Positions 1 to 64,000 of a stretch of 64,000 bases of DNA are shown here, one piece after another. A program made the position numbers and the translations under genes. The DNA is from a virus. How positions within the stretch are numbered: position 1 is the stretch's first letter; the number at the start of each line of letters is the position of its first letter. The DNA is taken from the IMG/VR virus record IMGVR_UViG_3300048091_000425; one strand, 5' to 3'. The notes below the pieces were generated by a model. It saw only the letters and a program-made list of their open reading frames with translations. It searched no databases and was not told where the DNA came from.

Positions 1-107
1 CCGATACCGGCCTGCCCAAGGGAAGCGGCATAGCCAATGATCACTGACATGCTCATCCCAAAAACGCAGAGCAACACGCCGACCGCAACCGCGATTTCCT
101 TCTTCAT
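1..107 (-). CDS. partial small membrane/secreted protein (runs off window start)
   Basis: GGAG-type RBS then ATG at 107; manual translation MKKEIAVAVGVLLCVFGMSMSVIIGYAASLGQAGI..., hydrophobic. Confidence 0.55.
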   Translation of the reverse strand, partial: MKKEIAVAVGVLLCVFGMSMSVIIGYAASLGQAGI

Positions 108-122
108 CTTGTCTCTCCCTGC

Positions 123-1067
123 TTATGCAGTTTGTTGTTTGCTGAACAAGCCTTTGAGCTTGCTGACCATCGAAACCGCTACCAGCACGACACCACCGGC
201 AATGAAACCAAACAGGCCTTCAATCACCATCGGCGCCACGAAAGACAGAACACCACCCACTACCGGAAGCTCACCCACGCTTTCTGGCAATACCAGCGCA
301 TGACCCTGCACCGGAATGGAATGCAGAAGGATTGAGCCACCCACCAGCAGCATCGCTGCCGTGCCGACCACGGCAAGGGTCTTCATAAGCTTCGGCGCAA
401 AGCGCAACACCCAGCGACCAAAAGACTTTTTCCACTCGGCTTCCTGTTTGATCAGATAGAAGCCCAGGTCATCCAATCGAACGATACCGGCAACGATGGA
501 GTACACACCGACTGTCACACCAACCGCGATCAGGGTCAGTACCAGCATTTGATTCAGCAGCGATGCACCAGCCACGGCGCCAAGCGAGATTACTATGATC
601 TCAAGCGATAAAATCGAGTCCGTTCTGATAGCGCCCTTAATTTTCTGGCGCTCGAAGGCGACCATGTCGACAGCAGGATCAGCAACGGCTTTCTTCAGTT
701 GCTCGGCGGCCTCGGCGGCTTCTTTCTTGCCGTGCAGCAACGTGTGGGCAATCTTTTCAAAGCCTTCAAAGCACAGGTAGGCACCGCCCGCCATCAACAT
801 GGGGGTGATCACCCATGGGGCGAACGCACTGACCAGCAACGCGCCAGGTACCAGGATAGCTTTGTTGATCATGGAGCCTTTGGCTACCGCCCAGACAACA
901 GGCAGTTCACGGTCAGCTCTGATGCCAGAAACTTGCTCAGCACTCAACGCGAGGTCATCGCCCAGGACGCCAACTGTCTTGGTGGCGGCGGATTTACTCA
1001 TGAGGGCGACGTCATCCAGCAAGGCAATGATGTCGTCGATGAGAGCGAGCAGGCTAGTGCCGGCCAT
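123..1067 (-). CDS. yedI: DUF808 family inner-membrane protein (YedI-like)
   Basis: N-terminus MAGTSLLALIDDIIALLDDVALMSK...GVLGDDLAL..EQV.G..ADRELPVVWAVAKGS is the DUF808 signature; several TM segments; ATG 1067 preferred over 1085. Confidence 0.85.
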   Translation of the reverse strand: MAGTSLLALIDDIIALLDDVALMSKSAATKTVGVLGDDLALSAEQVSGIRADRELPVVWAVAKGSMINKAILVPGALLVSAFAPWVITPMLMAGGAYLCFEGFEKIAHTLLHGKKEAAEAAEQLKKAVADPAVDMVAFERQKIKGAIRTDSILSLEIIVISLGAVAGASLLNQMLVLTLIAVGVTVGVYSIVAGIVRLDDLGFYLIKQEAEWKKSFGRWVLRFAPKLMKTLAVVGTAAMLLVGGSILLHSIPVQGHALVLPESVGELPVVGGVLSFVAPMVIEGLFGFIAGGVVLVAVSMVSKLKGLFSKQQTA

Positions 1068-1150
1068 TGAATAGTGTCCTTCCATTGTGTGGCTCTTGCC
1101 ACGGGAAGCACAGTTTGATGGCCTTTTGACCCCTTGTCAATACATTGTGA

Positions 1151-1732
1151 TTATTTGCGGGCCCCGCCACCTTTCTTGGTAAACGACACCGACAACAATG
1201 AGGCCGGGCGGCTGCCCAGGTTCTCACTGATGGTTTCAGTGCCGTAGAGCAAGGCGTGCTCGCGCTTCTGACTGAAGGCATAGATGTGATTGGGCTTCAG
1301 AGCGCACTCCTCGTCCTCCACCCAGAGCAGGTGCAGCGGGCTCACCTCATACGGGATCAGTATCGTGGTGTCGAACTGTTCGTCGTAAAGGTCGCGATGC
1401 TCAATAGTGCTTACAAGGGTCATCGCTATGTGCGTCTGCTGGCCCTTCATGAACTGCCCCAGTTGGGCTTCCAGCACGGGACACTTGGCGGGTTTGGGCA
1501 ACTCGATGACCGGGCCATCTTCTTGCAGCCAATGCCGCTTGATGAAGTTCAGCCGATACAGCGCCGTGCCTTCTTTGATATTGCATCCGGGCTCCAGGAT
1601 GTCCTGCTCCCACTCGTTGAGCGGGTGATCGGATTGGATGCGCTTTTCGCGGTACATCTTCAGTTCGGATCGCATGAAGCGGCGGTAAGCCAAGGGCAAG
1701 CGGATGGGGCCGAGACAACGAATGAGTGCCAT
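1151..1732 (-). CDS. hypothetical protein (start may be an internal Met)
   Basis: 193-aa ORF co-oriented with its neighbours; no recognised motif. Confidence 0.6.
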   Translation of the reverse strand: MALIRCLGPIRLPLAYRRFMRSELKMYREKRIQSDHPLNEWEQDILEPGCNIKEGTALYRLNFIKRHWLQEDGPVIELPKPAKCPVLEAQLGQFMKGQQTHIAMTLVSTIEHRDLYDEQFDTTILIPYEVSPLHLLWVEDEECALKPNHIYAFSQKREHALLYGTETISENLGSRPASLLSVSFTKKGGGARK

Positions 1733-1752
1733 GGGGAATCCTGTCGAAAAGG

Positions 1753-1992
1753 TCAGACAGGATAATGCGGCTTTTCACCAGGTGCCAGCTCTGCGTTCCA
1801 TCGCTCTAGCGCCCCTTCTGGACTGCTGGCGCTTTCGAAATGGCCGCACCCGCCTGCCGTCTCGTAGCAGTTGGCGTCCCATTCGGTTCGGGAAAAGTTC
1901 GTCGGGTACAGAAAATCCGGCTCGTCGAGCGAGACGATGAAGCCGCAATGCTTGCAGGGTTTCAGGGGCTTTTCTTCAAGGCTCAAGCGCAC
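1753..1992 (-). CDS. Lar-like (restriction-alleviation family) zinc-finger protein
   Basis: LKPCKHCG...C....GGCG.......EGALERWN fits the Lar pattern LKPCPFCG...CxxCG...AxxxWN. Confidence 0.55.
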   Translation of the reverse strand: MRLSLEEKPLKPCKHCGFIVSLDEPDFLYPTNFSRTEWDANCYETAGGCGHFESASSPEGALERWNAELAPGEKPHYPV

Positions 1993-2217
1993 TCTCCTTA
2001 GACTGCTGCGGGGAAAACCAGGGCGGCATTTTCGCCGGACTAGCTCGACGAAGCAAGCTCATCTAACTATTCATCAATGTTATTGCAATGCAATAAATTG
2101 TTAATGTTACTAACCATTTAAAGTGTTAGATAAATAACATAAATTGACATTGTTAGTTTTATCTTAAGTCCATATTATGGCACTCAGGAATAACGCTGTT
2201 TGTTGAGACAATATCCT

Positions 2218-3408
2218 GTGAAAATTCATATGATGTTTGCCGGCGTAGTGCTGGCGTATCCGGCTTTTGGCATTGCGTCGTCTCAATTCGAGGGCACCCA
2301 GGACATCCAGAGTTCCATGAGGATGGCCGATGTAACCCCTCGGTTCCACGTCATCGACAACCTGATTGGCAGCTTGCAAGGGGAGTACCCATCAGGCCTT
2401 CTGCCGAGCGAGAAAGATCTGTTAAACCTCGGCGTCACCTATAGCTCGCAAGGTCAGGATGCAACGGGCCGCGACGTTGTAGGTATCAACGCAGAATTGA
2501 ACACCGACTCTGGTTTCAGTGCTGAGGGTCACTACCTCCACGGCCTTGAGGGCCTTCGCACGCTTTCCAAGGAAGGACGGTACGACGCTGGCCGGCTGCG
2601 ACTGGCTCAAGACACCCGCTACGGCAAATTCTTCATCGGTGGGGACATCAGCGGCGCCGACGTGGGGGTCAGCAAGAAAGTCTCCCGCTTCCAGGAAGAG
2701 CTGGCCGGCGAAACGCACAGGGCCGTTGTCGGTCACCGTTATAGCTACGACGGCATCAGTTCGGTGCAGAACTCCTTCGGATGGACACGTCGCGAGCAAA
2801 CTTACGACACGCGTAAGTACCATCTTGTTGAAACCCAGGAATATCAGACCTGGAACACCACCTATAACGGCCAGTTCGGTTACAACCAGTTCAACGTTTC
2901 GGTAACCAAAGGGCTTTCTGGCGAGCGCTCGTTCAACTACGTGCCGTTGATGGGCGAATTCAACCCGAACTTTTACGCTGTTCAGTTGGGTTACGGGCTG
3001 CAGGGGCTGGCGCTGTACGACCAACTCGGCTACGGCGTGTCAGGTTCTTACTTCAAGGGCTCAGAGGACATGCCATCTGCAGAACGCATGACCCTCGGCG
3101 GCAGCGGGCGCGGATCATCCCACGAGGCCGGCGTGGTTTCTGGCTACAAGGGTTGGTTTGCCGAGGCGCGTCTGTACGGCATGAACGTTCCAGGCCTGTC
3201 GTGTTTCTCCCTGAAACCGTACCTCTCCGTCAACGGCGCTGAAACCAGCCACCCTACCGGGGGGGAATACGGCTTGGTCGCGGCAGAGTTCGGTGTGATC
3301 GGTCGCTGGAGTGACGTCAGCAGCACCCTGAGTTACGCCAAATCGGTCAAGGATGAAAACCTCGACCACGATTCGCGCCTGAACCTGGATCTGAGCTACA
3401 CCTACTAA
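2218..3408 (+). CDS. ShlB/FhaC/HecB (TpsB)-like outer-membrane beta-barrel protein
   Basis: Signal-peptide-like start (GTG 2218: MKIHMMFAGVVLAYPAFG); alternating beta-strand pattern; ERMTLGG..RG motif resembling the TpsB loop-6 region; C-terminal LNLDLSYTY beta-signal. Confidence 0.6.
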   Translation: MKIHMMFAGVVLAYPAFGIASSQFEGTQDIQSSMRMADVTPRFHVIDNLIGSLQGEYPSGLLPSEKDLLNLGVTYSSQGQDATGRDVVGINAELNTDSGFSAEGHYLHGLEGLRTLSKEGRYDAGRLRLAQDTRYGKFFIGGDISGADVGVSKKVSRFQEELAGETHRAVVGHRYSYDGISSVQNSFGWTRREQTYDTRKYHLVETQEYQTWNTTYNGQFGYNQFNVSVTKGLSGERSFNYVPLMGEFNPNFYAVQLGYGLQGLALYDQLGYGVSGSYFKGSEDMPSAERMTLGGSGRGSSHEAGVVSGYKGWFAEARLYGMNVPGLSCFSLKPYLSVNGAETSHPTGGEYGLVAAEFGVIGRWSDVSSTLSYAKSVKDENLDHDSRLNLDLSYTY

Positions 3409-3428
3409 GCTTCACAGCTGGTCAGCAG

Positions 3429-3458
3429 AAGCCCGAGACTCAGAACCTCGGGCTTTTT
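3429..3458 (+). terminator. intrinsic terminator
   Basis: AAGCCCGAG-loop-CTCGGGCTT followed by a T run, just after the 3408 stop. Confidence 0.75.
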
Positions 3459-3500
3459 CGTTGGAAAGTTCTAGGCTGTAGTTAGCAGTCAATCAACGCA

Positions 3501-3917
3501 ATGGAAGCCGACATGCCCCTGAACGACCTGTTTCGCCTTGATGACGGTGGGCGCTCAACCAGCCGTCGCCCCAAGCAACGCAACGACTGCACGGTGCGGG
3601 CCGTGGCCATTGCAGAAGGTATTGAGTACGACCTGGCTTACGACGAGCTGAAAGACGCAGGCAGAAAGTGCGCCAGGGCTTTCCGCTTTACGGACTGGGC
3701 CAACAAGCAGCCAGAGCGCTTCGAAAAGCTCAGCTTCCCCGCCATCAAAGGACAGCCGCGCATGAATGTGGAACGTTTCTGCCGGCGATTCGCGGAAGGT
3801 CACTACATCCTCAACACGGCCAAGCATGTCATGGCGGTCAAGGATGGGGTCATCTATGACGCTGACCCGCCAGGCCTGGAGCGCTGCGTCTACAGCGCGT
3901 ACCGTGTGCGGAATTGA
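3501..3917 (+). CDS. phage/plasmid hypothetical protein, possible papain-like Cys-His-Asp fold
   Basis: NDCTVRAVAIA...HVMAVKDGVIYD motif pair. Confidence 0.6.
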   Translation: MEADMPLNDLFRLDDGGRSTSRRPKQRNDCTVRAVAIAEGIEYDLAYDELKDAGRKCARAFRFTDWANKQPERFEKLSFPAIKGQPRMNVERFCRRFAEGHYILNTAKHVMAVKDGVIYDADPPGLERCVYSAYRVRN

Positions 3918-3927
3918 AGCAAGCGCC

Positions 3928-3956
3928 TTGACCGTATAACGCTAGAGATGTACGCT
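3928..3956 (+). promoter_or_regulatory. sigma70-type promoter
   Basis: TTGACC-17 bp-TACGCT upstream of ATG 3984; spacer contains the GTATAACGCTAG motif seen elsewhere in the window. Confidence 0.55.
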
Positions 3957-3983
3957 TGCTTCATCACTGGTAAGGAATGCCCC

Positions 3984-4205
3984 ATGAAAGCCGAAGAAAA
4001 ATTCAACAGAAAAACAGCTGCACTTCTTGAATGCCAGCAGCCGGTTGTAGATAGCGGTGGCGGCCTGGCGCTGGGTGTACGGGTTCGTGTCTTCGAGCTG
4101 CCGGGGCCAGAAGCCAAAACGCTGAGTCTGCACCTGACGCCAGACGAAGCCCTTCGCCTGGCCGAAGATCTGGTCAGGGAAGCCAGAAACGCCCTTGTGC
4201 CTTAA
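3984..4205 (+). CDS. small hypothetical protein
   Basis: AAGGA RBS before ATG 3984; 73 aa. Confidence 0.65.
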   Translation: MKAEEKFNRKTAALLECQQPVVDSGGGLALGVRVRVFELPGPEAKTLSLHLTPDEALRLAEDLVREARNALVP

Positions 4206-4310
4206 CAGTTCAAGCTGCCGAGCGCTCTTGTAGAGCGCTCAGAAGCAAAGGCCTTGTTTTTGCCACCAAACCCACCGCTTTAAAAGCTTTCCCCCCGCCC
4301 TGCCCCTGCC

Positions 4311-5873
4311 TTACAGCCCCAGATCTTGACTGAACTGTTGAGTCAAATCTTCGGGCGATAGCTGCTGCAAATACTTGCGGTCGACCAGGTCGTTGTTGAT
4401 CAGGGCGCGTAGGTACTGCGGGACGTTCTTAACCAATTGGACGACCTCGTCCTCTGGCGTCGTCTTGGTGAACAGCGTCGCAGCCGCCTCCATTGACTGG
4501 GTTCGATAAGTGCCATCGATAAATCGCGGGCCATCGTAGGTGTTATTACCTTTGACGAACAAGGAATAGTCACACGCCATCAAGATCAGCGCGTTCCTGA
4601 CGATTTGGGTGCTGGTCAGGGTTTCTGGATCAGGCACGTCCTTCCCTGAAAAGTAGAACCGTGAGTACATTATCGTGGCTTGAGCCTCTAAACCCTCCTC
4701 GATGATCAGCTTACCTTTCTCAAAATGCTCACTCAGTTGTGGGAGTTCCTTTGCGAGCATCAGTTGCCCGGCCAGCTGGTTGTAATCCATGCCGCACAAA
4801 AGGTTGAAGGTCATCCCTGCCTTTTCCATCTGAGGCACCGCCATCAGCTTGGAAATGTGCATTGCACCTCGGCAATGATCCTTCATCAGACTTTTAATAT
4901 AAGGATCAGCGAGAAGACGGGCATTGAATCGCTGAAGCCGGCCAAGAAACACGTTGTCTCTCATGAGGAAGCCATTACACCCGTCCAGATCCAGCCACTT
5001 TCGATTGAGGTAGGCGTCCAGGAAATCGGTATTCACCAGGCGGCGTAATGCCTGATCACTAAGCGTCTCCAGATGATCAAAGACAGTCGCAGGGACATAG
5101 GAGAAGGCTGGTCTTAACCCATATGCGTCGAACTTATCCAAACCGGCGTCAAACTTGGCGATCAGCGACGACATAAATTGTGGGAGGATCACAGGAAGAC
5201 GACCGATCTCGTCGGCTGAAATAACGTCCAACATGGCCGCTAGATCATCAAAATCAAGTTCGGCGAGCGCACGCAAATGCATCTCTGCTGAACTTGAATC
5301 ATCAGTTCCTGTTGCGTTTTCGGCATGAACGTGAAACCGGCACAGTGCCGCGTTGCCCACCGACTTTTCACGCAGTGTCGCCGGGTCGCAAAACATTATC
5401 GATAGCTTGAGATTTTTGGTGAAGAAGTCAATTCGATCCTTGGAAGAAGCGGCATCGTGTCCTTTGAGATGACGCTCGCTGTAGACCTCCATCATCGAGT
5501 TAATCGAGAAATCCACACCCAGCGGCCCAGCCAGGCTCTTGAGTAGATCAAAGTGACCGGTATCCAAATAGGGGCCGGGATGGCTGAAGAACCGGTCACG
5601 CAGCTGGAGGGCCACGTCCAAGCTCTCGGTAAAGCCCGGCAAGGCCAACAGGCCACGATCCACGGCAAAGGCCAGTAGTACGCCGGAGAGTTCCTCTACT
5701 GAGAGGTCAAACAGCGTTCTGAGCGCAGCATGGCGGCTGCCAACCGGAATCTGATCAAAGAGTGCCTCCAGGCCTTCACCGTCTTTCACAAGGCAGTGAC
5801 GGGCCTCATGGGCCACCACGGCAAGCACCTCGGCGGGGCTCAGCGCTGCGAAATCGATTCTGTTCATGATCAC
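4311..5873 (-). CDS. DLGL-tail protein, paralog group A
   Basis: 520-aa ORF ending QQFSQDLGL*; N-terminal region alignable by eye to the two adjacent ORFs; start overlaps upstream stop. Confidence 0.85.
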   Translation of the reverse strand: MIMNRIDFAALSPAEVLAVVAHEARHCLVKDGEGLEALFDQIPVGSRHAALRTLFDLSVEELSGVLLAFAVDRGLLALPGFTESLDVALQLRDRFFSHPGPYLDTGHFDLLKSLAGPLGVDFSINSMMEVYSERHLKGHDAASSKDRIDFFTKNLKLSIMFCDPATLREKSVGNAALCRFHVHAENATGTDDSSSAEMHLRALAELDFDDLAAMLDVISADEIGRLPVILPQFMSSLIAKFDAGLDKFDAYGLRPAFSYVPATVFDHLETLSDQALRRLVNTDFLDAYLNRKWLDLDGCNGFLMRDNVFLGRLQRFNARLLADPYIKSLMKDHCRGAMHISKLMAVPQMEKAGMTFNLLCGMDYNQLAGQLMLAKELPQLSEHFEKGKLIIEEGLEAQATIMYSRFYFSGKDVPDPETLTSTQIVRNALILMACDYSLFVKGNNTYDGPRFIDGTYRTQSMEAAATLFTKTTPEDEVVQLVKNVPQYLRALINNDLVDRKYLQQLSPEDLTQQFSQDLGL

Positions 5874-7492
5874 AGCCCCAAATCCTTACCGAATTCTTGA
5901 CCCAGCATCGGCAGCGGCAGCTTGGCCATATGCTCTTTCTTCAAGACAGCCTCGTTGATCAGATACCTGAGGAGGTCAGGTCGTTTGCCCACCGCTTCCA
6001 GCAGATCATCTTCACTCAGCGAGCGGGTGATCACCTTCAGCGTCCCAGGGACACCCAAACTGCGGCCTGGCAGATGGTTGTGGCAGAAGAAAAGAACCGG
6101 GGTTATCGCCTTCATCTTTGACTGATGCCAGTCGTCTTCATGGATGGCGCTTTCACAGGCCAGCCTGGCCGCCATGTGATTCACCTTGAAGTCATCTGTC
6201 ACCTTGTCAGGCGCTTTCATGTATTTCTTATCGGCCTGCTCATAAAACTCGTCGTACAGCTTCACCAAAGCAGGCTTCACACCTTCTTTCAGAAGCTCCA
6301 CCCCATGCTCCCGATAGCTGGCCAACAGGGGGTAATCGGCGGCGAATTTAACCAGGGCAGCGAAGCGATCTGTCTGCTGGGCATTGTTATGGACGCTGAG
6401 GGTAACGCCCTGTTCTTTCAGCCGGGAGCTCAACATCAGGGTCACCATGCCTTGGCAGCCAGGTGCGGCGATACCTTGGTGATTGGTGATGTATTTGACG
6501 ACAAACCTATCGCTCAGGATTCTCTCGTTAAAGCTGTCGACCAGGGCCAGGTAAACCGGGTCATCATAGTCATGGCCGTTTTTGGCTAACGGAACCATCC
6601 AGTTCGAAGTCAGATACTGATCCATAAAGCGGCCCCTAACCTGTTTGAAGAAGCTTTCATCTGGTAAGGCCATCAGCTCGCTCAACACGGTGGCTGGGCG
6701 AACCTTGAGCACCGCTGTAATGAATCTGAGGGATTCTTGCTTGAACGGCAGGTTCACGACTGTTTTTATCGCAGCGTCCAAGTGAGGGTTTAGAGGCTCA
6801 AGACCTGGATGAAAACCGCGCCCCAACATGAGGGTCATGGAGCCAACATCATTGATATTGAAGGTAGAGACAGTCTTCAACAACTCAAACTCAGAAGTTT
6901 TATCAATCCCCAAACTGCTGATTGTCTCGGCGAATCGGTAAGCCACCTGGTTCCCGACCTCAGGATCATCCACAGTATCCTGAGCGCAGAACAAGCGTAG
7001 GTACTCAAGGCTGGTAACGGCACCGGTCAGCATGGCATCGCTTCCCTTATCAATCTTGAACCCTATGCTTTTGTCACCGGCGTCATAGCTGTTGAAGATC
7101 GTGTCGACGCTGTCCATGGTGTAGGCCTTGCCATGGTGAGCTGCCGCTTTTCTCAGAATCTTGATGTGCCCAAGAGATGATAATGCCCCTTTCTGGTTAT
7201 CAAACACGCGGCGGCGGATGCGATCAGCGACTTCCAGGTCTTGGTAAAGATCCGGATAGAGCTCATCGATCCCCTTACCCTGCACGTAGTCCAGGATGTT
7301 GGCGCTGAAGAAATGGATCGCACGAGCATAAGCGTGGAGCAACGCCTGACCCTTCAGTGCCTCAGGGAAGGTGGCAAGGAGCATATCCACTTCGATAGGG
7401 TCGGCACCTTTGACCTTCATGCGGTACAGCGCTTTATGGAAGGCCTCGAAATGCTCGTAGGCTTTGAGTTCTGGTAGTTCGAAAATGGACAT
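5870..7492 (-). CDS. DLGL-tail protein, paralog group A
   Basis: Starts MSIFELPEL (GAGGGG RBS); ends QEFGKDLGL*; paralog of 7562-9193. Confidence 0.85.
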   Translation of the reverse strand: MSIFELPELKAYEHFEAFHKALYRMKVKGADPIEVDMLLATFPEALKGQALLHAYARAIHFFSANILDYVQGKGIDELYPDLYQDLEVADRIRRRVFDNQKGALSSLGHIKILRKAAAHHGKAYTMDSVDTIFNSYDAGDKSIGFKIDKGSDAMLTGAVTSLEYLRLFCAQDTVDDPEVGNQVAYRFAETISSLGIDKTSEFELLKTVSTFNINDVGSMTLMLGRGFHPGLEPLNPHLDAAIKTVVNLPFKQESLRFITAVLKVRPATVLSELMALPDESFFKQVRGRFMDQYLTSNWMVPLAKNGHDYDDPVYLALVDSFNERILSDRFVVKYITNHQGIAAPGCQGMVTLMLSSRLKEQGVTLSVHNNAQQTDRFAALVKFAADYPLLASYREHGVELLKEGVKPALVKLYDEFYEQADKKYMKAPDKVTDDFKVNHMAARLACESAIHEDDWHQSKMKAITPVLFFCHNHLPGRSLGVPGTLKVITRSLSEDDLLEAVGKRPDLLRYLINEAVLKKEHMAKLPLPMLGQEFGKDLGL

Positions 7493-7561
7493 GCTGACCC
7501 CTCTTTTCAACAGTCTACGGGGTGCAGATGGTGCATCACAATGTTGGCGCTGCGCCTTGGA

Positions 7562-9193
7562 TCATAAGCCCAAGTCCTTGCCGAAGAACTCCCCCTGCTC
7601 TTTCAGGGGCAGCCGGGCGAGGTGCTTGCGGTCGAGAATCTCGAGCTGGATCAGCCGCCTGAAGTAGCTCTGGTTCTTGCCGATGGCATCGAGGATCTCG
7701 TCTTCGCTTAACGACCTGGCAACCTCTATGACGACGCCTTTGGAAAAGGCCGTTCGCTTCTTGAAAGCCGAGTTGTCCCGATTATCCATGCCGTGCAACA
7801 CGGGGGTATCGCGTTTCTTGTCAGCTTCGTTGCTCACGCTGACCCCCATTTCACAGGCCAGCCGTACCGCCATGTACTTGTACTTGTAGTCGTCTGAGAC
7901 CTCAGACCCCTGGCGCAAGCCTTTGACTTTCGCCGTCGAAAAGGAATGCAGGTAGAGCCGGGTGAACTCCTTCTCGAAACACTCTTTGAGGTAATCCAGT
8001 CCTGCCTGCCGGTACGATGCCAAGCCAGGAAATTTCCCGGCGTGGGCCACCAAGGCGGCAAAGTTTTCTGCTCGCGGGTGGTGTTCAGGTTTGTCGATTG
8101 GTAAATAAATCCCCATGCTGACCATCCTGGGAAGCATTATCAGCGTTTCCAGTCCGTTGCACTCAGGCTCTTGAAATGCTGGGTGCCGTTCCAGGCGACT
8201 GGCGATCAAAGGGTCAGCAACCAGGCGTTCGCAGATCCGCTCAAGCTGATCAATGAAAGCCTGATCGTTGTAGTCACACATGGCCGTATTCTCGGGCTTC
8301 AGCCAACCTCCACCCAGGAATTGGTCAAGCAGTGGGCCGCGCATGGTCTTTTGAAAGCGCTGGTCATCCAGATTGGCCAGCCGTTGCACCATCGTTTGAG
8401 GGATAAGTTGAAAAGCCCACCCGAGAAACTCGATTCGCTGAAGTGAATAGTGCTCCAGCGCATCTGGTAAGCACCGCGCAAACTGAGCTTGAAAATGCGG
8501 CGCGCTTTTATGGAAGTCAGCTTTCAAAATGGCGGTAAGTGCCGAGGTGTCACTGATGGTGAACCCGCAGACAACCTCCGTAAGCGCCTCAAGTGTGGGC
8601 ATCGTCGGCCCGCTCTTCGCCACGAGTATTCCCTCCTTTCGGATGAACTCGGCGAGGCGGTAGGCAACACGGTCTCCCACCTCCACATCAGCCTTGATAT
8701 CGGTCGGGAAAAGATCCATCAGAAGCTGAAGATTCTTGAGGAAATAGGCCAGGGTTACCTTGGTTCCGGTTTTCATGCCACCGGACTGCAAGTTCTCTGG
8801 ACTGAACAGCGTATCAATGCAATTGAGAACATAGTCAACACCATGGTGAGCAATGGTGTTGCGAAACAACTCGTGATGGCCCGTGGACTTGTCGGTGGAC
8901 TCGCGAAACAAGCTATTACGGATGCGATCTGCCAATTCCAAGTCATGGTGCAACGCCGGGTACAGCTGATCAATCCCCTTAGCGAGGGTGAAGGTCAGCA
9001 GCGGTTCATTGAGGAAGTTGGCAGACAGCTCGTAGGCATACAAAAGCGCCGGGCCACGGAGATCTGCCGGGAAGGCTTCATAGGCCATTTCTAATCGGGT
9101 CGGATCTGTATCTGCACGGAATTGGATGCAGAGCATGTTGAAGCTACTGAAATGCTCTGAATCTCTGAGTGCTTCGTCGTCGAAAATTGACAT
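7562..9193 (-). CDS. DLGL-tail protein, paralog group A
   Basis: Starts MSIFDDEAL by analogy to its paralog; ends EFFGKDLGL*; shared blocks such as KGIDxLYPxLxxDLExADRIR. Confidence 0.85.
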   Translation of the reverse strand: MSIFDDEALRDSEHFSSFNMLCIQFRADTDPTRLEMAYEAFPADLRGPALLYAYELSANFLNEPLLTFTLAKGIDQLYPALHHDLELADRIRNSLFRESTDKSTGHHELFRNTIAHHGVDYVLNCIDTLFSPENLQSGGMKTGTKVTLAYFLKNLQLLMDLFPTDIKADVEVGDRVAYRLAEFIRKEGILVAKSGPTMPTLEALTEVVCGFTISDTSALTAILKADFHKSAPHFQAQFARCLPDALEHYSLQRIEFLGWAFQLIPQTMVQRLANLDDQRFQKTMRGPLLDQFLGGGWLKPENTAMCDYNDQAFIDQLERICERLVADPLIASRLERHPAFQEPECNGLETLIMLPRMVSMGIYLPIDKPEHHPRAENFAALVAHAGKFPGLASYRQAGLDYLKECFEKEFTRLYLHSFSTAKVKGLRQGSEVSDDYKYKYMAVRLACEMGVSVSNEADKKRDTPVLHGMDNRDNSAFKKRTAFSKGVVIEVARSLSEDEILDAIGKNQSYFRRLIQLEILDRKHLARLPLKEQGEFFGKDLGL

Positions 9194-9333
9194 GTGTACC
9201 CCGGCTATTTTCAACCAGTGTACGTGGCGCAGCTTCTCGCTCACAACGGCGCCGGCCTGCCCTTCCCGACGACATTGATGCTAATCGTTGGGCGAGTTAC
9301 CCTCTTGGCCTGGTACCCATTGGCGAGAGCGGC

Positions 9334-9696
9334 ATGAGAAAAGTTACGATTAATGGCGTGGTCTACGACCTGATGTTCACCAAAAAGGTCGGCGACGACT
9401 ATTTTTACACCGTCGGCGAGAAGTCGAAACACGTTGTGCCGGCTGACGAGATGCTCGAGGACGTACTCAGTGAAATCTCGGCCACCGGCGCCGGTGTCAG
9501 CGTTTGCTACGAAACGATCACAGACTCCTATCGCAAAAAAGGCTGGGATTGGCAGAAGCTTGAGGCAGAACACCTCAAAAAACTCCTGGCCTATATGAAT
9601 GAGATCCGGGAGGACGACGTGGCAGACAATGAGGAAGACAGCGACTACTACCAGCTAGAGCCATTCACACTTGAGGACTTGCCCTTCCGCCAATGA
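9334..9696 (+). CDS. hypothetical protein with acidic C-terminus
   Basis: ATG 9334 (MRKVTINGV...); ends EDDVADNEEDSDYYQLEPFTLEDLPFRQ. Confidence 0.65.
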   Translation: MRKVTINGVVYDLMFTKKVGDDYFYTVGEKSKHVVPADEMLEDVLSEISATGAGVSVCYETITDSYRKKGWDWQKLEAEHLKKLLAYMNEIREDDVADNEEDSDYYQLEPFTLEDLPFRQ

Positions 9697-9851
9697 AGGC
9701 TGGAAACCAGCCGTCGGTTCCCCGACAGGAGGTGCTGTCTCCGGGCCGCCTCCTGCCCAACCTCCGGGTTTGACACAAACGGTCGCAGAAGCCTCTTGAG
9801 GCCCACCAACATAGTGCGTAAATTGGAGGGCAAATCAAGAGAGGATCAGAA

Positions 9852-10169
9852 ATGTCTGTTCAAGCCTCCGCCGTACGCCTTTTGACCTTGGTCGAGTCCC
9901 TGGAACCCATGGTCAGTCAGAATGCCTTGCGCACTCCCACCCAGACCCTCTACCTCGCCGCCTCGTCCATCGTTGAATGGTCGCACACGGCTGAACTGCA
10001 ATCGCTGGATGTTTACGGCGCCCGCATGTTTCAACAACTGATGACAGTATCCAGCAACGGGCTGACCGGCAGCGACAAAGACGCCAAGGCCGCGCTGCGT
10101 GCTTTGCAGACCCACGCCATCGTCTTCAAGGCTGCTTTGAAAAAGCACAGGCAACAGCGAAAGGCTTAG
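9852..10169 (+). CDS. hypothetical protein
   Basis: GAGGA RBS; 105 aa. Confidence 0.7.
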   Translation: MSVQASAVRLLTLVESLEPMVSQNALRTPTQTLYLAASSIVEWSHTAELQSLDVYGARMFQQLMTVSSNGLTGSDKDAKAALRALQTHAIVFKAALKKHRQQRKA

Positions 10170-10322
10170 GATCAAGAGCTTCGGGGGAAAGGCTTTTAAA
10201 GCTTTTGCTCTTTTTTGACCCCAAACCTCGCTGTTCCGCGTTTGATTTTAGCTATGTATTGCCAAAAAGAATGAGACCAGCCAGAGCTGGCCCTACACTG
10301 ACTACCTTCGAGCTGATCGCCC

Positions 10323-10622
10323 GTGCAAGTCATCGCCGGCAACACCCACCTGCTGTCATTACTCGACGAGGTGTCCAACGCCCTACTTACCCCCGCCCAA
10401 GGGGACAGTCATCGTGTGGTAGCGATCAACCGGTTGCTGCACCGCTGGCATTTACTGCACAGCGTGACGGATCTGGCCAGGCACCAGACCTGCTTGCTGG
10501 AGAGCCTGGCGCTGGCGGCCTGCCGGGGATTGTCTGGCGAGGCTGCTGACCTTACTCGCTCCCTCCTCAGTTTGCAGATCAACGTGTCGTATTACCGAAA
10601 CCGAGTGACCGCTTGGAAATAA
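10323..10622 (+). CDS. possible hypothetical protein
   Basis: 99-aa Leu-rich ORF filling the gap before rnb; weak RBS. Confidence 0.35.
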   Translation: MQVIAGNTHLLSLLDEVSNALLTPAQGDSHRVVAINRLLHRWHLLHSVTDLARHQTCLLESLALAACRGLSGEAADLTRSLLSLQINVSYYRNRVTAWK

Positions 10623-10754
10623 AGCCAATCGCCTGATCCAAAAGGGATTTTTGCCATCAATTGTCAAGCCTTCCAATTGATTTTTTTAACAATTGACGCA
10701 ATCATGGGGCATATGAATTTTTGCTGACCTTATGGGTTGGCCCAAAGGCCTCAC

Positions 10755-12737
10755 ATGCTCAAGAACAACCAAGTGCTGATGCAGCTGAAAGCCGGTTTTA
10801 CCGCGACCGTCAGCTCCACCTCCAGCGTTAGTCAAAGTGCCCCAACACTGGTCACAGGCATCGTGCGCGGCACCCGCAAGGACTATGGTTTCCTCAAATG
10901 TGCCGACGGCACCGACCACTTCCTGCCACCACCACAGATGAGCCGTTGCTTTCATGGCGATGTCGTGGAAGCCGAGATCATTGATAATCACAGCGGCGAC
11001 GGCAAGACCGAGGCCTGCATTCTGCGCATCGTTGAGTCCTCGATCTCTGGCTTCGTCGGCGTCGTGCGCAACAAGGGCCACAACCCCTACATCCAGCCGG
11101 AGAACCCCAACCTCAAACGGGACTTTCTGATCCCGCGCATTAAGCGTGGCAGAGAGCGTGAAGGCGACTTCGTCTGGGCCCGCGTGATCAAGCACCCGTT
11201 TGAGGATGGTGGCTGCCACGCTGAAGTAGAAGCCGTCATTTGCAGTGATCGTGATCGCCAGGCACCTTGGAAAGTGGCCAGTGCCCGCAACGGCCTCAAG
11301 CACGAAGCACCGCCCTTCGATCACGACGAGATCCAGGCCCTTAATCTGACGGACGACGTTACGGGTGACGAGAGCTTTGACTGGCGCCATGAATGCCTGG
11401 TGACCATCGACGGCGAGAACAGTCGCGACCTCGACGACGCCGTCATGGCCAAGCGTTCCGGTACCGACATTCTGCTGACGGTGGCCATTGCCGACCCTGC
11501 CCGCTTTCTGATTGAAGACGGCATCATGGATCGGGAAGCACGCTTGCGCTGCTTTACCACCTACTACCCAGGCATGAGCCTGCCGATGCTGTCGAAGGTG
11601 ATTTCCGAACAGGGCGCCTCGCTCGTCGCCGGCGAAGACCGTTCAAGCGTCTGCTGCAACATGATCATCAATGAAGCGGGCGAGATCACCGACTCGTACT
11701 TCTTCCTGGCCACCATCAACTCCAAGGCCAAGCTGTCCTATGAAGCCGTACAGGCGTTCCTGGACGGCGACCGCAGCGCTTGCCCTAATCATGTAGCGGA
11801 TGTGCTGGAATGCCTCAATGAGGTCGGCCTACGCCGCAGGAACTGGCGTAACAGCCACGCCCTGGCCTCCAGCCGTTATAAGGACTACACCTTCGTGGTA
11901 GAAGACTTTGCGCTGAAGTCCGTGCGCCCGTCCGTCCAGCTCCAATCCAACCGCCTGGTTGAAGAGTGCATGATCGCGGCCAACTTCAGTTTCGCTCAGT
12001 ACATGAAGCTCCACGGCATGCCGTGCGTTTACCGCCGCCACGACGGCTTCAAGCCAGAACGGCTGGAAGAGCTGGTGCTATTGCTGGCTGAGCATGGGGT
12101 TACCACGACCGCCGAGAACCTGGTGGGATTCGAGGGTTACCGCGAAGTCATGAGGACGGTGCTGGCGCTGGAAAACCCGGCGCTGGAGCAGCTGCTGATC
12201 GGCTTCTACGCCAAAAGCCGGCACTCCACCGAGTTCGGGCCGCACTACTCCCTCGGTCTTGATGGATATGCGACCTTCACCTCGCCGATCCGCAAGTACA
12301 GTGACCTGATGAACCACCGGTCGCTGAAAGCCCTGTTGCGCAATCAAGCCACCACCGTACAGACGTTCACGCCTGAGATGATGGAATTACTGGATGAAAA
12401 GTTCTCGGCCACCGACCGGGCTGCACGTGATGTGCAGAATGACCTCTACATCCAGCTGTACCAGGGCAAGATCGGCGAGCAATTCGACGCGGTGGTGACC
12501 GGGGTGATGCCGGCTGGCGTGAAAGCTGAGATCATTGAAACCGGCGCCCCGGTATTTCTCTCGACCCGCACGCTGGGACGCAAGTATGACGTCTTTGAGG
12601 TCAGTCAGGATGGCATGAGCCTGCTCAAGAAGGGCCACCCCATTGCCAAGATTGGTCAGGAGCTCAAGATCATCATCAACCTGATCGACATTCCTGGCCG
12701 CTCCATCAACGCCACCCTGCCGGCTGCCGAAGCTTAA
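10755..12737 (+). CDS. rnb: exoribonuclease II (RNB family 3'-5' exoribonuclease)
   Basis: N-terminal MLKNNQVLMQLK and GIVRGTRKDYGFL cold-shock domain; catalytic TIDGENSRDLDDA; YATFTSPIRKYSDLMNHR RNB signature; C-terminal S1-like domain; about 660 aa. Confidence 0.9.
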   Translation: MLKNNQVLMQLKAGFTATVSSTSSVSQSAPTLVTGIVRGTRKDYGFLKCADGTDHFLPPPQMSRCFHGDVVEAEIIDNHSGDGKTEACILRIVESSISGFVGVVRNKGHNPYIQPENPNLKRDFLIPRIKRGREREGDFVWARVIKHPFEDGGCHAEVEAVICSDRDRQAPWKVASARNGLKHEAPPFDHDEIQALNLTDDVTGDESFDWRHECLVTIDGENSRDLDDAVMAKRSGTDILLTVAIADPARFLIEDGIMDREARLRCFTTYYPGMSLPMLSKVISEQGASLVAGEDRSSVCCNMIINEAGEITDSYFFLATINSKAKLSYEAVQAFLDGDRSACPNHVADVLECLNEVGLRRRNWRNSHALASSRYKDYTFVVEDFALKSVRPSVQLQSNRLVEECMIAANFSFAQYMKLHGMPCVYRRHDGFKPERLEELVLLLAEHGVTTTAENLVGFEGYREVMRTVLALENPALEQLLIGFYAKSRHSTEFGPHYSLGLDGYATFTSPIRKYSDLMNHRSLKALLRNQATTVQTFTPEMMELLDEKFSATDRAARDVQNDLYIQLYQGKIGEQFDAVVTGVMPAGVKAEIIETGAPVFLSTRTLGRKYDVFEVSQDGMSLLKKGHPIAKIGQELKIIINLIDIPGRSINATLPAAEA

Positions 12738-12746
12738 GCCATCGCC

Positions 12747-12778
12747 AAAGCCCCCTGACGCTGTTCAGGGGGCTCTTC
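12747..12778 (+). terminator. intrinsic terminator after rnb
   Basis: AGCCCCCTGA / TCAGGGGGCT 10-bp stem, short T tail. Confidence 0.6.
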
Positions 12779-12880
12779 CCTCCGCTCTGACCCTCGCCCA
12801 GTCCCTGTCAATAAATGCCCATTGTTCCAACTCTGGCTCCCTCAATATGATGGAAGTATCTCAGTTAGGAAGAGTGGTTT

Positions 12881-13180
12881 ATGAAAGCCGAACTCACACC
12901 CCGCTTGGTTGCCCTGATGGACTCATCTGCCCAGTGCGCCAAGGTTGCTTTGCGCGCTTTGGCCAGGGGCGCCATCGATATCGATGACTTCAAGACCATT
13001 GTTGCGCGCTTGAGCGTGATCGAGAGCCGCTCAATTCTGCTCATCGCCTGCCTGAATGTGGAGGAAGTTAAAGCTGACTTCACCGAAATCAGCCTGCCCG
13101 ATGAAATCGAGTTCATGGGTGCTGCCGAGGTTTTTCTAACTGAAATTCAAGCGATGATGGATGAGGCGTCTGAACAATGA
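12881..13180 (+). CDS. hypothetical protein
   Basis: 99-aa ORF; ATGA overlap with the next gene. Confidence 0.7.
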   Translation: MKAELTPRLVALMDSSAQCAKVALRALARGAIDIDDFKTIVARLSVIESRSILLIACLNVEEVKADFTEISLPDEIEFMGAAEVFLTEIQAMMDEASEQ

Positions 13181-14043
13181 GTACAACCCTGTTTAAGAAA
13201 TCGCTCCAGGCCGCCACTGACGTCTTTGACGGGGTGGCCGCAAGAACCTTTGATTCCTACGACAAGGCCAGTCAGTTTGTGTCGGACTACAACGAATTGA
13301 CCAGAGCCCAGGACTACACCGGCGCTAAACGGATCTTCGACAAGCTCTCCGACATCTTCGGTAAGTACAAATTCGTCGGCGACATCCCGTTCATCAAAGA
13401 CCCGGCAGCGGCTGCCGATTGGTTTTCCGAAACTGTCGGCAGCATCGCCGTGGTGCAGCAATTCAAGAACGCCATGAAGCACTATAAGCTCTTCTCGCTG
13501 GGCACCATTGCCGGCGCGAGCGCCTTGAACACGCTTGCCCCGAATTTGTTCTCAGACATCGCTCTCCTGCTCAATAATGCCGGCATTCCTTATTATGTCA
13601 CGGCGCTTACAGGCGTATCGCTACTCGTGTTGGCACCCGGAATGATCACCGGCAGCAAGACCCTGAAGATGAAATCGTATGCCGATTTTGATCCCGCAAC
13701 GTGCGAACCGGACTTCTCAGCTAAAGAAGTCAGCGCCATCAGCGAGGGTCTGAAAAACGGACGGTCTGAGTCGAAAATGGTGAGTCAGCTGTCTGGTGAG
13801 CAGAAGGACACGATCATAGGCCTCGCCAAAAGATTGCGAGAGGACTTCTTTGTGCCTGAACATCTGGCCACGACAGCGGTATTGACCATGCTGGTTGAAA
13901 AAGAAGGCAAATCCGAGGCCGTTAAGGCCATGTTCAACTGCCGCATCATGAGCCGCGACCTGATCACCCGCTTTGAAATTGATCCGCTGAGTACCGTGGG
14001 TGGAAAACCCGTACCGGATGATGAGTTCGGCCTCAGGTTCTGA
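13177..14043 (+). CDS. hypothetical membrane protein
   Basis: 288 aa, central hydrophobic segments; ends PDDEFGLRF (loose resemblance to the DLGL tail). Confidence 0.75.
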   Translation: MSTTLFKKSLQAATDVFDGVAARTFDSYDKASQFVSDYNELTRAQDYTGAKRIFDKLSDIFGKYKFVGDIPFIKDPAAAADWFSETVGSIAVVQQFKNAMKHYKLFSLGTIAGASALNTLAPNLFSDIALLLNNAGIPYYVTALTGVSLLVLAPGMITGSKTLKMKSYADFDPATCEPDFSAKEVSAISEGLKNGRSESKMVSQLSGEQKDTIIGLAKRLREDFFVPEHLATTAVLTMLVEKEGKSEAVKAMFNCRIMSRDLITRFEIDPLSTVGGKPVPDDEFGLRF

Positions 14044-14084
14044 CTCGACGAAAAGCCGCCCCGCCCCACGGTGGCGGCTTACCT

Positions 14085-15560
14085 TCAAAGGCCGAGGTCT
14101 TGGCCGAACAGCTCCCCTCTCACCACCAAGCTTTTGACCATCTGCAGGTACTGGGTGTCATTCGTCACCTTGTACAAGAATGACAGCACCTTGTCCTCTG
14201 GGTCGTGCTCTTCGGCCCAGGCCCTGATCTTGTGTTTCGGCTGGCAGAACAACACTGCCAGCAGGTTTGGGGATGTTGAGCACTGCTCAGGGGTGTAAAG
14301 CTTGGCAATCCATTCGAGCAGACCATCCTCGGGGGTCTCCATGATCGCCGCGTGGCTCTCGGTACCTCGCTCACACAGGCACGCCGTAGCCATCTGCTTC
14401 ACTGGGCAGACAGTGTCTTCCAACTCCATGAACACGACCAGGATATTGCGGGTGACATCGACAAGCTCTAGTCCAGATTCACGTGTTAGTTTCTTGGCCG
14501 ACGCTTGCCCACTAGTGATGAATTGTTTGGAACACGACGCCAGCGCACGGAGCGCACTTTGGTAAGCCGGGCTGTTCACCACATCCCTCTGTAGCGCAGC
14601 GTTCTTAACCCACTCAGCTGATTGTTGAAAGCAGTCCTGCACCGCTGATTGCCAGGCTTGAGCATTGCCGTGCGCATATTCATACAGATCCAGCACCTGT
14701 CCCTTTTCGAACGGGTGTTCAGACTTCAGCAGACTTTCAAAGCGCTTGTGAATCTCCTGGCGCTCCGGAAAAGGACTTAAGCCTATGGCGCTGCGATAGG
14801 CCCTGGCGTCCTGGAGTCCCATTGCCTCTACATGCTGATTCGCAGCGAGAACTGGTGGGCTGGCGCGCAAATACTCCGCAAACACCGCATCATCTTCCTG
14901 GCCAAGTACCACGGCCTGGATCACAGGAGTCTGATAGTTCTTAAAGGCACCGAGGATCAATTCTTGCAGATGTTTCCCCATGAGCTTAGTGAAAAAACCA
15001 AGCGACCTGACTTTCCCGCTGGGGCTGGTCAGTGAAACCACCTGCTCAGATTCTGATTTGGTACTGTGGAGTCTGTAGAAGGCAGTCCCAAACGCTTGCT
15101 CTGAATTGATCGCCTGCATCATCACATCGCCCCTCAGAAAAGCCTGCTTCATGCCTTCCAGGAGCTCATCCAGGCGCTCGTGCTCTTGACTGATGGCGAA
15201 ACCAACGTGGCGACCAAAAGCCTTTGTGTGGAGCTGTAATGGCGTGCAGCCCCAGTACAGAACTGATCGTGGCACCGGGTAAGGCTCGCTAAGCGCCACG
15301 GCGAGGCTAATGCTGTGATCGATATACGCATCAAGGCTCGGGAAGCTCAGCGCGTGTAACACCACCTTCCGGGACAGATCTATTTGCGTGAGTGCCAGTG
15401 GGCCATAAGCCAAATCATCCACGGGCAGTGGCATGTGCTGCTCAGGATGGAACGCAAGTCCGTTGAGCGAATCGTCCACTGAAATGATGTAATTGTCTTT
15501 GCTGACCGGGTAGCCGTCCATCCCCTCGTGGCCATGTGGAATCCTGCTGGCGTTGGTCAT
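14085..15560 (-). CDS. DLGL-tail protein
   Basis: 491 aa ending ELFGQDLGL*; only the last about 40 aa resemble the neighbours. Confidence 0.85.
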   Translation of the reverse strand: MTNASRIPHGHEGMDGYPVSKDNYIISVDDSLNGLAFHPEQHMPLPVDDLAYGPLALTQIDLSRKVVLHALSFPSLDAYIDHSISLAVALSEPYPVPRSVLYWGCTPLQLHTKAFGRHVGFAISQEHERLDELLEGMKQAFLRGDVMMQAINSEQAFGTAFYRLHSTKSESEQVVSLTSPSGKVRSLGFFTKLMGKHLQELILGAFKNYQTPVIQAVVLGQEDDAVFAEYLRASPPVLAANQHVEAMGLQDARAYRSAIGLSPFPERQEIHKRFESLLKSEHPFEKGQVLDLYEYAHGNAQAWQSAVQDCFQQSAEWVKNAALQRDVVNSPAYQSALRALASCSKQFITSGQASAKKLTRESGLELVDVTRNILVVFMELEDTVCPVKQMATACLCERGTESHAAIMETPEDGLLEWIAKLYTPEQCSTSPNLLAVLFCQPKHKIRAWAEEHDPEDKVLSFLYKVTNDTQYLQMVKSLVVRGELFGQDLGL

Positions 15561-15577
15561 GCACTACCTCAGTAAAT

Positions 15578-16759
15578 TCAAATGCCCAGATCTTTGGAAA
15601 ACGCCTTGCCTCGCTCTTTTACGCTCATCGCGTGAACATAGCGCGGTTCCCCGGTCGCCTCATGCAGGGATCGCAACAGCTTCTCTTTTTGCGGGTGCGC
15701 GAGCACTGCCTCGAGCGGTGCCGTCGACAATAACGGCAAATAGCCTGGTCTGGAAAGCTTGCTGGCGCAAACCGCAACCATGGCCGGGTAATCGCGTGGG
15801 CCGTCACGCCGATCAAGGTAGCCAAGCCGGCCATAGTGCCCCGCCAGGAATCCCTCGTAGCAATCAATGCCAGCCTTGATCATCCGCATGATCAGCAGAT
15901 TCGCGTTTATGAATTCGGCGTTCCCAAGCTTCATCACCTGCTCGATAAACTCCACCGGCGCTCGCTGGATCAGATTGACGTCGAAAAACTGCTCAAGAAA
16001 CCCCAGCCTCTGCGCTGTGGTGTACGGGACATATCCCAGAAACTTCCCGTCGACCTCATGACTATAGCTATCGACGTTGATGAAACTGGCCAACAGCGTC
16101 TGCCAATAGCCATCGAGTGAGGTGCTGGTCGTCGGCGGCTGGGCATGGTTCTCAGCGTTGTATTGCGCCGCCACTCGGTCGACCTTCACACCTTCCGCAC
16201 TCAACTTTGAAATACAGTTGATGACCCATGCTGGCGTGAGATGGCTGTCCGCCCCCTTTAGGGAACACAGCCACTGGGCCGCCTCCAGATCATCATGTTG
16301 GAGTGCAGACTTGCAGAACTCGCGGGCGTACAGTGGCTTCTTGACCAGCTCACCAACCGCTTGAGGTGATCGAAAACCGCCGTCACCGCCGCGACACAGC
16401 TGAGCTTTCATGTACACGTGCTTAGGAGTGAGCATCGACGTGATTTTCAATGCAGCTTTATGCTTGATCAGGTAATCGAACGCCAGATCTGTCCCGTGCG
16501 GGTCAGCCAGGCCAAAAATCACAGCAGCTTGCAGGCAGCCCAGATGCCCATGCCAGGACTTGGCGCCATTCTTCAGGTGCTCGTCTTTCAGCACGTCCAG
16601 CAACCACAGAACATCCTTCGCGCCATAACCCGCAGTGTCGAGCACGAGCATGGCCCTGAAACAAAGTTCAGCCTTGGCCACCCAGGTGTAGGGGTTAGCG
16701 TCGTAAGCACTGCCTAAGGCCCCGCTGAGAATCGCTTTAGCCCTGTTGAAGTCGGTCAT
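15578..16759 (-). CDS. DLGL-tail protein, paralog group B
   Basis: ATG 16759 overlaps upstream TGA with an AGGAG RBS; ends KAFSKDLGI*; paralog of 16756-17958. Confidence 0.85.
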   Translation of the reverse strand: MTDFNRAKAILSGALGSAYDANPYTWVAKAELCFRAMLVLDTAGYGAKDVLWLLDVLKDEHLKNGAKSWHGHLGCLQAAVIFGLADPHGTDLAFDYLIKHKAALKITSMLTPKHVYMKAQLCRGGDGGFRSPQAVGELVKKPLYAREFCKSALQHDDLEAAQWLCSLKGADSHLTPAWVINCISKLSAEGVKVDRVAAQYNAENHAQPPTTSTSLDGYWQTLLASFINVDSYSHEVDGKFLGYVPYTTAQRLGFLEQFFDVNLIQRAPVEFIEQVMKLGNAEFINANLLIMRMIKAGIDCYEGFLAGHYGRLGYLDRRDGPRDYPAMVAVCASKLSRPGYLPLLSTAPLEAVLAHPQKEKLLRSLHEATGEPRYVHAMSVKERGKAFSKDLGI

Positions 16760-17958
16760 AGCCCAATATCTCCTGAAAATGCCTTGGCCCGCCCAATGAG
16801 GCTCATGTGTCGAACACACTCCGTATCCTCAGACAGCTTGTAAACCAGATCCAGGAGCAGATCCTTTTCCTTGTGGCCGGCGATGATCTCGGGCGCCAGC
16901 GTGGCCAGAATGCCGAGGTAGCCACGCCTGTGCTTGTTGGAATAGCAGATGTTCACGATCTCAGGTTCCGTCAGGCAGAAGTCGGGATGCTCAAGCATGT
17001 AGAAGCGCCCATGGTTTGCCATCAAAAAACCCCTTGCCGTAGGCAGCCCTGCCCTGTGCATCCCATAGATAAAAGCGTTGACCGGGTCTTTCTCGAAATT
17101 GGAGGTCGTCATCAGCAGGTGCACGAACTCATCCGGGGCTTTGCGCAGCATCTGCACGTTGAAAATCGCGTCCAGAGTTTGCTGGGGCTGTCGATTTTTA
17201 CCCTGTAACAAAGGACTGTCGACCACCAACTTGGCATAGTCCTCAAGGCTCATTCTGGTAATGGCGTTGATCAGCGTTAGGTCTTCGGTGCGATGCCCAT
17301 CACTGATCAGTCGGTTGTTCACCACCTTGACGTGATCGGCGAGGAAGGCTTGCGGTAGGTGCTTGGCCATTTGGGGTATGGAAAGCAGATGCTGCACAGC
17401 CTGCAGGTCATCAGCAGCCATAGCAGAATCGCAGAACATCCTCGCAATGGTCTGGTTGCGAGGGAATAGCAAAAATGCCTCTGGCTCTCTCAGCACACCG
17501 ACGCTGTACCTGCAGAGATTGAGTTTACGCTGATTTCTCAGGCTGTCCTTGTGACCAAACCCGTACAACATTCCCTTGAAATTGACGGATGAGTTTTTGC
17601 CGCGCATCAGCAGGTCGAACACTGCGTCGACAAAACTCGGGTTGATCAGCATTTGATTGAGTATGACCGATACGCCCCAACCCCAATCTGGCTCTTTATT
17701 TATGTCGGTGAAGATCATGGGGCTTAATGGTTTGGCTTTCTCTTTGAAGCTTTCAATCAACCCCAAAGGTAGCCCCAGGGCATAGGCGCGTTGAAAAAAG
17801 AACGTTACGTCGTCAAAACTTGAGTTTAAATTGGCCAACATCGTCAGCAGTGGAAATGCCTTCTTACGCTCGCGGCGATAGTAGATCTCGAAGATCAGAT
17901 CTTGGATATGAAGCCCCGTGGTTTCTTCAACCAATGCGCAGAAATCGGCATTTTCCAC
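16756..17958 (-). CDS. DLGL-tail protein, paralog group B
   Basis: 400 aa ending KAFSGDIGL*; shares FCxSAxxxDDLxAxQxL and GFLxxxxGR blocks with the neighbour. Confidence 0.85.
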   Translation of the reverse strand: MENADFCALVEETTGLHIQDLIFEIYYRRERKKAFPLLTMLANLNSSFDDVTFFFQRAYALGLPLGLIESFKEKAKPLSPMIFTDINKEPDWGWGVSVILNQMLINPSFVDAVFDLLMRGKNSSVNFKGMLYGFGHKDSLRNQRKLNLCRYSVGVLREPEAFLLFPRNQTIARMFCDSAMAADDLQAVQHLLSIPQMAKHLPQAFLADHVKVVNNRLISDGHRTEDLTLINAITRMSLEDYAKLVVDSPLLQGKNRQPQQTLDAIFNVQMLRKAPDEFVHLLMTTSNFEKDPVNAFIYGMHRAGLPTARGFLMANHGRFYMLEHPDFCLTEPEIVNICYSNKHRRGYLGILATLAPEIIAGHKEKDLLLDLVYKLSEDTECVRHMSLIGRAKAFSGDIGL

Positions 17959-18195
17959 ACTGATGACCTCTAAAGTGCTACCTGACTGGCCGCAGTTTAG
18001 AGGAAATGAGCTCTGACAAATAGGTCAAGTACAGGTTGGCCGGCAGCGAATGGCTTGCCACCGCCAGTCAGGATGCTGGTCGAAGGCTGTGAAGCCGACG
18101 GTTGGTTTGGGCACAAAAAAAGCTCCTTGCTCTGCTGTTCAGGCATAACAAAGGAGCTTTATTGACAGCCAAAGAAACAATTGAGAAAAATCAGG

Positions 18196-19185
18196 TCAGT
18201 CGAGGAGACCGCTCTGGCCGCTGCCATCGTTATTGGTCAATATGTAGGTGTAGATCTTACGGGCCGAGGCGACTCCCAGTGGACTACCCTCCTCATCAAC
18301 CACCACAACCAGCGGAATCTTGGTCTCTTTCATCCTTACCATCACGTCGATCAGCTTCTCACCGGCGTCGGCCAAAATGATTTGCCGACAAATGTCAGCG
18401 ACGTTACCGCCCTTTCCCGATATCAGCCGGCCTGCCAGGTCGTTGTAGAACATGAGCCCGACGAGCTCTTTGTGGTGCGTTACCAGGATTCGCTTGCCGT
18501 AGTAGTGCTGAGCCAGCTCGCGGCAGTCCTCCAGCGTGCTCTCCAAGTGCACCGACGGCAGATCAGCAGGCTCCAGCACATCACTGATGCGGTACTGCTT
18601 GATCCTGAACACGTTCTGGAGCATGCCGCGCTCGGATTTCCCAAGCAGGCCTTCGGAGTGGTAGTAGTTGATCGTGCTTTTGAGCTCATTCAGGTTCATT
18701 TTCCGCTTTTTGTTCAGGCGGAACAGCTTTACCCAGAACAGGGTCATGAACACCATGGGCATCGCAACGAAATAAATGATCCTGGCCAGCCAGGCGAAAT
18801 GGGTCAGGATCTTTTCGTAGTGGTTGCTGGCCAGGGTTTTTGGCAAGGTTCGAGCAAACACCAGGTTGGCGTAGGTCAGCACCAACATGAAAATGGCCAC
18901 CTGGCTGCCAGACAACGCTTTGTAAGCCATGACCCCGAGCACCGAGTTGGCGGCCACGCCCTGGAACGTCATAAACACCATCGACGCGGCCATATGCTTG
19001 TCGCGTTTCGCGGCGATTCTTTTGAGCCATTTCTTAGTGCGAGCTTTTAGTGTTGGCTGCTCTATAAGTATGCTCATTTTGATATCATCGGCGATAAGCA
19101 ACGCCGTATCCACACTGCTAAAAAGTGCGGACAAGGCGAGAATGCCAATTGATGCCATAACCAGTATGGCGAGTTCCGTTGTCAT
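18196..19185 (-). CDS. CNNM (DUF21) transmembrane + CBS-pair protein (CorC/TlyC-like)
   Basis: LSALFSSVDTAL DUF21 start, RTLPKTLA motif, C-terminal CBS-like VVVVDEEGSPLGVAS. Confidence 0.8.
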   Translation of the reverse strand: MTTELAILVMASIGILALSALFSSVDTALLIADDIKMSILIEQPTLKARTKKWLKRIAAKRDKHMAASMVFMTFQGVAANSVLGVMAYKALSGSQVAIFMLVLTYANLVFARTLPKTLASNHYEKILTHFAWLARIIYFVAMPMVFMTLFWVKLFRLNKKRKMNLNELKSTINYYHSEGLLGKSERGMLQNVFRIKQYRISDVLEPADLPSVHLESTLEDCRELAQHYYGKRILVTHHKELVGLMFYNDLAGRLISGKGGNVADICRQIILADAGEKLIDVMVRMKETKIPLVVVVDEEGSPLGVASARKIYTYILTNNDGSGQSGLLD

Positions 19186-19308
19186 GTCGTTTGGGTAACT
19201 CAGAGAGAAATCGATCAACCTGAGATTCTATGTTAAATGTCAGTTTGATGAAATATGAATTAACTTTTTTGATAACTTCTCAAGTATCAAACTGACATCA
19301 AACAACAA

Positions 19309-19795
19309 GGCATCTGTCCACATTAAGAGCGGCTGGCGCTTCGAGATACCAGGATCTTGCTACCCGCGACGAGCGGACAATCTAGATGTCCACATTAACG
19401 GAAGGCTGGAGCCCCCGGTTTACGTGGCCTGCAGGGGTGTGGGAGGGTTCAACAAGGCAGATGTCCACATAAGCAGAGAAACTCAGTCCCTGCCTTCAGC
19501 GTGACAAAGCAGCCGATGGCTGCCGAGGTTAAAGGTTGCAGACCTTGGCAAGCAGCTCCTGGCTGACCGCCTTATTCGCCACCTGTTTCTCGATTTCGCG
19601 GTCGTATTCACGCTGGCGCTGGCGAGCTTGCTCAAGCCGAGCGTGGCCGGCGCTGTCCAGTTCGCGGATCTGAGACAGGTCGATCAGGGCTTTGAGGCTC
19701 ATGGGGGTCTCTCATGAAACGGCGTGGATGATTCAAATTACCACGGTGGATCACACGCAAACAACGTGGATTCGGCACACGGAATCTGTCCACAT
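19309..19795 (+). repeat. four iteron copies downstream of rep
   Basis: GTCCACAT cores at 19316, 19388, 19463, 19788, same orientation as the main array. Confidence 0.75.
19529..19702 (-). CDS. 57-aa helical small protein downstream of rep (below ORF-track cutoff)
   Basis: Manual translation MSLKALIDLSQIRELDSAGHARLEQARQRQREYDREIEKQVANKAVSQELLAKVCNL*; GAGAG RBS. Confidence 0.6.
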   Translation of the reverse strand: MSLKALIDLSQIRELDSAGHARLEQARQRQREYDREIEKQVANKAVSQELLAKVCNL

Positions 19796-19803
19796 TTGCC
19801 CTA

Positions 19804-20697
19804 TCAGTAGGTCGCTACGGGCTCTGCTCGGCGGCGCTCAGCAGTCAGCCGGGCAATCACTTCCTGAGTGGATTCACCAGGGCGAGCCGCCGCCATGATT
19901 TCCTTCTCGGTGATTGGCCCGCTCTTGCGCTTGCGTGGGGTCTTCGCCGGCTTTGGCGTCTCATCCTTCTCGGAGATCAAGCTTTCCTGAACCGGGTTCA
20001 TCGAGAAGTCCGCACGCTCGGCGTAGGAGACCTCAATGGCCACGATTTTGCGCCCTTCGCGCTTTGGCTGGAAACCCAGGATCTTGATGTCGGTGAGGTT
20101 GTGGATCATCTCCAGCGCCGGCTCAATCACGCGCTTTCTCAAGTCGGCGTAGAGCGGGTAGGCATCATCGAGGGCCAGACTGAAGCGAATGTCCTCAATG
20201 AATATCAACGCCGTTGGACTGCACTTGAACCGGTGCTTAACGATCAGCTCATACATGCGGAAGGCATGCGGGCTGGAGAGTCGGGCCACCGCGTTGAGGC
20301 TGTACTTCGTGAAGTTGCCTTGGAGGTCGACCAGATAGGGCAGGATATCCTTTGAGAAACGCAGCATCACCCGCCCTTCCCCGGCGATGTAGTCGGCGGT
20401 TTGTATCCAGCGGGTTTTACGCTCCCGGTCATTCATGCTGAGCAGGATCTTTCGGTCGAACAGCTGGTCAACAGCTTCCTTCAGGTCAGAGTAGGCGGCC
20501 ATCAGGCTGATACCACAGGTCTCTGCGAACTCACGGGCGGTGAAACCATACATCTCATCATCCGAAACCAGGGTGTTGCGGTCACGGTCGATTTTGGCGA
20601 TGCAGGTGAGAATGATTCGTGTCTCAGCCACCGTCAGTTTGTAGTTCGCAGTCATCAAATCGTTTGATTTGTAGACCTGAAGGTTTTGCGCGGTCAT
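19804..20697 (-). CDS. repB: plasmid replication initiator, Rep_3 (RepA/RepB) family
   Basis: VYKSNDLMTANYKLTVAETRIIL, RWIQTADY..GEG.V.LRFS..ILPYL..L...FTKY and YADLRKRVIEPA are Rep_3 hallmarks; flanked by iterons. Confidence 0.92.
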   Translation of the reverse strand: MTAQNLQVYKSNDLMTANYKLTVAETRIILTCIAKIDRDRNTLVSDDEMYGFTAREFAETCGISLMAAYSDLKEAVDQLFDRKILLSMNDRERKTRWIQTADYIAGEGRVMLRFSKDILPYLVDLQGNFTKYSLNAVARLSSPHAFRMYELIVKHRFKCSPTALIFIEDIRFSLALDDAYPLYADLRKRVIEPALEMIHNLTDIKILGFQPKREGRKIVAIEVSYAERADFSMNPVQESLISEKDETPKPAKTPRKRKSGPITEKEIMAAARPGESTQEVIARLTAERRRAEPVATY

Positions 20698-20807
20698 CTG
20701 GCCTTGTCCTTAAAGATTGCAGTACGACATTGCGCTGTAGGTTAGGGACGCATACGGGGAATGCCACCTTTTTCATTCATCGGAATAAACGATCTGACGA
20801 ATGGCCT

Positions 20808-22305
20808 AGCCATTTGTCCACATTAAGCTTTAGAGCATACACGCAACCGTCACCACACACGCCATTTGTCCACATTAAGCGCGTGAGGTGCCGGAGGTGG
20901 CTTCAGATATCTTTGAAATATCCATATTTTTCAATTGGTTAAACAAACCATCTAAAAAGCAGCAACACGGCATCTGTCCACATTAAGTGAAGCCAGCAAT
21001 CAAACCCCCCTGGAAAATTGCATGCCATCTGACCACATTAAGCTTCAAAACCCACCGTTTTAGTCACGCCATCTGTCCACATTTAGGTTTTTGGCGCGGG
21101 ATGCGAAAAACACACGGCATCCGTCCACATTTGACCTTGATCCTGGATGGCCATTCTCTGACCTACAAGTCATTTGTCCACATTAAGGAAGATCTGGGAT
21201 GCGCTCACCAGCCGTCAGACAAGGAATCTGTCCACATAAAGGCCAACGCTCCTGTTCCTGACACGGAATCCGTCCACATTTACCCTCCCAAGACGGTAGG
21301 AAAGACACGGCATCCGTCCACATTAAGGTTATTCAGGCACCGTTGATCGGGTGGCGTGAGCAAAAAACTAAAGAAAACAAAGATTTGGAAGATAAATCTG
21401 AGGCAATGCACGTGGATGACACGCTAGCCGTCCACATTTGAACGGTTTTTTGACTGTACCGAATGGAATTGGATTTAGGCCGGCCCTTATGACACGCCAT
21501 CCGTCCACATTAATGAGGTTGCCAGGCTCCTGGGCAAGGAATCCGTCCACATTTGGCGGAAGAGCCCCGTAATACGGGCACTTCATACAAGTCATCCGTC
21601 CACATTAAGGGATTCATCATGGCCAATTGAACACGGCATCCGTCCACATTAAGGGCTTTTAGGGCTCTTTTTCATTGCCTTTGAGGGGCGGATCCGCTTG
21701 GCGACCAGCAAGTCACGGGATCTGTCCACATTTGAGGGGCAGGACAAGGAATCCGTCCACATTGAAGGGCTTACAGCACCTTTCTCGAGGCCTGGCGCCG
21801 CCATTGAACACGGCATCCGTCCACATATCGATGAACGGACACGCCATCCGACCACATTTGAAGGCTTTCGACCGATTTCTCCTGGCGCCGGCTGGCGCTG
21901 GGCACCTGCTGATCCTCTTGGGAGCACGGCATCCGTCCACATTTGGGGTTGGAGGCACGGAATCTGTCCACATTTGCGAGCTCAGAGCCCCTTCCCAACC
22001 CGCCGTCACCGGCCAAAGCTCCTAGACGCCGTCGATTCTCACGCCATCCGTCCACATCAAGCCGACTGGCGAGCATGGCGGTGGAGATTGGACAGGTCAG
22101 TCACCCCTGGGGCTATACTGAACCTCAATGAAACAAGGCATCCGACCACATTTCGCAGGTGCAACAAGGCAGATGTCCATACATAAGCAGTTATCCACAA
22201 GGCAGGCGTCCACATCAGTACACGGCAGACGTCCACAAAACTCACGGCAGGCGTCCACAGTTCTAAAGCTTCCCGTCCACATCTCTCAAGCCAGTTGTCC
22301 ATATT
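20808..22305 (+). repeat. iteron array, 29 direct repeats, consensus CA(C/A)GG(C/A)ATC(C/T)GTCCACATT
   Basis: GTCCACAT-type cores counted from 20816 to 22297, all one orientation; last five spaced 22-23 bp. Confidence 0.88.
22191..22199 (+). promoter_or_regulatory. DnaA box of the probable oriV core
   Basis: Perfect TTATCCACA directly before the 22-bp-spaced iteron cluster; A-rich stretch at about 22350-22380. Confidence 0.8.
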
Positions 22306-22376
22306 TGGAAGCTGGAGCCCTTATGAACCGTGGTCTCCAGCCCCGCTAAAGAGAAAAGATTGAAAAAGAAAGAAAA

Positions 22377-22964
22377 CTAAAGCGTGCACACCAGCTGTGG
22401 TTCATCACTTACCTCGATGGTGCGGACATCCTCCACCACGGTATGGAACGGCACCAGCAACCGCCAGGCGTGAAGAAACTCATTCAGCAGCGCCAGATTG
22501 CCCGCTTCCCCCGCATCACTGGCCCACACTTTTCCTTCACCCAGCACACACTCCATGGATTTGCGATCCGCCAAAGCGCCACCTCGTTTGAAGCGCTGCG
22601 GCTTCACCCCATTGAACGGTAGCCATTCTTCTCGGCTCACGTCGATCAGATAAGCCACCTGCTTGATACGAGCGTTGGCCTCCAGGCGTAACTGAGTGGC
22701 CTCAGTTATTTTGAAGTCAGCAGCCACTTCAGCCGGTCGCATGGAGAACAGAGCTGAGAGGTAATCAGCGCCGTCGAGCACCTTCCCCACTTCGGTGACC
22801 AGGACATCATGATGCCAAAGACTCAGCGTCACCTCGGCCATTTGCAGCCAAACCAATTGACGCTCACGCCACACCTTGCCGCTGGGAACTCCGACGGTTT
22901 TCTCGTTGGTCACTTTGACAATAGGGTGAGCGGTAACTAACGGCGCAGAAAAGAATGACAGCAT
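22377..22964 (-). CDS. hypothetical protein
   Basis: GGAGG RBS before ATG 22964. Confidence 0.7.
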   Translation of the reverse strand: MLSFFSAPLVTAHPIVKVTNEKTVGVPSGKVWRERQLVWLQMAEVTLSLWHHDVLVTEVGKVLDGADYLSALFSMRPAEVAADFKITEATQLRLEANARIKQVAYLIDVSREEWLPFNGVKPQRFKRGGALADRKSMECVLGEGKVWASDAGEAGNLALLNEFLHAWRLLVPFHTVVEDVRTIEVSDEPQLVCTL

Positions 22965-23004
22965 GGGACTTTCCTCCAACTAATGATGAGCAAAATTAGT
23001 TAAT

Positions 23005-23991
23005 TTACACAGCGACTGCTTGAACCTTTCCGTTGATAAACATGCCGCATGAAGCCTTCACATCGAAACCAACTTTTGGAACTATCCGCAACTTCGTTGG
23101 TTGAACTAACTCGCGAAGAATTTGTACGTTTCGCTCAATTACTTTCTCGCTTGATTCACGGCCATAACGCTCAGACGCCGGGTTGTAACGAACAATGTTG
23201 ATGTTGACCTTGAGGGCGCGTGCGTTGATCGCACCGGCCATGGCCACCATGTCCTGCTCACTGTCGTTCTGCCCTTCAATGAACGCGAAGTGCACCTTCG
23301 GGATCTTTCCAGAGAAATCCGCCCAGGCTTTGAGCTTGTCCAGGCCCACTTCGGCAGGCAGTGCTTTACCCAGCCAGCGCCGGCGAAAAGCAGGGTTAAC
23401 ACTGTAGAGTGAGTAGTAAATCTCCGGCAGGATTTCCGGGAAAATGTCTTGCAGTTCACGGCCTGCCAGGCTGTTTGGAAAGATAGAGGAAATCAAGAAC
23501 TTGCATGCAAGATCGCGCTCGTTTGCCAGCATTTTCAGCGAAGATAGCAGCAGTTTGCTGTCAGCGAGAATAAGCGGGTTGTTAAGCGGCTCACCGCGAG
23601 CCATGAAGTTGTAGTGCAGCATATTCGCCGTGGCCTGGCGGTCGTAATGAGCCAGGACGTCCCTCGCCTGGAAAAGGAAATCCTGGAGGGTGGCGTTATC
23701 GAGTGCGGTTTCCCCGTTGGCCGTCAGATGGCACATCCGGCAGGCCATGTCACAACCTGATTGCGAGGAGAGGTAGGCCAATACTTTGTCATTGTCGCGG
23801 CGGACGTAGCGCCTTTCAAAGTATCCGACATTAGGGGCTTTTTCGACGAAATTAACAGAGTTATCCAAGGTACTTTTAAGTGCAATCAGCTCAGGCATGC
23901 ATTGAAATCCTATAATAATTCGCGATTTACACCCCGAGACATCCTCTACTTCGGGGATCTCGCCCGTCTCCAGACGGGTCGAGCGCGGCAT
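23005..23991 (-). CDS. RlmN/Cfr-like radical SAM RNA methyltransferase homolog (start may be an internal Met)
   Basis: LSSQSGCDMACRMCHL (CxxxCxxC), FMARGEPLNN (MGMGEP-like), NIVRYNP, C-terminal ASCG cysteine. Confidence 0.75.
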   Translation of the reverse strand: MPRSTRLETGEIPEVEDVSGCKSRIIIGFQCMPELIALKSTLDNSVNFVEKAPNVGYFERRYVRRDNDKVLAYLSSQSGCDMACRMCHLTANGETALDNATLQDFLFQARDVLAHYDRQATANMLHYNFMARGEPLNNPLILADSKLLLSSLKMLANERDLACKFLISSIFPNSLAGRELQDIFPEILPEIYYSLYSVNPAFRRRWLGKALPAEVGLDKLKAWADFSGKIPKVHFAFIEGQNDSEQDMVAMAGAINARALKVNINIVRYNPASERYGRESSEKVIERNVQILRELVQPTKLRIVPKVGFDVKASCGMFINGKVQAVAV

Positions 23992-24012
23992 TATAGGACG
24001 TTTTCTGTCAAT

Positions 24013-24861
24013 TCATGCGATATGTTTAGCCGTCGCTTCGACGGGAACCGGCGTCTGCTCAGCACGTTGTTCAGCCAGCACCACCTTGGGCACGCCGATG
24101 TCGCGCAAGGCCTTGGCCAGCCGGGTGTCGAGCTGCGTTTCGCGCCCCTGCACCACGGCAAAGAACCTGTTCAGCACCTCACTGCGCGAGGCCCAGGCCG
24201 GCACAAAGGCGTACGCACCTTCCCATTCAAAGTACGTGTAGCGCCCTTCGCACCACTCCAGATGCTCTGCCAGCAACTCCTTGAAGCGGATCACGAGCTC
24301 TAAACGCCCTTCCCTTGCCATGGCCTGGAGAAATCCATTGGCCTGGATCACGTAGTACATGCCTTCGACCGAGCCGCTGGGCATCGGCAGCTTTGGATAC
24401 AGCATCTTGCCTTGGTGCTGCACCAACTCTGGCAGATGTTTCATGATCTCGAAGTACAGTCGTGCCCCGTCGTACTGGAGGACTTTAGCGTTGGCACGGG
24501 CCTTATCGAGGTAAGGCCTCGACCAATCCTCAATAACTTCCCACCGATTTTTTCCATTCAGGTCACGGTACAGCAGCGTCATGCCGTGGTCAGCCAGCAT
24601 CAGCTGGTGTTCATGCAAAGGATCCCAGCCCGTTACCCGGCTGACCTGCGGCTCGCTGAACGAGGTGTAGCCCACGCAAAAGGCTTCATAGCGCAGGGTG
24701 TCCCACCGCTGAGCTTGCTCTTCCGTTGCCCATCCCTCGACACGGCCATTGCTGGCCTCGAACATTGGATGAATGCCTTTAGGATTGGCGCTTTTCGATT
24801 GAAACAGCGCGCCTTCCAGGTCAGTAACCACCAGATTGTCAAACAAGCTTCTTCGGTACAT
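24013..24861 (-). CDS. hypothetical protein
   Basis: 282-aa ORF co-oriented in an operon. Confidence 0.75.
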   Translation of the reverse strand: MYRRSLFDNLVVTDLEGALFQSKSANPKGIHPMFEASNGRVEGWATEEQAQRWDTLRYEAFCVGYTSFSEPQVSRVTGWDPLHEHQLMLADHGMTLLYRDLNGKNRWEVIEDWSRPYLDKARANAKVLQYDGARLYFEIMKHLPELVQHQGKMLYPKLPMPSGSVEGMYYVIQANGFLQAMAREGRLELVIRFKELLAEHLEWCEGRYTYFEWEGAYAFVPAWASRSEVLNRFFAVVQGRETQLDTRLAKALRDIGVPKVVLAEQRAEQTPVPVEATAKHIA

Positions 24862-25225
24862 CCAAGTCCCCGTTGCGCATTGGTCGAAGCAATTCTTGAA
24901 TTACACGGTTGATTTGCGTGGCATATCCACCGGCCTGACCCACGTTTTCGACCTGCGAACGTAGGTACAGCTCGGTCAATTCTCCCCAGTGTGGCATCAG
25001 CACCGCGAAGCCGGGCACCAATTTAGCCACCAGTGGCAGCAAATTCTGCATCTGCGGGAATGCCTTGAGCAACTCCATGCAGGCAATAAAGCCTTTACCG
25101 GTGCTTGGCCCGACAAAATCCCCGCTTCGTGACCCAAGTGCAATGGCAATGATGGTCATGGCGCTGTCCGGGCGTTTTTCCCTGGCAATCCACACACCTA
25201 ACCGCTGGAACTCTTCAATGCTCAT
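24839..25225 (-). CDS. hypothetical protein (phage-like)
   Basis: 128 aa; CMELLKAFP...LMPHWGELTELY pattern. Confidence 0.65.
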   Translation of the reverse strand: MSIEEFQRLGVWIAREKRPDSAMTIIAIALGSRSGDFVGPSTGKGFIACMELLKAFPQMQNLLPLVAKLVPGFAVLMPHWGELTELYLRSQVENVGQAGGYATQINRVIQELLRPMRNGDLDVPKKLV

Positions 25226-25368
25226 CTGACTTTTGGGCTCAAACCATCAACCGCTTCAAAGCCTTCGAGGATAACCATCATCCGCTGGCGCAGCAATGGG
25301 ACAGGAGCATCGTTGCGACCGGTTACACTCCCTCCGGATAATGGTGGTAATCACCAGGACATCGACCG

Positions 25369-26535
25369 ATGAACAAGCCACTCCCGACACTAAGCCCCTA
25401 CCGCCTTCGCGCCATCACCAATGAGTTCCGTGGACGCAAGCACTGGGAGGAAGGCTGGCACGGAGGAAAGCCTGACACCTACAACGACAAGGTGGCCGTG
25501 CTCGAGGCGATAGAGCCTGCGGTTTTGAACAAACTGCTGCAGATTTTGCAGCTGCATGTCGGCGGTGAGACCGTCCGCAACCTTGCACACCTGGATAAGC
25601 TTCTGGATGTTGTGGCAAAGGAGAATGAAGGCGGTTTCGAAGCAGGCTTGCCGAAACCTCACTTACGCGTCTACAGCCTGTGCTTCGCCGGCGTGCATTC
25701 TCACGTTTATTGGCCCAGGCTGATAACTCTGATCCAAGGCGCAAGCCAGGAACATGAACAGCAGATTCGTGGGTTTTTCGGCACGGTGATGGACATCGAT
25801 CTCGACGAGCTACTGAGCAAAGGACAGTTGCCTTTCGAAATGCCTGAGCAGCTGCGCCATATCCTGCCCCGTCAAGCATTCTCCGGCATTGATTACATTC
25901 TCGACCCCCAATCCGGATCCTGGTTACGTGAGGATCGCTTTTCTTCTACCTACGAGCTTCAGTTTACTTGCGAGGAGTTCGATGACGCTGCAGATCGAAG
26001 GCTAAATTGCAAATACACCATTGCTCACGCCGGTACGCTTGAGGAGGCGCTTGCGCTGGCCAGCTTGCATCTAAAGAGCATAAATCCCTATTTTTCTTCG
26101 ATTACAGACATGCGAGAGGCGCAGGAAACCCTGAGTACTCCAGTCAGATATGAGATCTTCAGGGGGCCTTTCGAATTGGTCGTGCAGAGCAAGATCACAG
26201 AGTGTTTTACCGATGCGGATGAGCACACCCCAGACCCTGCTCTGAGGAAAATGATTCGTTACGACAACACCTGGAACCGGCGACCTTGCGCCGTCGAAGT
26301 TCAAAGGCTCCAGCAACAAAACCAGACACTCCAGGAGCGATTGAGAGCCTCCATCAAAGCACGCGACACCGAATATAGCTTTCATCACCAAATTGAGGCC
26401 AACGAAGACCGTATTAAGCAGTACGACTTCTGTGTGCCGAACGCGGTGCTTGAGAAAATGATTTTCGACACCGATCAACGCCTGGGCAACATGCACCACC
26501 TGGCCAGATATTTTAGCCAAGACCTCGGACTTTAA
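25369..26535 (+). CDS. DLGL-tail protein, unrelated body
   Basis: 388 aa ending RYFSQDLGL*; body not alignable by eye to groups A or B. Confidence 0.85.
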   Translation: MNKPLPTLSPYRLRAITNEFRGRKHWEEGWHGGKPDTYNDKVAVLEAIEPAVLNKLLQILQLHVGGETVRNLAHLDKLLDVVAKENEGGFEAGLPKPHLRVYSLCFAGVHSHVYWPRLITLIQGASQEHEQQIRGFFGTVMDIDLDELLSKGQLPFEMPEQLRHILPRQAFSGIDYILDPQSGSWLREDRFSSTYELQFTCEEFDDAADRRLNCKYTIAHAGTLEEALALASLHLKSINPYFSSITDMREAQETLSTPVRYEIFRGPFELVVQSKITECFTDADEHTPDPALRKMIRYDNTWNRRPCAVEVQRLQQQNQTLQERLRASIKARDTEYSFHHQIEANEDRIKQYDFCVPNAVLEKMIFDTDQRLGNMHHLARYFSQDLGL

Positions 26536-26618
26536 GCGGTTCGTGCATGATTTCCATCAATTGACATGGTAGTCTGTCAGCCGTTTATTTCAGACCAACC
26601 TTTACCGACAGGATCGTC

Positions 26619-27029
26619 ATGACTTCCACTACCGCTGCCTCCAGAATGAACTGGTTCAACCTGATGAAAAGCAACCTTGAGGTCATCAAGACGCTCTATC
26701 CGCTGGCGTTCCCAGCCGAAGGTCAGCCCGTCAAACCGCTCAAAAACAAAGTCGCTGATGATCTGGTCGTGGCATTGAAGGACTCGCACCCGGACATTAC
26801 CCCGGCCCACGTGCAGCATGTGCTGGGTTTCTGGTGCACCCGCCGCTTCTACCTGAAGAGCTTCAAGGCCGCCACGCACCGCATCGACCTGGCCGGCCAA
26901 CCTGTGGAAGAGATCAGTGAAGCGTCTCGTGAACACGCCATGAACCGTTTGGACGCCAGTGATCAGCAACGAGCCAAGGCCAAAGCCAAGTCTACTGCCA
27001 CGGCAGCAGCCACTCCGTCCCTTTCCTGA
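26619..27029 (+). CDS. ProQ/FinO family RNA-binding protein
   Basis: LYPLAF...PVKPLKNKVADDL...WCTRRFYLK...RIDLAGQPVEEISE. Confidence 0.85.
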   Translation: MTSTTAASRMNWFNLMKSNLEVIKTLYPLAFPAEGQPVKPLKNKVADDLVVALKDSHPDITPAHVQHVLGFWCTRRFYLKSFKAATHRIDLAGQPVEEISEASREHAMNRLDASDQQRAKAKAKSTATAAATPSLS

Positions 27030-27047
27030 CCCACCTGAAGGCCACCC

Positions 27048-28031
27048 ATGTCATTCGATCACGCCCAGAAGATCAAAGGGCCGGATGGCCTGGAAGCCAC
27101 AGTGACGCTCTACCGGGTCGACAAGACCACGTATAGCAGCGCCAGTAACCGCCTGCATTTCGACTGTGTGGGCGGTGATCAGTTCGAAGCCAAGCTATCC
27201 AAGGCTCAGCTCAAAAGCCGCTTTGTCGACAAACTCATCAGTGCTTTTCGCTTCAACCCGCCATGGCGTGAACACTTCAGGATCTTTACCAAGCCCCATG
27301 CGGTCTCTGAACTGCGCTACCAGAATGGCTTGGTCGGTTCGGTTGACTGCAAACTCAGGTCTTACGTCCAGGCGTTGAACGACCGTGGCTTCCCCACCAT
27401 GACAAGCTGTGAGGGGGATGCTCACCCAATGGGCCGGCCACCCTTCATCAAGTTCGTTGGGGCGATGCCAGAGGCACTGGAGACGGTCTGGAACAAACTT
27501 GAATGGATCAATCTTGATCGCAGCGTCACACCCTTTGCGATTCATGGCTTCACTCATGAGTACCGGGCCGTCTTTCTTCTCATACTGGATGACTGGCTGC
27601 ACGACGACCTTGACGTCACCGCCAAGCGTTATCGCCTGAATCGGGCCGGCCTTCCGCTCATTCCACCCTTCCCGCCTGTCAATGAAGCAGAGCTGAAAGC
27701 CCATCAGAAAGTGGTTGGCAAGCTAGCGCAGCGCATCAACAAAAAAGGTGGCAAAGAGTCAACCTTTGATGACCTGGTCAAACTGCGCAGTGGCCGCGAC
27801 AGCTACACCAACATGAAATTGCCGGCGCTGTTAGAAGCGCTGGAAGGTGATCCAGAGGTTGTGCACCTGCAACGACTGATCAAGGGTACCCCCGCCCTGC
27901 AACGCGCCCTACGCTGGCGCCTGCGCGGCCTGACGCTCGAGATCATCCTACGCAAGTACGAGGTCGATCAGGTGCTGAGTCGCCATGCAGAACAGAAGAA
28001 ACACGCTCGCTCCATTACTGCCGATTCCTAA
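27048..28031 (+). CDS. hypothetical protein with TYW3-like motif
   Basis: VDCKLRSYVQALNDRGFPTMTSCEG resembles the TYW3 D..I..L...N.....T.SSC.G motif. Confidence 0.65.
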   Translation: MSFDHAQKIKGPDGLEATVTLYRVDKTTYSSASNRLHFDCVGGDQFEAKLSKAQLKSRFVDKLISAFRFNPPWREHFRIFTKPHAVSELRYQNGLVGSVDCKLRSYVQALNDRGFPTMTSCEGDAHPMGRPPFIKFVGAMPEALETVWNKLEWINLDRSVTPFAIHGFTHEYRAVFLLILDDWLHDDLDVTAKRYRLNRAGLPLIPPFPPVNEAELKAHQKVVGKLAQRINKKGGKESTFDDLVKLRSGRDSYTNMKLPALLEALEGDPEVVHLQRLIKGTPALQRALRWRLRGLTLEIILRKYEVDQVLSRHAEQKKHARSITADS

Positions 28032-28036
28032 AACCT

Positions 28037-28530
28037 GTTGTTCGACATTCATTTGCGATTTGACCGGGTTCATGTCTGGCGCAGCACACCTTGATAGATT
28101 GGTTGTTCGACATCCATTCACTTTTTGACCGGTTGTGCAGGGGCCTTGGCCTTACACCGGCGCGTTCCCCCACACCCCACCAGACAGCTGTTGATCTGCT
28201 CTGGCTGTTTTGCCAGCCCTTGCCCTGCTCTTTGCTCGGTTCCGTTTGATGTGTGTTTGCTGCCGTGGATAGTGGCTATCCAGGGTATGTGACCCTGGGC
28301 ATGGCTTAACGCTCAGAAACTTTGCCAATCAATTGCCGCACAGCGCAACAGCAGGAATCAAAAGCTTCATACTTTAAAGCAAAAGCCCTCTTCTTAAAGC
28401 CTAAAAGCCACCGCAAAAACCAGAGCAAAAGCCAGGCGGTTTAAGATCAAGAGCGCGGAATACGGCTTAAAGGCAAGATCAAGAGCAACAACCAGATCAA
28501 CAGCATGATGGTTAAAAGCAAAGGCAACTT
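28037..28530. repeat. non-coding module A (two GTTGTTCGACAT..TTTGACCGG boxes, a CACCCCACYAGACAGCTGTTG box, then an AAAGC-rich tract)
   Basis: Same motifs in the same order recur at 36137-36540. Confidence 0.6.
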
Positions 28531-28590
28531 GCTTGCCGGCGCCGGCGCCCGGTACCCTTGCAAGCACCATAATCAGAAGCGAACACCGCC

Positions 28591-29253
28591 ATGTTTTTGC
28601 TCTATTCGACCGCGCTGCTGCTCGTCGTCACCGCCCTCTGCGTGCCTCACCTGGTGCGGCCTTTATTTGCAGCGGTGTACAGCCAGGCGCTGGATAAGGC
28701 CTATCTGCTAAAAGCCTATTGGCCTAAAGATCCAGAGCCTGAGAACTATCATTTAAAACGCCTCAAACAACACCGGAACCGCCTATCCATACGCGCTGAC
28801 GCCCAGATCTGCAGTATGGGCATCAATGCAGATTTGTACCGGCCCAACGAGATCTGCGGGCTCCAGGAGGCGCTGCACAAGCTCCAGCACTGTGACGGCG
28901 TGGTGTTGTTTGAAAACGGAAGGATGATCTTTCCAGACGGCCAGACCTTGGACATTCATTCACTGACAAAGAAAATCCATCACCAACTGGTCAATGCTTA
29001 CGTTGGGCTGGATGAAGCGGCCTCGATTATCACGGACTACGCCGATGACTTGGGCAACGAGGCGCTGGCGGCCAGCACCAACAAGACCCTATACAGTATC
29101 AGTGGCCAGACGGCGAAGTATCCACTGGACGGGGTGATTGGGCCGCTGGCGCTGCTACTCGGCGTAGATCCGGACAAGAATGACTTAGCCGCCCACGGCG
29201 GTGATGCGCTCTGGAGCAGAAACAAAGCTCGGTTGTTTGGCACCAAAAAATAG
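28591..29253 (+). CDS. hypothetical protein with N-terminal TM anchor
   Basis: 220 aa; hydrophobic N-terminus. Confidence 0.7.
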   Translation: MFLLYSTALLLVVTALCVPHLVRPLFAAVYSQALDKAYLLKAYWPKDPEPENYHLKRLKQHRNRLSIRADAQICSMGINADLYRPNEICGLQEALHKLQHCDGVVLFENGRMIFPDGQTLDIHSLTKKIHHQLVNAYVGLDEAASIITDYADDLGNEALAASTNKTLYSISGQTAKYPLDGVIGPLALLLGVDPDKNDLAAHGGDALWSRNKARLFGTKK

Positions 29254-29324
29254 CGCTCTGTGCTCTTGAGGCCGTGCGCCGCAGGTGCACTGCCGTCGCT
29301 TGCTTTGCCCTCCCCCCAAAAGCT

Positions 29325-29579
29325 TTAAGCCTTGGATTCCGCAAGCTCCAAATCTTTCCACTGGGGCTCAAAAATCTTTTCTTCCTTGTATCGCCCCATT
29401 TTTGGGAACACCACGGTAGGTTGTTTAACGTGGCCTGGAAATTCACGCTGGCCACGATACCCGGTGATTTCCCCGACCCGGCCTTTGTATTTCCTGATCT
29501 GTTTTTCTCCCCCACGAACAAGGTAGCGCTCAGTGAACTGAACCTTCGTGCCTACGGGGAGAGCTTCTGTGACTTCCAT
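29325..29579 (-). CDS. small basic hypothetical protein (SH3/KOW-like pattern)
   Basis: GAGG RBS; LPVGTKVQF...YKGRVGEITGY. Confidence 0.65.
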   Translation of the reverse strand: MEVTEALPVGTKVQFTERYLVRGGEKQIRKYKGRVGEITGYRGQREFPGHVKQPTVVFPKMGRYKEEKIFEPQWKDLELAESKA

Positions 29580-29659
29580 GAATGCACCTCTGCGATACGT
29601 CCCACCAAGATACATTCCTAGAATCATACGTGCAAGGGGGTTACACCCCCTCAGCTGGA

Positions 29660-30226
29660 TCAGAACAGGTTGTTCTGTAGCGGCTCTTCACGCTCTGCCT
29701 TAAGCGATACCTCAAGCGCTCGCTGAATGCTCTCGGAGTGTTGCATGTCGGCGAACGGGTTGACCTTCTGACGGATCTGCTCGAAGTGCGCCAGTATCCA
29801 CGCGGAGTCTTTCGGCTGGACGACACAAGGTTTTCCGCCGAAATTCTGGACGTAGTAGTGCTCAAGCGGCAGCTTGGACTCTTCAAGGGCCTCCTTCAGC
29901 TCAGGATGACTGGCCAGCTTGGCGTCGTTCGCCTGGCAGATCAGCTCCTGGAAGCGTTCAGGGTGCCACTTCCTGACCGTTGGAAGGTCACGGCCAAGTC
30001 TCTTGGCTTCGTACCCATGCGCATGGCGCAGCTCCTCAGCCTGGCGAGTCAGCCAATACCAGTAACCCTCTACAGAGGCGAACCGGCCATGCTCTACGTG
30101 GCAGAAAGGCTTGTGGGCGAAGTGCGACAGATCCTTGCCCAGGTCGGTCTTGCCCTTGCTGTAGATGTTGAGGTGGGTGACCCCATCCTCCTCAGGCTTG
30201 AATTCCTTTTTCTGCGTCATGGCCAC
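29660..30226 (-). CDS. NADAR-like protein (T4 gp30.3-like)
   Basis: LSHFA..PF....G.F.SVEG..., G.EAK..GR and L.EAL..S...L.H blocks parallel gp30.3/YbiA as recalled; ends QNNLF. Confidence 0.6.
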   Translation of the reverse strand: MAMTQKKEFKPEEDGVTHLNIYSKGKTDLGKDLSHFAHKPFCHVEHGRFASVEGYWYWLTRQAEELRHAHGYEAKRLGRDLPTVRKWHPERFQELICQANDAKLASHPELKEALEESKLPLEHYYVQNFGGKPCVVQPKDSAWILAHFEQIRQKVNPFADMQHSESIQRALEVSLKAEREEPLQNNLF

Positions 30227-30383
30227 GTCCTCTCATTACATTCTGCATTTCTTCCAGCATACCAACGCCGTATCAATGGATTAAAGGCTTCATGAACAAT
30301 ATGCATTAATTGTCATTCCTTAAGGATCAATTGTATGATGTGGCCGATTTTATCCGTCCTATTGCTATGTAATTGAGGCCTCC

Positions 30384-31571
30384 ATGTTCAAGAAAGCCCT
30401 GCTACCCATGCTGATCGTTGCCGCCCTCTCGGGCTGCTACGACAAAAAAACCACGACCGTTGACGGCTCCAGCCAGGTAACGCTCACCGATTCCCTGGGC
30501 AAGATCACCGGCAGCCTGCCTGGCGACCAGCAGATGCAGTACGTCCAAGACGTCACCCTGCTGAAGAATACCTACCAGCTGGATCAACTGCAGATCGACC
30601 TGAACGGCAAGAACGCCCAGGAAATCATGGCTACCGCGCAACAACTGCGCGACAAGCTGATGCTCGATGAGCAGCAGAAGATCCAGGCTCAACTCCAGGA
30701 AGTCGCCGAGCAGTCCAAGCAGCGTGACCTGGCGTCCCTGCGTGCCGACATCGACACGCTCAAAGCCAAGCGTGATGCCGAGCTGACCAAGCTGCAATTC
30801 AAGATCGACAGCGTCGTCTTCGAACATTCGAAAAACAGCGTCACCGACGTCAACGACCCGGTCATCAACCTGCTGGTCACCAACAACACCAAGCTCAATG
30901 TCTTCGGCGCGTCGCTTGAAGGCGTTCTGACCGTTGCTGATCAGGCAGAGCCGCTGCACACCGGATTGCTGGATCTGCAACTGGAAAAGATCCTTCTGCC
31001 GGGCGAGTCGATCTCGACCTCCATCAAGCCGAGCATCATCAGTGACTGGCGTTCGGTCAAAGCCCCTGAAAATGCAGCGCTGGCGCTGACTGTCAAAGAC
31101 CTGCGTGACGAGAAAGGCGAAAGCCTGGTCGGCGGCCTGTCCTTTACCAAAGAAGACGGTGATCAGCTGACCGCTATGGCTCAGCAACTGCTGGCGCTGG
31201 ATCCGACGGCACAGACCGAAGCCGAAGCTCTGATCAACCCGGCACAGATCGCGCTGCCGCTGCCTGTGACCGCGCCAGAAGCCTCGTCTGATGCAGAACC
31301 GGCCCCAGTGGCCCCAACTGCTCCAGAAGCCGCTCAGCCGGACGTCAGCAACGCCATGCCCGTTCAATTGATGCCTGAATCGGAAGTCAGCCTGCCGAAA
31401 GAAGCTGAAGTGGCCCCGGCCCCAGCTCCTGAAGTAGCAGCTCCGGTCACCGCTGAACCTGTTGTAGAAGCGCCAGAAGCCACCCCGGCTGATGAAAACG
31501 CTCCTGACTTCACCCAGATCCAGGCTCCAACCGAAGCGCCTACTGCTGAAAACACCCCCGCGTCCAACTGA
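30384..31571 (+). CDS. lipoprotein with coiled-coil and Pro/Ala/Glu-rich tail
   Basis: MFKKALLPMLIVAALSGC lipobox; low-complexity C-terminus. Confidence 0.85.
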   Translation: MFKKALLPMLIVAALSGCYDKKTTTVDGSSQVTLTDSLGKITGSLPGDQQMQYVQDVTLLKNTYQLDQLQIDLNGKNAQEIMATAQQLRDKLMLDEQQKIQAQLQEVAEQSKQRDLASLRADIDTLKAKRDAELTKLQFKIDSVVFEHSKNSVTDVNDPVINLLVTNNTKLNVFGASLEGVLTVADQAEPLHTGLLDLQLEKILLPGESISTSIKPSIISDWRSVKAPENAALALTVKDLRDEKGESLVGGLSFTKEDGDQLTAMAQQLLALDPTAQTEAEALINPAQIALPLPVTAPEASSDAEPAPVAPTAPEAAQPDVSNAMPVQLMPESEVSLPKEAEVAPAPAPEVAAPVTAEPVVEAPEATPADENAPDFTQIQAPTEAPTAENTPASN

Positions 31572-31621
31572 TCCCTCCACTCAGTCGACAAGCGTCTAGT
31601 CCGGCGCTTGTTACTGAAGAC

Positions 31622-31652
31622 AAAAAGGCCGCATTCAGATGCGGCCTTTTTT
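31622..31652. terminator. bidirectional terminator
   Basis: AAAAAGGCCGCAT / ATGCGGCCTTTTTT between convergent genes. Confidence 0.85.
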
Positions 31653-31670
31653 CGTCCTGCAATTGTGCGA

Positions 31671-32234
31671 TCAGGCGGTTAGGCGTTCCTGGTGGAGAAG
31701 CCTGGATTTGCCAACCACTGCTTTCCACACGACCCGCCAGAACAGCAACTCCTCGTCAGTCACCTTGTAGACCTGGCTCTGCTCGACCACATCCATCAGG
31801 TTTTCCAGGATGAGGTAGGTTTTGAGCGCTTCTACATCCAGGGTCGCGCTGTAAAAGCTGCACATATCCAGGCCAGCGGCGAGGTCATCACTGCTCATCA
31901 CGCCCTTAGTGTGAAGGTCGCGCATGCCCAGTTCGGCCCGCTCAAAGAAGATTTCAGGATCTAGCTCTTGCGTGCCAAGGCTGGACTGGCAACGTGCGGC
32001 GACCAGCGCCCAGGACTTGCTGGACAGAAAACCCGGCACATCTGCACCCAGCTCGTCTGCCGAAAAGAACACCTGACGGACACCCTCGGGCTGACTGACA
32101 ACCAACAGCAGACCATCGCTGTCCAGTTGATACAGCAACCTGAGTTCCTGGGACGGCAGGCGCGGGTCGATCAGCTTGATCCGAAAAGCTTTGGATAAGG
32201 ACTGGCGACTGGTGTACGAAACGGAGCTGGACAT
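31671..32234 (-). CDS. hypothetical protein
   Basis: 187-aa ORF. Confidence 0.65.
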   Translation of the reverse strand: MSSSVSYTSRQSLSKAFRIKLIDPRLPSQELRLLYQLDSDGLLLVVSQPEGVRQVFFSADELGADVPGFLSSKSWALVAARCQSSLGTQELDPEIFFERAELGMRDLHTKGVMSSDDLAAGLDMCSFYSATLDVEALKTYLILENLMDVVEQSQVYKVTDEELLFWRVVWKAVVGKSRLLHQERLTA

Positions 32235-32273
32235 AAGGCTTCCCGCAAAACTTGGTCAATATTCCTTTTTTGT

Positions 32274-33107
32274 TTAAAGGCCTAAGCCCTGTTCTGGATA
32301 TTGCCAACTTCCTGGCTTCTTTCCAAGGCCCTTGCGCTCGACGGTCAGCTGCGCCTCCTTCATCAACTCATTGCCCATCTGCTCATGCAAGGCCAGCAAC
32401 AGCTCATTCTGGTGATTTTCATGCAGGCTGGACAGCAGATCCACGGCAAGAGCCACCTTACGGCTATGTGGCGCTTGGGCATACCGCGTCATGACGTCGA
32501 ACACGCCGGTGAGGCTGGACGCCGAGGTGAGTTTGGCCCCAAAAAAACGCAGATCTCTGTCCGCCGCAACACTGGTGGGGTTATTGAGCGGCAGCTGTGC
32601 CCCTTCCCGGCTAAGATAAAGCGCAGAAAAGGCTGCAATGAGGCCAGGGGTTGATTGGCTGTGGTACATCGTCAGTAGCTGACCCACCGTGAACTGCTTG
32701 CCAAAGACCTGCTCGGCCCTGATCAAGCTGTCGAATTCAAAGCTGACCTCGCTTGAATAAATGAACATAAATTGACCAATCAATTTAAGGCCCAGGTTGC
32801 CGAACTCAAGACCCATGGCTTGTGTGCACACCGAACTGCCCTGGAATGACTTTGCAAGGCACAGAAAGGCATAGGGCTCTAAATGATCCACCATGTCAGC
32901 ACACACAGGCTTGCGCATTAGCTCATCCTCCAGCACCGGGCTCACATAGTACCGATGAGCAAAGGCCGGCGAGCGCTCAATGCCTGGCCGCGTCATCAAC
33001 GCTTCAAGCGATTCCATTGCCAGCTCAGCATTACCCTGCCGGAGGTGCAAGCGGTAGGCGTTGAATAAATCTTCGGCTTCCGAGGATCCAACAAAGCTTT
33101 GCATCAT
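32274..33107 (-). CDS. hypothetical protein with degenerate xLGL tail
   Basis: 277 aa ending QYPEQGLGL*. Confidence 0.7.
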   Translation of the reverse strand: MMQSFVGSSEAEDLFNAYRLHLRQGNAELAMESLEALMTRPGIERSPAFAHRYYVSPVLEDELMRKPVCADMVDHLEPYAFLCLAKSFQGSSVCTQAMGLEFGNLGLKLIGQFMFIYSSEVSFEFDSLIRAEQVFGKQFTVGQLLTMYHSQSTPGLIAAFSALYLSREGAQLPLNNPTSVAADRDLRFFGAKLTSASSLTGVFDVMTRYAQAPHSRKVALAVDLLSSLHENHQNELLLALHEQMGNELMKEAQLTVERKGLGKKPGSWQYPEQGLGL

Positions 33108-33128
33108 AGAAGACTGAACCTGGGCGAT

Positions 33129-33311
33129 TTATAAGTGGTTGGCAAGCCAGACACCGGCGAACGGTGCGACAGTGATAACGAGTAGGCAGAGCGACTGGAC
33201 GATGAGCATTCGATGAAAGCTGCGGCGTAACAGGACAGAAGTGCCGGCAATGGTTGCATGCAAACCCGCTTTGGTCTGCTGATACTCTGGGTCATCCAGC
33301 AAATTAGACAT
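33129..33311 (-). CDS. small membrane protein
   Basis: GAGGA RBS, MSNLLDDPEY..., C-terminal TM segment; 60 aa. Confidence 0.55.
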   Translation of the reverse strand: MSNLLDDPEYQQTKAGLHATIAGTSVLLRRSFHRMLIVQSLCLLVITVAPFAGVWLANHL

Positions 33312-33322
33312 AAAATCCTCGT

Positions 33323-33348
33323 AAAAAACCCCAGCATAAGCTGGGGCT
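33323..33348 (-). terminator. intrinsic terminator after the vWA gene
   Basis: CCCCAGC / GCTGGGG stem plus T6 on the minus strand. Confidence 0.75.
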
Positions 33349-33416
33349 TGGAGCAAAAGAACGCGTCTGGCGCGTCCGAGGAGGATAATCCAATCCCCCT
33401 CGAGACACCATCACTC

Positions 33417-35987
33417 TTAGACGTCATCCATAACGACGTGCTTGCCCCACTTGTCGGTCGGCGGGGTTTGATGTGGGCAGGTAATCCACAACACCTCCTG
33501 TGGCACTCCCAATGGAGCTTTCTCCGGCACGGTGATCGCACCGTCGGTGAACACGCAGATCAGGTTACCTCTCGGCGCTCGCTCCATCATCATCTCTTTC
33601 CAGACCATGTCAAAGGCAGGTCGCAAGTCAGAACCGCCCTGACCAGTGATGACGAACTGCCTCTTGTTGATCTGTTCCATGGCCTGTTTGGTGTTCAGCC
33701 TGGACGTAACCCCGGTATCGCACTGGATCACCACGATTTCCATGCTCTGGTCGACAGCCATCCGCTCAATCAGACCCATGGAGCGACGCAGGCTGTTCAG
33801 ATCCTTGCCGGTCATCATCGAGCCGCTGACGTCCTGAATCACGTACATGGTCGCCGTGTTCTTGATCAACCCAGGGCGGATCATGTGGTTTTCAAAGAAC
33901 GTGTTGCGCTTGTTGGCCTTGGAGTACGACCGCTTGATTTCACGACCGTATTTACCCAGGAAGCGACGCATCCGCGCTGTAAAGGACAACGGCGGGTGCA
34001 AGATCCCATCGATCTGCGTCTTGAGCCAGTTCGGCAGCGAGCCCATCCCCTGCCCACCGGCTTGCAAGTCCTCTTGAATAGCCCGGTTCAGCGTCTGGCG
34101 CTTACGCTCCGCCGTCTCCGCAGGTGTTTCTTGCGCAAACGGGTTGCCCGGCAAGTGGTCGCAGTTGATGTTGATGTCGCCTTCCAGGTCGTTCTGACCC
34201 AGTTCTTTGATCGCGTCCTCATAAGCCTGATCCATGCTTTGATCGTCGATCATGTCTTTACCAGAGGCCATGCGCCGGTCAACGCCGTTCATGCCGCCGT
34301 CTTGACCCGTCAGCGAGTTGGTCAGCTCTTCATTGAGGTCGTTCAGCGCCTCTTCAACGTCGCGACGAGCTTGCTTCTCGGAAATCGGTTGACCGTCATA
34401 CGGCATATTTGGGTCGTACGGGGTTTCCCCCTGCCCCTGAGAACCAGCACCAGGCTCACCTTGACCCAGCTCACCCTCGCCAGGTTGGCCTTGACCGGGT
34501 TGACCAGCACCAGGCGTTCCACCCTGCCCCGGCATGCCGTCATGGGATTGATCCGAAGACGGCTCACCGTCCATCGAAGGCTCGCCAGGCTGACCGCCTT
34601 CTTGACCAGGCATTGGCTCCCCACCGCCCATATCATCCGTTTTCTGGCCAGGCTGATCACCGGGTTGGCCGTCAGTCGGCTGACCGTCGTTGTTCAGTGA
34701 TGGCTCACCGTCTTGACCCGGTGCGCCGTTTTCACCCGGCACTTCCTGACCGTCTGGGCCTTCTTTCCCTTCACCAGGCTTACCAGGCTCGCCGTCACCA
34801 GGCTCATTGCCGTCTTCTTGCGGGCCGTCACCCTCATTACCAGGCGAAGGTTGCTGATCACCAGGTGCGTCGTCGCCGTCAGGCGAGCTCTCGCCAGGCT
34901 CATCTTTCCCAGGCTCTTCTACGCCGTTCTCAGGCGCTTTGGTGACCTTGTCGACGTAGTCTTCAGCGATATCAGCCAAATCCTGCTCGAGCTCTTCCAG
35001 ATGCTTCTCGCGGGTAGCTTCGGTCGGAATCTTGTCGTATTCATCGGAAATGCGCTGTGTTTCTTTCTGCATGAAGTCCTGAATGGCCTTTTCCAGGCCC
35101 TTCTTCAGGTTTTCTTTGGCTTCCTCATGCGGATTTTTAGGCGCATTGGCTGGGGTAGGCTCAGGCTCTGGTGGAGGTGGCGGCGCTACAGGTTCCTCTT
35201 CAGGATCTTGAGGTGCCACAGGATTGTCTTTCCAGTTGATCCCGGCGAGGTCGGACAGAACGTCATCGAGCTCTTTGCCCTCTTGAATCACGGCATCACT
35301 GGCCGTTTTTTTCTTATTGGTGGCGTCCTTGTTGGCCTCGCTGACCTTCTCCCAAGCTTTGGTCAGAGATTCACGAGCTTCTTTGTTGATCGCCCTGTCG
35401 CGATCCCAGGCGGCCTTCTTGACGGGATCGGACATCGCTTCCATGTATTGCTGCTTCAGCGCTGCCGCTTTTTCCGAAACAGCCTTCATGTGAATGGCGT
35501 AGATTTCTTCAGCCGAGTGGTTTTTGTACTTGGCATCCCACAGGGTGTTGGCCGGCAACTTGATTTTGAAGTGAACAACCTTCCCGTCTTTTTTGGTAAA
35601 GGACAGGGTGCTCAGCGACGTCTTGATGATGTCGTTGATGACGAAGTCGTGGGCGATGTTGGCCATGCGCAGGCGCAGACCCTTGAAGCGATCCCAGAAG
35701 TCCAGGCCAACGTGCAAGGCTTCATGCAGCAAGCAACCAATGATCTCGCCTGGATCGAGCTTACCCATGAAGTCAGGGTTGTAGACAATGCAGCCCCTGC
35801 CATCGACACCGATAGTTGGCACTGATTTGGAGGGCCCGGCCAGCCATAATTCAGAGGCCAAGACACCGAAAAATGGACTGTGCGTACGCAGCTCAAGAAG
35901 CAACAGCTTGATCCGCTGGTGCAGTTCCTGATCCATCTCCTCCATTACAGGCTTGATCACCTTAGGTGTCGCTAATCCCATGCCCAT
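33417..35987 (-). CDS. DUF2201-type putative metallopeptidase (HExxH) + vWA (MIDAS) protein with long G/P/E/D/Q-rich linker
   Basis: HSPFFGVL..., TIGVDG...YNPDF, LLHEALHV, NIAHD..IN; C-terminal IQDVSGSM, CDT, GGSDLRPAF, FTDG; GGAG RBS before ATG 35987. Confidence 0.85.
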   Translation of the reverse strand: MGMGLATPKVIKPVMEEMDQELHQRIKLLLLELRTHSPFFGVLASELWLAGPSKSVPTIGVDGRGCIVYNPDFMGKLDPGEIIGCLLHEALHVGLDFWDRFKGLRLRMANIAHDFVINDIIKTSLSTLSFTKKDGKVVHFKIKLPANTLWDAKYKNHSAEEIYAIHMKAVSEKAAALKQQYMEAMSDPVKKAAWDRDRAINKEARESLTKAWEKVSEANKDATNKKKTASDAVIQEGKELDDVLSDLAGINWKDNPVAPQDPEEEPVAPPPPPEPEPTPANAPKNPHEEAKENLKKGLEKAIQDFMQKETQRISDEYDKIPTEATREKHLEELEQDLADIAEDYVDKVTKAPENGVEEPGKDEPGESSPDGDDAPGDQQPSPGNEGDGPQEDGNEPGDGEPGKPGEGKEGPDGQEVPGENGAPGQDGEPSLNNDGQPTDGQPGDQPGQKTDDMGGGEPMPGQEGGQPGEPSMDGEPSSDQSHDGMPGQGGTPGAGQPGQGQPGEGELGQGEPGAGSQGQGETPYDPNMPYDGQPISEKQARRDVEEALNDLNEELTNSLTGQDGGMNGVDRRMASGKDMIDDQSMDQAYEDAIKELGQNDLEGDININCDHLPGNPFAQETPAETAERKRQTLNRAIQEDLQAGGQGMGSLPNWLKTQIDGILHPPLSFTARMRRFLGKYGREIKRSYSKANKRNTFFENHMIRPGLIKNTATMYVIQDVSGSMMTGKDLNSLRRSMGLIERMAVDQSMEIVVIQCDTGVTSRLNTKQAMEQINKRQFVITGQGGSDLRPAFDMVWKEMMMERAPRGNLICVFTDGAITVPEKAPLGVPQEVLWITCPHQTPPTDKWGKHVVMDDV

Positions 35988-36136
35988 TGCAAACTCCAAC
36001 AACTAAAACCTCATTACTTTGATTTTGGCATGGGAGACTTCGCCGGCACCACAGGCAATTGTGCAAAATTGCCAGGGCTTGTCCCCTGCCGCCACCGCGT
36101 AGGCAAGACGCTCCACTCACCCAGTTGATGCGTCAT

Positions 36137-36540
36137 GTTGTTCGACATCCATTCATGATTTGACCGGCTGGGTGAGGTATCGGAGCACTTTCCACCGACG
36201 CCGTCGTCCGACACCCTGTGGCCCCCCGCACCCCACTAGACAGCTGTTGTTCTTGATGTTGAGCCAGCTTTTAAAATATTGATGGTCTAACTCTAAAAAT
36301 CTCAATGGCCTACCACCCCTAAAATGGGATGGCTCCACTTCAAGCCTCAAATGCCTTTGTCATGGCCATGCGGGCCGTGACCAGTCAGCGCCCTGGCCTT
36401 CTATCGGGCCGACCTCACCGACCAAAGCCAAAGAGCTTGATGGCAGAAATCAAGGTCAAAAGCCTGGCGATTAAAAGCCAAAGCCTCTTCTGACAAGATC
36501 AAAAGCTCCTCGCCTAAAAGCCAAAGCCTTTTCTAGCGAC
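36137..36540. repeat. non-coding module B (counterpart of 28037-28530)
   Basis: GTTGTTCGACATCCATTCA..TTTGACCGG, CACCCCACTAGACAGCTGTTG, then AAAGCC-rich tract. Confidence 0.6.
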
Positions 36541-36544
36541 TAAC

Positions 36545-36569
36545 AAAAAGGCCCCTTTCGGGGCCTCTT
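36545..36569 (-). terminator. intrinsic terminator after the AAA ATPase
   Basis: AGGCCCC-GAAA-GGGGCCT plus T5 on the minus strand. Confidence 0.75.
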
Positions 36570-36583
36570 GAAGCGTGAGGGTT

Positions 36584-37837
36584 TTACTTCTCAAGCATCG
36601 TGCTGACGTCTTTGATCGCTTTCATGACTGCCGGGAAGTCAGCGTTTTTCAACACCGGATCGGATTCATCGAAGCCGTAGCCGATTCCTGCCAACAGGCC
36701 TACCAGCGTTTCGTCCTTGTGATTGGCCTTCTGCGCCAAGAATCGGGTGCAGAACACGCCCATTTCGCGGTCTTCAACCATCAGTTCAGCAACCACCTTG
36801 CAGAACTTGATCAGCAACTCGGTCTTTTGCGCGTTCACTTTCGCAGTGAACTTGTAACCGGACTCCTCGTTGATTTTGTCGTTCAGGAGCAGAGCGTGCT
36901 GACGCAAGGCCTGGGCAACTGCGTAAACACAGCCTTTGGCGTTTCGTTTTTCTTCAGGCAGTGCTCCCCACATCTTTGGGTTGTCCATCAGCTGGGCTGA
37001 GGTTGGATAACCCATCATGGTGATGGCGTAGGTAGTGAAAGCCGTTGAGGTCTTTTCACCGACCAAGGACTGAACGTAAGTCGCCGAACTTGGGAACAGC
37101 ATGGATGGCTTGAAGTGGCCGATACCATCCCACTTGCGCATCGAGCTTACACCGAGGGTCGTCCACAAGCGTGGCGAAGGGCCGCAGTTGTTTTCGTCGA
37201 AGCACTTGATGTTCAGCTTTTCATCGCCACGGCTCGGGGCGAAAAATTCAGGGTTTGCTTCCAGGAAGCCTGCGAACAGCGGATCGAGCATACGGTTGCA
37301 AGGCAGATCCAGCCAATATTTGAAGTTGGCCTTGTACTCGATCACGTGGCAACGACCGGTCAGTGCCGCACTCCATGGGATGGCGTATGCGCCGTCGGCG
37401 GTACCGTTACCCGTCAGGGCGATCAGAACGTTTTTACCCAGTTTGTGCTCACCGATCCGACCGAACTGTACCAGCTCGAGGATGGCGTTCTGTACGCTTT
37501 GGTCAGCCGCCGTCACGTCGTCGAGCAGCAGAATGCCGTGGCCGTCGCCGATGTTTTGTTCCAGCAGCGGCAACAGAACGCTTTCGGTGATGGCTTGGTT
37601 AACGACCCAAACGCCACGCTCACCTTCTTTTTCGCCAGGAATGAGTTCCGGGATTGGGTAGGTACCCATGTCCTCTTTGGACTTGCCGGCTACGGCCAGA
37701 CGAGCGAATGCGTCACCTGGACGGCGCATCGCCATGATGGCGTGGGTTTTACCGATACCTGGGCCACCGGTCAAAATCACGCCGAAGTAGCGGTCGACCT
37801 CTTCCTGCCTCGCAACCATGTCATATTCAATAAACAT
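36584..37837 (-). CDS. MoxR-like AAA+ ATPase (AAA_5 type)
   Basis: Walker A GGPGIGKT, Walker B ILLLDDV, VQNAILELV..GRIG, TGN, SAALTGRC, PSPRLW. Confidence 0.88.
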   Translation of the reverse strand: MFIEYDMVARQEEVDRYFGVILTGGPGIGKTHAIMAMRRPGDAFARLAVAGKSKEDMGTYPIPELIPGEKEGERGVWVVNQAITESVLLPLLEQNIGDGHGILLLDDVTAADQSVQNAILELVQFGRIGEHKLGKNVLIALTGNGTADGAYAIPWSAALTGRCHVIEYKANFKYWLDLPCNRMLDPLFAGFLEANPEFFAPSRGDEKLNIKCFDENNCGPSPRLWTTLGVSSMRKWDGIGHFKPSMLFPSSATYVQSLVGEKTSTAFTTYAITMMGYPTSAQLMDNPKMWGALPEEKRNAKGCVYAVAQALRQHALLLNDKINEESGYKFTAKVNAQKTELLIKFCKVVAELMVEDREMGVFCTRFLAQKANHKDETLVGLLAGIGYGFDESDPVLKNADFPAVMKAIKDVSTMLEK

Positions 37838-37993
37838 GTCTTACCTCATCCACTGCGTTCTGCCTGCTGCGTTTTGACAGCAAAAAAGCACTCATGCATT
37901 TAACATATCAATGGAGAAACACCTGGCGCACGCGTTTCTGCGAAAATTTGCAGGATTCTATGCTGGCTCAGCAGGGAAAGCACGCAAAAGCAC

Positions 37994-38090
37994 AGCAAGC
38001 CGCGCTCTGCGCCGAAAAGAGTCACAAGCAAGCCGCGCCCTGCGCTGGAGTAGATCAAGATCAAGGGCAACAGCAAGCCGCGCCTCGCGC
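37994..38090 (+). repeat. three 19-bp direct repeats AGCAAGCCGCGC(N3)GCGC
   Basis: Copies at 37994, 38027 and 38072 in the region upstream of the AAA gene. Confidence 0.7.
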
Positions 38091-38112
38091 CGGATTTGGA
38101 GGTAACCCGCCT

Positions 38113-38574
38113 TCAGATCGCGGGAGGGGATTTGGATTTTTGCATCATCGCAGCACGAGCAGCCTGGATGATCTTATTTCGACGGGTAAAGGTAAATTCG
38201 TCGAGGATCTCGAAGCGGATTTCGGTAAATTTGGCAATTTTCTCGTGATAGAAGTCCCAAGGATCAATCCAGCAGATGTTGAAGGTCATGTGACCATCTG
38301 GTGTTTGAGGAACTTCCAGGCGCGTGATCAGCCCCTGTGGACGATAGGTTACGCGGTCATTATGGCGCCCAATAAGCTCGGTCTTCAGCTTGTCATGAAA
38401 GCCCAACCGCAGTTGCTGAACCGGCACACCCAAGCGAGCGGACTCCAACTGCATGAAGCGACTGATTCTCCACACTTGATGATCAGCCCAGCTGATGGCG
38501 TTTTCATCGGACGCGTAAAGCGCTTCATGATGCAGTGTCTTTTTTGACATGAGTTCCAAACCCGCCATATCCAT
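38113..38574 (-). CDS. hypothetical protein
   Basis: 153 aa, co-oriented with the AAA gene. Confidence 0.6.
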   Translation of the reverse strand: MDMAGLELMSKKTLHHEALYASDENAISWADHQVWRISRFMQLESARLGVPVQQLRLGFHDKLKTELIGRHNDRVTYRPQGLITRLEVPQTPDGHMTFNICWIDPWDFYHEKIAKFTEIRFEILDEFTFTRRNKIIQAARAAMMQKSKSPPAI

Positions 38575-38731
38575 ATTTCCCGATTATGGCCATAAGCTGT
38601 CATACCGTCAAATCCATGGCAAAACACCTTATCCTCAATTATTGGAGGGACTTATCGGTTTTCATCCGAGTTGAATCAGCAGAGTGTTTCGTCTATTTTT
38701 GATCAATTGACAAATGGTGAGGCGAATCACT

Positions 38732-39127
38732 ATGCAATTGACGCTATCGCTTGTTGATGTCAATCCTGGGCAATTGGCCGATATGTTTGAGGGTAAAATT
38801 GCCCAGCGGCTGATCAACCACCTGTATGTGGAATGTGCCCTGGATAAAGATGGCATCAGCCGGGTCTTACCGCTGTTGAGACGAGCCTTCGTCAGTTGCG
38901 CGAAAGCAGTGACGTGTGAAGCCAAGCTTGCGCCGTATACGGTGCAAGCTGACGGTAAAATCGCAGAGGTATCTGCTGCTGATCAGCAGGCCACCCAGGA
39001 GCTGGTCAATGAGATGGCGCTGCTGACTGCTCAGGTACTTGATGAAAACCGTCTCGAACTCTTACTGAGCTTGGCCACGGTCATGGCGGAGCAGGACGAG
39101 AAATGGGTAAAACGCACCCGGCACTGA
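38732..39127 (+). CDS. hypothetical protein
   Basis: GAGG RBS before ATG 38732. Confidence 0.65.
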   Translation: MQLTLSLVDVNPGQLADMFEGKIAQRLINHLYVECALDKDGISRVLPLLRRAFVSCAKAVTCEAKLAPYTVQADGKIAEVSAADQQATQELVNEMALLTAQVLDENRLELLLSLATVMAEQDEKWVKRTRH

Positions 39128-39231
39128 AACCAGGTCAATTGTCGTAGCCCTAACGGGAGAAAACGATTTCCTCCAGGCATGGGTGCCTGCCACCGGGGAG
39201 TGCTGCTCTCCGATGCCGCCCCTGCCCGCCT

Positions 39232-39483
39232 CTATCGCGTGCTGTTGTTGTGTGGCCTCATGATCGCGCTCTGAAGAAACGCCTCACGAAAAATCTCGTT
39301 TTTCTCCCGAGCCTCCAGCTCAGCTATGGGTGGACTGACCATCAAGCGGTAACCCTCCCCTGGGTAGGCCGCCTCGAACTCGCTCACGCTGGCCCTGGCC
39401 TTGTCCAGGCTCTCACAGAAAGCCGTGATGACGTGCTGCTTGAGCGTCAGGTTGACGACTGTTACCACGATGGTCTTATCCAT
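39232..39483 (-). CDS. small hypothetical protein
   Basis: AAGGA RBS; 83 aa. Confidence 0.65.
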   Translation of the reverse strand: MDKTIVVTVVNLTLKQHVITAFCESLDKARASVSEFEAAYPGEGYRLMVSPPIAELEAREKNEIFREAFLQSAIMRPHNNSTR

Positions 39484-39540
39484 GACACTGATCCTTTGAA
39501 AATGAGGGCCCCGTGAAGGGCCCCAAGCAGCTTATGAACC

Positions 39541-40137
39541 TTATTTCAGAACAATGCGGCCCTGGTGGTCGACGGTGCCGATCACTTCATCGATGATGAT
39601 GAAATAGGCCGGGTCATCCTTATCAGCCTCGTCTGGGTCATAGTCCAGATCAGGAAACTGGCTTGCGAAAAACAACCGTTGGGCCTCACCACTATCAGCG
39701 GCAATCACAACTTCGGCGGCATCATCGTCATCGCCATGCTCGCGACCAGAGATCAGGAACGCAGTCAGGCCCGCATCAGGATGCACTACGGACGGTGTCG
39801 ACAAGTTCAGCGTGCGGTACAGCGCTTTCATCTGGTCTGCACCGGCCACCTCGCATTCAGCAGCAAGATCCACTACCGGGGCCACCTGTTCAACGAAGTG
39901 CAGGAGGGCCTGATAGCGCTCGGCCAAAGATGGATCGACGGCTACAGGCTTCAGCTGATCCTTGAGCGCAGCCAGCACAGCCTGGGGCTCAAAACCTCGT
40001 TTGACTTCCAGCTCAGTGACCATGGCGTCAATCAACCAATAGGCAGAATTCGCGGTTGCCTTAACGTTGACGGCTAACAGCGGGCTTTGGCCCAGGTCAC
40101 CGAGGTTGCTAATCACGTCTTTGATTTTCATGTCCAC
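39541..40137 (-). CDS. hypothetical protein
   Basis: 198 aa, acidic C-terminal domain; just downstream of the palindrome promoter at 40176. Confidence 0.75.
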   Translation of the reverse strand: MDMKIKDVISNLGDLGQSPLLAVNVKATANSAYWLIDAMVTELEVKRGFEPQAVLAALKDQLKPVAVDPSLAERYQALLHFVEQVAPVVDLAAECEVAGADQMKALYRTLNLSTPSVVHPDAGLTAFLISGREHGDDDDAAEVVIAADSGEAQRLFFASQFPDLDYDPDEADKDDPAYFIIIDEVIGTVDHQGRIVLK

Positions 40138-40175
40138 ATCCGCGTTGGGTTGTATGACCGGGTGAGCCCCAGTTC

Positions 40176-40199
40176 GTGTTTAGAGTATAGTATCAATAA
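40176..40199 (-). promoter_or_regulatory. 24-bp palindromic operator over -10 (copy 1)
   Basis: GTGTT-TA-GAGTATAGTA-TC-AATAA; minus-strand promoter TTGTCA-17-TATACT. Confidence 0.7.
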
Positions 40200-40287
40200 G
40201 CCATAATGACAATATATGTAATACGTTAAATTACCGATAAGTCTGAAATTCCCGAAGAAAAGGGCCTATCACGGCCCTTCTCTTCAC

Positions 40288-40563
40288 TCAGGCAGCCTGA
40301 TCCAGGCCGTACAACTGAGCATGGGCGGTATGCCAGTCAGGCGGGAGGTTGGCCACTTCGCCCTGGGCCCACTCCATCACGGCCTGCTCAGCGCCCAGCG
40401 CGTACATCGGCACCACATGGTCATAGCGGGCTGCAGCCACTTTTAGGATGCCGTCGGCGTACAGGCAACTGATGACCAGCTCAATGTCCTCAGGCCTGCC
40501 GTAGGTGACCACAGCGCTCCAGGCACTGGCGTCAGGCTGGGTAGTGATGGATTTGATCCGCAT
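40288..40563 (-). CDS. small hypothetical protein
   Basis: AGGAG RBS; 91 aa. Confidence 0.7.
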   Translation of the reverse strand: MRIKSITTQPDASAWSAVVTYGRPEDIELVISCLYADGILKVAAARYDHVVPMYALGAEQAVMEWAQGEVANLPPDWHTAHAQLYGLDQAA

Positions 40564-40577
40564 AGCGATGGCTCCTG

Positions 40578-41498
40578 TCAGACCTGCTCGTCCGGGACAC
40601 CCAGCGTCGAAGCCCGTGCGACTTCGAGCAATGCCAAGGCCCGTTCTTTTGCTGCCAAAAAATGCTCCGATTCGCAGCCATCAATGTCAAAGATGCTAAG
40701 GGCTTGAAGTTCAGCCAAGACCGAGAAGGCAGCGTCTCGGCTGGCGAGCAGTTCAAGCACGTCGGGTTCGCTGTAAACGCGTTCCTGCCGATCCTGGGGG
40801 CCTGAACTCCAGTGGGTTGCGTAATCCCAAAAGCCACGACCGTCCTTCCAACGCCAAGCAGCGACGCGCATTCCGCGCAGCATTTCACCTGACCACGGAG
40901 CCTGAACACGAACAAGACCGGCTGGAGATCCGGCTGGCGCTGGGGCCAAGGTCAAACTCTCGACTGGCAGGTCAATCAGAACAGGATTGCTGATCGCTTC
41001 CTGCGTGGCCTTGGCTGCACCAAACCAGCCACCGCCACGCCATGCGTTATCGCACATCTCGTACTTTTCCACGGTCACAGAGTCGTCGATATTCACTTTC
41101 GCCCAAAAGACCTTGCCATCAATCAGTACGGCAGCCTCAGCGCCGACGCTTGCGTCGTAAATGCGCAATGCCTTGCCTGGGTTCCGCTCAAGAATCCGGC
41201 GATAGCTGCTAATCGCGGTTTGGTGGGTCAGTGGCAGGTCAATCAGGATCGGGGTTTCGATAGCTTTCTTGGTCGCCTCATGCTCACCGAACCAGCCGCA
41301 GCCGATCCAGCCATGACCGTCCATTTCTGGCATATCGGCCAGTTCAATGGAGCCAAGTTCGCTTTCCTGACCCCAGCGCAACGTGTCACCGTCCAGAACG
41401 ACTATCACCTTACTGGCATCATACAGGCGCAAAGCCTTGCCTGGGTTTTGTGACAGGATTTGGCGATAGGTTTCTTTGACCGACTGGTAGGTGAGCAT
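40578..41498 (-). CDS. hypothetical protein with two tandem about-90-aa repeats
   Basis: Y R.IL..NPGKALR.YDAS...GW.G.GWFG...AT..AI..P.LIDLP occurs twice; GGAG RBS. Confidence 0.8.
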   Translation of the reverse strand: MLTYQSVKETYRQILSQNPGKALRLYDASKVIVVLDGDTLRWGQESELGSIELADMPEMDGHGWIGCGWFGEHEATKKAIETPILIDLPLTHQTAISSYRRILERNPGKALRIYDASVGAEAAVLIDGKVFWAKVNIDDSVTVEKYEMCDNAWRGGGWFGAAKATQEAISNPVLIDLPVESLTLAPAPAGSPAGLVRVQAPWSGEMLRGMRVAAWRWKDGRGFWDYATHWSSGPQDRQERVYSEPDVLELLASRDAAFSVLAELQALSIFDIDGCESEHFLAAKERALALLEVARASTLGVPDEQV

Positions 41499-41558
41499 GG
41501 CGTTCTCCGGTGTGCGCGATGACTGAGGCAGTCCCAACGAATGTGGTAAATTGCCTTC

Positions 41559-41582
41559 GTGTTACGACTATAGTGCAAACAC
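41559..41582 (-). promoter_or_regulatory. 24-bp palindromic operator over -10 (copy 2)
   Basis: GTGTT-AC-GACTATAGTG-CA-AACAC. Confidence 0.75.
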
Positions 41583-41655
41583 ACATGCAGCGCTAGACGC
41601 TGGGCGAAATAAATTTATCCCTAGCGTCATACTCATATTGATGCGTCAGGTCGAG

Positions 41656-42423
41656 TTAAGCGACCAGCTCCACCAGGGGGATGCGGCTCATGTGCATCGT
41701 GTAGCCGGTGAGCTTTTCCAACGCAACGTACTTATCAAACAGCTCCGGTCGCAGCTTACGGCCATTCTTCAGGTCGCGCTTGTTGGCCATGATGCAGAAC
41801 ACGCAGCTCAGGCGGTCATTGCCTTCTGCATAGGCGTAGTGCGGTTTCTGCCCTGCCTGCTCGATGATGCCAAAGACCTCAGGGGACGACAGGTCGTGAA
41901 TCGGCAGCCACTCATACCATGTGTTGACGCTGTTGGAGTCGCGCTCATTGAGTCGAAACGGGGCACGTTTAGCCCGGCCTGGGGATTCCTGGGCACGCAG
42001 GCCGAGGCAGTTTACGATCACCTTGTAACCGTTGGCCTTTGCATACCGGCGCACCTCACGCTGGATCGGCCCGCGCTTGAGGTCACTGGTGCATTGACGG
42101 GTGGAGGCCGACGGCCAGCTTGGCACTTCCGGGCGACTCTCGAACCGGCGTTCAACCATTTCCAGCAAGGTTTTGGTTGCGTGGGCCACGATGAACGGCA
42201 AGCCGGCTGCTGCTGCCTGGTCGCGAGCCAGCTCCATGGCGCCTGGCCATTCCATTTCACCCAGGGACGCATGGACGACGATCATCTGCGCCGCTGGAAC
42301 GCGCTCCAGCAGCCGAACCAGCATGGCCTGGGAGTCCTTGCCCCCTGAGTGGTTGCCCACAAAAAGAGCCCCTGCTGCTATCAGGCTATCGATCTGGTCT
42401 TCAAGGGTAGGCATGGTATTCAT
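41656..42423 (-). CDS. PAPS-reductase-family (PP-loop) protein
   Basis: NHSGGKDSQAM PP-loop, CTSDLKRGPI, GLRAQESP.RA, RLSCVFCI. Confidence 0.85.
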   Translation of the reverse strand: MNTMPTLEDQIDSLIAAGALFVGNHSGGKDSQAMLVRLLERVPAAQMIVVHASLGEMEWPGAMELARDQAAAAGLPFIVAHATKTLLEMVERRFESRPEVPSWPSASTRQCTSDLKRGPIQREVRRYAKANGYKVIVNCLGLRAQESPGRAKRAPFRLNERDSNSVNTWYEWLPIHDLSSPEVFGIIEQAGQKPHYAYAEGNDRLSCVFCIMANKRDLKNGRKLRPELFDKYVALEKLTGYTMHMSRIPLVELVA

Positions 42424-42457
42424 GAATTATGATCCTGGCGATGTTCAGTACCGGCTC

Positions 42458-42475
42458 AGCCCCAATTAAGGGGCT
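42458..42475 (-). repeat. intergenic GCCCC-N6-GGGGC hairpin
   Basis: AGCCCCAATTAAGGGGCT. Confidence 0.65.
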
Positions 42476-42487
42476 TGTGGCTGGCGC

Positions 42488-42748
42488 TTAAAGGTGGGGG
42501 ACGTCGTCAGGAACGTTGGAGTCGCGGAATCGGCATTTCTCACCGGTGTCCGTCACACCGAGAATCAAACCGGCCTCCTCCCCAACTTCGTCATGGTGTC
42601 CGGTGACCTTGACCCAGTCCAATGAATGCCCGCGCTGCACAAACACTTGGGTGCCCACCGGGTACATCTTGCGCACTGCAGCGATCAGGGCTTTCTGAGC
42701 TTCCTTGACATTTTCCGTGGCTTTTTCAACGCTGCTTTTCATCTTCAT
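42488..42748 (-). CDS. small hypothetical protein
   Basis: MKMKSSVEK...YPVGTQV.V; 86 aa. Confidence 0.65.
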   Translation of the reverse strand: MKMKSSVEKATENVKEAQKALIAAVRKMYPVGTQVFVQRGHSLDWVKVTGHHDEVGEEAGLILGVTDTGEKCRFRDSNVPDDVPHL

Positions 42749-42771
42749 GTCCCGTGATTTGCTTGGTCTAC

Positions 42772-42800
42772 TACTGACAATGCCCCAGTAAAGGGGCTTG
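42772..42800 (-). repeat. intergenic GCCCC-N6-GGGGC hairpin with TACTGACAA flank
   Basis: TACTGACAATGCCCCAGTAAAGGGGCTTG. Confidence 0.7.
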
Positions 42801-42816
42801 AGCTGGGCGGGGTTGG

Positions 42817-42972
42817 TTAGCGGCTCAGTTCGCCGCGAATCGCCCACCAGCCTGAATCTGTGTGTTCGACTTGTGCGTCGGCGTAACCAAGCATATTGAG
42901 AGCTTTCACATAAGCATCTGCATCAGACTTCAGCGGGAACCATTCGCGAGGTTTCTTTCCAATAGTTTTCAT
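42817..42972 (-). CDS. 51-aa hypothetical protein
   Basis: GGAG RBS; MKTIGKKPREWF... Confidence 0.55.
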   Translation of the reverse strand: MKTIGKKPREWFPLKSDADAYVKALNMLGYADAQVEHTDSGWWAIRGELSR

Positions 42973-42994
42973 ATCGTCTTGCTCCGATGTGGGC

Positions 42995-43039
42995 GTGCCT
43001 TTACTGACAAAGCCCCAATGAAGGGGCTTGTGGCTGGCG
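42995..43039 (-). repeat. intergenic hairpin repeat (longest copy)
   Basis: GTGCCTTTACTGACAAAGCCCCAATGAAGGGGCTTGTGGCTGGCG. Confidence 0.7.
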
Positions 43040-43045
43040 TGGCGC

Positions 43046-43192
43046 TTACCCGCGATTGACGTTGGCCCACTTCCAGCCGCGTTGCCATTCTGTATTTTTT
43101 CGGCTATCGAAGTGTTCACCACCCCGGCAGTCCTGAAAACCTGCCTGGAACGAGTAGCACTGCTCAATAAGGTAGATTTGACGTTCGCACAT
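43046..43192 (-). CDS. 48-aa protein, weak Rmf-like pattern
   Basis: GAGGAG RBS; manual translation MCERQIYLIEQCYSFQAGFQDCRGGEHFDSRKNTEWQRGWKWANVNRG*. Confidence 0.55.
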   Translation of the reverse strand: MCERQIYLIEQCYSFQAGFQDCRGGEHFDSRKNTEWQRGWKWANVNRG

Positions 43193-43226
43193 GGTGAGGC
43201 TCCTCGTTGATGGTCTGCCGATCCCG

Positions 43227-43628
43227 TCAGTAGTTGTAGGACAGTCTCACGATTACAGAGAACTCCCGAGGTTTAGTTCGGTGAGCGTCGGCGTAGTAGC
43301 TTGCACAGCCACAGCAGTCGTATTCATGACCACAGCCACCACCGGACAGCGACTCCTCAATGGCCCGATTCATCCACTTGGTGAAGCTCGGTCGGCCATT
43401 ACTGACTACACGACGGTAGGTGGCTTTGGCGGCTTCCAGCTCAGCAGGAGTCAGCACGACCAGCCGTGCGGTTGAGCCGCCATCCGACGCTTCTTCGTCA
43501 CTCGGCGCAGCCACCACGTAGGACTTGGAAGTACGGGCGTTGCACACCTGCTCCCAATTGTCCAAATGGGCATAGCCTTGGACGTAGCGAGAGGTCAGTC
43601 GGCTTTCGATGCTGATGGCTGTTTTCAT
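43227..43628 (-). CDS. phage-like hypothetical protein with Cys cluster
   Basis: GCGHEYDCCGC motif; 133 aa. Confidence 0.75.
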   Translation of the reverse strand: MKTAISIESRLTSRYVQGYAHLDNWEQVCNARTSKSYVVAAPSDEEASDGGSTARLVVLTPAELEAAKATYRRVVSNGRPSFTKWMNRAIEESLSGGGCGHEYDCCGCASYYADAHRTKPREFSVIVRLSYNY

Positions 43629-43722
43629 GCTTATGCACTCTTTTAGTCTGATCTGGTACTGGCAAGGCCTTTGCGGCTTGCTCAGTTGGCAACCCCGAAA
43701 ACGAATGGGGTAAATTGCCGCC

Positions 43723-43746
43723 GTGTTATGACTATAGTCAAAACAA
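43723..43746 (-). promoter_or_regulatory. 24-bp palindromic operator over -10 (copy 3)
   Basis: GTGTT-AT-GACTATAGTC-AA-AACAA. Confidence 0.75.
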
Positions 43747-43829
43747 ACGCCCAGCGCTAGTGGCCAGGCGAAATAAATTAACCTTTAGAGTTATACGCCG
43801 ACCAGCGAAAGACCTCAGAAATAGGGCAA

Positions 43830-44087
43830 TCAACCTTCAGCGCTATTGTTCACCTGGCGCAGCATTGCGACACCCCAGGAGAAACCGTGCTCATGGGCTG
43901 TCACTACCGCGTCCCGAAGCTCCTGACCGGTAGAAATCCTGCAGAAGCTGACACGCACAATTTTTACATCGTTACGCATGAGTGCTAGACATGCCCGTAG
44001 ATCGATCCTATCAATCGTGTAGCCCAGCGCCCTGGCTTGCTCGGTGACGACTTCGCGCTTCTGCTTGGCTGTTAGATCAGTGAGCAT
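43830..44087 (-). CDS. small hypothetical protein
   Basis: GGAG RBS; 85 aa. Confidence 0.6.
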   Translation of the reverse strand: MLTDLTAKQKREVVTEQARALGYTIDRIDLRACLALMRNDVKIVRVSFCRISTGQELRDAVVTAHEHGFSWGVAMLRQVNNSAEG

Positions 44088-44108
44088 GCTGTTCTCCACC
44101 GAGTTGGG

Positions 44109-44309
44109 TTAGAAAGTACGGTTGACCAGCTCGCCAGTCGCCTGGTTACGAAACGAAATGTCGGAGCGCAGAGGTTCAGTGGTCTGATGCTCGGAAACAA
44201 CCGCGACGACGCCAGATTCGGTAAACATCACCGCGTAATGCGCAACATGGCTCGGCAGGTTTGCGCGAGTATTGCCGGCCATGTCGATGTAAACGTCAAA
44301 ATTGAACAT
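44109..44309 (-). CDS. small hypothetical protein
   Basis: AGGAG RBS; 66 aa. Confidence 0.6.
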   Translation of the reverse strand: MFNFDVYIDMAGNTRANLPSHVAHYAVMFTESGVVAVVSEHQTTEPLRSDISFRNQATGELVNRTF

Positions 44310-44331
44310 TTGCCCTACTCCTGCCGTTGGT

Positions 44332-44366
44332 GTGCCTTTACTGAAAATGCCCCAGTGAAGGGGCTT
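44332..44366 (-). repeat. intergenic hairpin repeat
   Basis: GTGCCTTTACTGAAAATGCCCCAGTGAAGGGGCTT. Confidence 0.7.
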
Positions 44367-44393
44367 AGTCGGCGGGTATGAGCCAATCAGGGC

Positions 44394-44660
44394 TTATTCT
44401 TCGTCCAACCACTCCTCTTCCCCGACCTCATAGCCAAGGATTTCATTGGCGTGGTCGCGATCCAGGGAAAAGAACACATCGAGCATGCCGGTCACGTCGG
44501 GCTCGCTCAGCCTGACCTCAATCACGCCTTTTGCCAGCAAATCTGCCTGCATGGTCTCGGCCTCAGCTTGGTCTTGGGCTCGCCACCAAATATGACCAAC
44601 GTTGATCGGTGCTTGGCCGGCTTGGGAAGTGGTGGTGGCTGCTTTGGATTCTTGGCTCAT
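44394..44660 (-). CDS. small acidic hypothetical protein
   Basis: AGGA RBS; MSQESK...EEEWLDEE. Confidence 0.65.
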   Translation of the reverse strand: MSQESKAATTTSQAGQAPINVGHIWWRAQDQAEAETMQADLLAKGVIEVRLSEPDVTGMLDVFFSLDRDHANEILGYEVGEEEWLDEE

Positions 44661-44737
44661 GAGGCGTTCCTTCCTGTAATCGATGAGAGGTTCGAAGGTG
44701 ATGACGCTGGTGGTCATCACCCGTTGCTGAATCAGCC

Positions 44738-45178
44738 TTACCAGCCGCGCAGGCCGTGGCTGCGCATCAGAACCGACGTGGAGGTGCGCAGCGGCTCGCG
44801 CATGTAGTCCAGCAGGCTTTCAGCGTCTGCATCAATGACCTCGTCCAACATTTCCTCAGAAGTTTTGCCGTAATGGTCGGCGATGTTCTTGAGTATCGCC
44901 GCCCTGGTTTCATCGTCGACGGCGGTCAGAAACTCTTTGTTGCGCAGGGCATTGGCCGGAACGGCAGTGAACGTGAAACCTTCAGCAGGACGGCCATCAG
45001 CACCTTTGCACTCACGTTGCGCTTTGACGGCAGCGTCGTCAGCTTCTTCTTTGGACGCAAACACCATGGCCATCTTGACCGAACCCATGCAGGCGGTGCC
45101 CCACTGGTCGCACCAGGCGTGGAGGTAATCTTGATTCTGGCCTTTCGAGCCGTAGGTGCGTTTGATTACGTAAGCCAT
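44738..45178 (-). CDS. hypothetical protein
   Basis: GGAG RBS; 146 aa. Confidence 0.7.
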   Translation of the reverse strand: MAYVIKRTYGSKGQNQDYLHAWCDQWGTACMGSVKMAMVFASKEEADDAAVKAQRECKGADGRPAEGFTFTAVPANALRNKEFLTAVDDETRAAILKNIADHYGKTSEEMLDEVIDADAESLLDYMREPLRTSTSVLMRSHGLRGW

Positions 45179-45199
45179 GTGTCCGTCTCCACTCATTTT

Positions 45200-45223
45200 G
45201 TGTTTAGAGTATAGTGGCAATAC
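45200..45223 (-). promoter_or_regulatory. 24-bp palindromic operator over -10 (copy 4)
   Basis: GTGTT-TA-GAGTATAGTG-GC-AATAC. Confidence 0.7.
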
Positions 45224-45291
45224 ATGGGTAATACCAGCGCCCCAGAGAAATAAATTAATCTCTAGGGTGATACTGGAATTTGGGCTACTTT

Positions 45292-45311
45292 AGCCCCAGT
45301 TGAGGGGCTTG
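45292..45311 (-). repeat. intergenic hairpin repeat
   Basis: AGCCCCAGTTGAGGGGCTTG. Confidence 0.65.
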
Positions 45312-45327
45312 CATGAGTCTTGCTCGC

Positions 45328-45567
45328 TCACGCGTCCCTTTCGGCTTCCTTGGCCAATTCTTCGGCCTCCCCTTTCGCCATGTCCACCATCAACTTCTTG
45401 ATGAAGCCTTTGACCTCAACCAGGGTGCCGTCAAAGCGGCGATCACCCTCAGGGAACGTGATCAGCCACTCAGTGCCGGTCTGGCGTGTGGCCTCATAGA
45501 TATCGCCTGCGCCGTTTTTCATCTGGAACGTGTCAGCAGGTTTCTTGGCTGTCTTTTTATTTGGCAT
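45328..45567 (-). CDS. small hypothetical protein
   Basis: GGAG RBS; 79 aa. Confidence 0.7.
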   Translation of the reverse strand: MPNKKTAKKPADTFQMKNGAGDIYEATRQTGTEWLITFPEGDRRFDGTLVEVKGFIKKLMVDMAKGEAEELAKEAERDA

Positions 45568-45588
45568 TACGGATGCTCCACGGCGTGA

Positions 45589-46212
45589 TTAAAGCTCAGA
45601 AAACTGGATAGTCTTGAAGGCCTTGAAGTGTGATCTGATCTTTTCCTTGGCCTCCCTGGGGCTAGAAGCTTTGAAAGACCAACCCATGAAGGTGCAGTCG
45701 AAATACGGACGACCCGTCGGGCTATCCTGAACCCATTGACCACTGCCATAGCCATGCATGCCGTTGATGGTAAACGCGAGGCTGTCGTAGGCCGGGCAGT
45801 CGCAGTCATCGTTACTGCAGCGGCATTGGGAAATACCACGCACGGCAATGACGTCCTTGACCTTGCCGGGCTGAGAGACGACAGCTTGATCAGGATCCTC
45901 CACCGCTTCCTTGATTTTCAGATAAATACCATGTGACCCACACGATTTTTTGACCAATTGCTGGTATGGATGGCCCCACTGAAGCGTGATTAGTGCTCTT
46001 TTGTGGCCGTCTTTAACCATGCGCAAAAGGGGCACGGTGCTGTTTTTGAGCTGTTCGATGAATACCTTATAGTTGGTTTCCTCTTCCGAACTAAGCCCAA
46101 ACAACACATCACCAGGAACCCATCCCGACGTCGCCAAACGCTGAAGTAGCAATTCGAGATTTGCGATGTCTTGCCGGGTTGCTGTCGTTGCCGTCGTTTC
46201 TGGAGTGGTCAT
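45589..46212 (-). CDS. hypothetical protein with Cys cluster
   Basis: 207 aa; CRCSNDDCDC. Confidence 0.75.
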   Translation of the reverse strand: MTTPETTATTATRQDIANLELLLQRLATSGWVPGDVLFGLSSEEETNYKVFIEQLKNSTVPLLRMVKDGHKRALITLQWGHPYQQLVKKSCGSHGIYLKIKEAVEDPDQAVVSQPGKVKDVIAVRGISQCRCSNDDCDCPAYDSLAFTINGMHGYGSGQWVQDSPTGRPYFDCTFMGWSFKASSPREAKEKIRSHFKAFKTIQFSEL

Positions 46213-46253
46213 ATCAAGGCTCTACCATTGTGGTTGAATTGCCGCTTCATTTC

Positions 46254-46277
46254 GTGTTTTGACTATAGTCTAAACAT
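46254..46277 (-). promoter_or_regulatory. 24-bp palindromic operator over -10 (copy 5)
   Basis: GTGTT-TT-GACTATAGTC-TA-AACAT. Confidence 0.75.
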
Positions 46278-46329
46278 AAATCGAATGCTATACTCCGCTC
46301 AAATAAATTAATCTCTAGGGTAATACGTA

Positions 46330-47013
46330 ATGACCGAGATCAATTCAGCAGAGAACGACTTCAAGGCCGAGTACGATGCTGCGTGCTCCCCTGCCGATCC
46401 AATGTGCCAGACGCCGACTTTTGAGCAATTCCGCCAGGTCATCAAAGATAAGCTTGAAGAAGAAGGCGAGCATGAAGGCCGTGTACTGCTGCTCGGCTTT
46501 GGCGACTTCGACGAGTTCTTTACCTGGCTTGATACCTTGAACGCCTATGAGGCTCGGGATACGGATGACGTGACCAGCTACCGGGCAGGGCTCGAAGCGA
46601 TTTACAAGTCACTGGTCGCTGAGTACAAGGCCGTGAAGGCCTGCCCATTCTGCGGCGACTGTGACTCGAACCTGTCCAACAACGGCATCGAGAGTAATTT
46701 CGTGGTTTGTGACTGTGGTGCAGAAGGCCCTCCCGGCACCGATGACATTCAAGCAGTCATTGAATGGAACCGACGGGCTCAACTCTCAACAGGTGGGATC
46801 GTCGGCTATCAAGTGCAGACCCCGGCTGGCGATCAGTGGGCAGGTCGACCGGAAAATATCATCCTTAGCCAAGCGACGGCGATCAAGGATCTGCGCACGG
46901 CTCGAAAAGGCCAAGGGAAGTGGCTCATGGTCGCGGTGCTGGAAGGCGACGTCGAAAATCCTTCTTTCGAGGATTGGCCCGAATGGCTCATGGGAACGAG
47001 AAACGAAGGCTGA
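46330..47013 (+). CDS. multidomain protein with internal Lar-like zinc finger
   Basis: VKACPFCG...VVCDCGAEGP...AVIEWNRRA. Confidence 0.7.
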   Translation: MTEINSAENDFKAEYDAACSPADPMCQTPTFEQFRQVIKDKLEEEGEHEGRVLLLGFGDFDEFFTWLDTLNAYEARDTDDVTSYRAGLEAIYKSLVAEYKAVKACPFCGDCDSNLSNNGIESNFVVCDCGAEGPPGTDDIQAVIEWNRRAQLSTGGIVGYQVQTPAGDQWAGRPENIILSQATAIKDLRTARKGQGKWLMVAVLEGDVENPSFEDWPEWLMGTRNEG

Positions 47014-47074
47014 AGGCCGTCAGAAGCCTTGACCCAAACAAAAAACCTCTGACTTAAGCTGGGAGCAAAAAGAC

Positions 47075-47263
47075 ATGAGCGCACTGATCAGCACACAAGG
47101 TGGCCGTTATCTCAAAGCAGAAGCTGAGCGTATGGCCGGCGAACTTCAGATGGGCGACAGCGATTGGACGTACTCCGCTGTTCCCGCGCCTGGAAACTGC
47201 GGCTTGTTCTGCATTGAAGTGCGTGAACGCGATGGTGCATTGGTCGGGCGGTTCGGCCAGTAA
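47075..47263 (+). CDS. small hypothetical protein
   Basis: GGGAG RBS; 62 aa. Confidence 0.6.
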   Translation: MSALISTQGGRYLKAEAERMAGELQMGDSDWTYSAVPAPGNCGLFCIEVRERDGALVGRFGQ

Positions 47264-47415
47264 GAGGTTTCTTCGACGCATAACAGCCCCGGCAACTGCC
47301 GGGGTTTTTCGTTTATGACCACCGGAATGATTATTTGAGGCGCGTCCAAATGAGATGCTTGCGGAGATGGGAATGACTCTCATAAAGTGAGGCCTCACCC
47401 ATTGGAGACACCCAC

Positions 47416-47850
47416 ATGAACGACTGGAAAGCATCACTGCAGGAAGCCCTGGAATCCGCTCATAGCGTTGCATTCACCTTTGCCGCGTCAATGGATGACT
47501 ACAAGCGTTTCGACGGGGCTATCGAGATCTTGGGGGCCCTGATCGAGGGTGACGATGATATTGATGAAGAGGCCCTGCCGTACCTGCGTGTACGCAGCTC
47601 ATCCGGGGAGGTTTTCCTCGCAGAGCCAGATGAACTTCGAAGCAACGACCTGGCGTCCTTGACCCGCTTGATTGAGGCAGTAGCTCGACCCTTCGCTCTC
47701 GCGAGAGAGGTCGGATATGCAAGCCCTGGCGATCTGATGAATTACGGAACCGAACAAGAACGATCAGCCTTACTTTCCGGCATTCAGACCCAGAGAAGAC
47801 CAAGTTTTTGGCCCTCGTCGATCTTAGACCTGGCTAAACGTTGTGTTTGA
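47416..47850 (+). CDS. hypothetical protein, tandem paralog 1
   Basis: MNDWKASL...; clearly similar to the next gene, including upstream ACCATTGGAGAC. Confidence 0.8.
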   Translation: MNDWKASLQEALESAHSVAFTFAASMDDYKRFDGAIEILGALIEGDDDIDEEALPYLRVRSSSGEVFLAEPDELRSNDLASLTRLIEAVARPFALAREVGYASPGDLMNYGTEQERSALLSGIQTQRRPSFWPSSILDLAKRCV

Positions 47851-47881
47851 CCCGTTCAACTCAACCATTGGAGACGCCCTC

Positions 47882-48262
47882 ATGAACGATTGGAAAGCCC
47901 CACTGCTGAACGCCCTTGAAGCCGCTCAGACGCTTGAGATTCGCTTTAACTCAGTCATGGACTGCACCAGGCACTTAAACGGCCCTGTGACGCTGCTGGG
48001 CGCCGTGATCGAGCGCAACGAGGACTATGACGATGAAGCCCTTCCCTATTTCTTCGTCAAGGCTGCTGATGGCGAAGTGTTCCAGGCTGGAGAGGATGAG
48101 CTGCAGGTAATCCATGAGGCTGATCAGCCAACCTTAAACAACCTTATTCAAGTGGTGGCCATGCCGTTTGCGCATGCCCGAGACGCTGGCTGGTTGAGCC
48201 CCGGCCACCTAATGGACGAAGGTTCAGACGAACAAAAGGCCAGTTTCCTGGCCTCTCTTTGA
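47882..48262 (+). CDS. hypothetical protein, tandem paralog 2
   Basis: MNDWKAPL...EALPY..V....GEVF.A..DEL. Confidence 0.8.
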   Translation: MNDWKAPLLNALEAAQTLEIRFNSVMDCTRHLNGPVTLLGAVIERNEDYDDEALPYFFVKAADGEVFQAGEDELQVIHEADQPTLNNLIQVVAMPFAHARDAGWLSPGHLMDEGSDEQKASFLASL

Positions 48263-48306
48263 CGCTTGATCAATGGTTGGAGCTGGCCATGGGGCCGGCC
48301 CCACCG

Positions 48307-48708
48307 TCAGGCTGTCTGGCTGGCGGGTGCGCGACCCAGGTTGATCACTACAGCCAGTATCCAGATGCTGGCGATCACCGTCAGGCTGGTCAGGTGCATG
48401 AAGCTCAAGACCAGAGCAGCGAGCTGGCCAGCCAGGATAACGCTGGCAAAGGCGACGGCGTGAGCATGCCCCTTGAACTTCAGAAAAAGCAGCAGGCCGA
48501 CAACGTCGAGGACGCCCATGATTGCCCCGCTGAACACACCGAGGAACGGGTAGGCGCTGAAGGTGCCCAGCAGGCAATCCATCAGAAACACCACGACGAC
48601 CAGCAGCGACAGGCCCTGGCGCGGATATTCGGCCAAGGATTTGTGGTCAAAACGGAACAGCAAGGTGTTCCAGGCATGGCGGGCAGTCAACAGAATAAAT
48701 GGGTGCAC
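48307..48708 (-). CDS. membrane protein
   Basis: About 4 hydrophobic segments in 133 aa. Confidence 0.7.
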   Translation of the reverse strand: MHPFILLTARHAWNTLLFRFDHKSLAEYPRQGLSLLVVVVFLMDCLLGTFSAYPFLGVFSGAIMGVLDVVGLLLFLKFKGHAHAVAFASVILAGQLAALVLSFMHLTSLTVIASIWILAVVINLGRAPASQTA

Positions 48709-48711
48709 GGG

Positions 48712-49107
48712 TTACGCTCCGGTGGGTCTAGGGGTTGGTTTGGCCAGTTCTTCGGCGATTTCAAGATCGATTTGGCGCAGGGCTGCCGCAGCACTCTGCT
48801 CAAGGTTGTAGCGTGTCTGGCGCAGGGCATCGAGCCGAGACGAATACAAAGCGCATGCACCCTGCGTATCAGGCCTTAGCGGCCTGGTGTTACCTTCGCT
48901 GAACGTTCCATGGTGTACGCGGTTGGTCACAGCCTTCATGGGGCGATTCCAGTTGACCGACGCGTTTCCTTGCTTGAACCCATAGAGGTTGTTGCTGGTT
49001 TCCAGATTCAGCGGTCTTACATCTGGTGCGATAGCACCGGTGTGCTGCAAAGCCAGCTGGATTTCCAGCTGCTCCACGTATTCTTTTTCCGCTTTGCTCA
49101 TCGCCAT
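48712..49107 (-). CDS. phage-like hypothetical protein, tandem paralog 1
   Basis: MSKAEKEYVEQLE..LAL.HT...LEQ.AAAALR.IDLEI shared with the neighbour. Confidence 0.75.
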   Translation of the reverse strand: MAMSKAEKEYVEQLEIQLALQHTGAIAPDVRPLNLETSNNLYGFKQGNASVNWNRPMKAVTNRVHHGTFSEGNTRPLRPDTQGACALYSSRLDALRQTRYNLEQSAAAALRQIDLEIAEELAKPTPRPTGA

Positions 49108-49505
49108 TGGGGTAGCTCCACATGACAAGGATCGGTTGGGTTCTCATCTTCCTTGAGAATTTCCAGATCAATGGCTCGCAAGGCGGCAGCGGCCTGCTGC
49201 TCCAGCTCGTAACGCATGTGTCGCAAGGCGTCCCGACGAGTCGAGTGCAGCCGAATGCCCTTTTGAGAAGACACCCTTGGAGGCTTCTCACTGCCAATGC
49301 CACTCGATCCGTGACCTGACCTCGTGGTGACCGCCCTGTTTGGACGAAACCATTCAACGCGCACATGCCCACGGGAAAAGCCGAACGTTTCCTTGTCGCC
49401 GACGGTTTCAGGGTCAATATCGTGATCGACCGGCGCCGTGTGCCTCAGGGCCAACCGGGCTTCTAGCTGGTCGACGTAGTCACGTTCCTTTTTGCTCATC
49501 GGCAT
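49098..49505 (-). CDS. phage-like hypothetical protein, tandem paralog 2
   Basis: MPMSKKERDYVDQLEARLALRHT... Confidence 0.75.
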   Translation of the reverse strand: MPMSKKERDYVDQLEARLALRHTAPVDHDIDPETVGDKETFGFSRGHVRVEWFRPNRAVTTRSGHGSSGIGSEKPPRVSSQKGIRLHSTRRDALRHMRYELEQQAAAALRAIDLEILKEDENPTDPCHVELPQWR

Positions 49506-49918
49506 TTCTTGGACTCCACCTGACAATAACGAATCAACGCTGATATGGAACCACACCCCCGCTCGATGGATAGAGCGATGCGGTGATAACCATCAACAAT
49601 CTTAAGCTCACCGGCAGCATCCATGAACAGGATGATGGGAGCTATATCCTGGGGAGGCATTGAACGCAGGCTGCCCAGGCGCTCATTCCATTCTTCCGGT
49701 GTTTCACGCTTCCCCGGAGAAGGCTTTTCCCATTGGATCGGGACACAGGCAGAAAACCACATCGGCTCGCCTTCAAAATCCTCCGGCTCAAGAATGTCCT
49801 CGACATTCTCACAGACAGCCTCTACAGCCTCCCATGTGTTTTCAATCAGCCGGGCCGATTGAAGCCAATGATGCTGGGGCAGCACAGCGAGGACAGTCGC
49901 ATTCAAGCCGGTAGTCAT
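49496..49918 (-). CDS. ParB/Srx N-terminal-domain protein
   Basis: PIILF......IVDGYHRI. Confidence 0.7.
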   Translation of the reverse strand: MTTGLNATVLAVLPQHHWLQSARLIENTWEAVEAVCENVEDILEPEDFEGEPMWFSACVPIQWEKPSPGKRETPEEWNERLGSLRSMPPQDIAPIILFMDAAGELKIVDGYHRIALSIERGCGSISALIRYCQVESKKCR

Positions 49919-49969
49919 CTTTAGCCTTCACGCATAAACCAGATGGCGTCAATATATAGCAAATTACCA

Positions 49970-50191
49970 TCAAGCGGCAATGCGGCGCTTTCGAGAATTG
50001 ACAATAATTTTCCCTTCGACACGCACCTGGCGTGACTTCAGGCCCTTACGGATCTCGCGCAGGTTATGGGTGTTGAAGTACAGCGGATGCTTCGCATGGG
50101 CGATCTGAGCAACCGCGAGCGGTAGATTGCCGCTGCTGAACTTCAGATCGACAGAAACCAAGGTCATAACGGGGATAGCCAACGGCAGCAT
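49970..50191 (-). CDS. small basic hypothetical protein
   Basis: 73-aa ORF. Confidence 0.45.
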   Translation of the reverse strand: MLPLAIPVMTLVSVDLKFSSGNLPLAVAQIAHAKHPLYFNTHNLREIRKGLKSRQVRVEGKIIVNSRKRRIAA

Positions 50192-50215
50192 GGGGTTTGC
50201 TCACAAAATAAAGGC

Positions 50216-50248
50216 AAAAAAAGACCCCGCCAGATGACTGGCGGGGTT
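50216..50248 (-). terminator. terminator of the tRNA operon
   Basis: ACCCCGCCAG / CTGGCGGGGT stem plus T run on the minus strand. Confidence 0.8.
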
Positions 50249-50307
50249 GTAGAAAAGTTACATCAGGGAAATACATCAGAGCGTGCAGCAAAATCGGTAC
50301 AGAAAAC

Positions 50308-50384
50308 TGGTGTTAGGAGCGAGATTCGAACTCGCGGCCTGTCGCTTAGGAGGCAACCGCTCTATCCAGCTGAGCTATCCCAAC
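50308..50384 (-). tRNA. tRNA-Arg(CCT)
   Basis: GTTGGGA...TCCTAAC-A-CCA acceptor, D arm AGCTCAGCTGGATAGAGC, anticodon CT-CCT-AA, T loop TTCGAAT; 77 nt. Confidence 0.93.
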
Positions 50385-50397
50385 GTGTATCAGAATT

Positions 50398-50471
<74 letters not shown>

Positions 50472-50475
50472 AAGT

Positions 50476-50668
50476 CCTGAAACCGGCGAACCAGCCCCAG
50501 GGTACGACAGCACCCCCACCACAGAGACAGCTAGCGTGCTTTGTGCAGACACCCTACGGACGTCCACGAAACCGGTGTTGCTGTATTCGTGAATCTCAGA
50601 AGTGGATTTGAACCCCCATTCTGCCCCGCCACTGAGACTCACGAATACACACTGTTTACGGTCAGTGA
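50476..50668 (-). ncRNA. candidate structured RNA in the tRNA operon spacer
   Basis: 18-bp stem (one G-U) enclosing D-loop-like and T-loop-like motifs, plus further hairpins including a UUCG-capped one. Confidence 0.4.
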
Positions 50669-50679
50669 ATCGTGTTTCT

Positions 50680-50756
50680 TGGCGCACCCGGCTGGACTCG
50701 AACCAGCGACCATCCGCTTAGAAGGCGGATGCTCTATCCAGCTGAGCTACGGGCAC
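50680..50756 (-). tRNA. tRNA-Arg(TCT)
   Basis: GTGCCCG...CGGGTGC-G-CCA acceptor (two G-U), anticodon CT-TCT-AA, T loop TTCGAGT; 77 nt. Confidence 0.92.
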
Positions 50757-50805
50757 GTATCTCAAAACTCGCCAGCGAGGTGGTTTATGTCTCGCTGTGG
50801 TTTCC

Positions 50806-50834
50806 AATCTACGCCGCTGTTGCCAAGGTGTCAA
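50806..50834 (-). promoter_or_regulatory. sigma70 promoter of the tRNA operon
   Basis: TTGACA-17 bp-TAGATT about 50 bp upstream of tRNA-Arg(TCT). Confidence 0.8.
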
Positions 50835-50862
50835 TACTTACCAAATGAAAATCAGCGAGGTC

Positions 50863-51063
50863 TCACGGCTTCATCACACGCGACAGCTTACGAAGGCGCA
50901 GCACAGACTCCATCTGCGCCTCATCGAGCGCCTTGACTGGCTTTTTCATGTTCTGCAAATCCTGGGCGCAGAGATTCACGTCGCGAGTCTCAATATAGTT
51001 GGCCCACATGCTCAGCGCTTGGGCGATCAATTCGTTGTCCGTCATTTGATTCAAGTGGCTCAT
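50863..51063 (-). CDS. small hypothetical protein
   Basis: GGAG RBS; 66 aa. Confidence 0.6.
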   Translation of the reverse strand: MSHLNQMTDNELIAQALSMWANYIETRDVNLCAQDLQNMKKPVKALDEAQMESVLRLRKLSRVMKP

Positions 51064-51229
51064 ATGTTTCTCCAATGGTGGTTGCAATGATTCTGACAAG
51101 CTTAGCTGGGTTATTCACCCAGAGGAACGAATCTCCCCTTCGGTGTTCACTCCCTGCTGATCACCCGCAAGCTGCTTTATTCAGGCAAAAAGGATCCCAA
51201 AAATAATGTCAATTTACTACCATTATCAT

Positions 51230-51253
51230 GTGTTTGAGGTATACTCATAACAC
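51230..51253 (+). promoter_or_regulatory. 24-bp palindromic operator over -10 (copy 6)
   Basis: GTGTT-TG-AGGTATACTC-AT-AACAC upstream of 51278. Confidence 0.75.
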
Positions 51254-51277
51254 CCCACCAAGATAGGTTCAACCATC

Positions 51278-51766
51278 ATGTCGAGCACCCTCTTTCCGAC
51301 CCTGCATATGGCCAAGAAGGTTGGCTTTGCTGTCACCCGAAAGCATGACCATGAAGGCGGTTCCACCGACACCATCAAGCTCGCTGGCAAGAAAGTAGGA
51401 ACCGTCTACCACCTGCCCTACGGTGCTGGTGAAGATTTTCATATCCCCGCTGATATCATCGCCGATGTGGCCAAAGGATTTGTGGAGCAGGGTTTTAAGA
51501 ACAGTCACCCTGAGTTGTTCCCAAAACCAACCAATGAGTTGTGGCTGCTGAGCATCTGCTACGCCGTACTCAACGAAACCGTTGACCTGAAAAAGATCAA
51601 GCGAAAAGCCAAAACGAATATTATGTTTGTTGAGAAAGGTGCCGAGTTTGGCAATTACATTGAAGTCACGGCACCTTTCACCCCAGAAATGAAGGCGAAA
51701 GTGATCAGACAGAGTCCTCCTGACAGCATTGCCTACTTCATCAACGAAGATATCGCCGAGCTATGA
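51278..51766 (+). CDS. hypothetical protein
   Basis: 162 aa; ATGA overlap with the next gene. Confidence 0.75.
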   Translation: MSSTLFPTLHMAKKVGFAVTRKHDHEGGSTDTIKLAGKKVGTVYHLPYGAGEDFHIPADIIADVAKGFVEQGFKNSHPELFPKPTNELWLLSICYAVLNETVDLKKIKRKAKTNIMFVEKGAEFGNYIEVTAPFTPEMKAKVIRQSPPDSIAYFINEDIAEL

Positions 51767-52182
51767 GAGATAAAACCGTGAATGCGTTCATCAACCCCGC
51801 CGAGGCAGAAGACCGCAATGTCCTCTGCGGAGGTTGCGGTGGAGCCGTGAAAGGACACTGGTCTAAGTGTCCTCATTGCGATACTAAATTCCATGCTAAC
51901 AAATGGGGCTACGCCCGCCTGTGCAAGAACCCCAATTGCATTCGTACTGAGAGTGCCGGGCATCCCCACGGCTTGTGCAAGCATCACTACCAGCTGCGCA
52001 AGTACCGGCAGACGCAGTCAGCGCTCCAGGCCAATTGCAGCTGTGGCGGAAAAGTAAGCTTTGGCCACAGTGACTGCTCTCGCTGCCGCTCTCTCAAGGA
52101 GAAGAGAGAAGAATCGCAACACCGCTGTCAATGCCAATGTGGTGGCCTCGGATGCCAGTCGATAAAGGAGCAGGATCAATGA
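51763..52182 (+). CDS. Cys-rich multi zinc-ribbon protein
   Basis: Several CxxC/CxC pairs. Confidence 0.7.
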   Translation: MRDKTVNAFINPAEAEDRNVLCGGCGGAVKGHWSKCPHCDTKFHANKWGYARLCKNPNCIRTESAGHPHGLCKHHYQLRKYRQTQSALQANCSCGGKVSFGHSDCSRCRSLKEKREESQHRCQCQCGGLGCQSIKEQDQ

Positions 52183-52367
52183 CCAAGCTGCACATGTGGA
52201 GCCGTCTCGGCATGCTGGGAAAAATCGTTGTCCGCTGTGGTCGCAAGGTGAAAGCGACTGAGTTCACCGACCAGGCCTCAAAGGTGACGTGCCAGGCCTG
52301 CCTGAATGCCATGGCCAAGGCGCCCAGCTTCAAGGATCGTCTGAATCAAGGGAGCGCCCAATCGTGA
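52179..52367 (+). CDS. small zinc-finger protein
   Basis: H...CGR....VTCQAC; overlapping start/stop. Confidence 0.6.
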   Translation: MTKLHMWSRLGMLGKIVVRCGRKVKATEFTDQASKVTCQACLNAMAKAPSFKDRLNQGSAQS

Positions 52368-52651
52368 GCCGTGAACCTGAGATCGCCACCCCGTACACCC
52401 ACCCCGACCATGAAACAATTGGCCGCATCTTCAAATTTTGGGATGGTCACCGGTATTACTGCGATTCCTGGGAGGAAAATCTAGGTTTCTGGATGACCCG
52501 TGTGGACGCACCGCCTGAAAATCGTGCCGATAAAATGGGCGAGTTCCGCAAAAACGTGTCGGAGCGGGCTATTGGTCGAACGTTCCATCGTGACTACACA
52601 GCCAGCGGTGAGCGCGAAGGCCTGGAATTTGTAAAACAAAACGCCCCGTAA
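52364..52651 (+). CDS. phage-like hypothetical protein
   Basis: GTGA overlap; HRYYCDSW...GFWMT...NVSERAIGRTFH. Confidence 0.65.
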   Translation: MSREPEIATPYTHPDHETIGRIFKFWDGHRYYCDSWEENLGFWMTRVDAPPENRADKMGEFRKNVSERAIGRTFHRDYTASGEREGLEFVKQNAP

Positions 52652-52664
52652 AGGGGCGTTTTTT
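52637..52664. terminator. bidirectional terminator
   Basis: AAAACGCCCC-GTAAA-GGGGCGTTTTT between convergent genes. Confidence 0.75.
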
Positions 52665-52677
52665 ATAGTCGGTACAG

Positions 52678-53007
52678 TCAGAAGCCCGTCACCTTATCAA
52701 TGGCTATTTTAATCGCCTCCACCTCGCTCTCCGCCATGCGCCTGGTCAATCGGGTGAAGTAGCCGGTCACGATCAGCAACAGCCCGATGAGCCCAATGAG
52801 GAGAATGGCGCCGCCCAGACCACTCATGAATGAGATCAGGCCGCCCATGGCCAGGATAAAAGCCCCCAGATTCATAACCATTTCAGCCACCTTGTACAGG
52901 CTGATACGGAAATTCAATACCTCCAGGCGCTCCTGTTCCGAAGTGGTGTCGACGTGGACACTGCCGGCCATGCTCGCCCTTCCCTTTGCACTCAGGTTTG
53001 TGGTCAT
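52678..53007 (-). CDS. small membrane protein
   Basis: Two TM helices. Confidence 0.7.
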   Translation of the reverse strand: MTTNLSAKGRASMAGSVHVDTTSEQERLEVLNFRISLYKVAEMVMNLGAFILAMGGLISFMSGLGGAILLIGLIGLLLIVTGYFTRLTRRMAESEVEAIKIAIDKVTGF

Positions 53008-53013
53008 TTTGCT

Positions 53014-53256
53014 TCAGTTCTCCGGGTGATCGATGGGCCCGGCCCATTCGATGATCCACGACGAATCAGGTAGCGCTTGTGCAGCCGCCCGTGTGTGCTC
53101 GTCGTCTACGGCATTGATGCCGTCTTGCTTTTTGTCTCGCCAGTGCCTGGGCCATTCGCCACAGTAAGGCAGCTCGATGACTCTCACCCCACCGCGTTGA
53201 CGCTGGAAGTAAAAGCCTGGAATGGTGGGCACCTCATCGGTGTAAAGCAAACCCAT
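53014..53256 (-). CDS. small hypothetical protein
   Basis: GAGGG RBS; P..PG.Y...WAGPI..P pattern. Confidence 0.65.
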   Translation of the reverse strand: MGLLYTDEVPTIPGFYFQRQRGGVRVIELPYCGEWPRHWRDKKQDGINAVDDEHTRAAAQALPDSSWIIEWAGPIDHPEN

Positions 53257-53267
53257 GGCGACACCCT

Positions 53268-53483
53268 CTACAGGATAATGAGTTCTTTGTTTTGGCCCGT
53301 GATCGGGTCGTGAATCAGGATCTGTTTACCACCTTGAAGCTCTTTGCGCAGGCGGTGCTGTAGGGCCACGGTTTGACGCAAGACTTCGGTTTTGGTGACT
53401 CCGCTGTCATCAGCCATTTCAATCATCAGTGTCATGGTGTCTTGCGGCAACTTCACCGTCAGCTTGTGCTTCTCCATCGGCAT
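53268..53483 (-). CDS. ribbon-helix-helix (CopG-like) DNA-binding protein
   Basis: KLTVKLP (beta strand), helix, GVTKTEVLRQTV; GTACGGC-N5-GCCGTAC inverted repeat at 53525-53543 upstream. Confidence 0.75.
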   Translation of the reverse strand: MPMEKHKLTVKLPQDTMTLMIEMADDSGVTKTEVLRQTVALQHRLRKELQGGKQILIHDPITGQNKELIIL

Positions 53484-53597
53484 TCCCCAATTTGTCATTA
53501 CATGCGATTCGTTTGCATATGATGGTACGGCTTTGTGCCGTACACAAGCATATTCGAAAGAAAATAGTAAATTGCCATACCGTCCGAAGCGGGCAAC

Positions 53598-53627
53598 AAA
53601 AAAAGCCCGCACTCGGCGGGCTTTTTT
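53598..53627. terminator. bidirectional terminator
   Basis: A7-GCCCGC-loop-GCGGGC-T6. Confidence 0.8.
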
Positions 53628-53663
53628 ACAGAATGTCCTTGAAAATCAAGAACTTAGTGATGT

Positions 53664-53840
53664 TCACTGACAAGCTTCACAATTTGGCTCCAAAATGGAG
53701 CACGCCTTAGGCATTTCCTGACCCTGGACGTCGCCGAGGAAGTCGTCGGTGGCACTATCTTCCGTATCCCAATCCATCAGCGGCTTGGCTTGGACTGCCT
53801 GGGCTTGTGCGGTTTCAGCGGGTTTGTTGGTGTTGCTCAT
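53664..53840 (-). CDS. 58-aa acidic peptide ending in an NrdA-like CxxC tail
   Basis: GGAG RBS; ends MPKACSILEPNCEACQ*. Confidence 0.7.
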   Translation of the reverse strand: MSNTNKPAETAQAQAVQAKPLMDWDTEDSATDDFLGDVQGQEMPKACSILEPNCEACQ

Positions 53841-53992
53841 GGGTTTTCTCCGAATGCGGATCAATTGATAGAGTCATCATAGAGAGTGCAGAAGCCTGAG
53901 AGCAAGTGGCCGTTCTGTAGCTCATGGTGTCAATTTAGCATCTTTTTTCTCCAACGCCCCTGAATCCGACTGATGGCATATTGAAGTCGAAT

Positions 53993-54016
53993 TTATTTGC
54001 GGTATACTCGCAACAT
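53993..54016 (+). promoter_or_regulatory. 24-bp operator over -10 (copy 7, degenerate left arm)
   Basis: TTATT-TG-CGGTATACTC-GC-AACAT. Confidence 0.6.
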
Positions 54017-54033
54017 ACCGATTGGAGACCCCC

Positions 54034-54270
54034 ATGCACGCACTTCAGAAGTCCACGTCCACCCTCGCTTCCAAGCCGACCATGTCTGCGCCAATGCGGA
54101 TGCAGCCGACCTATCCGGCCCTCGTCAAACAGCCTTCGGCCAGCCTGGAAACCCCGGTTGATAACCACCTGACCCGCGCTGACTTCCAGAATTTCCTCTC
54201 CGCGATTCAAGTTGGCCGCGTAGCACGTCAGCAGCGCATCGTAAAAAAGCTTTCTGACATGCATTTCTAA
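54034..54270 (+). CDS. small hypothetical protein
   Basis: GGAG RBS; 78 aa. Confidence 0.6.
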   Translation: MHALQKSTSTLASKPTMSAPMRMQPTYPALVKQPSASLETPVDNHLTRADFQNFLSAIQVGRVARQQRIVKKLSDMHF

Positions 54271-54523
54271 GAGGCATGCCATGAAGCGTTTTACTTTTTT
54301 CACCATCAGTCAGCCGATCCTGATCTTCGCCTCTGATCTGAATCATGCGTGGGAAAAGTTCACGCAAAGTGGTTATCACGCCTCAGAATGTCTGGCTACG
54401 AAGAGCAACTAAGACCTGCGGCACCGAAGTCACTCGATGACGGTGCCGAATAAACTAACTGTATTGCCAGCAACAATTGTTGTTATATTTCCACTCCCCA
54501 ACTCAACTGCAAGGTGTTTGCGA

Positions 54524-55435
54524 ATGAAGCGTTCCGTTCTGTTTCTGACAACGGCGTCCATGCTGCTGGCCGCGTGCGACAACTCCACCCCTCCGCCTAA
54601 ACCTGTGGCCGACATATCGACCACCATGGAGTCTGAGGAACCGGCTATTCAAAGCCAGGAAGTCAGTCAGCTTCGAGCGGAAAACGACGACCTGCGCAAT
54701 GAACTGGCAAAACTCCAGGCCATCGACCCGACTGTCAAAGACGCGTACTACGGTGTCGATGAAAAAGGCGAGCGTGTGCTTAACGTCGTTCGCGAAGAAA
54801 CCAACGGCGCCAGTGCCTCATCGCTTAGCAGTACAGTATGGCCGTTGCTCGGCGGCATGGCCGCTGGTGCGGTAATTGCCAAGATGGCCTCCAGTGGTGG
54901 CGTCTCCAATTACGCTTCTTACAACCCTCCAGCCCGCGCCCAATCTTTCTACAGCCGTGATGACGAGCGTGCCGAACGCAATCGTGCCTACGACAGCTAC
55001 CGCAATCGCTATCAGAACCAGGCGCAGCCCAAGCAGGCGTACAACAGCTACACGAACGACCGTAGCAGCTACAACAACGACCGCAACAGCTTCAACCAGC
55101 CAAAACCTGCCGCCGTGGTTCAGCGCACTGTGAATGTGGCGTCACCGTCGACCGCAGTCGCTTCCGATCAGCAGAAGATTTCGCAGTATTACGCGCCGAC
55201 CCGCCAGGCAGCGCCTTCCGGCAATGACTACAGTCGCCAGAACGCGACGACCAGTTATCAGCCGGCGAAGATCAGCACCCGTATCGAACCTGTTTACAAA
55301 GCCGCCCCGGCGCCTGCGTACAAGGCCCCGGCCTACCAGGCTCCGAAGACCCAGGCTTACCAAGCTCCGAAAGCCCAGCCCTACAAGGCCCCGGCCTTCA
55401 AGACGTCTTCGAGCAGCGGGAGCCGTCGCCGATGA
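54524..55435 (+). CDS. lipoprotein, DUF1190/YgiB-like, with low-complexity tail
   Basis: LAAC lipobox; WPLLGGMAAG..IAKM segment; YKAP/YQAP repeats; coupled to a Gsp-synthetase-like gene as in ygiB-ygiC. Confidence 0.65.
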   Translation: MKRSVLFLTTASMLLAACDNSTPPPKPVADISTTMESEEPAIQSQEVSQLRAENDDLRNELAKLQAIDPTVKDAYYGVDEKGERVLNVVREETNGASASSLSSTVWPLLGGMAAGAVIAKMASSGGVSNYASYNPPARAQSFYSRDDERAERNRAYDSYRNRYQNQAQPKQAYNSYTNDRSSYNNDRNSFNQPKPAAVVQRTVNVASPSTAVASDQQKISQYYAPTRQAAPSGNDYSRQNATTSYQPAKISTRIEPVYKAAPAPAYKAPAYQAPKTQAYQAPKAQPYKAPAFKTSSSSGSRRR

Positions 55436-56745
55436 TCAAGCAAGACCACCGTGTCCGGTTTGACCTGAATCAGCTTGTCGGTGACAAGCTGCCCACCGTT
55501 AAGCAGATCATCGATATCAGCGCCCTGCAGGGGCAGTACGCGTTCCAGTTGAACAATCAGGACGCGCTGCCCTTCTACTCGATTCCGCAACACGCGGTCG
55601 AACAGGTGCAGGCGCAGGCCAACGACGCCTATCAGATGATGATCGAAGCGCTGGATCAGCTGTTTTACAAGCCCTGGGACATTTGCGAGTACTTCGACAG
55701 CCCGCTGATCCGTGAGCATGGCCGGTACTTCATCCACTATGCTCACCACACCTTCAAGTCCCGTGGGATGATCGGCCAATCCCTCAGCGGTCGTTTCGAC
55801 ATGGGGTTTGACCCGGACACCGACCGTGTCACCGGTATCTACGAGTTCAACGGCGCCGTCACCGGCCTGCTGTTCGAGTCGACCAGTCTGCAGAACGATC
55901 TGGTGCAGCAAGTAACCGGTTCAAACCAGGCTCAGTTAAACGATTGGTCTCAATTGACAACGAATGCACTGGCCGCTTACAACCTGCAGCATGGGCGTCG
56001 CGTGGCCGTGGTCGCTAACCTGGCTTACCCGGAAGATCTCACCAATGCCGAGCTTGTCTCTCAGTTGTTCGGCGCACACGCGGAAACGCACCTGCGCGAT
56101 CTGTCTCAAGGCCCCTACTTTGAGCTGATGAACCCGACCAAGCCCTGGATGTTGACCGTCGAGAACGAGCACGGTACGCAAGAATTGCCGTTGGACGTCA
56201 TCTACCTTGACCTCCCATGGGATGAGATCGTCGAAGCCAGCCCTGAAGCTTTCCAGCAATGGAAGTCCTGGGCGGACAACGTGGCGTTCATCGAGCCGGC
56301 CTGGCGTTGGTTCATGTCCCACAAGGGCCTGATGGCCTACGTGACCCACTTGCTGGAAACCGATGAGGATTACCGGCGCCGCTGGCTGCATGTGCCGATG
56401 ATCCCTACCCGCCTGACCCCGAATCATTTCCTGAGGCACGGCCTGCCGTTTGTGTCCAAACCCGCCCAGGGCTATGGATCTCAGAATATCGAGTTCTATG
56501 AGGCCAGCAGTCTGATGCATAGAACCGAGGGTGATTTGCGCGACATGCCGCAGGTGCACCAGGCGTATTGCCCGGCTGGATCCTTAGAGCCCGGCACGGT
56601 CTTTACCCTGGGTGTGTGGATGGCTTCCGGGTATCGAGGCCAAACCACCGATCACCCAGCCTATGCGTCGGCCCTGTGCATTCGCGAGTTCGACGAAAGC
56701 CTGGATCGCGACAGCGGACGGTGCCTGCCGCACATGATCCGATAA
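55432..56745 (+). CDS. glutathionylspermidine-synthase-like ATP-grasp protein (YgiC-like), divergent
   Basis: GRFD...YEFN, LPWDEI, FIEPAWR...HKGL, KP..G..S.NI. Confidence 0.8.
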   Translation: MIKQDHRVRFDLNQLVGDKLPTVKQIIDISALQGQYAFQLNNQDALPFYSIPQHAVEQVQAQANDAYQMMIEALDQLFYKPWDICEYFDSPLIREHGRYFIHYAHHTFKSRGMIGQSLSGRFDMGFDPDTDRVTGIYEFNGAVTGLLFESTSLQNDLVQQVTGSNQAQLNDWSQLTTNALAAYNLQHGRRVAVVANLAYPEDLTNAELVSQLFGAHAETHLRDLSQGPYFELMNPTKPWMLTVENEHGTQELPLDVIYLDLPWDEIVEASPEAFQQWKSWADNVAFIEPAWRWFMSHKGLMAYVTHLLETDEDYRRRWLHVPMIPTRLTPNHFLRHGLPFVSKPAQGYGSQNIEFYEASSLMHRTEGDLRDMPQVHQAYCPAGSLEPGTVFTLGVWMASGYRGQTTDHPAYASALCIREFDESLDRDSGRCLPHMIR

Positions 56746-56871
56746 ATAGCCCTTCGGGATGGTCGATCTCTCCCTTCATCAAGAGGGGTGACCATCCCAC
56801 TGGTATCGGCGCTGACCGAAGACACAAAAATGCCCGGCTTGCCGGGCATCTTGTTTACTGAGAGCGGGAGA

Positions 56872-57150
56872 TCAGTCGCCGCGTCTGAAGTCGAGGTGGC
56901 TCACGTCAACGAAGGTTGGATTGGCGATCACCTTGGCCGCGTCTTCGTCATCTTGCCAGCTACGCGGATCCAGACTGCCAATGTATACGTAATCGCGACC
57001 GTCTTCAGTCAATGTCAAGGTAATTACCTCATCCTTATCGAGATCGAGAGCGACGATTTCATTGCCGTAGAGCTTTAGGCCCTTGCCTAGGTTGTCCCTC
57101 AGCAGGCTTGAATAGGCACCGTACATTTCTTTGAACGAAATACTGACCAT
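56872..57150 (-). CDS. small hypothetical protein
   Basis: GAGG RBS; 92 aa. Confidence 0.65.
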   Translation of the reverse strand: MVSISFKEMYGAYSSLLRDNLGKGLKLYGNEIVALDLDKDEVITLTLTEDGRDYVYIGSLDPRSWQDDEDAAKVIANPTFVDVSHLDFRRGD

Positions 57151-57166
57151 GCTGGAAACCTCTTTC

Positions 57167-57520
57167 TTAGTTGATGAGCCACAAAATTTGGTCGTAGACG
57201 CGGCCCGACTTTGTCACTAGAGCCACAACCACCAGACCGATAACCGACAGGCTAAAGGACAGGACAGACAGGAGGGTCTTGAGACGCGGGGTGTTCTTGA
57301 AATTGATGTTCGACAGGTCGCACCAGATCTGCAACGTGAAGTAGGAGACCACGATCAGCGTGTTACCGAAGGCGCTGCTCACAGGGTCGTTCTCTAGATA
57401 GCCAGCCAGGAGCATGAACGCAGCCGCCCCGGCAATCAGCAGGGCTGTTTTACGCAAAGGCGCACAGGTCACCTTGCTGAACTCAAAGTATTCGCCGCTT
57501 TCAGTGGCCTTGTTAGTCAT
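57167..57520 (-). CDS. membrane protein
   Basis: Three hydrophobic segments. Confidence 0.7.
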   Translation of the reverse strand: MTNKATESGEYFEFSKVTCAPLRKTALLIAGAAAFMLLAGYLENDPVSSAFGNTLIVVSYFTLQIWCDLSNINFKNTPRLKTLLSVLSFSLSVIGLVVVALVTKSGRVYDQILWLIN

Positions 57521-57588
57521 GAGGTTCGCCCTTTTGCAGGTGACTTAATGTAGGAGAATTGTATAACGCTAGGGGTTTACACGCAAGT

Positions 57589-57612
57589 TTATTATGACTA
57601 TAGTGACAACAT
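57589..57612 (+). promoter_or_regulatory. 24-bp operator over -10 (copy 8)
   Basis: TTATT-AT-GACTATAGTG-AC-AACAT; promoter TTTACA-17-TATAGT. Confidence 0.7.
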
Positions 57613-57631
57613 TCCAACGAGGAACACGCTC

Positions 57632-58171
57632 ATGCCGACTGACAACAGAATCTTCACCTACACCGAGAAAGAACGTGCGCACTACAGCACCTTGAACTTT
57701 ATCGACAGTGGTCGAACCTACGTTTTGGCTGTCGGTGTGGACTCTCAAGAATCCATTTCGGCATTGGTTCCACAAATCCAGGCCGTCTATGACGACAGCA
57801 GCCGCGCTCCTGATGGTCAGTTCACCGTTCGCCAGATGGGTGAGTCGGCTGTCTGCGTTGTCTTCACCCGTAACTGTGCTGCCGATGCGGACGCTATCGG
57901 CATTTGCTCAAGTCAGTTGAAGCCGAGCAGCGCCGCCCGGCAACTGGCCCGCGAGTTCGCGCCGGTCGACGGGGATGCTCCTTTTATCGCCTCCCTTCAT
58001 GCTGCACTGGTCGCTTTTGCTGACAAACACATGAGCGAAAAAGAAATCAACAATCGCCTTGAGGAACTGGAAATGTCCCTCAACGGCGATGAAACCGACG
58101 ATGACACCCGTTCTGATGTTTTGGACGAGATCGCTGAGCTTGAATCGCGTCTCCCTGACTCTCAGGCCTAA
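57632..58171 (+). CDS. hypothetical protein
   Basis: GAGGA RBS; acidic helical C-terminus. Confidence 0.8.
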   Translation: MPTDNRIFTYTEKERAHYSTLNFIDSGRTYVLAVGVDSQESISALVPQIQAVYDDSSRAPDGQFTVRQMGESAVCVVFTRNCAADADAIGICSSQLKPSSAARQLAREFAPVDGDAPFIASLHAALVAFADKHMSEKEINNRLEELEMSLNGDETDDDTRSDVLDEIAELESRLPDSQA

Positions 58172-58182
58172 GGAGCAACACC

Positions 58183-58566
58183 ATGTGTAAAGAACTCAGC
58201 ACCGCCTGCAAAGCCTGCCCTTGGCGCGTTGACAGCCCACGCGGCTGGTTGGGCGCGAGCAGCCCTGTGGAATTCCTGCAGCAAAGCAAGGCTGAGTTGC
58301 GCATGCCCTGCCACTTGCACGTCGACTATGAGCAGGATGACTGGCAGGAACAGGCTGACCAGGCCCCGCAGTGCGCCGGTCGTGCAATCCACATGGCCAA
58401 CCGCTGCAAAGTTCCGATGAACCCTGAATTGATCAAGGCAAAGGCGGATCGCGCTGCCGTGTTCAGCAACCCTCAGGATTTCATCGACCATCACAGCATT
58501 GGTGCCGAAAAGCCGGTCATCATGATTGTCATGGGCCAGGTTTCTGTCATCGGGAGCAAGTCATGA
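58183..58566 (+). CDS. Cys/His-rich phage-like protein
   Basis: CKACPWR...CH...CAG. Confidence 0.75.
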   Translation: MCKELSTACKACPWRVDSPRGWLGASSPVEFLQQSKAELRMPCHLHVDYEQDDWQEQADQAPQCAGRAIHMANRCKVPMNPELIKAKADRAAVFSNPQDFIDHHSIGAEKPVIMIVMGQVSVIGSKS

Positions 58567-58940
58567 GCCAACAGAGCGAGCTGATGCGCACGGGCGTTCG
58601 CTACGTCATCACGTTTAACAACGCGGCGAGCCACCTACGGTATCGGGAGTCCGACAAGGAATCTGGCCCCTTCGACTACTACCGCATTGGCGGTCACCAG
58701 GGCGATTCTGTGACTTTCATCCTCAACCACCGCGTTATGGTCGTTGAGGCTGATATGCATGCCGACGTGCGGTTGAATGTCACCTTCGATGCCGCCCGCT
58801 CGGGTCTGTTCCGAGACTTCTGCAAAGCCCACCTGGCCGCCATCGAGCTGGAGGGCGGGAAGGCCTTCATGCGTTTCTACGACAATGAATGGTCGCCGAA
58901 GGCTTCTTTCGAAGTGCCCATGCAGCTCGTCCGCAAATAA
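58563..58940 (+). CDS. hypothetical protein
   Basis: ATGA overlap; 125 aa. Confidence 0.75.
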   Translation: MSQQSELMRTGVRYVITFNNAASHLRYRESDKESGPFDYYRIGGHQGDSVTFILNHRVMVVEADMHADVRLNVTFDAARSGLFRDFCKAHLAAIELEGGKAFMRFYDNEWSPKASFEVPMQLVRK

Positions 58941-58951
58941 TAAGGAAATCG

Positions 58952-59152
58952 ATGATGGCAACCACCGCAGCGGCCTACGCAACACAACAGGGCATTTCGA
59001 TCAGCACCGCTCGAAAGCGCCTGACTGAAATGGTTGAGGCTGGCCTGGCTACCGTTTCGTACAACGTCATCATCGGCCAGGGTTCCCGCAAGCGTGGGGC
59101 TCGAAGCCACATGGTCTCGATCCGAGGCAACCTGTACAACATCAGTCAATAG
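58952..59152 (+). CDS. small winged-HTH DNA-binding protein
   Basis: AAAYATQQGISISTARKRLTEMVEAGLATV is a typical wHTH pattern; AAGGA RBS. Confidence 0.65.
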   Translation: MMATTAAAYATQQGISISTARKRLTEMVEAGLATVSYNVIIGQGSRKRGARSHMVSIRGNLYNISQ

Positions 59153-59163
59153 GATCGACTTGT

Positions 59164-59412
59164 ATGGAACTTTGGTGGAAACAATACACCCGTTGGCGGG
59201 CCCGGAATTTCATTGGGCTCAACCGGGATTACGGCGATGGCTACCTGTACCGCATCGAGTACCACGATGGCCGGCACTGGCGGACGGATTGTCCACAAAG
59301 CCTGCGGTTTGGCAACAAAGAGGCCGCCGAGGCCTACATCCGCAAACGCGGTTTCGAGCCGGAACCGTACAACGAAAGCGAAAAAACCGTGAGGTGGTGG
59401 CGTGAGCGCTAA
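59164..59412 (+). CDS. small hypothetical protein
   Basis: 82 aa; overlaps the next start. Confidence 0.6.
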   Translation: MELWWKQYTRWRARNFIGLNRDYGDGYLYRIEYHDGRHWRTDCPQSLRFGNKEAAEAYIRKRGFEPEPYNESEKTVRWWRER

Positions 59413-59860
59413 TATTTCGACTGAATTGCCAGATCCTGCGAAGCTGATCATTACCCCGGCTATGTGCGAAGCCGGCGACCTGGCCGCAGGAAACCTTATC
59501 ACCGCAGGCGTGGCCGAAACCATGAATGGCCTTGGCGGAAGCATGAAGAAGGACGAAGCCCCGCCAGAAATCAGCCAGTACTTTGGCCGGACGGAGTCCA
59601 GCGTTGTGCTGATGTTCATGGCCATGGACGCTGTCGCACCGGAACCCTTTGCACAACCCGTGTCAGAAGGCATGGAAAAGGCCGGTTCAGACATGCTGGC
59701 CTTGATGTTCGACGTAACCATGTTGCGTCATATGCGAAAGAACGACCCTGAATTCGATCTGGCCGACTTGACGAAGGATGAACTGGCCCTGCTTGATGAC
59801 CCCAATCCTCCGGTTTACTTGATGTACCAGGCGATGATCCAACACGCCAAGGCAAACTAA
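59402..59860 (+). CDS. hypothetical protein
   Basis: GAGGTGG RBS with GTG; 152 aa. Confidence 0.7.
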   Translation: MSANISTELPDPAKLIITPAMCEAGDLAAGNLITAGVAETMNGLGGSMKKDEAPPEISQYFGRTESSVVLMFMAMDAVAPEPFAQPVSEGMEKAGSDMLALMFDVTMLRHMRKNDPEFDLADLTKDELALLDDPNPPVYLMYQAMIQHAKAN

Positions 59861-59868
59861 CTTTCGAG

Positions 59869-60198
59869 GTGGCCATGACAGCTCTCAGCAACCCCCAGCG
59901 CCGTAACCTGGCCATGGCGATCATCCGCTACCGCTCCCGCGTCGGCGGGCTCGGCATGCTGGTCAACAACAAATGGTGCGCGATCATTAAGCGCTCGCCC
60001 GAGCTGAAGGCTCTTATCAAGAAAAAGCTGGTGGTTCAGGTGCGCCGCGAGGCTCTGGGCCGCAAGCGTGAGACCTATCTGGTGCCAGCCGACGGCATCA
60101 CGTTGGAAACCGCGCCGGGTTGCCCGGAGTGCGGCAGGCCCCTCACCCACTTCCGTGCACTGATGAGCGACAGCGGCAGCGTCTGCTATCACCAATAA
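59869..60198 (+). CDS. basic hypothetical protein with C-terminal zinc ribbon
   Basis: CPECG...H...C.H. Confidence 0.7.
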   Translation: MAMTALSNPQRRNLAMAIIRYRSRVGGLGMLVNNKWCAIIKRSPELKALIKKKLVVQVRREALGRKRETYLVPADGITLETAPGCPECGRPLTHFRALMSDSGSVCYHQ

Positions 60199-60226
60199 TC
60201 CACCCATAACACCCAAGGGACTGAAA

Positions 60227-61018
60227 ATGCCTCAAAACAAGAATTTCGTTGAACGCAGCGTGGGTGCTGACCAAGAATTGCCGTTCGAGACGCTGAAGTT
60301 CAACGACATGCGCAATGCCGACGGCAGTCAAGGTGATTGGTTTACCCACATCCTGCTCAGTTACACACCTAAACTTGAATTAGACCAGTTGACCGACGAC
60401 CCAGGATTTAACCCTGAGAGGATGCAGGTCACTATTCACGTCAACGATGTTCGCATCACCCACGCGACATTCGAGGCGATGATTTCTGAATTCAGCGGCA
60501 GGATGCTGCTGCAGCGGGTTCAACGTGCCCGCCTGGACAGCTTTGAAGACGCGGTAAAAATCAAAGCCGAGCAATTGCTGCGTGACTCCATTGGAGCGCT
60601 GCAGGACAACGCGTACAAGCTGGTGGAGAACCTGGGGCACCTCGCCGATCAAAGCAGCACGATTATCGAAAACGTCTGGAATGCACCGTACATGCATCAC
60701 ATCGACGCCAAAATGAAGCGCGCAGGCCTGAACGCCATTGAACACTTCGGCCCGCTCGATCCCAATGACGTTCAACGGATACAGCTAGCCGAAAGGGTTT
60801 ATCGCGCCATGATGACCGCTCGGCCAAAGTACCCGGTCAACTCTATGAAGGTCACACTCCCCGCCGTTTTGCCCCTAGAGTCGGTAACTGGCAGCCCCCA
60901 GGCTGACCTGATCGCCCAAGGCCGTCAGCAGATGCTGGACGAGGTTATGGCCGCGCTGGACGCCCAGGGTATTTTGTTTCACCGCGAGCCGCGTCAGCCC
61001 GAGGAAAACCAGAGCTGA
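60227..61018 (+). CDS. hypothetical protein
   Basis: 263-aa ORF. Confidence 0.8.
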   Translation: MPQNKNFVERSVGADQELPFETLKFNDMRNADGSQGDWFTHILLSYTPKLELDQLTDDPGFNPERMQVTIHVNDVRITHATFEAMISEFSGRMLLQRVQRARLDSFEDAVKIKAEQLLRDSIGALQDNAYKLVENLGHLADQSSTIIENVWNAPYMHHIDAKMKRAGLNAIEHFGPLDPNDVQRIQLAERVYRAMMTARPKYPVNSMKVTLPAVLPLESVTGSPQADLIAQGRQQMLDEVMAALDAQGILFHREPRQPEENQS

Positions 61019-61060
61019 TAATTTGATGTCAATTCATCATAATTGTTTTGACCCTCCGGC

Positions 61061-61084
61061 ATGTTATGACTATACTCACAACAT
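61061..61084 (+). promoter_or_regulatory. 24-bp operator over -10 (copy 9)
   Basis: ATGTT-AT-GACTATACTC-AC-AACAT; promoter TTGACC-17-TATACT. Confidence 0.8.
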
Positions 61085-61129
61085 CAGCCGGGGTGGTCAG
61101 TTCCACCCCTTTAGCCAGAGGTGGTCATC

Positions 61130-61411
61130 ATGAGTCAATTGCATACCCAGTCCCCAAAACGCTTTGTTGCACTGGCCGATGCCATGGCGGTTAAGCATTA
61201 CGGGTTGGACGCAAACGAGTTCAACGTTGACGAAGAAACCGCCCTGCAGCACATTCAGGATGGCCTGAGTGTGATCGACGTTCTGAACGCTGCTGCAGAC
61301 GCTTTTGACCTCGACCGATTGGACATTGATAGCTTTGTCCCTTCTAAACGCCCGCTAACCGAAGAAGATCTGAATACGGCTGATGCAGAACTGGCAGCCG
61401 ATATCCAATAA
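61130..61411 (+). CDS. small acidic hypothetical protein
   Basis: GAGG RBS; 93 aa. Confidence 0.7.
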   Translation: MSQLHTQSPKRFVALADAMAVKHYGLDANEFNVDEETALQHIQDGLSVIDVLNAAADAFDLDRLDIDSFVPSKRPLTEEDLNTADAELAADIQ

Positions 61412-61451
61412 GCCGCATGGCTAACCCATAAACTCACTTTCAGGAACTGTC

Positions 61452-61829
61452 ATGCGCAAACGTACCCTTAAACAGACCAGCGCCTATCGCAACGGTGCCC
61501 TCACGATCCTGCGAAATGCCGGTGCACAGATCAACGAGAGCGGGCATAAGATGTACACCGTGGAAACCACGCTCGGGACGCTGGAAATCTCGGTTTGGAA
61601 CGCCTCCATCATGTGCATGTTTGACGATGTGGCCCGCGCCAAAGAGCATTTCGGCTCGTCTCCCCACGGTAAACTTAACCCGCACTCTGGCAAGTGGAAC
61701 TGGATGGGCGGCATGACGCACGAAGGCGACATGATCGACCTCGGCGACTTCTCCAATGCTTTAGAGCGAATTCTGCCTGAATCGCGCACGCCAAACCCTA
61801 CCCTGCCGCTTGCACCCTACGCAGCCTGA
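61452..61829 (+). CDS. phage-like hypothetical protein
   Basis: ETTLGTL.IS...LNPHSGKWN. Confidence 0.75.
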   Translation: MRKRTLKQTSAYRNGALTILRNAGAQINESGHKMYTVETTLGTLEISVWNASIMCMFDDVARAKEHFGSSPHGKLNPHSGKWNWMGGMTHEGDMIDLGDFSNALERILPESRTPNPTLPLAPYAA

Positions 61830-61840
61830 AGGAGATCGAC

Positions 61841-62311
61841 ATGAGCACCTACCGCCCAAAACGCGCCTCCGCTCGCTGGATGGAAGACGCACCCGCTTAT
61901 GTGCTGAGCATTCACGATTCCGGCGAAAAGGTTAATGACCGGTACACCGTCTGTTTCGGCTGGCCACTGTGGGAAGAGCGCATGGGCCGCACCGTGCCGT
62001 ACCTGGGCTTCAATGAAAACCCAACGTCCCCGAACATGGGTGTCAGCCAGTTCGGTGAGTGCGATGCCCACCGCCAAGGCCTGGGTAAGAAAATCCGCTG
62101 GAATGATCTTCCTGTGGAGCTGCGCAAACACGTGAAAACCCGAGTTGAAGGCAGTCCTGATGGGGTCATCGTGGCCAAGTTACAGCGAGACACCTCTCTG
62201 TGCTGGGTCTTGAAGTCAGAAAGCGGCCAAGTCACTTATGGAACCAGGTTCAAGACAAAAGCCGAGGCCAATCAGTACGCCCAAGAGCATTTGATCGTAG
62301 TCACCAGTTAA
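61841..62311 (+). CDS. phage-like hypothetical protein
   Basis: AAGGAG RBS; DRYTV...MGVSQF...LGKKIRWNDLP. Confidence 0.75.
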   Translation: MSTYRPKRASARWMEDAPAYVLSIHDSGEKVNDRYTVCFGWPLWEERMGRTVPYLGFNENPTSPNMGVSQFGECDAHRQGLGKKIRWNDLPVELRKHVKTRVEGSPDGVIVAKLQRDTSLCWVLKSESGQVTYGTRFKTKAEANQYAQEHLIVVTS

Positions 62312-62353
62312 GCAAAAAAATCTGTCAATTGATTGTATATGTTGCTTCAGTTG

Positions 62354-62377
62354 GTGTTTAGAGTATACTCGCAACAC
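62354..62377 (+). promoter_or_regulatory. 24-bp operator over -10 (copy 10, best match)
   Basis: GTGTT-TA-GAGTATACTC-GC-AACAC. Confidence 0.8.
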
Positions 62378-62404
62378 ACAACTGAAGTAGCAGGAATTGA
62401 CACC

Positions 62405-62635
62405 ATGCGTAGACGTGTAACCCTCGCCCAGGCTGGGTACGAGCTGGTCAAATCTCTTGGCGAAGGCCGTCATATTATCACCCAGGGTGGGAATTCCCAC
62501 GAAGAATGGGTTGAGAAACTGGACGGTGGTCGTACCATCGGCAACCTGTCCATGGACGGTAAGCCCCTGACCTTCATCCAGAGCTTTTGCAAGCCTGACT
62601 GCTGCTGCAACTTCTGCGTAGGACACATCGGATGA
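62405..62635 (+). CDS. small hypothetical protein, Cys-rich end
   Basis: AGGA RBS; CKPDCCCNFC. Confidence 0.6.
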   Translation: MRRRVTLAQAGYELVKSLGEGRHIITQGGNSHEEWVEKLDGGRTIGNLSMDGKPLTFIQSFCKPDCCCNFCVGHIG

Positions 62636-63039
62636 GCCATATGCCTTTGCCTTTTACGTTCAATCAAGACGCCGCCACCGAGCATCAGGGCCCGCTCAAT
62701 ACCAAGATTGAGTACACCTATCACTGCGCTCGCAACTTTGGGACGGAAGGCACCATCGTCGTCGCCGGACAAGCCTCTCCTGAGGCCCTGCAAGTCATCG
62801 CGACCAAGCTTTACGAACGGGAATGCTTTCTACCCAAGCAAGTCGGCATTGATAGCCTGACCCCGGACGAAGACAGCGACGAATACGTCGCCGAGCTGGA
62901 TCATCCGCTGCACAAATTTGAAGTGTTCAGCTTGACCGAGGAAGCACCCACCGTGCTCCTCACGTTTGAACAACTCTTTGAAACTTTCCAGGGCATCAAC
63001 AGCGATTTCGACTGGAATTTCCAGAAGTTCGGCCTTTAA
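62632..63039 (+). CDS. hypothetical protein
   Basis: ATGA overlap; 135 aa. Confidence 0.75.
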   Translation: MSHMPLPFTFNQDAATEHQGPLNTKIEYTYHCARNFGTEGTIVVAGQASPEALQVIATKLYERECFLPKQVGIDSLTPDEDSDEYVAELDHPLHKFEVFSLTEEAPTVLLTFEQLFETFQGINSDFDWNFQKFGL

Positions 63040-63066
63040 TTCACGCGATAAAATGGAGCTGTACCG

Positions 63067-63570
63067 ATGCGCCAATCTGATAACGAACTCAAACGCTTCA
63101 AGGTCGACGTGTTCCTCACTGTTCGCGTAGCGGTCAATGAGATCGTCGCGAAAGGCCCGGTGCAGGCCGCACAGATCGCCAATCAGCTGGACTTCAGCGC
63201 TGCCGTGGGCCGCGTAGGCTACTCCGCCTGGTTGAACGAGGGTGTCGGGCAACGGTTTGAAACCGGTGACGTGGATATTCAGGAGCTGGACGCCCTTTAT
63301 TACGGCATCTACCCGGTTGCTGACGAAGAAGACGGCACGGATGACCGCGTACTGGCCCTGCACGGTGATTTCAGCACGGTAAAGCCCGACGAAAACCCAG
63401 CTGACAGGCATTACGACCTGCTTAGCCAGTTGATTCAAGCCCTGGACAAAAGCGGCGAAGGCGACTTCCGCCTGGGTCGTGAACATCTTCCCCTGCTGAT
63501 CGAGGCCGCGAAGGCCACGAATCAACCGCGACCATTCGACCCCCAGTGGGACGCACACCTTCCCTTCTGA
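63067..63570 (+). CDS. acidic hypothetical protein
   Basis: GGAG RBS; ends WDAHLPF. Confidence 0.75.
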   Translation: MRQSDNELKRFKVDVFLTVRVAVNEIVAKGPVQAAQIANQLDFSAAVGRVGYSAWLNEGVGQRFETGDVDIQELDALYYGIYPVADEEDGTDDRVLALHGDFSTVKPDENPADRHYDLLSQLIQALDKSGEGDFRLGREHLPLLIEAAKATNQPRPFDPQWDAHLPF

Positions 63571-63672
63571 AACGAAGGTTGTAAATTGCCGCACTACCCG
63601 GTCGGCCACCCATTTTAAAGCCAGGCCCGTGACCAATTCGGGCCTGGTCTCCATTTTTAAGGACAAAACACC

Positions 63673-64000
63673 ATGAAAAACACCCCCACCGCACTGCAAG
63701 GCGCTCTGGCGTTCGACATTCTGACCCGCCTGGTCAAAGCCATGACCTGGGACAACAGCCAAGGCGACACGGAAATCCATCTGGAAAACGCGGCCATCAT
63801 CAATGAAGCCTTCGCCCTGTGTGGCGATCAGCCTATGTGTGTTGATCCAAAATACCTGGGCGACATGGAAACCATCTACGGCTTCCCACGGGATACAGGC
63901 TCGTTCGATCCTATGAACTCGAATGACCACTACGCCGAACGCGTAGAAGCTGGGCTACGCGAGCAGTTCCATGCCCTGCGCAAGCGTATCGCCGAGGATC
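63673..64000 (+). CDS. partial hypothetical protein (runs off window end)
   Basis: AAGGA RBS; MKNTPTALQGALAF... stays open to 64000. Confidence 0.65.
   Translation, partial: MKNTPTALQGALAFDILTRLVKAMTWDNSQGDTEIHLENAAIINEAFALCGDQPMCVDPKYLGDMETIYGFPRDTGSFDPMNSNDHYAERVEAGLREQFHALRKRIAED

Follow-up and report, generated by a model that had tools for sequence, protein, structure and literature searches.

What does it mean when large proteins with unrelated bodies end in the same seven residues? This question is raised by the 64-kb window, the whole stretch of DNA analysed here, in which seven open reading frames (ORFs) terminate in F-[SG]-x-D-[LI]-G-[LI] with the stop codon immediately after the tag in each case. 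Six of these tagged orphan proteins are encoded on the minus strand, namely A (4311..5873, 520 aa, FSQDLGL), B (5870..7510, 546 aa, FGKDLGL), C (7562..9244, 560 aa, FGKDLGL), D (14085..15560, 491 aa, FGQDLGL), E (15578..16819, 413 aa, FSKDLGI), and F (16756..17958, 400 aa, FSGDIGL), and the seventh, G, is on the plus strand (25369..26535, 388 aa, FSQDLGL). All seven ends listed in the first-pass annotation were confirmed, together with the synonymous codon variation it had noticed within the tag, and no eighth ORF with such an end was found among those of at least 60 aa in the window. Two ends it had offered as looser versions, PEQGLGL (32274) and DDEFGLRF (14043), lack both F at position -6 and D at -3 and fall outside the family logo, and thus they were not counted. 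BLASTP sorts the bodies into A/B/C (A is a paralogue of B and C, B is 33% identical to C, and neither A nor B matches a Pfam family), the paralogues E and F, to which D is weakly tied via its tail, and G, whose body is unrelated to any other in the window; this agrees with the earlier claim of at least three groups that do not align. Protein D has an orthologue of 58% identity on P. silesiensis pPL1, a plasmid that matches the window at 78.5% nucleotide identity over an aligned portion covering 66% of the query. The counterpart of protein G on the pMPPla107-like plasmid C2 is 22% identical and ends in LGVDLGL, and protein C has only seven homologue clusters among 5.8 billion proteins.

The tag belongs to a particular kind of replicon. 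The nearest genome (7.6 Mb) consists of a 6.5-Mb chromosome and a plasmid contig of 1,059,468 bp, hereafter C1, which is a sister plasmid of the window. A DNA pattern for the tag gave 78 matches in this genome, all on C1 and none on the chromosome, against 4 for a control pattern. On C1 86 of 1318 ORFs are tagged, whereas about 0.03 would be expected for that number of ORFs as estimated from residue frequencies, so that the scan of the whole replicon and related plasmids called for by the first-pass annotation places the tag at C-termini far above chance. The proportion on C2 is 152 of 1064 ORFs, and a simpler DLGL-stop DNA pattern occurs 154 times on pMPPla107 (control 6), 93 times on pBASL58 (control 4), and 61 times on pPL1 (control 5). 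Among 401 Pseudomonas species genomes the tag rises above background in two, both with such a megaplasmid, and is absent at that level from the other 399. In Vibrio megaplasmids DLGL-stop stays at background level in two whole records, and for one of these the initial 400 kb, scanned with the general tag pattern, give 5 matches against 6 for the control. The tag is therefore typical of the pMPPla107/pBASL58/pPL1 family of approximately 1-Mb Pseudomonas megaplasmids, where it marks about 60–155 proteins, or 6–15% of the proteins of each plasmid. Members of the pMPPla107/pBASL58 family are recognized by a size of about 0.9–1.2 Mb, many tRNA genes, housekeeping paralogues, and mostly hypothetical genes, and C1 fits this description with 44 tRNAs and paralogues of SecA, FtsZ, RNR, and RecJ. 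Hypothetical genes make up approximately 70% of these giant plasmids, and transfer of pMPPla107 occurs across Pseudomonas species. Since tagged genes are kept on no chromosome or other replicon, it is suggested that they are useless without some plasmid factor.

A logo made from 86 tails shows L at -13, L or R at -10, and G or A at -9, and the extension of the tail to about 20 aa that had been proposed is real in this sense; conservation is limited to the last ~14 residues and concentrated in the last 7, within a less strongly conserved module of some 45 aa. From -30 to -8 the tails are enriched 1.6-fold in K/R and depleted in E to 0.68-fold. The general tag can be written basic(-10/-9) x x hydrophobic(-6) small(-5) x acidic(-3) hydrophobic(-2) x hydrophobic(0)-COOH, of which the heptapeptide of the window is the local form. 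Positions -10/-9 read [LR]G on C1 but RD on C2, and FeN3W uses the variant K[RK]xx[ILV]Sx[DE][LF]x[LI], found in 91 ORFs versus 10 for the control. Such differences among plasmid lineages suggest that the tag co-evolves with a reader encoded on the plasmid and not with a conserved host reader. The tag is strictly terminal, with only three internal copies in the 319,547 aa of C1. A hidden Markov model of the tail, a profile too short to map the distribution, gave only three matches at E<=1e-3 among 1.84 billion representative proteins, all of them exactly C-terminal, and our literature search found no publication that mentions the tag.

The bodies in front of the tag are a different matter. BLAST divides 238 tagged proteins into 130 clusters, and one diverged paralogous family was rejected as an explanation because every hhalign probability among the 17 largest clusters was 11% or less. 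Tagged proteins of C1 and their reciprocal-best partners on C2 share about 25% identity, compared with 42% for other pairs, and they keep xxDLGL; preservation of the tag on bodies that have diverged to this extent indicates selection on the tag itself. The median length of tagged proteins is approximately 430 aa, and they rarely show a signal-like N-terminus (1–2% versus 11–16% of other ORFs) or TM-like segments (5–7% versus 23–26%). When 82 of them were searched against Pfam, a single sub-threshold match appeared (E 0.003) and NCBIfam and PHROG gave none, whereas a size-matched set of 82 untagged ORFs drawn at random matched 91 Pfam families. Cysteine is present in 99% of the 238 proteins and the RTX-type GGxGxD repeat in none. 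Judged from these features, tagged proteins are soluble, cytoplasmic, fast-evolving orphans with substrate-like properties. Many of their genes are tandem paralogues, and k-mer enrichment upstream, meant to reveal a shared promoter, picked up nothing but tag codons from the tandem gene in front. No relaxase or other known transferred protein was recognizable among the proteins with the tag.

Two of the proteins were modelled by AF2, and both bodies are predicted to be alpha-helical. The model of protein C (pLDDT 83.6, pTM 0.75) is an all-alpha repeat fold whose final helix (547–557, pLDDT ~74–86) bears the tag. In protein E (pLDDT 67) the last seven residues are coil and pLDDT falls to ~50 over the last few. 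Foldseek found nothing for the protein C model in the PDB at E<=1e-3, and a wider fold search returned generic helical-repeat matches only, the best at Z 8.5 being within helical-repeat noise, so that neither search hinted at a function. For protein E the ESM Atlas gave weak ankyrin-like feature matches (0.89–0.91) and no structural match.

If a plasmid factor reads the tag, the secretion apparatus of these plasmids is a candidate. The sister plasmid C1 encodes an I-type/Dot-Icm-like type IVB secretion system (T4BSS), with all its genes beyond the 64-kb window: a DotL-like coupling protein (T4CP), DotM (profile PF23127, 1.7e-37), DotB, DotC/TraI, DotG, DotH, and a type IVb pilus. This DotM shares 89% identity with its counterpart on pPL1, 53% with that on pMPPla107, and 52% with that on pBASL58; the gene order ParM-hypothetical-DotM-DotL is kept among family plasmids, SecA and FtsZ paralogues adjoin dotL, and pMPPla107 and pBASL58 are typed MPF_I in PLSDB. 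The predicted co-occurrence of the tag with an icm/dot-like system holds on every Pseudomonas plasmid examined for the T4BSS, although all tag-positive plasmids belong to one family and the association counts as one phylogenetic observation. It fails in Vibrio, whose megaplasmids keep DotM, DotL, and the same synteny while lacking the tag, which tells us that the coupling module alone does not imply the tag. IcmS (PF12608) gave no match on the plasmids, and its control gave none either; IcmW and LvgA were likewise not detected; VirD4/TraG (PF02534) had no match in the nearest genome. A conserved acidic ORF of 160–196 aa lies upstream of and adjoining dotM, and by tblastn it is confined to Pseudomonas, while in Vibrio it may be too diverged for detection; it is only a candidate adaptor. 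A complex prediction that paired DotM residues 120–455 with the 40-aa tail, using alignments of 37 and 86 rows, respectively, scored 0.01, a value that counts neither way on binding.

We tentatively favor, at somewhat less than even odds, the reading that this plasmid I-type/Dot-Icm-like T4BSS recognizes the tag as a signal for recruitment or translocation. We infer that the ~60–155 orphan proteins of each plasmid are marked for a plasmid-encoded reader, most likely the T4BSS coupling complex, in which DotM would act together with DotL, a T4CP whose C-terminal extension is acidic, and possibly with the small acidic ORF by dotM. The tagged proteins would then be exported as T4BSS substrates, delivered to recipient bacteria at mating or to other target cells. 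The first-pass annotation had also proposed a type IVB export tag, and confinement to plasmids, unrelated bodies, and an encoded Dot/Icm-like system support it in part; the tails, being K/R-rich and Glu-poor, are unlike known Dot/Icm signals. A cargo of 6–15% of genes would be very large for a conjugation system, and both this and the contrast between near-invariant, basic tails and the loose, Glu-rich Dot/Icm signals count against a T4BSS signal. The stronger version, in which rapidly diversifying orphans are injected through the T4BSS into recipients, eukaryotic or competitor cells and a near-deterministic heptapeptide co-evolves with a plasmid-specific reader, has roughly one chance in three.

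Comparison with known systems cuts both ways. Dot/Icm substrates have their signals at the C-terminus, where DotM recognizes an E-block and adaptors on the DotL extension (IcmSW; LvgA) act as further readers (PMC7251119, PMC7280309), and LvgA reads a FxxxLxxxK helix motif (PMC7251119). The spacing of F(-6) and L(-2) in the tag matches this motif, but the K position is absent because the protein ends two residues after L. As in Legionella and Coxiella, where effectors number in the hundreds, the shared feature is C-terminal and sits on soluble proteins that are diverse, quick to evolve, and for the most part orphans; the replicon that encodes them also encodes DotL, DotM, and the T4BSS core, and a hydrophobic residue lies near the end; conservation of the megaplasmid tails also falls within the last 20–35 residues where Dot/Icm signals are located. 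The differences are that here we see a near-invariant terminal heptapeptide instead of a loose compositional signal, basic tails instead of Glu-rich E-block or acidic, small-polar ones, and a location on a megaplasmid of conjugative type whose Pseudomonas hosts live freely or in association with plants. I-type conjugation (IncI, R64/ColIb-P9) also moves proteins such as the Sog primase into recipients, with few known substrates, which are not known to share a terminal motif. It shares with the megaplasmids the machine class MPF_I, homologues of TrbA/DotM and TrbC/DotL, and a thin pilus of type IVb, and differs from them in that ~60–155 proteins per plasmid here bear one tag. Substrates of type IVA systems (Agrobacterium VirE2/VirF, Bartonella Beps, CagA) have Arg/Lys-rich C-terminal charge patterns read by VirD4, and thus resemble the tagged tails in positive charge, but they are not known to have a fixed hydrophobic end, and VirD4/TraG was not found in the nearest genome.

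The tag might instead dock its proteins on some other plasmid-encoded machine or hub, such as a dedicated chaperone or unfoldase, a structure for partition or scaffolding, or a compartment specific to the plasmid. Plasmid restriction and lineage-specific variants fit this equally well, the tag-free Vibrio relatives also have DotM and DotL, and the plasmids carry their own ParM as well as the SecA and FtsZ encoded beside dotL. We nevertheless hold it to be a rather doubtful alternative, at about one chance in four, since a comparative search for reader genes found no candidate hub and large, diverse, fast-evolving orphan sets with a common C-terminal signal are best known as T4SS effectors. The plasmid SecA and a 454-aa dotL neighbor are also present on tag-free Vibrio plasmids, a family-1 encapsulin shell (PF04454), with which an encapsulin cargo-loading peptide would be co-encoded, was not found in G001, G240, FeN3W, and pMPPla107, and no beta-clamp (DnaN) is encoded on the plasmids. 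A degron or a ligand of a host factor, read by a tail-recognizing protease or adaptor, the host beta-clamp, or host type I secretion, is improbable. An extreme C-terminal motif, acidic then hydrophobic, with a free end needed, does suit such readers: the final LGL resembles the Pol IV clamp motif, QLVLGL, and type I metalloprotease secretion signals likewise place an acidic residue and hydrophobic residues at the extreme C-terminus. However, no host chromosomal protein bears the tag, and the tag varies by plasmid lineage while host factors are conserved; on the ground of this variation the SSB-Ct-like hub and degron alternatives of the first-pass annotation are disfavored. The clamp motif reads QL[SD]LF or QLxLxL, in which Q1 and L2 are conserved; in the tag both Q and L are missing, the corresponding positions being S/G/A and variable. 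Type I secretion is at odds with the Cys-containing, RTX-free helical bodies, and an ABC exporter (PF00664) is absent from four tag-positive plasmids. An L-G-L end would fit a class II ligand of PDZ or tail-specific proteases, but tagged proteins are without export signals and PDZ_2 was not found on four plasmids.

Least probable, by a small step, is that the tag addresses nothing, and that the last ~45 residues are a structural or oligomerization module shuffled onto different bodies or the remnant of a very old paralogous superfamily. The moderately confident terminal helix that bears the tag in protein C, the helical character of both modelled bodies, and the common tandem paralogues speak for it. 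Profile comparison without homology between bodies speaks against it, as do the focus of conservation on seven residues tied to a free terminus, the low-confidence coil (pLDDT ~50) at the end of the protein E model, and a tag that is fixed while bodies drop to ~25% identity.

By sequence alone, the tag lists the candidate T4BSS substrates of each plasmid, and it supplies a tail peptide of 7–45 residues for reporter fusions or for fishing out the reader. Whether the T4SS of pMPPla107 secretes effectors has been described as unknown, with no known effectors found (PMC3136466), and this question of conjugation only versus effector secretion by its Dot/Icm-like system, posed since 2011, becomes testable via the tag. 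If the tag is read by something else, it would reveal a plasmid-encoded machine with about a hundred clients. As a T4BSS signal, it would be much simpler to spot than that of Legionella and could double as a portable delivery tag; and if the proteins are indeed injected, T4BSS substrates would have their first strict sequence code, and these megaplasmids would carry the largest plasmid effector repertoire known.

Exactly seven open reading frames (ORFs) of the 64-kb window terminate in F-[SG]-x-D-[LI]-G-[LI] directly followed by the stop, and a six-frame scan recovered all seven tagged ends where the first-pass annotation had placed them. Proteins A (4311–5873), B (5870–7510), C (7562–9244), D (14085–15560), E (15578–16819) and F (16756–17958) are encoded on the minus strand, and protein G (25369–26535) on the plus strand. 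Two looser ends that had been listed beside them, PEQGLGL and DDEFGLRF, are not counted as members here, as they are without the F at −6 and the D at −3 (the last residue being 0). In BLASTP, A, B and C form one group (22–33% identity), E and F form another (29% identity) which D joins through its tail alone, and G remains ungrouped among the seven; none of the seven contains a Pfam family. When the last 50–90 residues of these proteins are aligned, the end is sharply conserved and a module of about 45 aa weakly so. An RNase II/R homologue with RNB, OB and CSD2 domains (10737–12737) separates the two tagged gene clusters, and the window also encodes a Rep3 initiator (19804–20697) and, at 33417–36002, a protein of 861 aa that combines DUF2201 metallopeptidase-like and VWA-like domains.

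The window aligns with the Pseudomonas silesiensis plasmid pPL1 (1.17 Mb) at 78.5% nucleotide identity over the aligned 66% of the query, and it belongs to a megaplasmid family that includes pPL1. The nearest genome, G001, has 65% of sampled k-mers in common with it. Using a degenerate DNA pattern for FxxD-hydrophobic-G-hydrophobic-stop, with the same pattern reversed as control, we found 78 matches in G001 against 4 for the control, and all 78 fall on a single contig of 1,059,468 bp (C1). On this contig 86 of 1318 non-overlapping ORFs terminate in F..[DE][LIMV]G[LIMVF], about 12 further ORFs end in F-x-x-D-L-[NS]-L, and internal copies of the motif number just 3 in 319,547 aa. The expectation for the terminal motif, estimated from residue frequencies, is about 0.03, so the tag, which the first-pass annotation proposed to look for on related plasmids too, stands far above chance on C1. 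Of the 401 Pseudomonas species genomes scanned, only two rise above background, G001 and a second genome, G240; the remaining genomes, including three unpublished ones (G100, G151, and G371) that enter no other result here, have at most 5 matches each, which is the control level. The megaplasmid contig of G240 (C2; 971,445 bp) is 79% identical in nucleotide sequence to pMPPla107 across dotM-dotL, and 152 of its 1064 ORFs end in [FMLI]xx[DE]-hydrophobic-G-hydrophobic. Counted per plasmid against its reversed control, the DLGL-stop DNA pattern occurs 154 times on pMPPla107 (NZ_CP031226.1; control 6), 93 on pBASL58 (control 4), 61 on pPL1 (control 5), 7 on the Pseudomonas sp. FeN3W plasmid (control 9), and once and twice on the megaplasmids of V. 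parahaemolyticus (control 5) and V. vulnificus (control 8). No publication mentioning the tag was found in the literature.

DLGL ends are absent from the whole FeN3W replicon, where 91 of 777 ORFs of at least 120 aa end with hydrophobic residues at −6, −2 and 0, against 10 for a shifted control. Its terminal logo reads P(−13), K(−10), [RK](−9), x, x, [ILV](−6), S(−5), x, [DE](−3), [LF](−2), x, [LI](0), while that of C1 is L(−13)..[LR](−10)[GA](−9)xxF(−6)[SGA]xDLGL and that of C2 is R(−10)D(−9)xx[FMLI](−6)[GAS]xDLGL. The three logos thus represent a single tag architecture in at least three lineage dialects. A Vibrio relative, of which the first 400 kb were scanned, is not enriched in the general terminal pattern (5 vs. 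6 in the control). A second class of C-termini, P-[AS]-P or PSL, is enriched on the complete C1 (PAP 7, PSP 6, PSL 4), C2 (PSP 4, PAP 4) and FeN3W (PSP 7) replicons, and may represent another tag of these plasmids.

By BLAST, the tagged proteins of C1 and C2, 238 in all, form 130 clusters. When the 17 largest were compared profile against profile, without their last 30 residues, every pair scored a probability of 11% or less, thus the bodies are either unrelated or their kinship is beyond detection. For 82 tagged proteins NCBIfam and PHROGs gave no match and Pfam a single one below threshold (E 0.003), whereas 82 random untagged C1 ORFs of equal size yielded 91 Pfam families. The tagged proteins are longer than average (median about 430 aa vs. 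about 255 aa), their tails are basic and not Glu-rich, and by sequence they are predicted to be soluble: TM-like segments occur in 5–7% against 23–26% of other ORFs, and signal-peptide-like N-termini in 1–2% against 11–16%. C1 and C2 have 306 reciprocal best hits with a median identity of 41%; only 15 of 86 tagged C1 proteins have any C2 match, and tagged pairs are about 25% identical with the xxDLGL end retained. Roughly 260 core proteins are common to C1, C2 and FeN3W. Protein C matched only seven homologue clusters in a search of 5.8 billion proteins. Its AF2 model is a confident all-alpha repeat protein (pLDDT 83.6, pTM 0.75) with the tag on the last helix, and in that of protein E (pLDDT 67) the last seven residues are coil; fold searches with a modelled tagged protein returned nothing beyond generic helical-repeat similarity.

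The megaplasmid family encodes an I-type/Dot-Icm-like type IVB secretion system (T4BSS). On C1 the region at 608–632 kb contains a PilQ-like ATPase, PilO, a secretin, TcpQ, DotB, DotC/TraI (PF16932), DotG (TrbI) and DotH (PF12293), and a conserved module at 513–520 kb comprises ParM, a small acidic ORF (160–196 aa, pI about 5), DotM (PF23127, 1.7e-37), a DotL-like coupling protein (851 aa) whose C-terminal extension is acidic, and an ORF of 434–454 aa. DotM homologues form 39 clusters, many on contigs of about 0.4–1.28 Mb, and the source, where named, is Pseudomonas; in the DotM-family alignment those of the plasmid family share a conserved acidic ...DDW[AG] C-terminus, itself a terminal motif. 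Adjoining the module are a SecA paralogue of 862 aa, with all four of its domains, and an FtsZ paralogue of 450 aa at L026:8643–12834 (C1 508643–512834), and the plasmid SecA is kept in all Pseudomonas and Vibrio relatives. MOB-suite types the PLSDB entries NZ_CP031226.1, NZ_CP032678.1, NZ_CP143488.1 and CP136011.1 all as 'non-mobilizable', yet pMPPla107 is reported to conjugate at high levels under laboratory conditions (PMC6482414); the relaxase of the family is therefore unrecognised. C1 also carries 44 tRNA genes, a similar number to the 38 reported on pMPPla107, with clusters at 25–29, 70–72, 104–107 and 669 kb. At 215–225 kb (L011:15010–16794 and L012:1783–5340) lies a type I-F Csy1-4 set, with cas1, cas2 and cas3 not obvious nearby and a 595-aa HerA/TrwB-like ATPase and a 961-aa ORF within a few kb. 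A random ORF sample of C1 included flagellar/type III export genes (FlhB/YscU family, FliM, flagellin, a FliI-like ATPase), a ShlB/FhaC two-partner secretion porin and an MCP.

What reads the tag can be weighed against this inventory. Elements at the C-terminus of Dot/Icm substrates are read by DotM and by adaptors that sit on the extension of DotL, and one of these adaptors, LvgA, reads a helix containing F-x-x-x-L; this literature supports an analogy with the tag (PMC7251119); for pMPPla107, effector secretion by the T4SS was explicitly left open (PMC3136466). The proposed co-occurrence with a Dot/Icm-like system holds in that the tagged family encodes one, but not in the other direction, because DotM and DotL, together with SecA and the 454-aa ORF, are also found on tag-free Vibrio plasmids. 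No T4BSS adaptor homologue was detected in a search where the control of the IcmS profile matched nowhere either. The coupling complex of the T4BSS is a plausible candidate reader, and within it the parts to consider first would be the DotL C-terminal extension, the DotM cytoplasmic domain and the small acidic ORF upstream of dotM. That the tag is a T4BSS signal is the most likely reading, to which we give somewhat less than an even chance.

Searches on the plasmids gave rival routes no support. Neither a family-1 encapsulin nor a PDZ_2 domain was found on the plasmids. Some other plasmid-encoded reader, which would fit the tag's variation by lineage equally well, is rather unlikely. A type I route is opposed by the absence of an ABC exporter from the plasmids and of RTX repeats from the tagged proteins, and a clamp route by the absence of DnaN from the plasmids. 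A host factor or a degron is improbable, and a purely structural module slightly more so. Most strongly, we infer that selection acts forcefully on the tag as a peptide with a free C-terminal end and that, because it never occurs on chromosomes and varies by plasmid lineage, its reader is encoded by the megaplasmids themselves.

Follow-up and report, generated by a model that had tools for sequence, protein, structure and literature searches.

Promoter sites in the window

One palindrome recurs over the −10 box of many promoters in the 64,000-nucleotide stretch of DNA analysed here (hereafter the window), and it raises the question of which protein, if any, acts there. The original prediction listed ten copies, and all ten were found to be present by pattern search together with a weight matrix built from the ten window sites themselves (Table 1). 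The palindrome is 24 bp long and centred on the −10 box; its consensus in gene direction is nT(G/A)TT-N3-(A/G)-(C/G)-TATA-(C/G)-T-(C)-NN-AACA(C/T). A pattern search allowing up to three mismatches recovered nine of the ten sites, with 0 expected from 100 shuffles; the site at 53993, whose left arm carries more mismatches, was missed. Matrix scores of the ten sites in gene direction were 30.7–36.4 bits, and the next best match in the 64-kb window scored 7.4. Zero sites were found in the first 39 kb, as had been stated.

Every site contains a −10 hexamer. Good −35 boxes had been noted in several cases, and a simple σ70 scan independently called four of the ten promoters; a −35 box matching at least four of six positions is present at 4/10. 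At the remaining six, −35 boxes are poor and none is recognisable. The window holds about 41 palindrome-controlled genes, and its transcription units run leftward in five cases and rightward in six. The claim that numerous promoters of short, mostly uncharacterised genes share a palindromic operator over the −10 box is supported by these data.

Four further window promoters carry an UP-like box. The TTAATTTATTT box, which resembles a distal UP element, has four matches (0.35 expected) and is conserved in plasmid pPL1 of Pseudomonas silesiensis. The TGTCAATT box occurs 12 times in the window (2.4 expected) and is invariant at two promoters in all six lineages.

Table 1. Palindromic sites, other cis elements and selected proteins of the window
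Feature	Position (strand)	Sequence or promoter elements	Genes driven	Remarks
Site 1	40176..40199 (-)	TTATTGATACTATACTCTAAACAC in gene direction; -35 TTGTCA, 17 bp, TATACT	39541-40137(-), 39232-39483(-)	
Site 2	41559..41582 (-)		40578-41498(-), 40288-40563(-)	-35 position occupied by terminator-like hairpin, 41602-41588
Site 3	43723..43746 (-)		43227-43628(-) through PAPS-reductase-like gene 41656-42423(-)	abutted by hairpin 43770-43748
Site 4	45200..45223 (-)		44738-45178(-) through 43830-44087(-)	
Site 5	46254..46277 (.)			between divergent genes 45589-46212(-) and Lar-like 46330-47013(+)
Site 6	51230..51253 (+)	TATACT in gene direction, TATACC on reverse strand	51278-52651(+)	
Site 7	53993..54016 (+)	-35 TTGAAG, 16 bp, TATACT	54034-54270(+) through GSP_synth-like gene 55432-56745(+)	
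Site 8	57589..57612 (+)	-35 TTTACA, 17 bp, TATAGT	eight genes, 57632-61018(+)	
Site 9	61061..61084 (+)	-35 TTGACC, 17 bp, TATACT	61130-62311(+)	leader hairpin preserved through compensatory changes
Site 10	62354..62377 (+)		62405-62635, 62632-63039, 63067-63570, 63673 onward past window end	
TGTCAATT box	62323..62330 (+)			second conserved cis element; further copies 51207, 53928, 61027
TTAATTTATTT box	43771..43781 (-)			at about -57 to -47; further copies 41607, 45248, 46301
Lar-like restriction-alleviation domain protein	46330..47013 (+)			only 1 of about 41 controlled window genes with anti-restriction similarity
107-aa basic protein	59875..60198 (+)			net charge +12; C-terminal CPECG zinc knuckle; rival candidate regulator inside window
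66-aa wHTH protein	58952..59152 (+)			rejected as conserved regulator
71-aa RHH protein	53268..53483 (-)			rejected as conserved regulator

Extent and conservation of the sites

The nearest relative of the window is a 1.06-Mb plasmid of Pseudomonas serbica IT-P366, which is 97–100% identical at the window's edge. A matrix scan of plasmid and chromosome had been proposed; performed on P. serbica, it returned 15 sites, all in one 36-kb island and none elsewhere in 7.6 Mb. The pattern search gave 12 matches in the same 7.6 Mb, all at C1:643–678 kb (control, 0). The window does not contain the whole set: relatives carry five more sites beyond its right end. A search of 400 further Pseudomonas species, 185,579 species genomes and viral contigs detected no site cluster.

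Plasmid pPL1 (81% identity) retains all 15 operators at orthologous promoters, with 87% identity inside the sites versus 51–57% in ungapped flanks. At only about 50% protein identity, four metagenomic relatives likewise retain sites at orthologous promoters. This conservation argues for selection on the sites. Each of the 15 sites is followed at 17–94 nt by the downstream start codon, with a Shine-Dalgarno sequence in between, and is centred on TATA(C/G)T as read in gene direction. The site at 46254 is a perfect match on both strands (35.4 bits minus, 34.1 plus) and may serve both; its rightward use is uncertain because the plus-strand −10 sequence is TATAGC in pPL1.

In a logo of 46 sites, which is partly circular since the sites were gathered with the matrix from the first ten, T4T5 and A20A21 do not vary, and the two halves of the information profile mirror each other. 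Because the information content is dyad-symmetric, a dimeric DNA-binding protein, and not RNA polymerase alone, is suggested. At 62354 the asymmetric inner part of the site has opposite orientations in the window and in P. serbica, the flanks being identical.

From the observed sites, their positions, conservation and symmetry, and the gene content, we infer with a probability of about 60% that a dyad-symmetric (dimeric) repressor encoded in the island uses the palindrome as its operator, which covers the −10 hexamer and the start site. Most likely, a single plasmid-encoded repressor co-regulates about 50 uncharacterised genes on a Pseudomonas megaplasmid of about 1 Mb. The operator would overlap about 16 σ70-type promoters (15 sites, one possibly bidirectional), and by occupying it the repressor would block access of RNA polymerase to the −10 box. 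The repressor gene would lie within a controlled operon, which would render the set autoregulated, so that it would fire transiently when the plasmid enters a repressor-free cell.

A PapB/FocB-family candidate and competing candidate binders

The best candidate for the repressor, at slightly less than even odds, is a 122-aa HTH protein of the PapB/FocB family, hereafter PapB#1. In relatives its gene is found about 2 kb past the right end of the window, immediately behind a ParB-like gene in the site-62354 operon, where it occupies the sixth position in P. serbica, pPL1 and the four metagenomic relatives. Its presence on the window's own replicon is probable, given that the edge of the window and P. 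serbica are 97–100% identical. Autoregulation is indicated by position only, the gene lying within its own candidate regulon. The whole P. serbica genome contains two PF03333 genes (51.9 and 47.1 bits, cut-off 29.4), both in the island and each in a palindrome-controlled operon.

The recognition helix of PapB#1, G(V/I)S(R/K)SYFSQS(L/I)KR, is invariant at 47–70% overall identity. The structural model (pLDDT 80) gave FocB (3m8j) as the top match (E 2.8e-4, TM 0.75), followed by KorA-operator complexes (probability 1.00, E 0.04–0.2). Profile alignment placed PapB#1 residues R/K57 and Q62, invariant across 7 relatives, on KorA Arg48 and Gln53, the two specificity-setting residues (PMC2665229). Like KorA of RK2, PapB#1 would read GTTTAG-like half-sites via Arg/Lys and Gln at the start of the recognition helix. 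The commonest operator half-site, G3-T-T-T-A-G8, is the KorA half-site of GTTTAGCTAAAC; the match is partly post hoc, because half-site positions 6–8 are just 46–65% conserved. Profile comparison of PapB#1 with KorA gave E 0.96, not significant by itself, and at E≤0.01 Pfam places the protein in PapB (PF03333) only. KorA-like dimer geometry is not simply transferable, since the half-sites are 8 bp apart, compared to abutting half-sites in the KorA operator.

It is also conceivable, if rather unlikely, that another conserved island protein binds the operator, alone or with PapB#1 in the manner of the KorA-KorB pair. Three proteins come into consideration, all encoded in palindrome-controlled operons: a 372-aa ParB-like protein whose gene immediately precedes that of PapB#1, the zinc-knuckle protein of 107 aa and a second PapB-like protein. 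The ParB-like protein is kept in all relatives, with 94% identity between the P. serbica and pPL1 versions; it has a sub-threshold match to TIGR00180 parB_part (E 9e-5) and a homologue at 47% identity annotated as ParB. Chromosomal parS sites have TGTT...AACA arms. The distance to the promoter varies among KorB-type operators, however; the 15 sites here are all exactly on the −10 box, like those of KorA. The 107-aa protein is the best conserved of the island (77–95%), being 95% identical in pPL1 and 77% identical in distant islands where its neighbours reach about 50%, but it has no family match, only weak zinc-knuckle similarity and a poor model (pLDDT 43). The second PapB-like protein has Pro and Val in place of KorA Arg48 and Gln53 and, unlike the operator, its recognition helix varies.

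Alternatively, there could be no dedicated regulator, the palindrome being a strong, intrinsically symmetric (bidirectional) σ70 module spread by duplication. Such a module would account for the reading of TATA(C/G)T on both strands at 31 of the 40 sites with known gene direction, for the whole modules (UP-like box, hairpin, 5′UTR boxes) common to neighbouring promoters and for the one site between divergent genes. Most sites, however, have no gene on the other side, and broken −10 symmetry always favours the gene strand (gene direction only at 7 sites, reverse only at 0, neither strand at 2). The determinants of σ70 recognition do not include the invariant TT/AA pairs located 8 bp from the centre on each side, and between orthologues variable positions drift while motif positions stay fixed. 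We consider this explanation very unlikely.

Recognition by an island-specific sigma factor or RNA polymerase, to which the long, highly conserved consensus and the poor −35 boxes at six sites could point, is highly improbable given that the motif is dyad-symmetric with a normal −10 hexamer at its centre and a normal −35 box at four sites, and that a Pfam scan of about 75 island proteins revealed neither a sigma factor nor a polymerase. The two repressors named in the original prediction, the wHTH and RHH proteins, show weak similarity to HTH_20 (E=0.0017) and RHH_1 (E=0.0044), respectively, and the wHTH gene belongs to the site-57589 operon, but they have next to no chance of being the binder: both are absent from pPL1, which retains all 15 operators, the wHTH gene is also missing at the syntenic place in distant islands L039 and L042, the RHH protein has no tblastn match in any PLSDB plasmid, pPL1 included, and no palindrome belongs to the RHH unit itself.

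Gene content and a possible role in plasmid establishment

The role in conjugative establishment and anti-defence named in the original prediction is a weak hypothesis here. The Lar-like protein matches Pfam Lar_restr_allev with 30.9 bits (cut-off 28.6) and phrog_599 with E=3e-7. The nearest genome, that of P. serbica, yielded no relaxase of type MOBH, MOBP or MOBF and no VirB4 or VirD4-type gene (PF07514, PF03432, PF08751, PF03135 and PF02534, no match). One marginal TrwB match is 430 kb away from the island, and pPL1 is typed as non-mobilizable. Leading-region anti-defence islands adjoin oriT and the relaxase gene on a conjugative element, hold anti-defence, SSB or similar genes and have their genes on one strand, the T-strand (PMC11541004); in contrast, the units described here point both ways. 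Three SSB paralogues and an MvaT-like gene are located at the far end of the island, the SSB genes without an upstream palindrome.

With the odds leaning against it, we put forward tentatively that a PapB/FocB-family HTH protein together with a divergent ParB-like protein recreates a KorA/KorB-like circuit here, which keeps the island of about 50 uncharacterised genes silent on Pseudomonas megaplasmids of about 1 Mb and lets them go in a burst when a new cell is entered. If true, the 36-kb island would amount to a library, ready-made and switchable, of new functions in establishment, anti-defence or host takeover.

Comparison with known systems

Reg576, ascribed to pLS20 in the original prediction, belongs to plasmid p576 of Bacillus pumilus. 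It is autoregulated and keeps four establishment promoters shut, which are de-repressed for a time after transfer (PMC6294495). Unlike the predicted repressor, Reg576 is an RHH protein that acts as two cooperative dimers in a Gram-positive host; the RHH gene in the window is not conserved with the operators.

The PapB/FocB family (PF03333, PDB 3m8j) includes PapB#1 by both Pfam and fold. No fimbrial genes are found nearby, however, the Arg/Lys and Gln common to PapB#1 and KorA are replaced by Asn and Thr in FocB, and the predicted target of PapB#1 is a palindrome on the −10 box.

The analogy to plasmid regulons of the ArdK/KorA type is supported: KorA follows FocB among the matches of the PapB/FocB-family model. 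ArdK appears far down the list, in noise (E 1.2). ArdK of IncN pKM101 and IncW R388 is a KorA-family repressor of several establishment and anti-restriction promoters and of its own gene (PMC6289460, PMC9723621). In R388 it binds direct repeats as an asymmetric dimer (PMC9723621), whereas the sites here are inverted repeats with mirrored information content.

Several differences separate the palindrome set from the KorA/OA system of the IncP-1 plasmids RK2/RP4. The operator here is 24 bp long, its half-sites being separated by 8 bp in which the −10 hexamer lies, compared to 12 bp (GTTTAGCTAAAC) for KorA. PapB#1 falls in Pfam PapB and not in TrfB/KorA, and its model has a long C-terminal helix in place of the beta-strand dimer module of KorA. 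There is no ParA (IncC) gene, and the host replicon is about 1 Mb, without a recognised relaxase. KorA is one plasmid repressor whose palindromic operator sits in the −10 region of numerous promoters (7 in RP4), that of its own operon included, and whose gene adjoins that of a ParB-family co-regulator; the arrangement predicted here is alike on all these points. The likeness extends to PapB#1 itself, with its HTH fold, R/K and Q reading residues and predicted GTTTAG half-site. The KorA regulon comprises kil/kla/kle genes of obscure function that are induced in fresh transconjugants (PMC7314908, PMC2665229). We rate the palindrome set, as far as sequence comparison can tell, as a variant within the KorA/ArdK type of plasmid global regulon.

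Palindromes overlie predicted promoters of short-gene runs

The original prediction placed a 24-bp palindrome over the −10 box of ten promoters. Nine of the ten were recovered by a pattern search allowing up to 3 mismatches, which produced 0 matches in 100 shuffles. A weight matrix trained on the window's ten sites scored them at 30.7–36.4 bits in gene direction, against 7.4 bits for the next best position in the 64-kb window; it also gave nothing in the first 39 kb, where sites had been said to be absent. The consensus in gene direction is nT(G/A)TT-N3-(A/G)(C/G)TATA(C/G)T(C)-NN-AACA(C/T). Every site precedes the first start codon of a short-gene run by 17–94 nt, with a Shine-Dalgarno sequence in between. 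Good −35 boxes were found by a plain sigma-70 scan at 40176, 53993, 57589 and 61061 (sites are named by start coordinate) and not at the other six. Of 40 sites, 31 show the TATA(C/G)T hexamer on both strands, 7 in gene direction only, 0 in reverse only and 2 on neither. This pattern fits a real −10 box laid over a dyad-symmetric protein site.

Between the window and pPL1, a plasmid of Pseudomonas silesiensis, identity is 87% over the 24 palindrome positions versus 51–57% in ungapped flanks, and the changes inside palindromes fall at variable positions. In four metagenomic relatives gene order and palindromes at the same promoters are kept, with proteins just ~50% identical. T4, T5, T11, T13, A14, A20 and A21 never vary among 46 distinct sites, which show a mirrored information profile; the logo is partly circular, the sites having been collected with the ten-site matrix.

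The putative regulon is confined to one megaplasmid island

The window aligns with the 1,059,468-bp contig "Pseudomonas serbica IT-P366 plasmid unnamed1" at 92–98% identity (one stretch, 85%) and with the 1.17-Mb pPL1 at 81% identity across 75% of the tested stretch. The pattern gave 12 matches in the 7.6-Mb P. serbica genome, all at positions 643,261–677,433 of the plasmid contig (C1), and 0 with the reversed-pattern control. The matrix gave 15 sites within 36 kb in P. serbica and 15 in pPL1, ten of the latter orthologous to those of the window and five past its right end. Among 400 Pseudomonas species no other genome had more than 2 matches, a level identical to the control; among 185,579 species genomes the only relevant match was in the P. 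serbica plasmid. The putative regulon is therefore island-wide rather than plasmid-wide, and private to the lineage. A phage origin of the island was rejected, as the motif was not found in 2.9 million viral contigs and phage-like content is limited to single genes.

De novo motif finding with exact 5-mer arms or 11-mers with one mismatch was too insensitive and missed the known motif. In pQBR57 of P. fluorescens SBW25 (L028:1971–35942) a look-alike island of orphan genes includes mvaT and two genes for PapB-like proteins. Upstream of about nine of its genes lies a different repeat motif, AGGA(A/T)TT, ~12–25 nt, CGATGACACAG, which may represent another private promoter family. Since this motif differs from the palindrome, pQBR57 offers no test of protein-operator covariation.

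Island genes are nearly all orphans

The replicon resembles pMPPla107 megaplasmids in its size, its G+C content of 55% and the tRNA genes it carries, the likeness consisting in these traits; nearly nine in ten genes of that type have no assigned function (PMC6482414). Nearly all island genes are likewise orphans. The others encode PAPS-reductase-like and glutathionylspermidine-synthase-like proteins and a Lar-like restriction-alleviation domain, and weak matches were obtained to RHH, wHTH, DUF6283 and CbtA-like proteins. The PAPS-reductase-like gene shares 77% DNA identity with a gene of Pseudomonas phages Dolphis and Jeremy, gp103, whose neighbours there are DNA methyltransferase genes; this sequence similarity suggests gene exchange between phage and plasmid. 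Two small-gene pairs are tandem paralogues. A long minus-strand frame overlapping two plus-strand genes is probably no gene, because the plus-strand products are better conserved in pPL1 (93% vs 75%).

A PapB-family protein is the leading candidate binder

In relatives, the site 62354 operon extends just past the right end of the window, with genes for a 220-aa protein, a 372-aa protein and then a 122-aa protein of the PapB/FocB family (PF03333, 51.9 bits), PapB#1. The whole P. serbica genome contains one other PF03333 gene, whose product (47.1 bits) is encoded in the last site's operon, near an MvaT-like gene and three SSB paralogues; 738 bp without a called gene separate it from the MvaT-like gene. 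The PapB#1 recognition helix is invariant among relatives of 47–70% overall identity; that of the second protein is variable. The PapB#1 model (pLDDT 80.4) matched FocB best (E 2.8e-4), followed by KorA-operator complexes (probability 1.00, TM ~0.7 to the DNA-binding domain), with ArdK of R388 far down the list (E 1.2). In a profile alignment R/K57 and Q62 of PapB#1 fall on KorA Arg48 and Gln53, the residues that determine KorA specificity, position 48 being Lys in R751 KorA (PMC2665229). These positions are Asn and Thr in FocB, Pro and Val in the second PapB-like protein.

The operator could instead be bound by the 372-aa neighbour of PapB#1, which has a below-threshold ParB match (E 9e-5) and no match among PDB sequences, or by a 107-aa island protein that is basic, very well conserved and carries a zinc knuckle. 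PDB profile matches of the latter are limited to that CPECG knuckle, its model (pLDDT 43) is too poor for structure search, and in the Atlas it falls in unnamed clusters only. The RHH protein and 66-aa wHTH protein proposed originally are dispensable to the system and were rejected, because tblastn against all PLSDB plasmids and the loci found no homologue of either in pPL1 (locus or whole record), where the operators are fully kept; the wHTH is also absent at its syntenic place in distant islands.

Other elements at island promoters

In four of the six window promoters without a good −35, a TTAATTTATTT box whose sequence resembles a distal UP element occupies about −57 to −47; at two of them a terminator-like hairpin replaces the −35. 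The TGTCAATT box occurs 12 times in the window versus 2.4 expected, shows no variation across all lineages at two promoters, and may be the site of a putative second regulator. A GGCAATT(T/C)A(C/A)C box in three 5′UTRs is also kept in pPL1. The leader hairpin stem after site 61061 has a different sequence in distant relatives, with complementarity retained (CGGCGAG...CTCGCCG).

The promoter of the PapB#1 operon lies inside a ~50-nt hairpin-capable inverted repeat. We compared the window with L022:17600–17680 (P. serbica), L025:35100–35160 and the loci L037, L039, L040 and L042 (alignment A6), reading pairs sequence by sequence; the lineages have two different pairing registers. The outer arms (9–10 bp) vary in sequence by lineage with complementarity kept, each of the two mismatches being a G.U on the sense strand. 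The repeat could work as an extended operator or a cruciform, or as a hairpin in the RNA when transcription reads through. Within identical flanks, the asymmetric inner part of site 62354 in P. serbica is an exact inversion of that in the window; its orientation is therefore immaterial to function.

Features of the island (window coordinates unless a locus is named)
Feature	Position	Strand	Remark
TTAATTTATTT box	41607, 43771, 45248, 46301	−	upstream of four leftward promoters without −35 box
Terminator-like hairpin	43770–43748, 41602–41588		leftward promoters with TTAATTTATTT
GGCAATT(T/C)A(C/A)C box	41535–41555, 43700–43720, 46230–46250		5′UTR, directly downstream of three leftward palindromes
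TGTCAATT box	51207, 53928, 61027, 62323	+	15–57 nt upstream of four rightward palindromes
Leader hairpin	61089–61113		GGGGTGG...CCACCCC, directly after site 61061
Inverted repeat	62341–62393		outer arms: window CTTCAGTTG/CAACTGAAG; pPL1 GCTCTTTCCG/CGGAAAGAGC; L039 GCGGTTCCGG/CCGGAACTGC
PAPS-reductase-like gene	41656–42423	−	
Paralogous pair	47416–48262	+	144/139 aa
Paralogous pair	48712–49505	−	131/135 aa
RHH gene	53268–53483		
wHTH gene	58952–59152		66 aa
107-aa protein gene	59875–60198		
Overlapped genes	62632–63039, 63067–63570	+	
Long frame	62830–63930	−	
Stretch without called gene	L022:4774–5511		C1:644.8–645.5 kb

Function and comparison with known regulons

When a mobile replicon with an autoregulated repressor enters a cell, a burst of expression follows, as described for RP4 (PMC7314908) and p576 (PMC6294495), and the same logic would hold for the island if the plasmid moves between cells. 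The search for transfer genes covered MOBH, MOBP and MOBF relaxase, VirB4 and VirD4-type genes, none of which was found in the P. serbica genome; TrwB gave one marginal match, 430 kb from the island. Leading-region islands are one-stranded (PMC11541004), whereas units here point both ways. For the anti-defence role originally predicted, the Lar-like gene is the only direct sign. The SSB and MvaT-like genes are compatible with an establishment role; no palindrome lies upstream of the SSB genes.

The most likely reading is a global operator set of the KorA/ArdK kind, run by a PapB-family repressor in a megaplasmid island of unknown genes; both which protein binds and what the set does in the cell are inferred. 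The common operator would group ~50 function-unassigned genes into one co-regulated module, and a single putative repressor would provide one handle, by removal or titration, to turn on all of them for functional screens. If PapB#1 is the binder, the PapB/FocB family, whose homologues are carried by hundreds of plasmids in Pseudomonas, Salmonella and Escherichia, would comprise not solely fimbrial regulators but also KorA-like global plasmid regulators.

PapB#1 and its ParB-like 372-aa neighbour recall the KorA-KorB pair. The half-site of the KorA operator, GTTTAGCTAAAC, is the commonest half-site here, GTTTAG (positions 3–8). Compared with that operator, the island half-sites are separated by 8 bp that contain the −10 hexamer, and make a neat test case for one HTH reading head re-used with a new dimer geometry.
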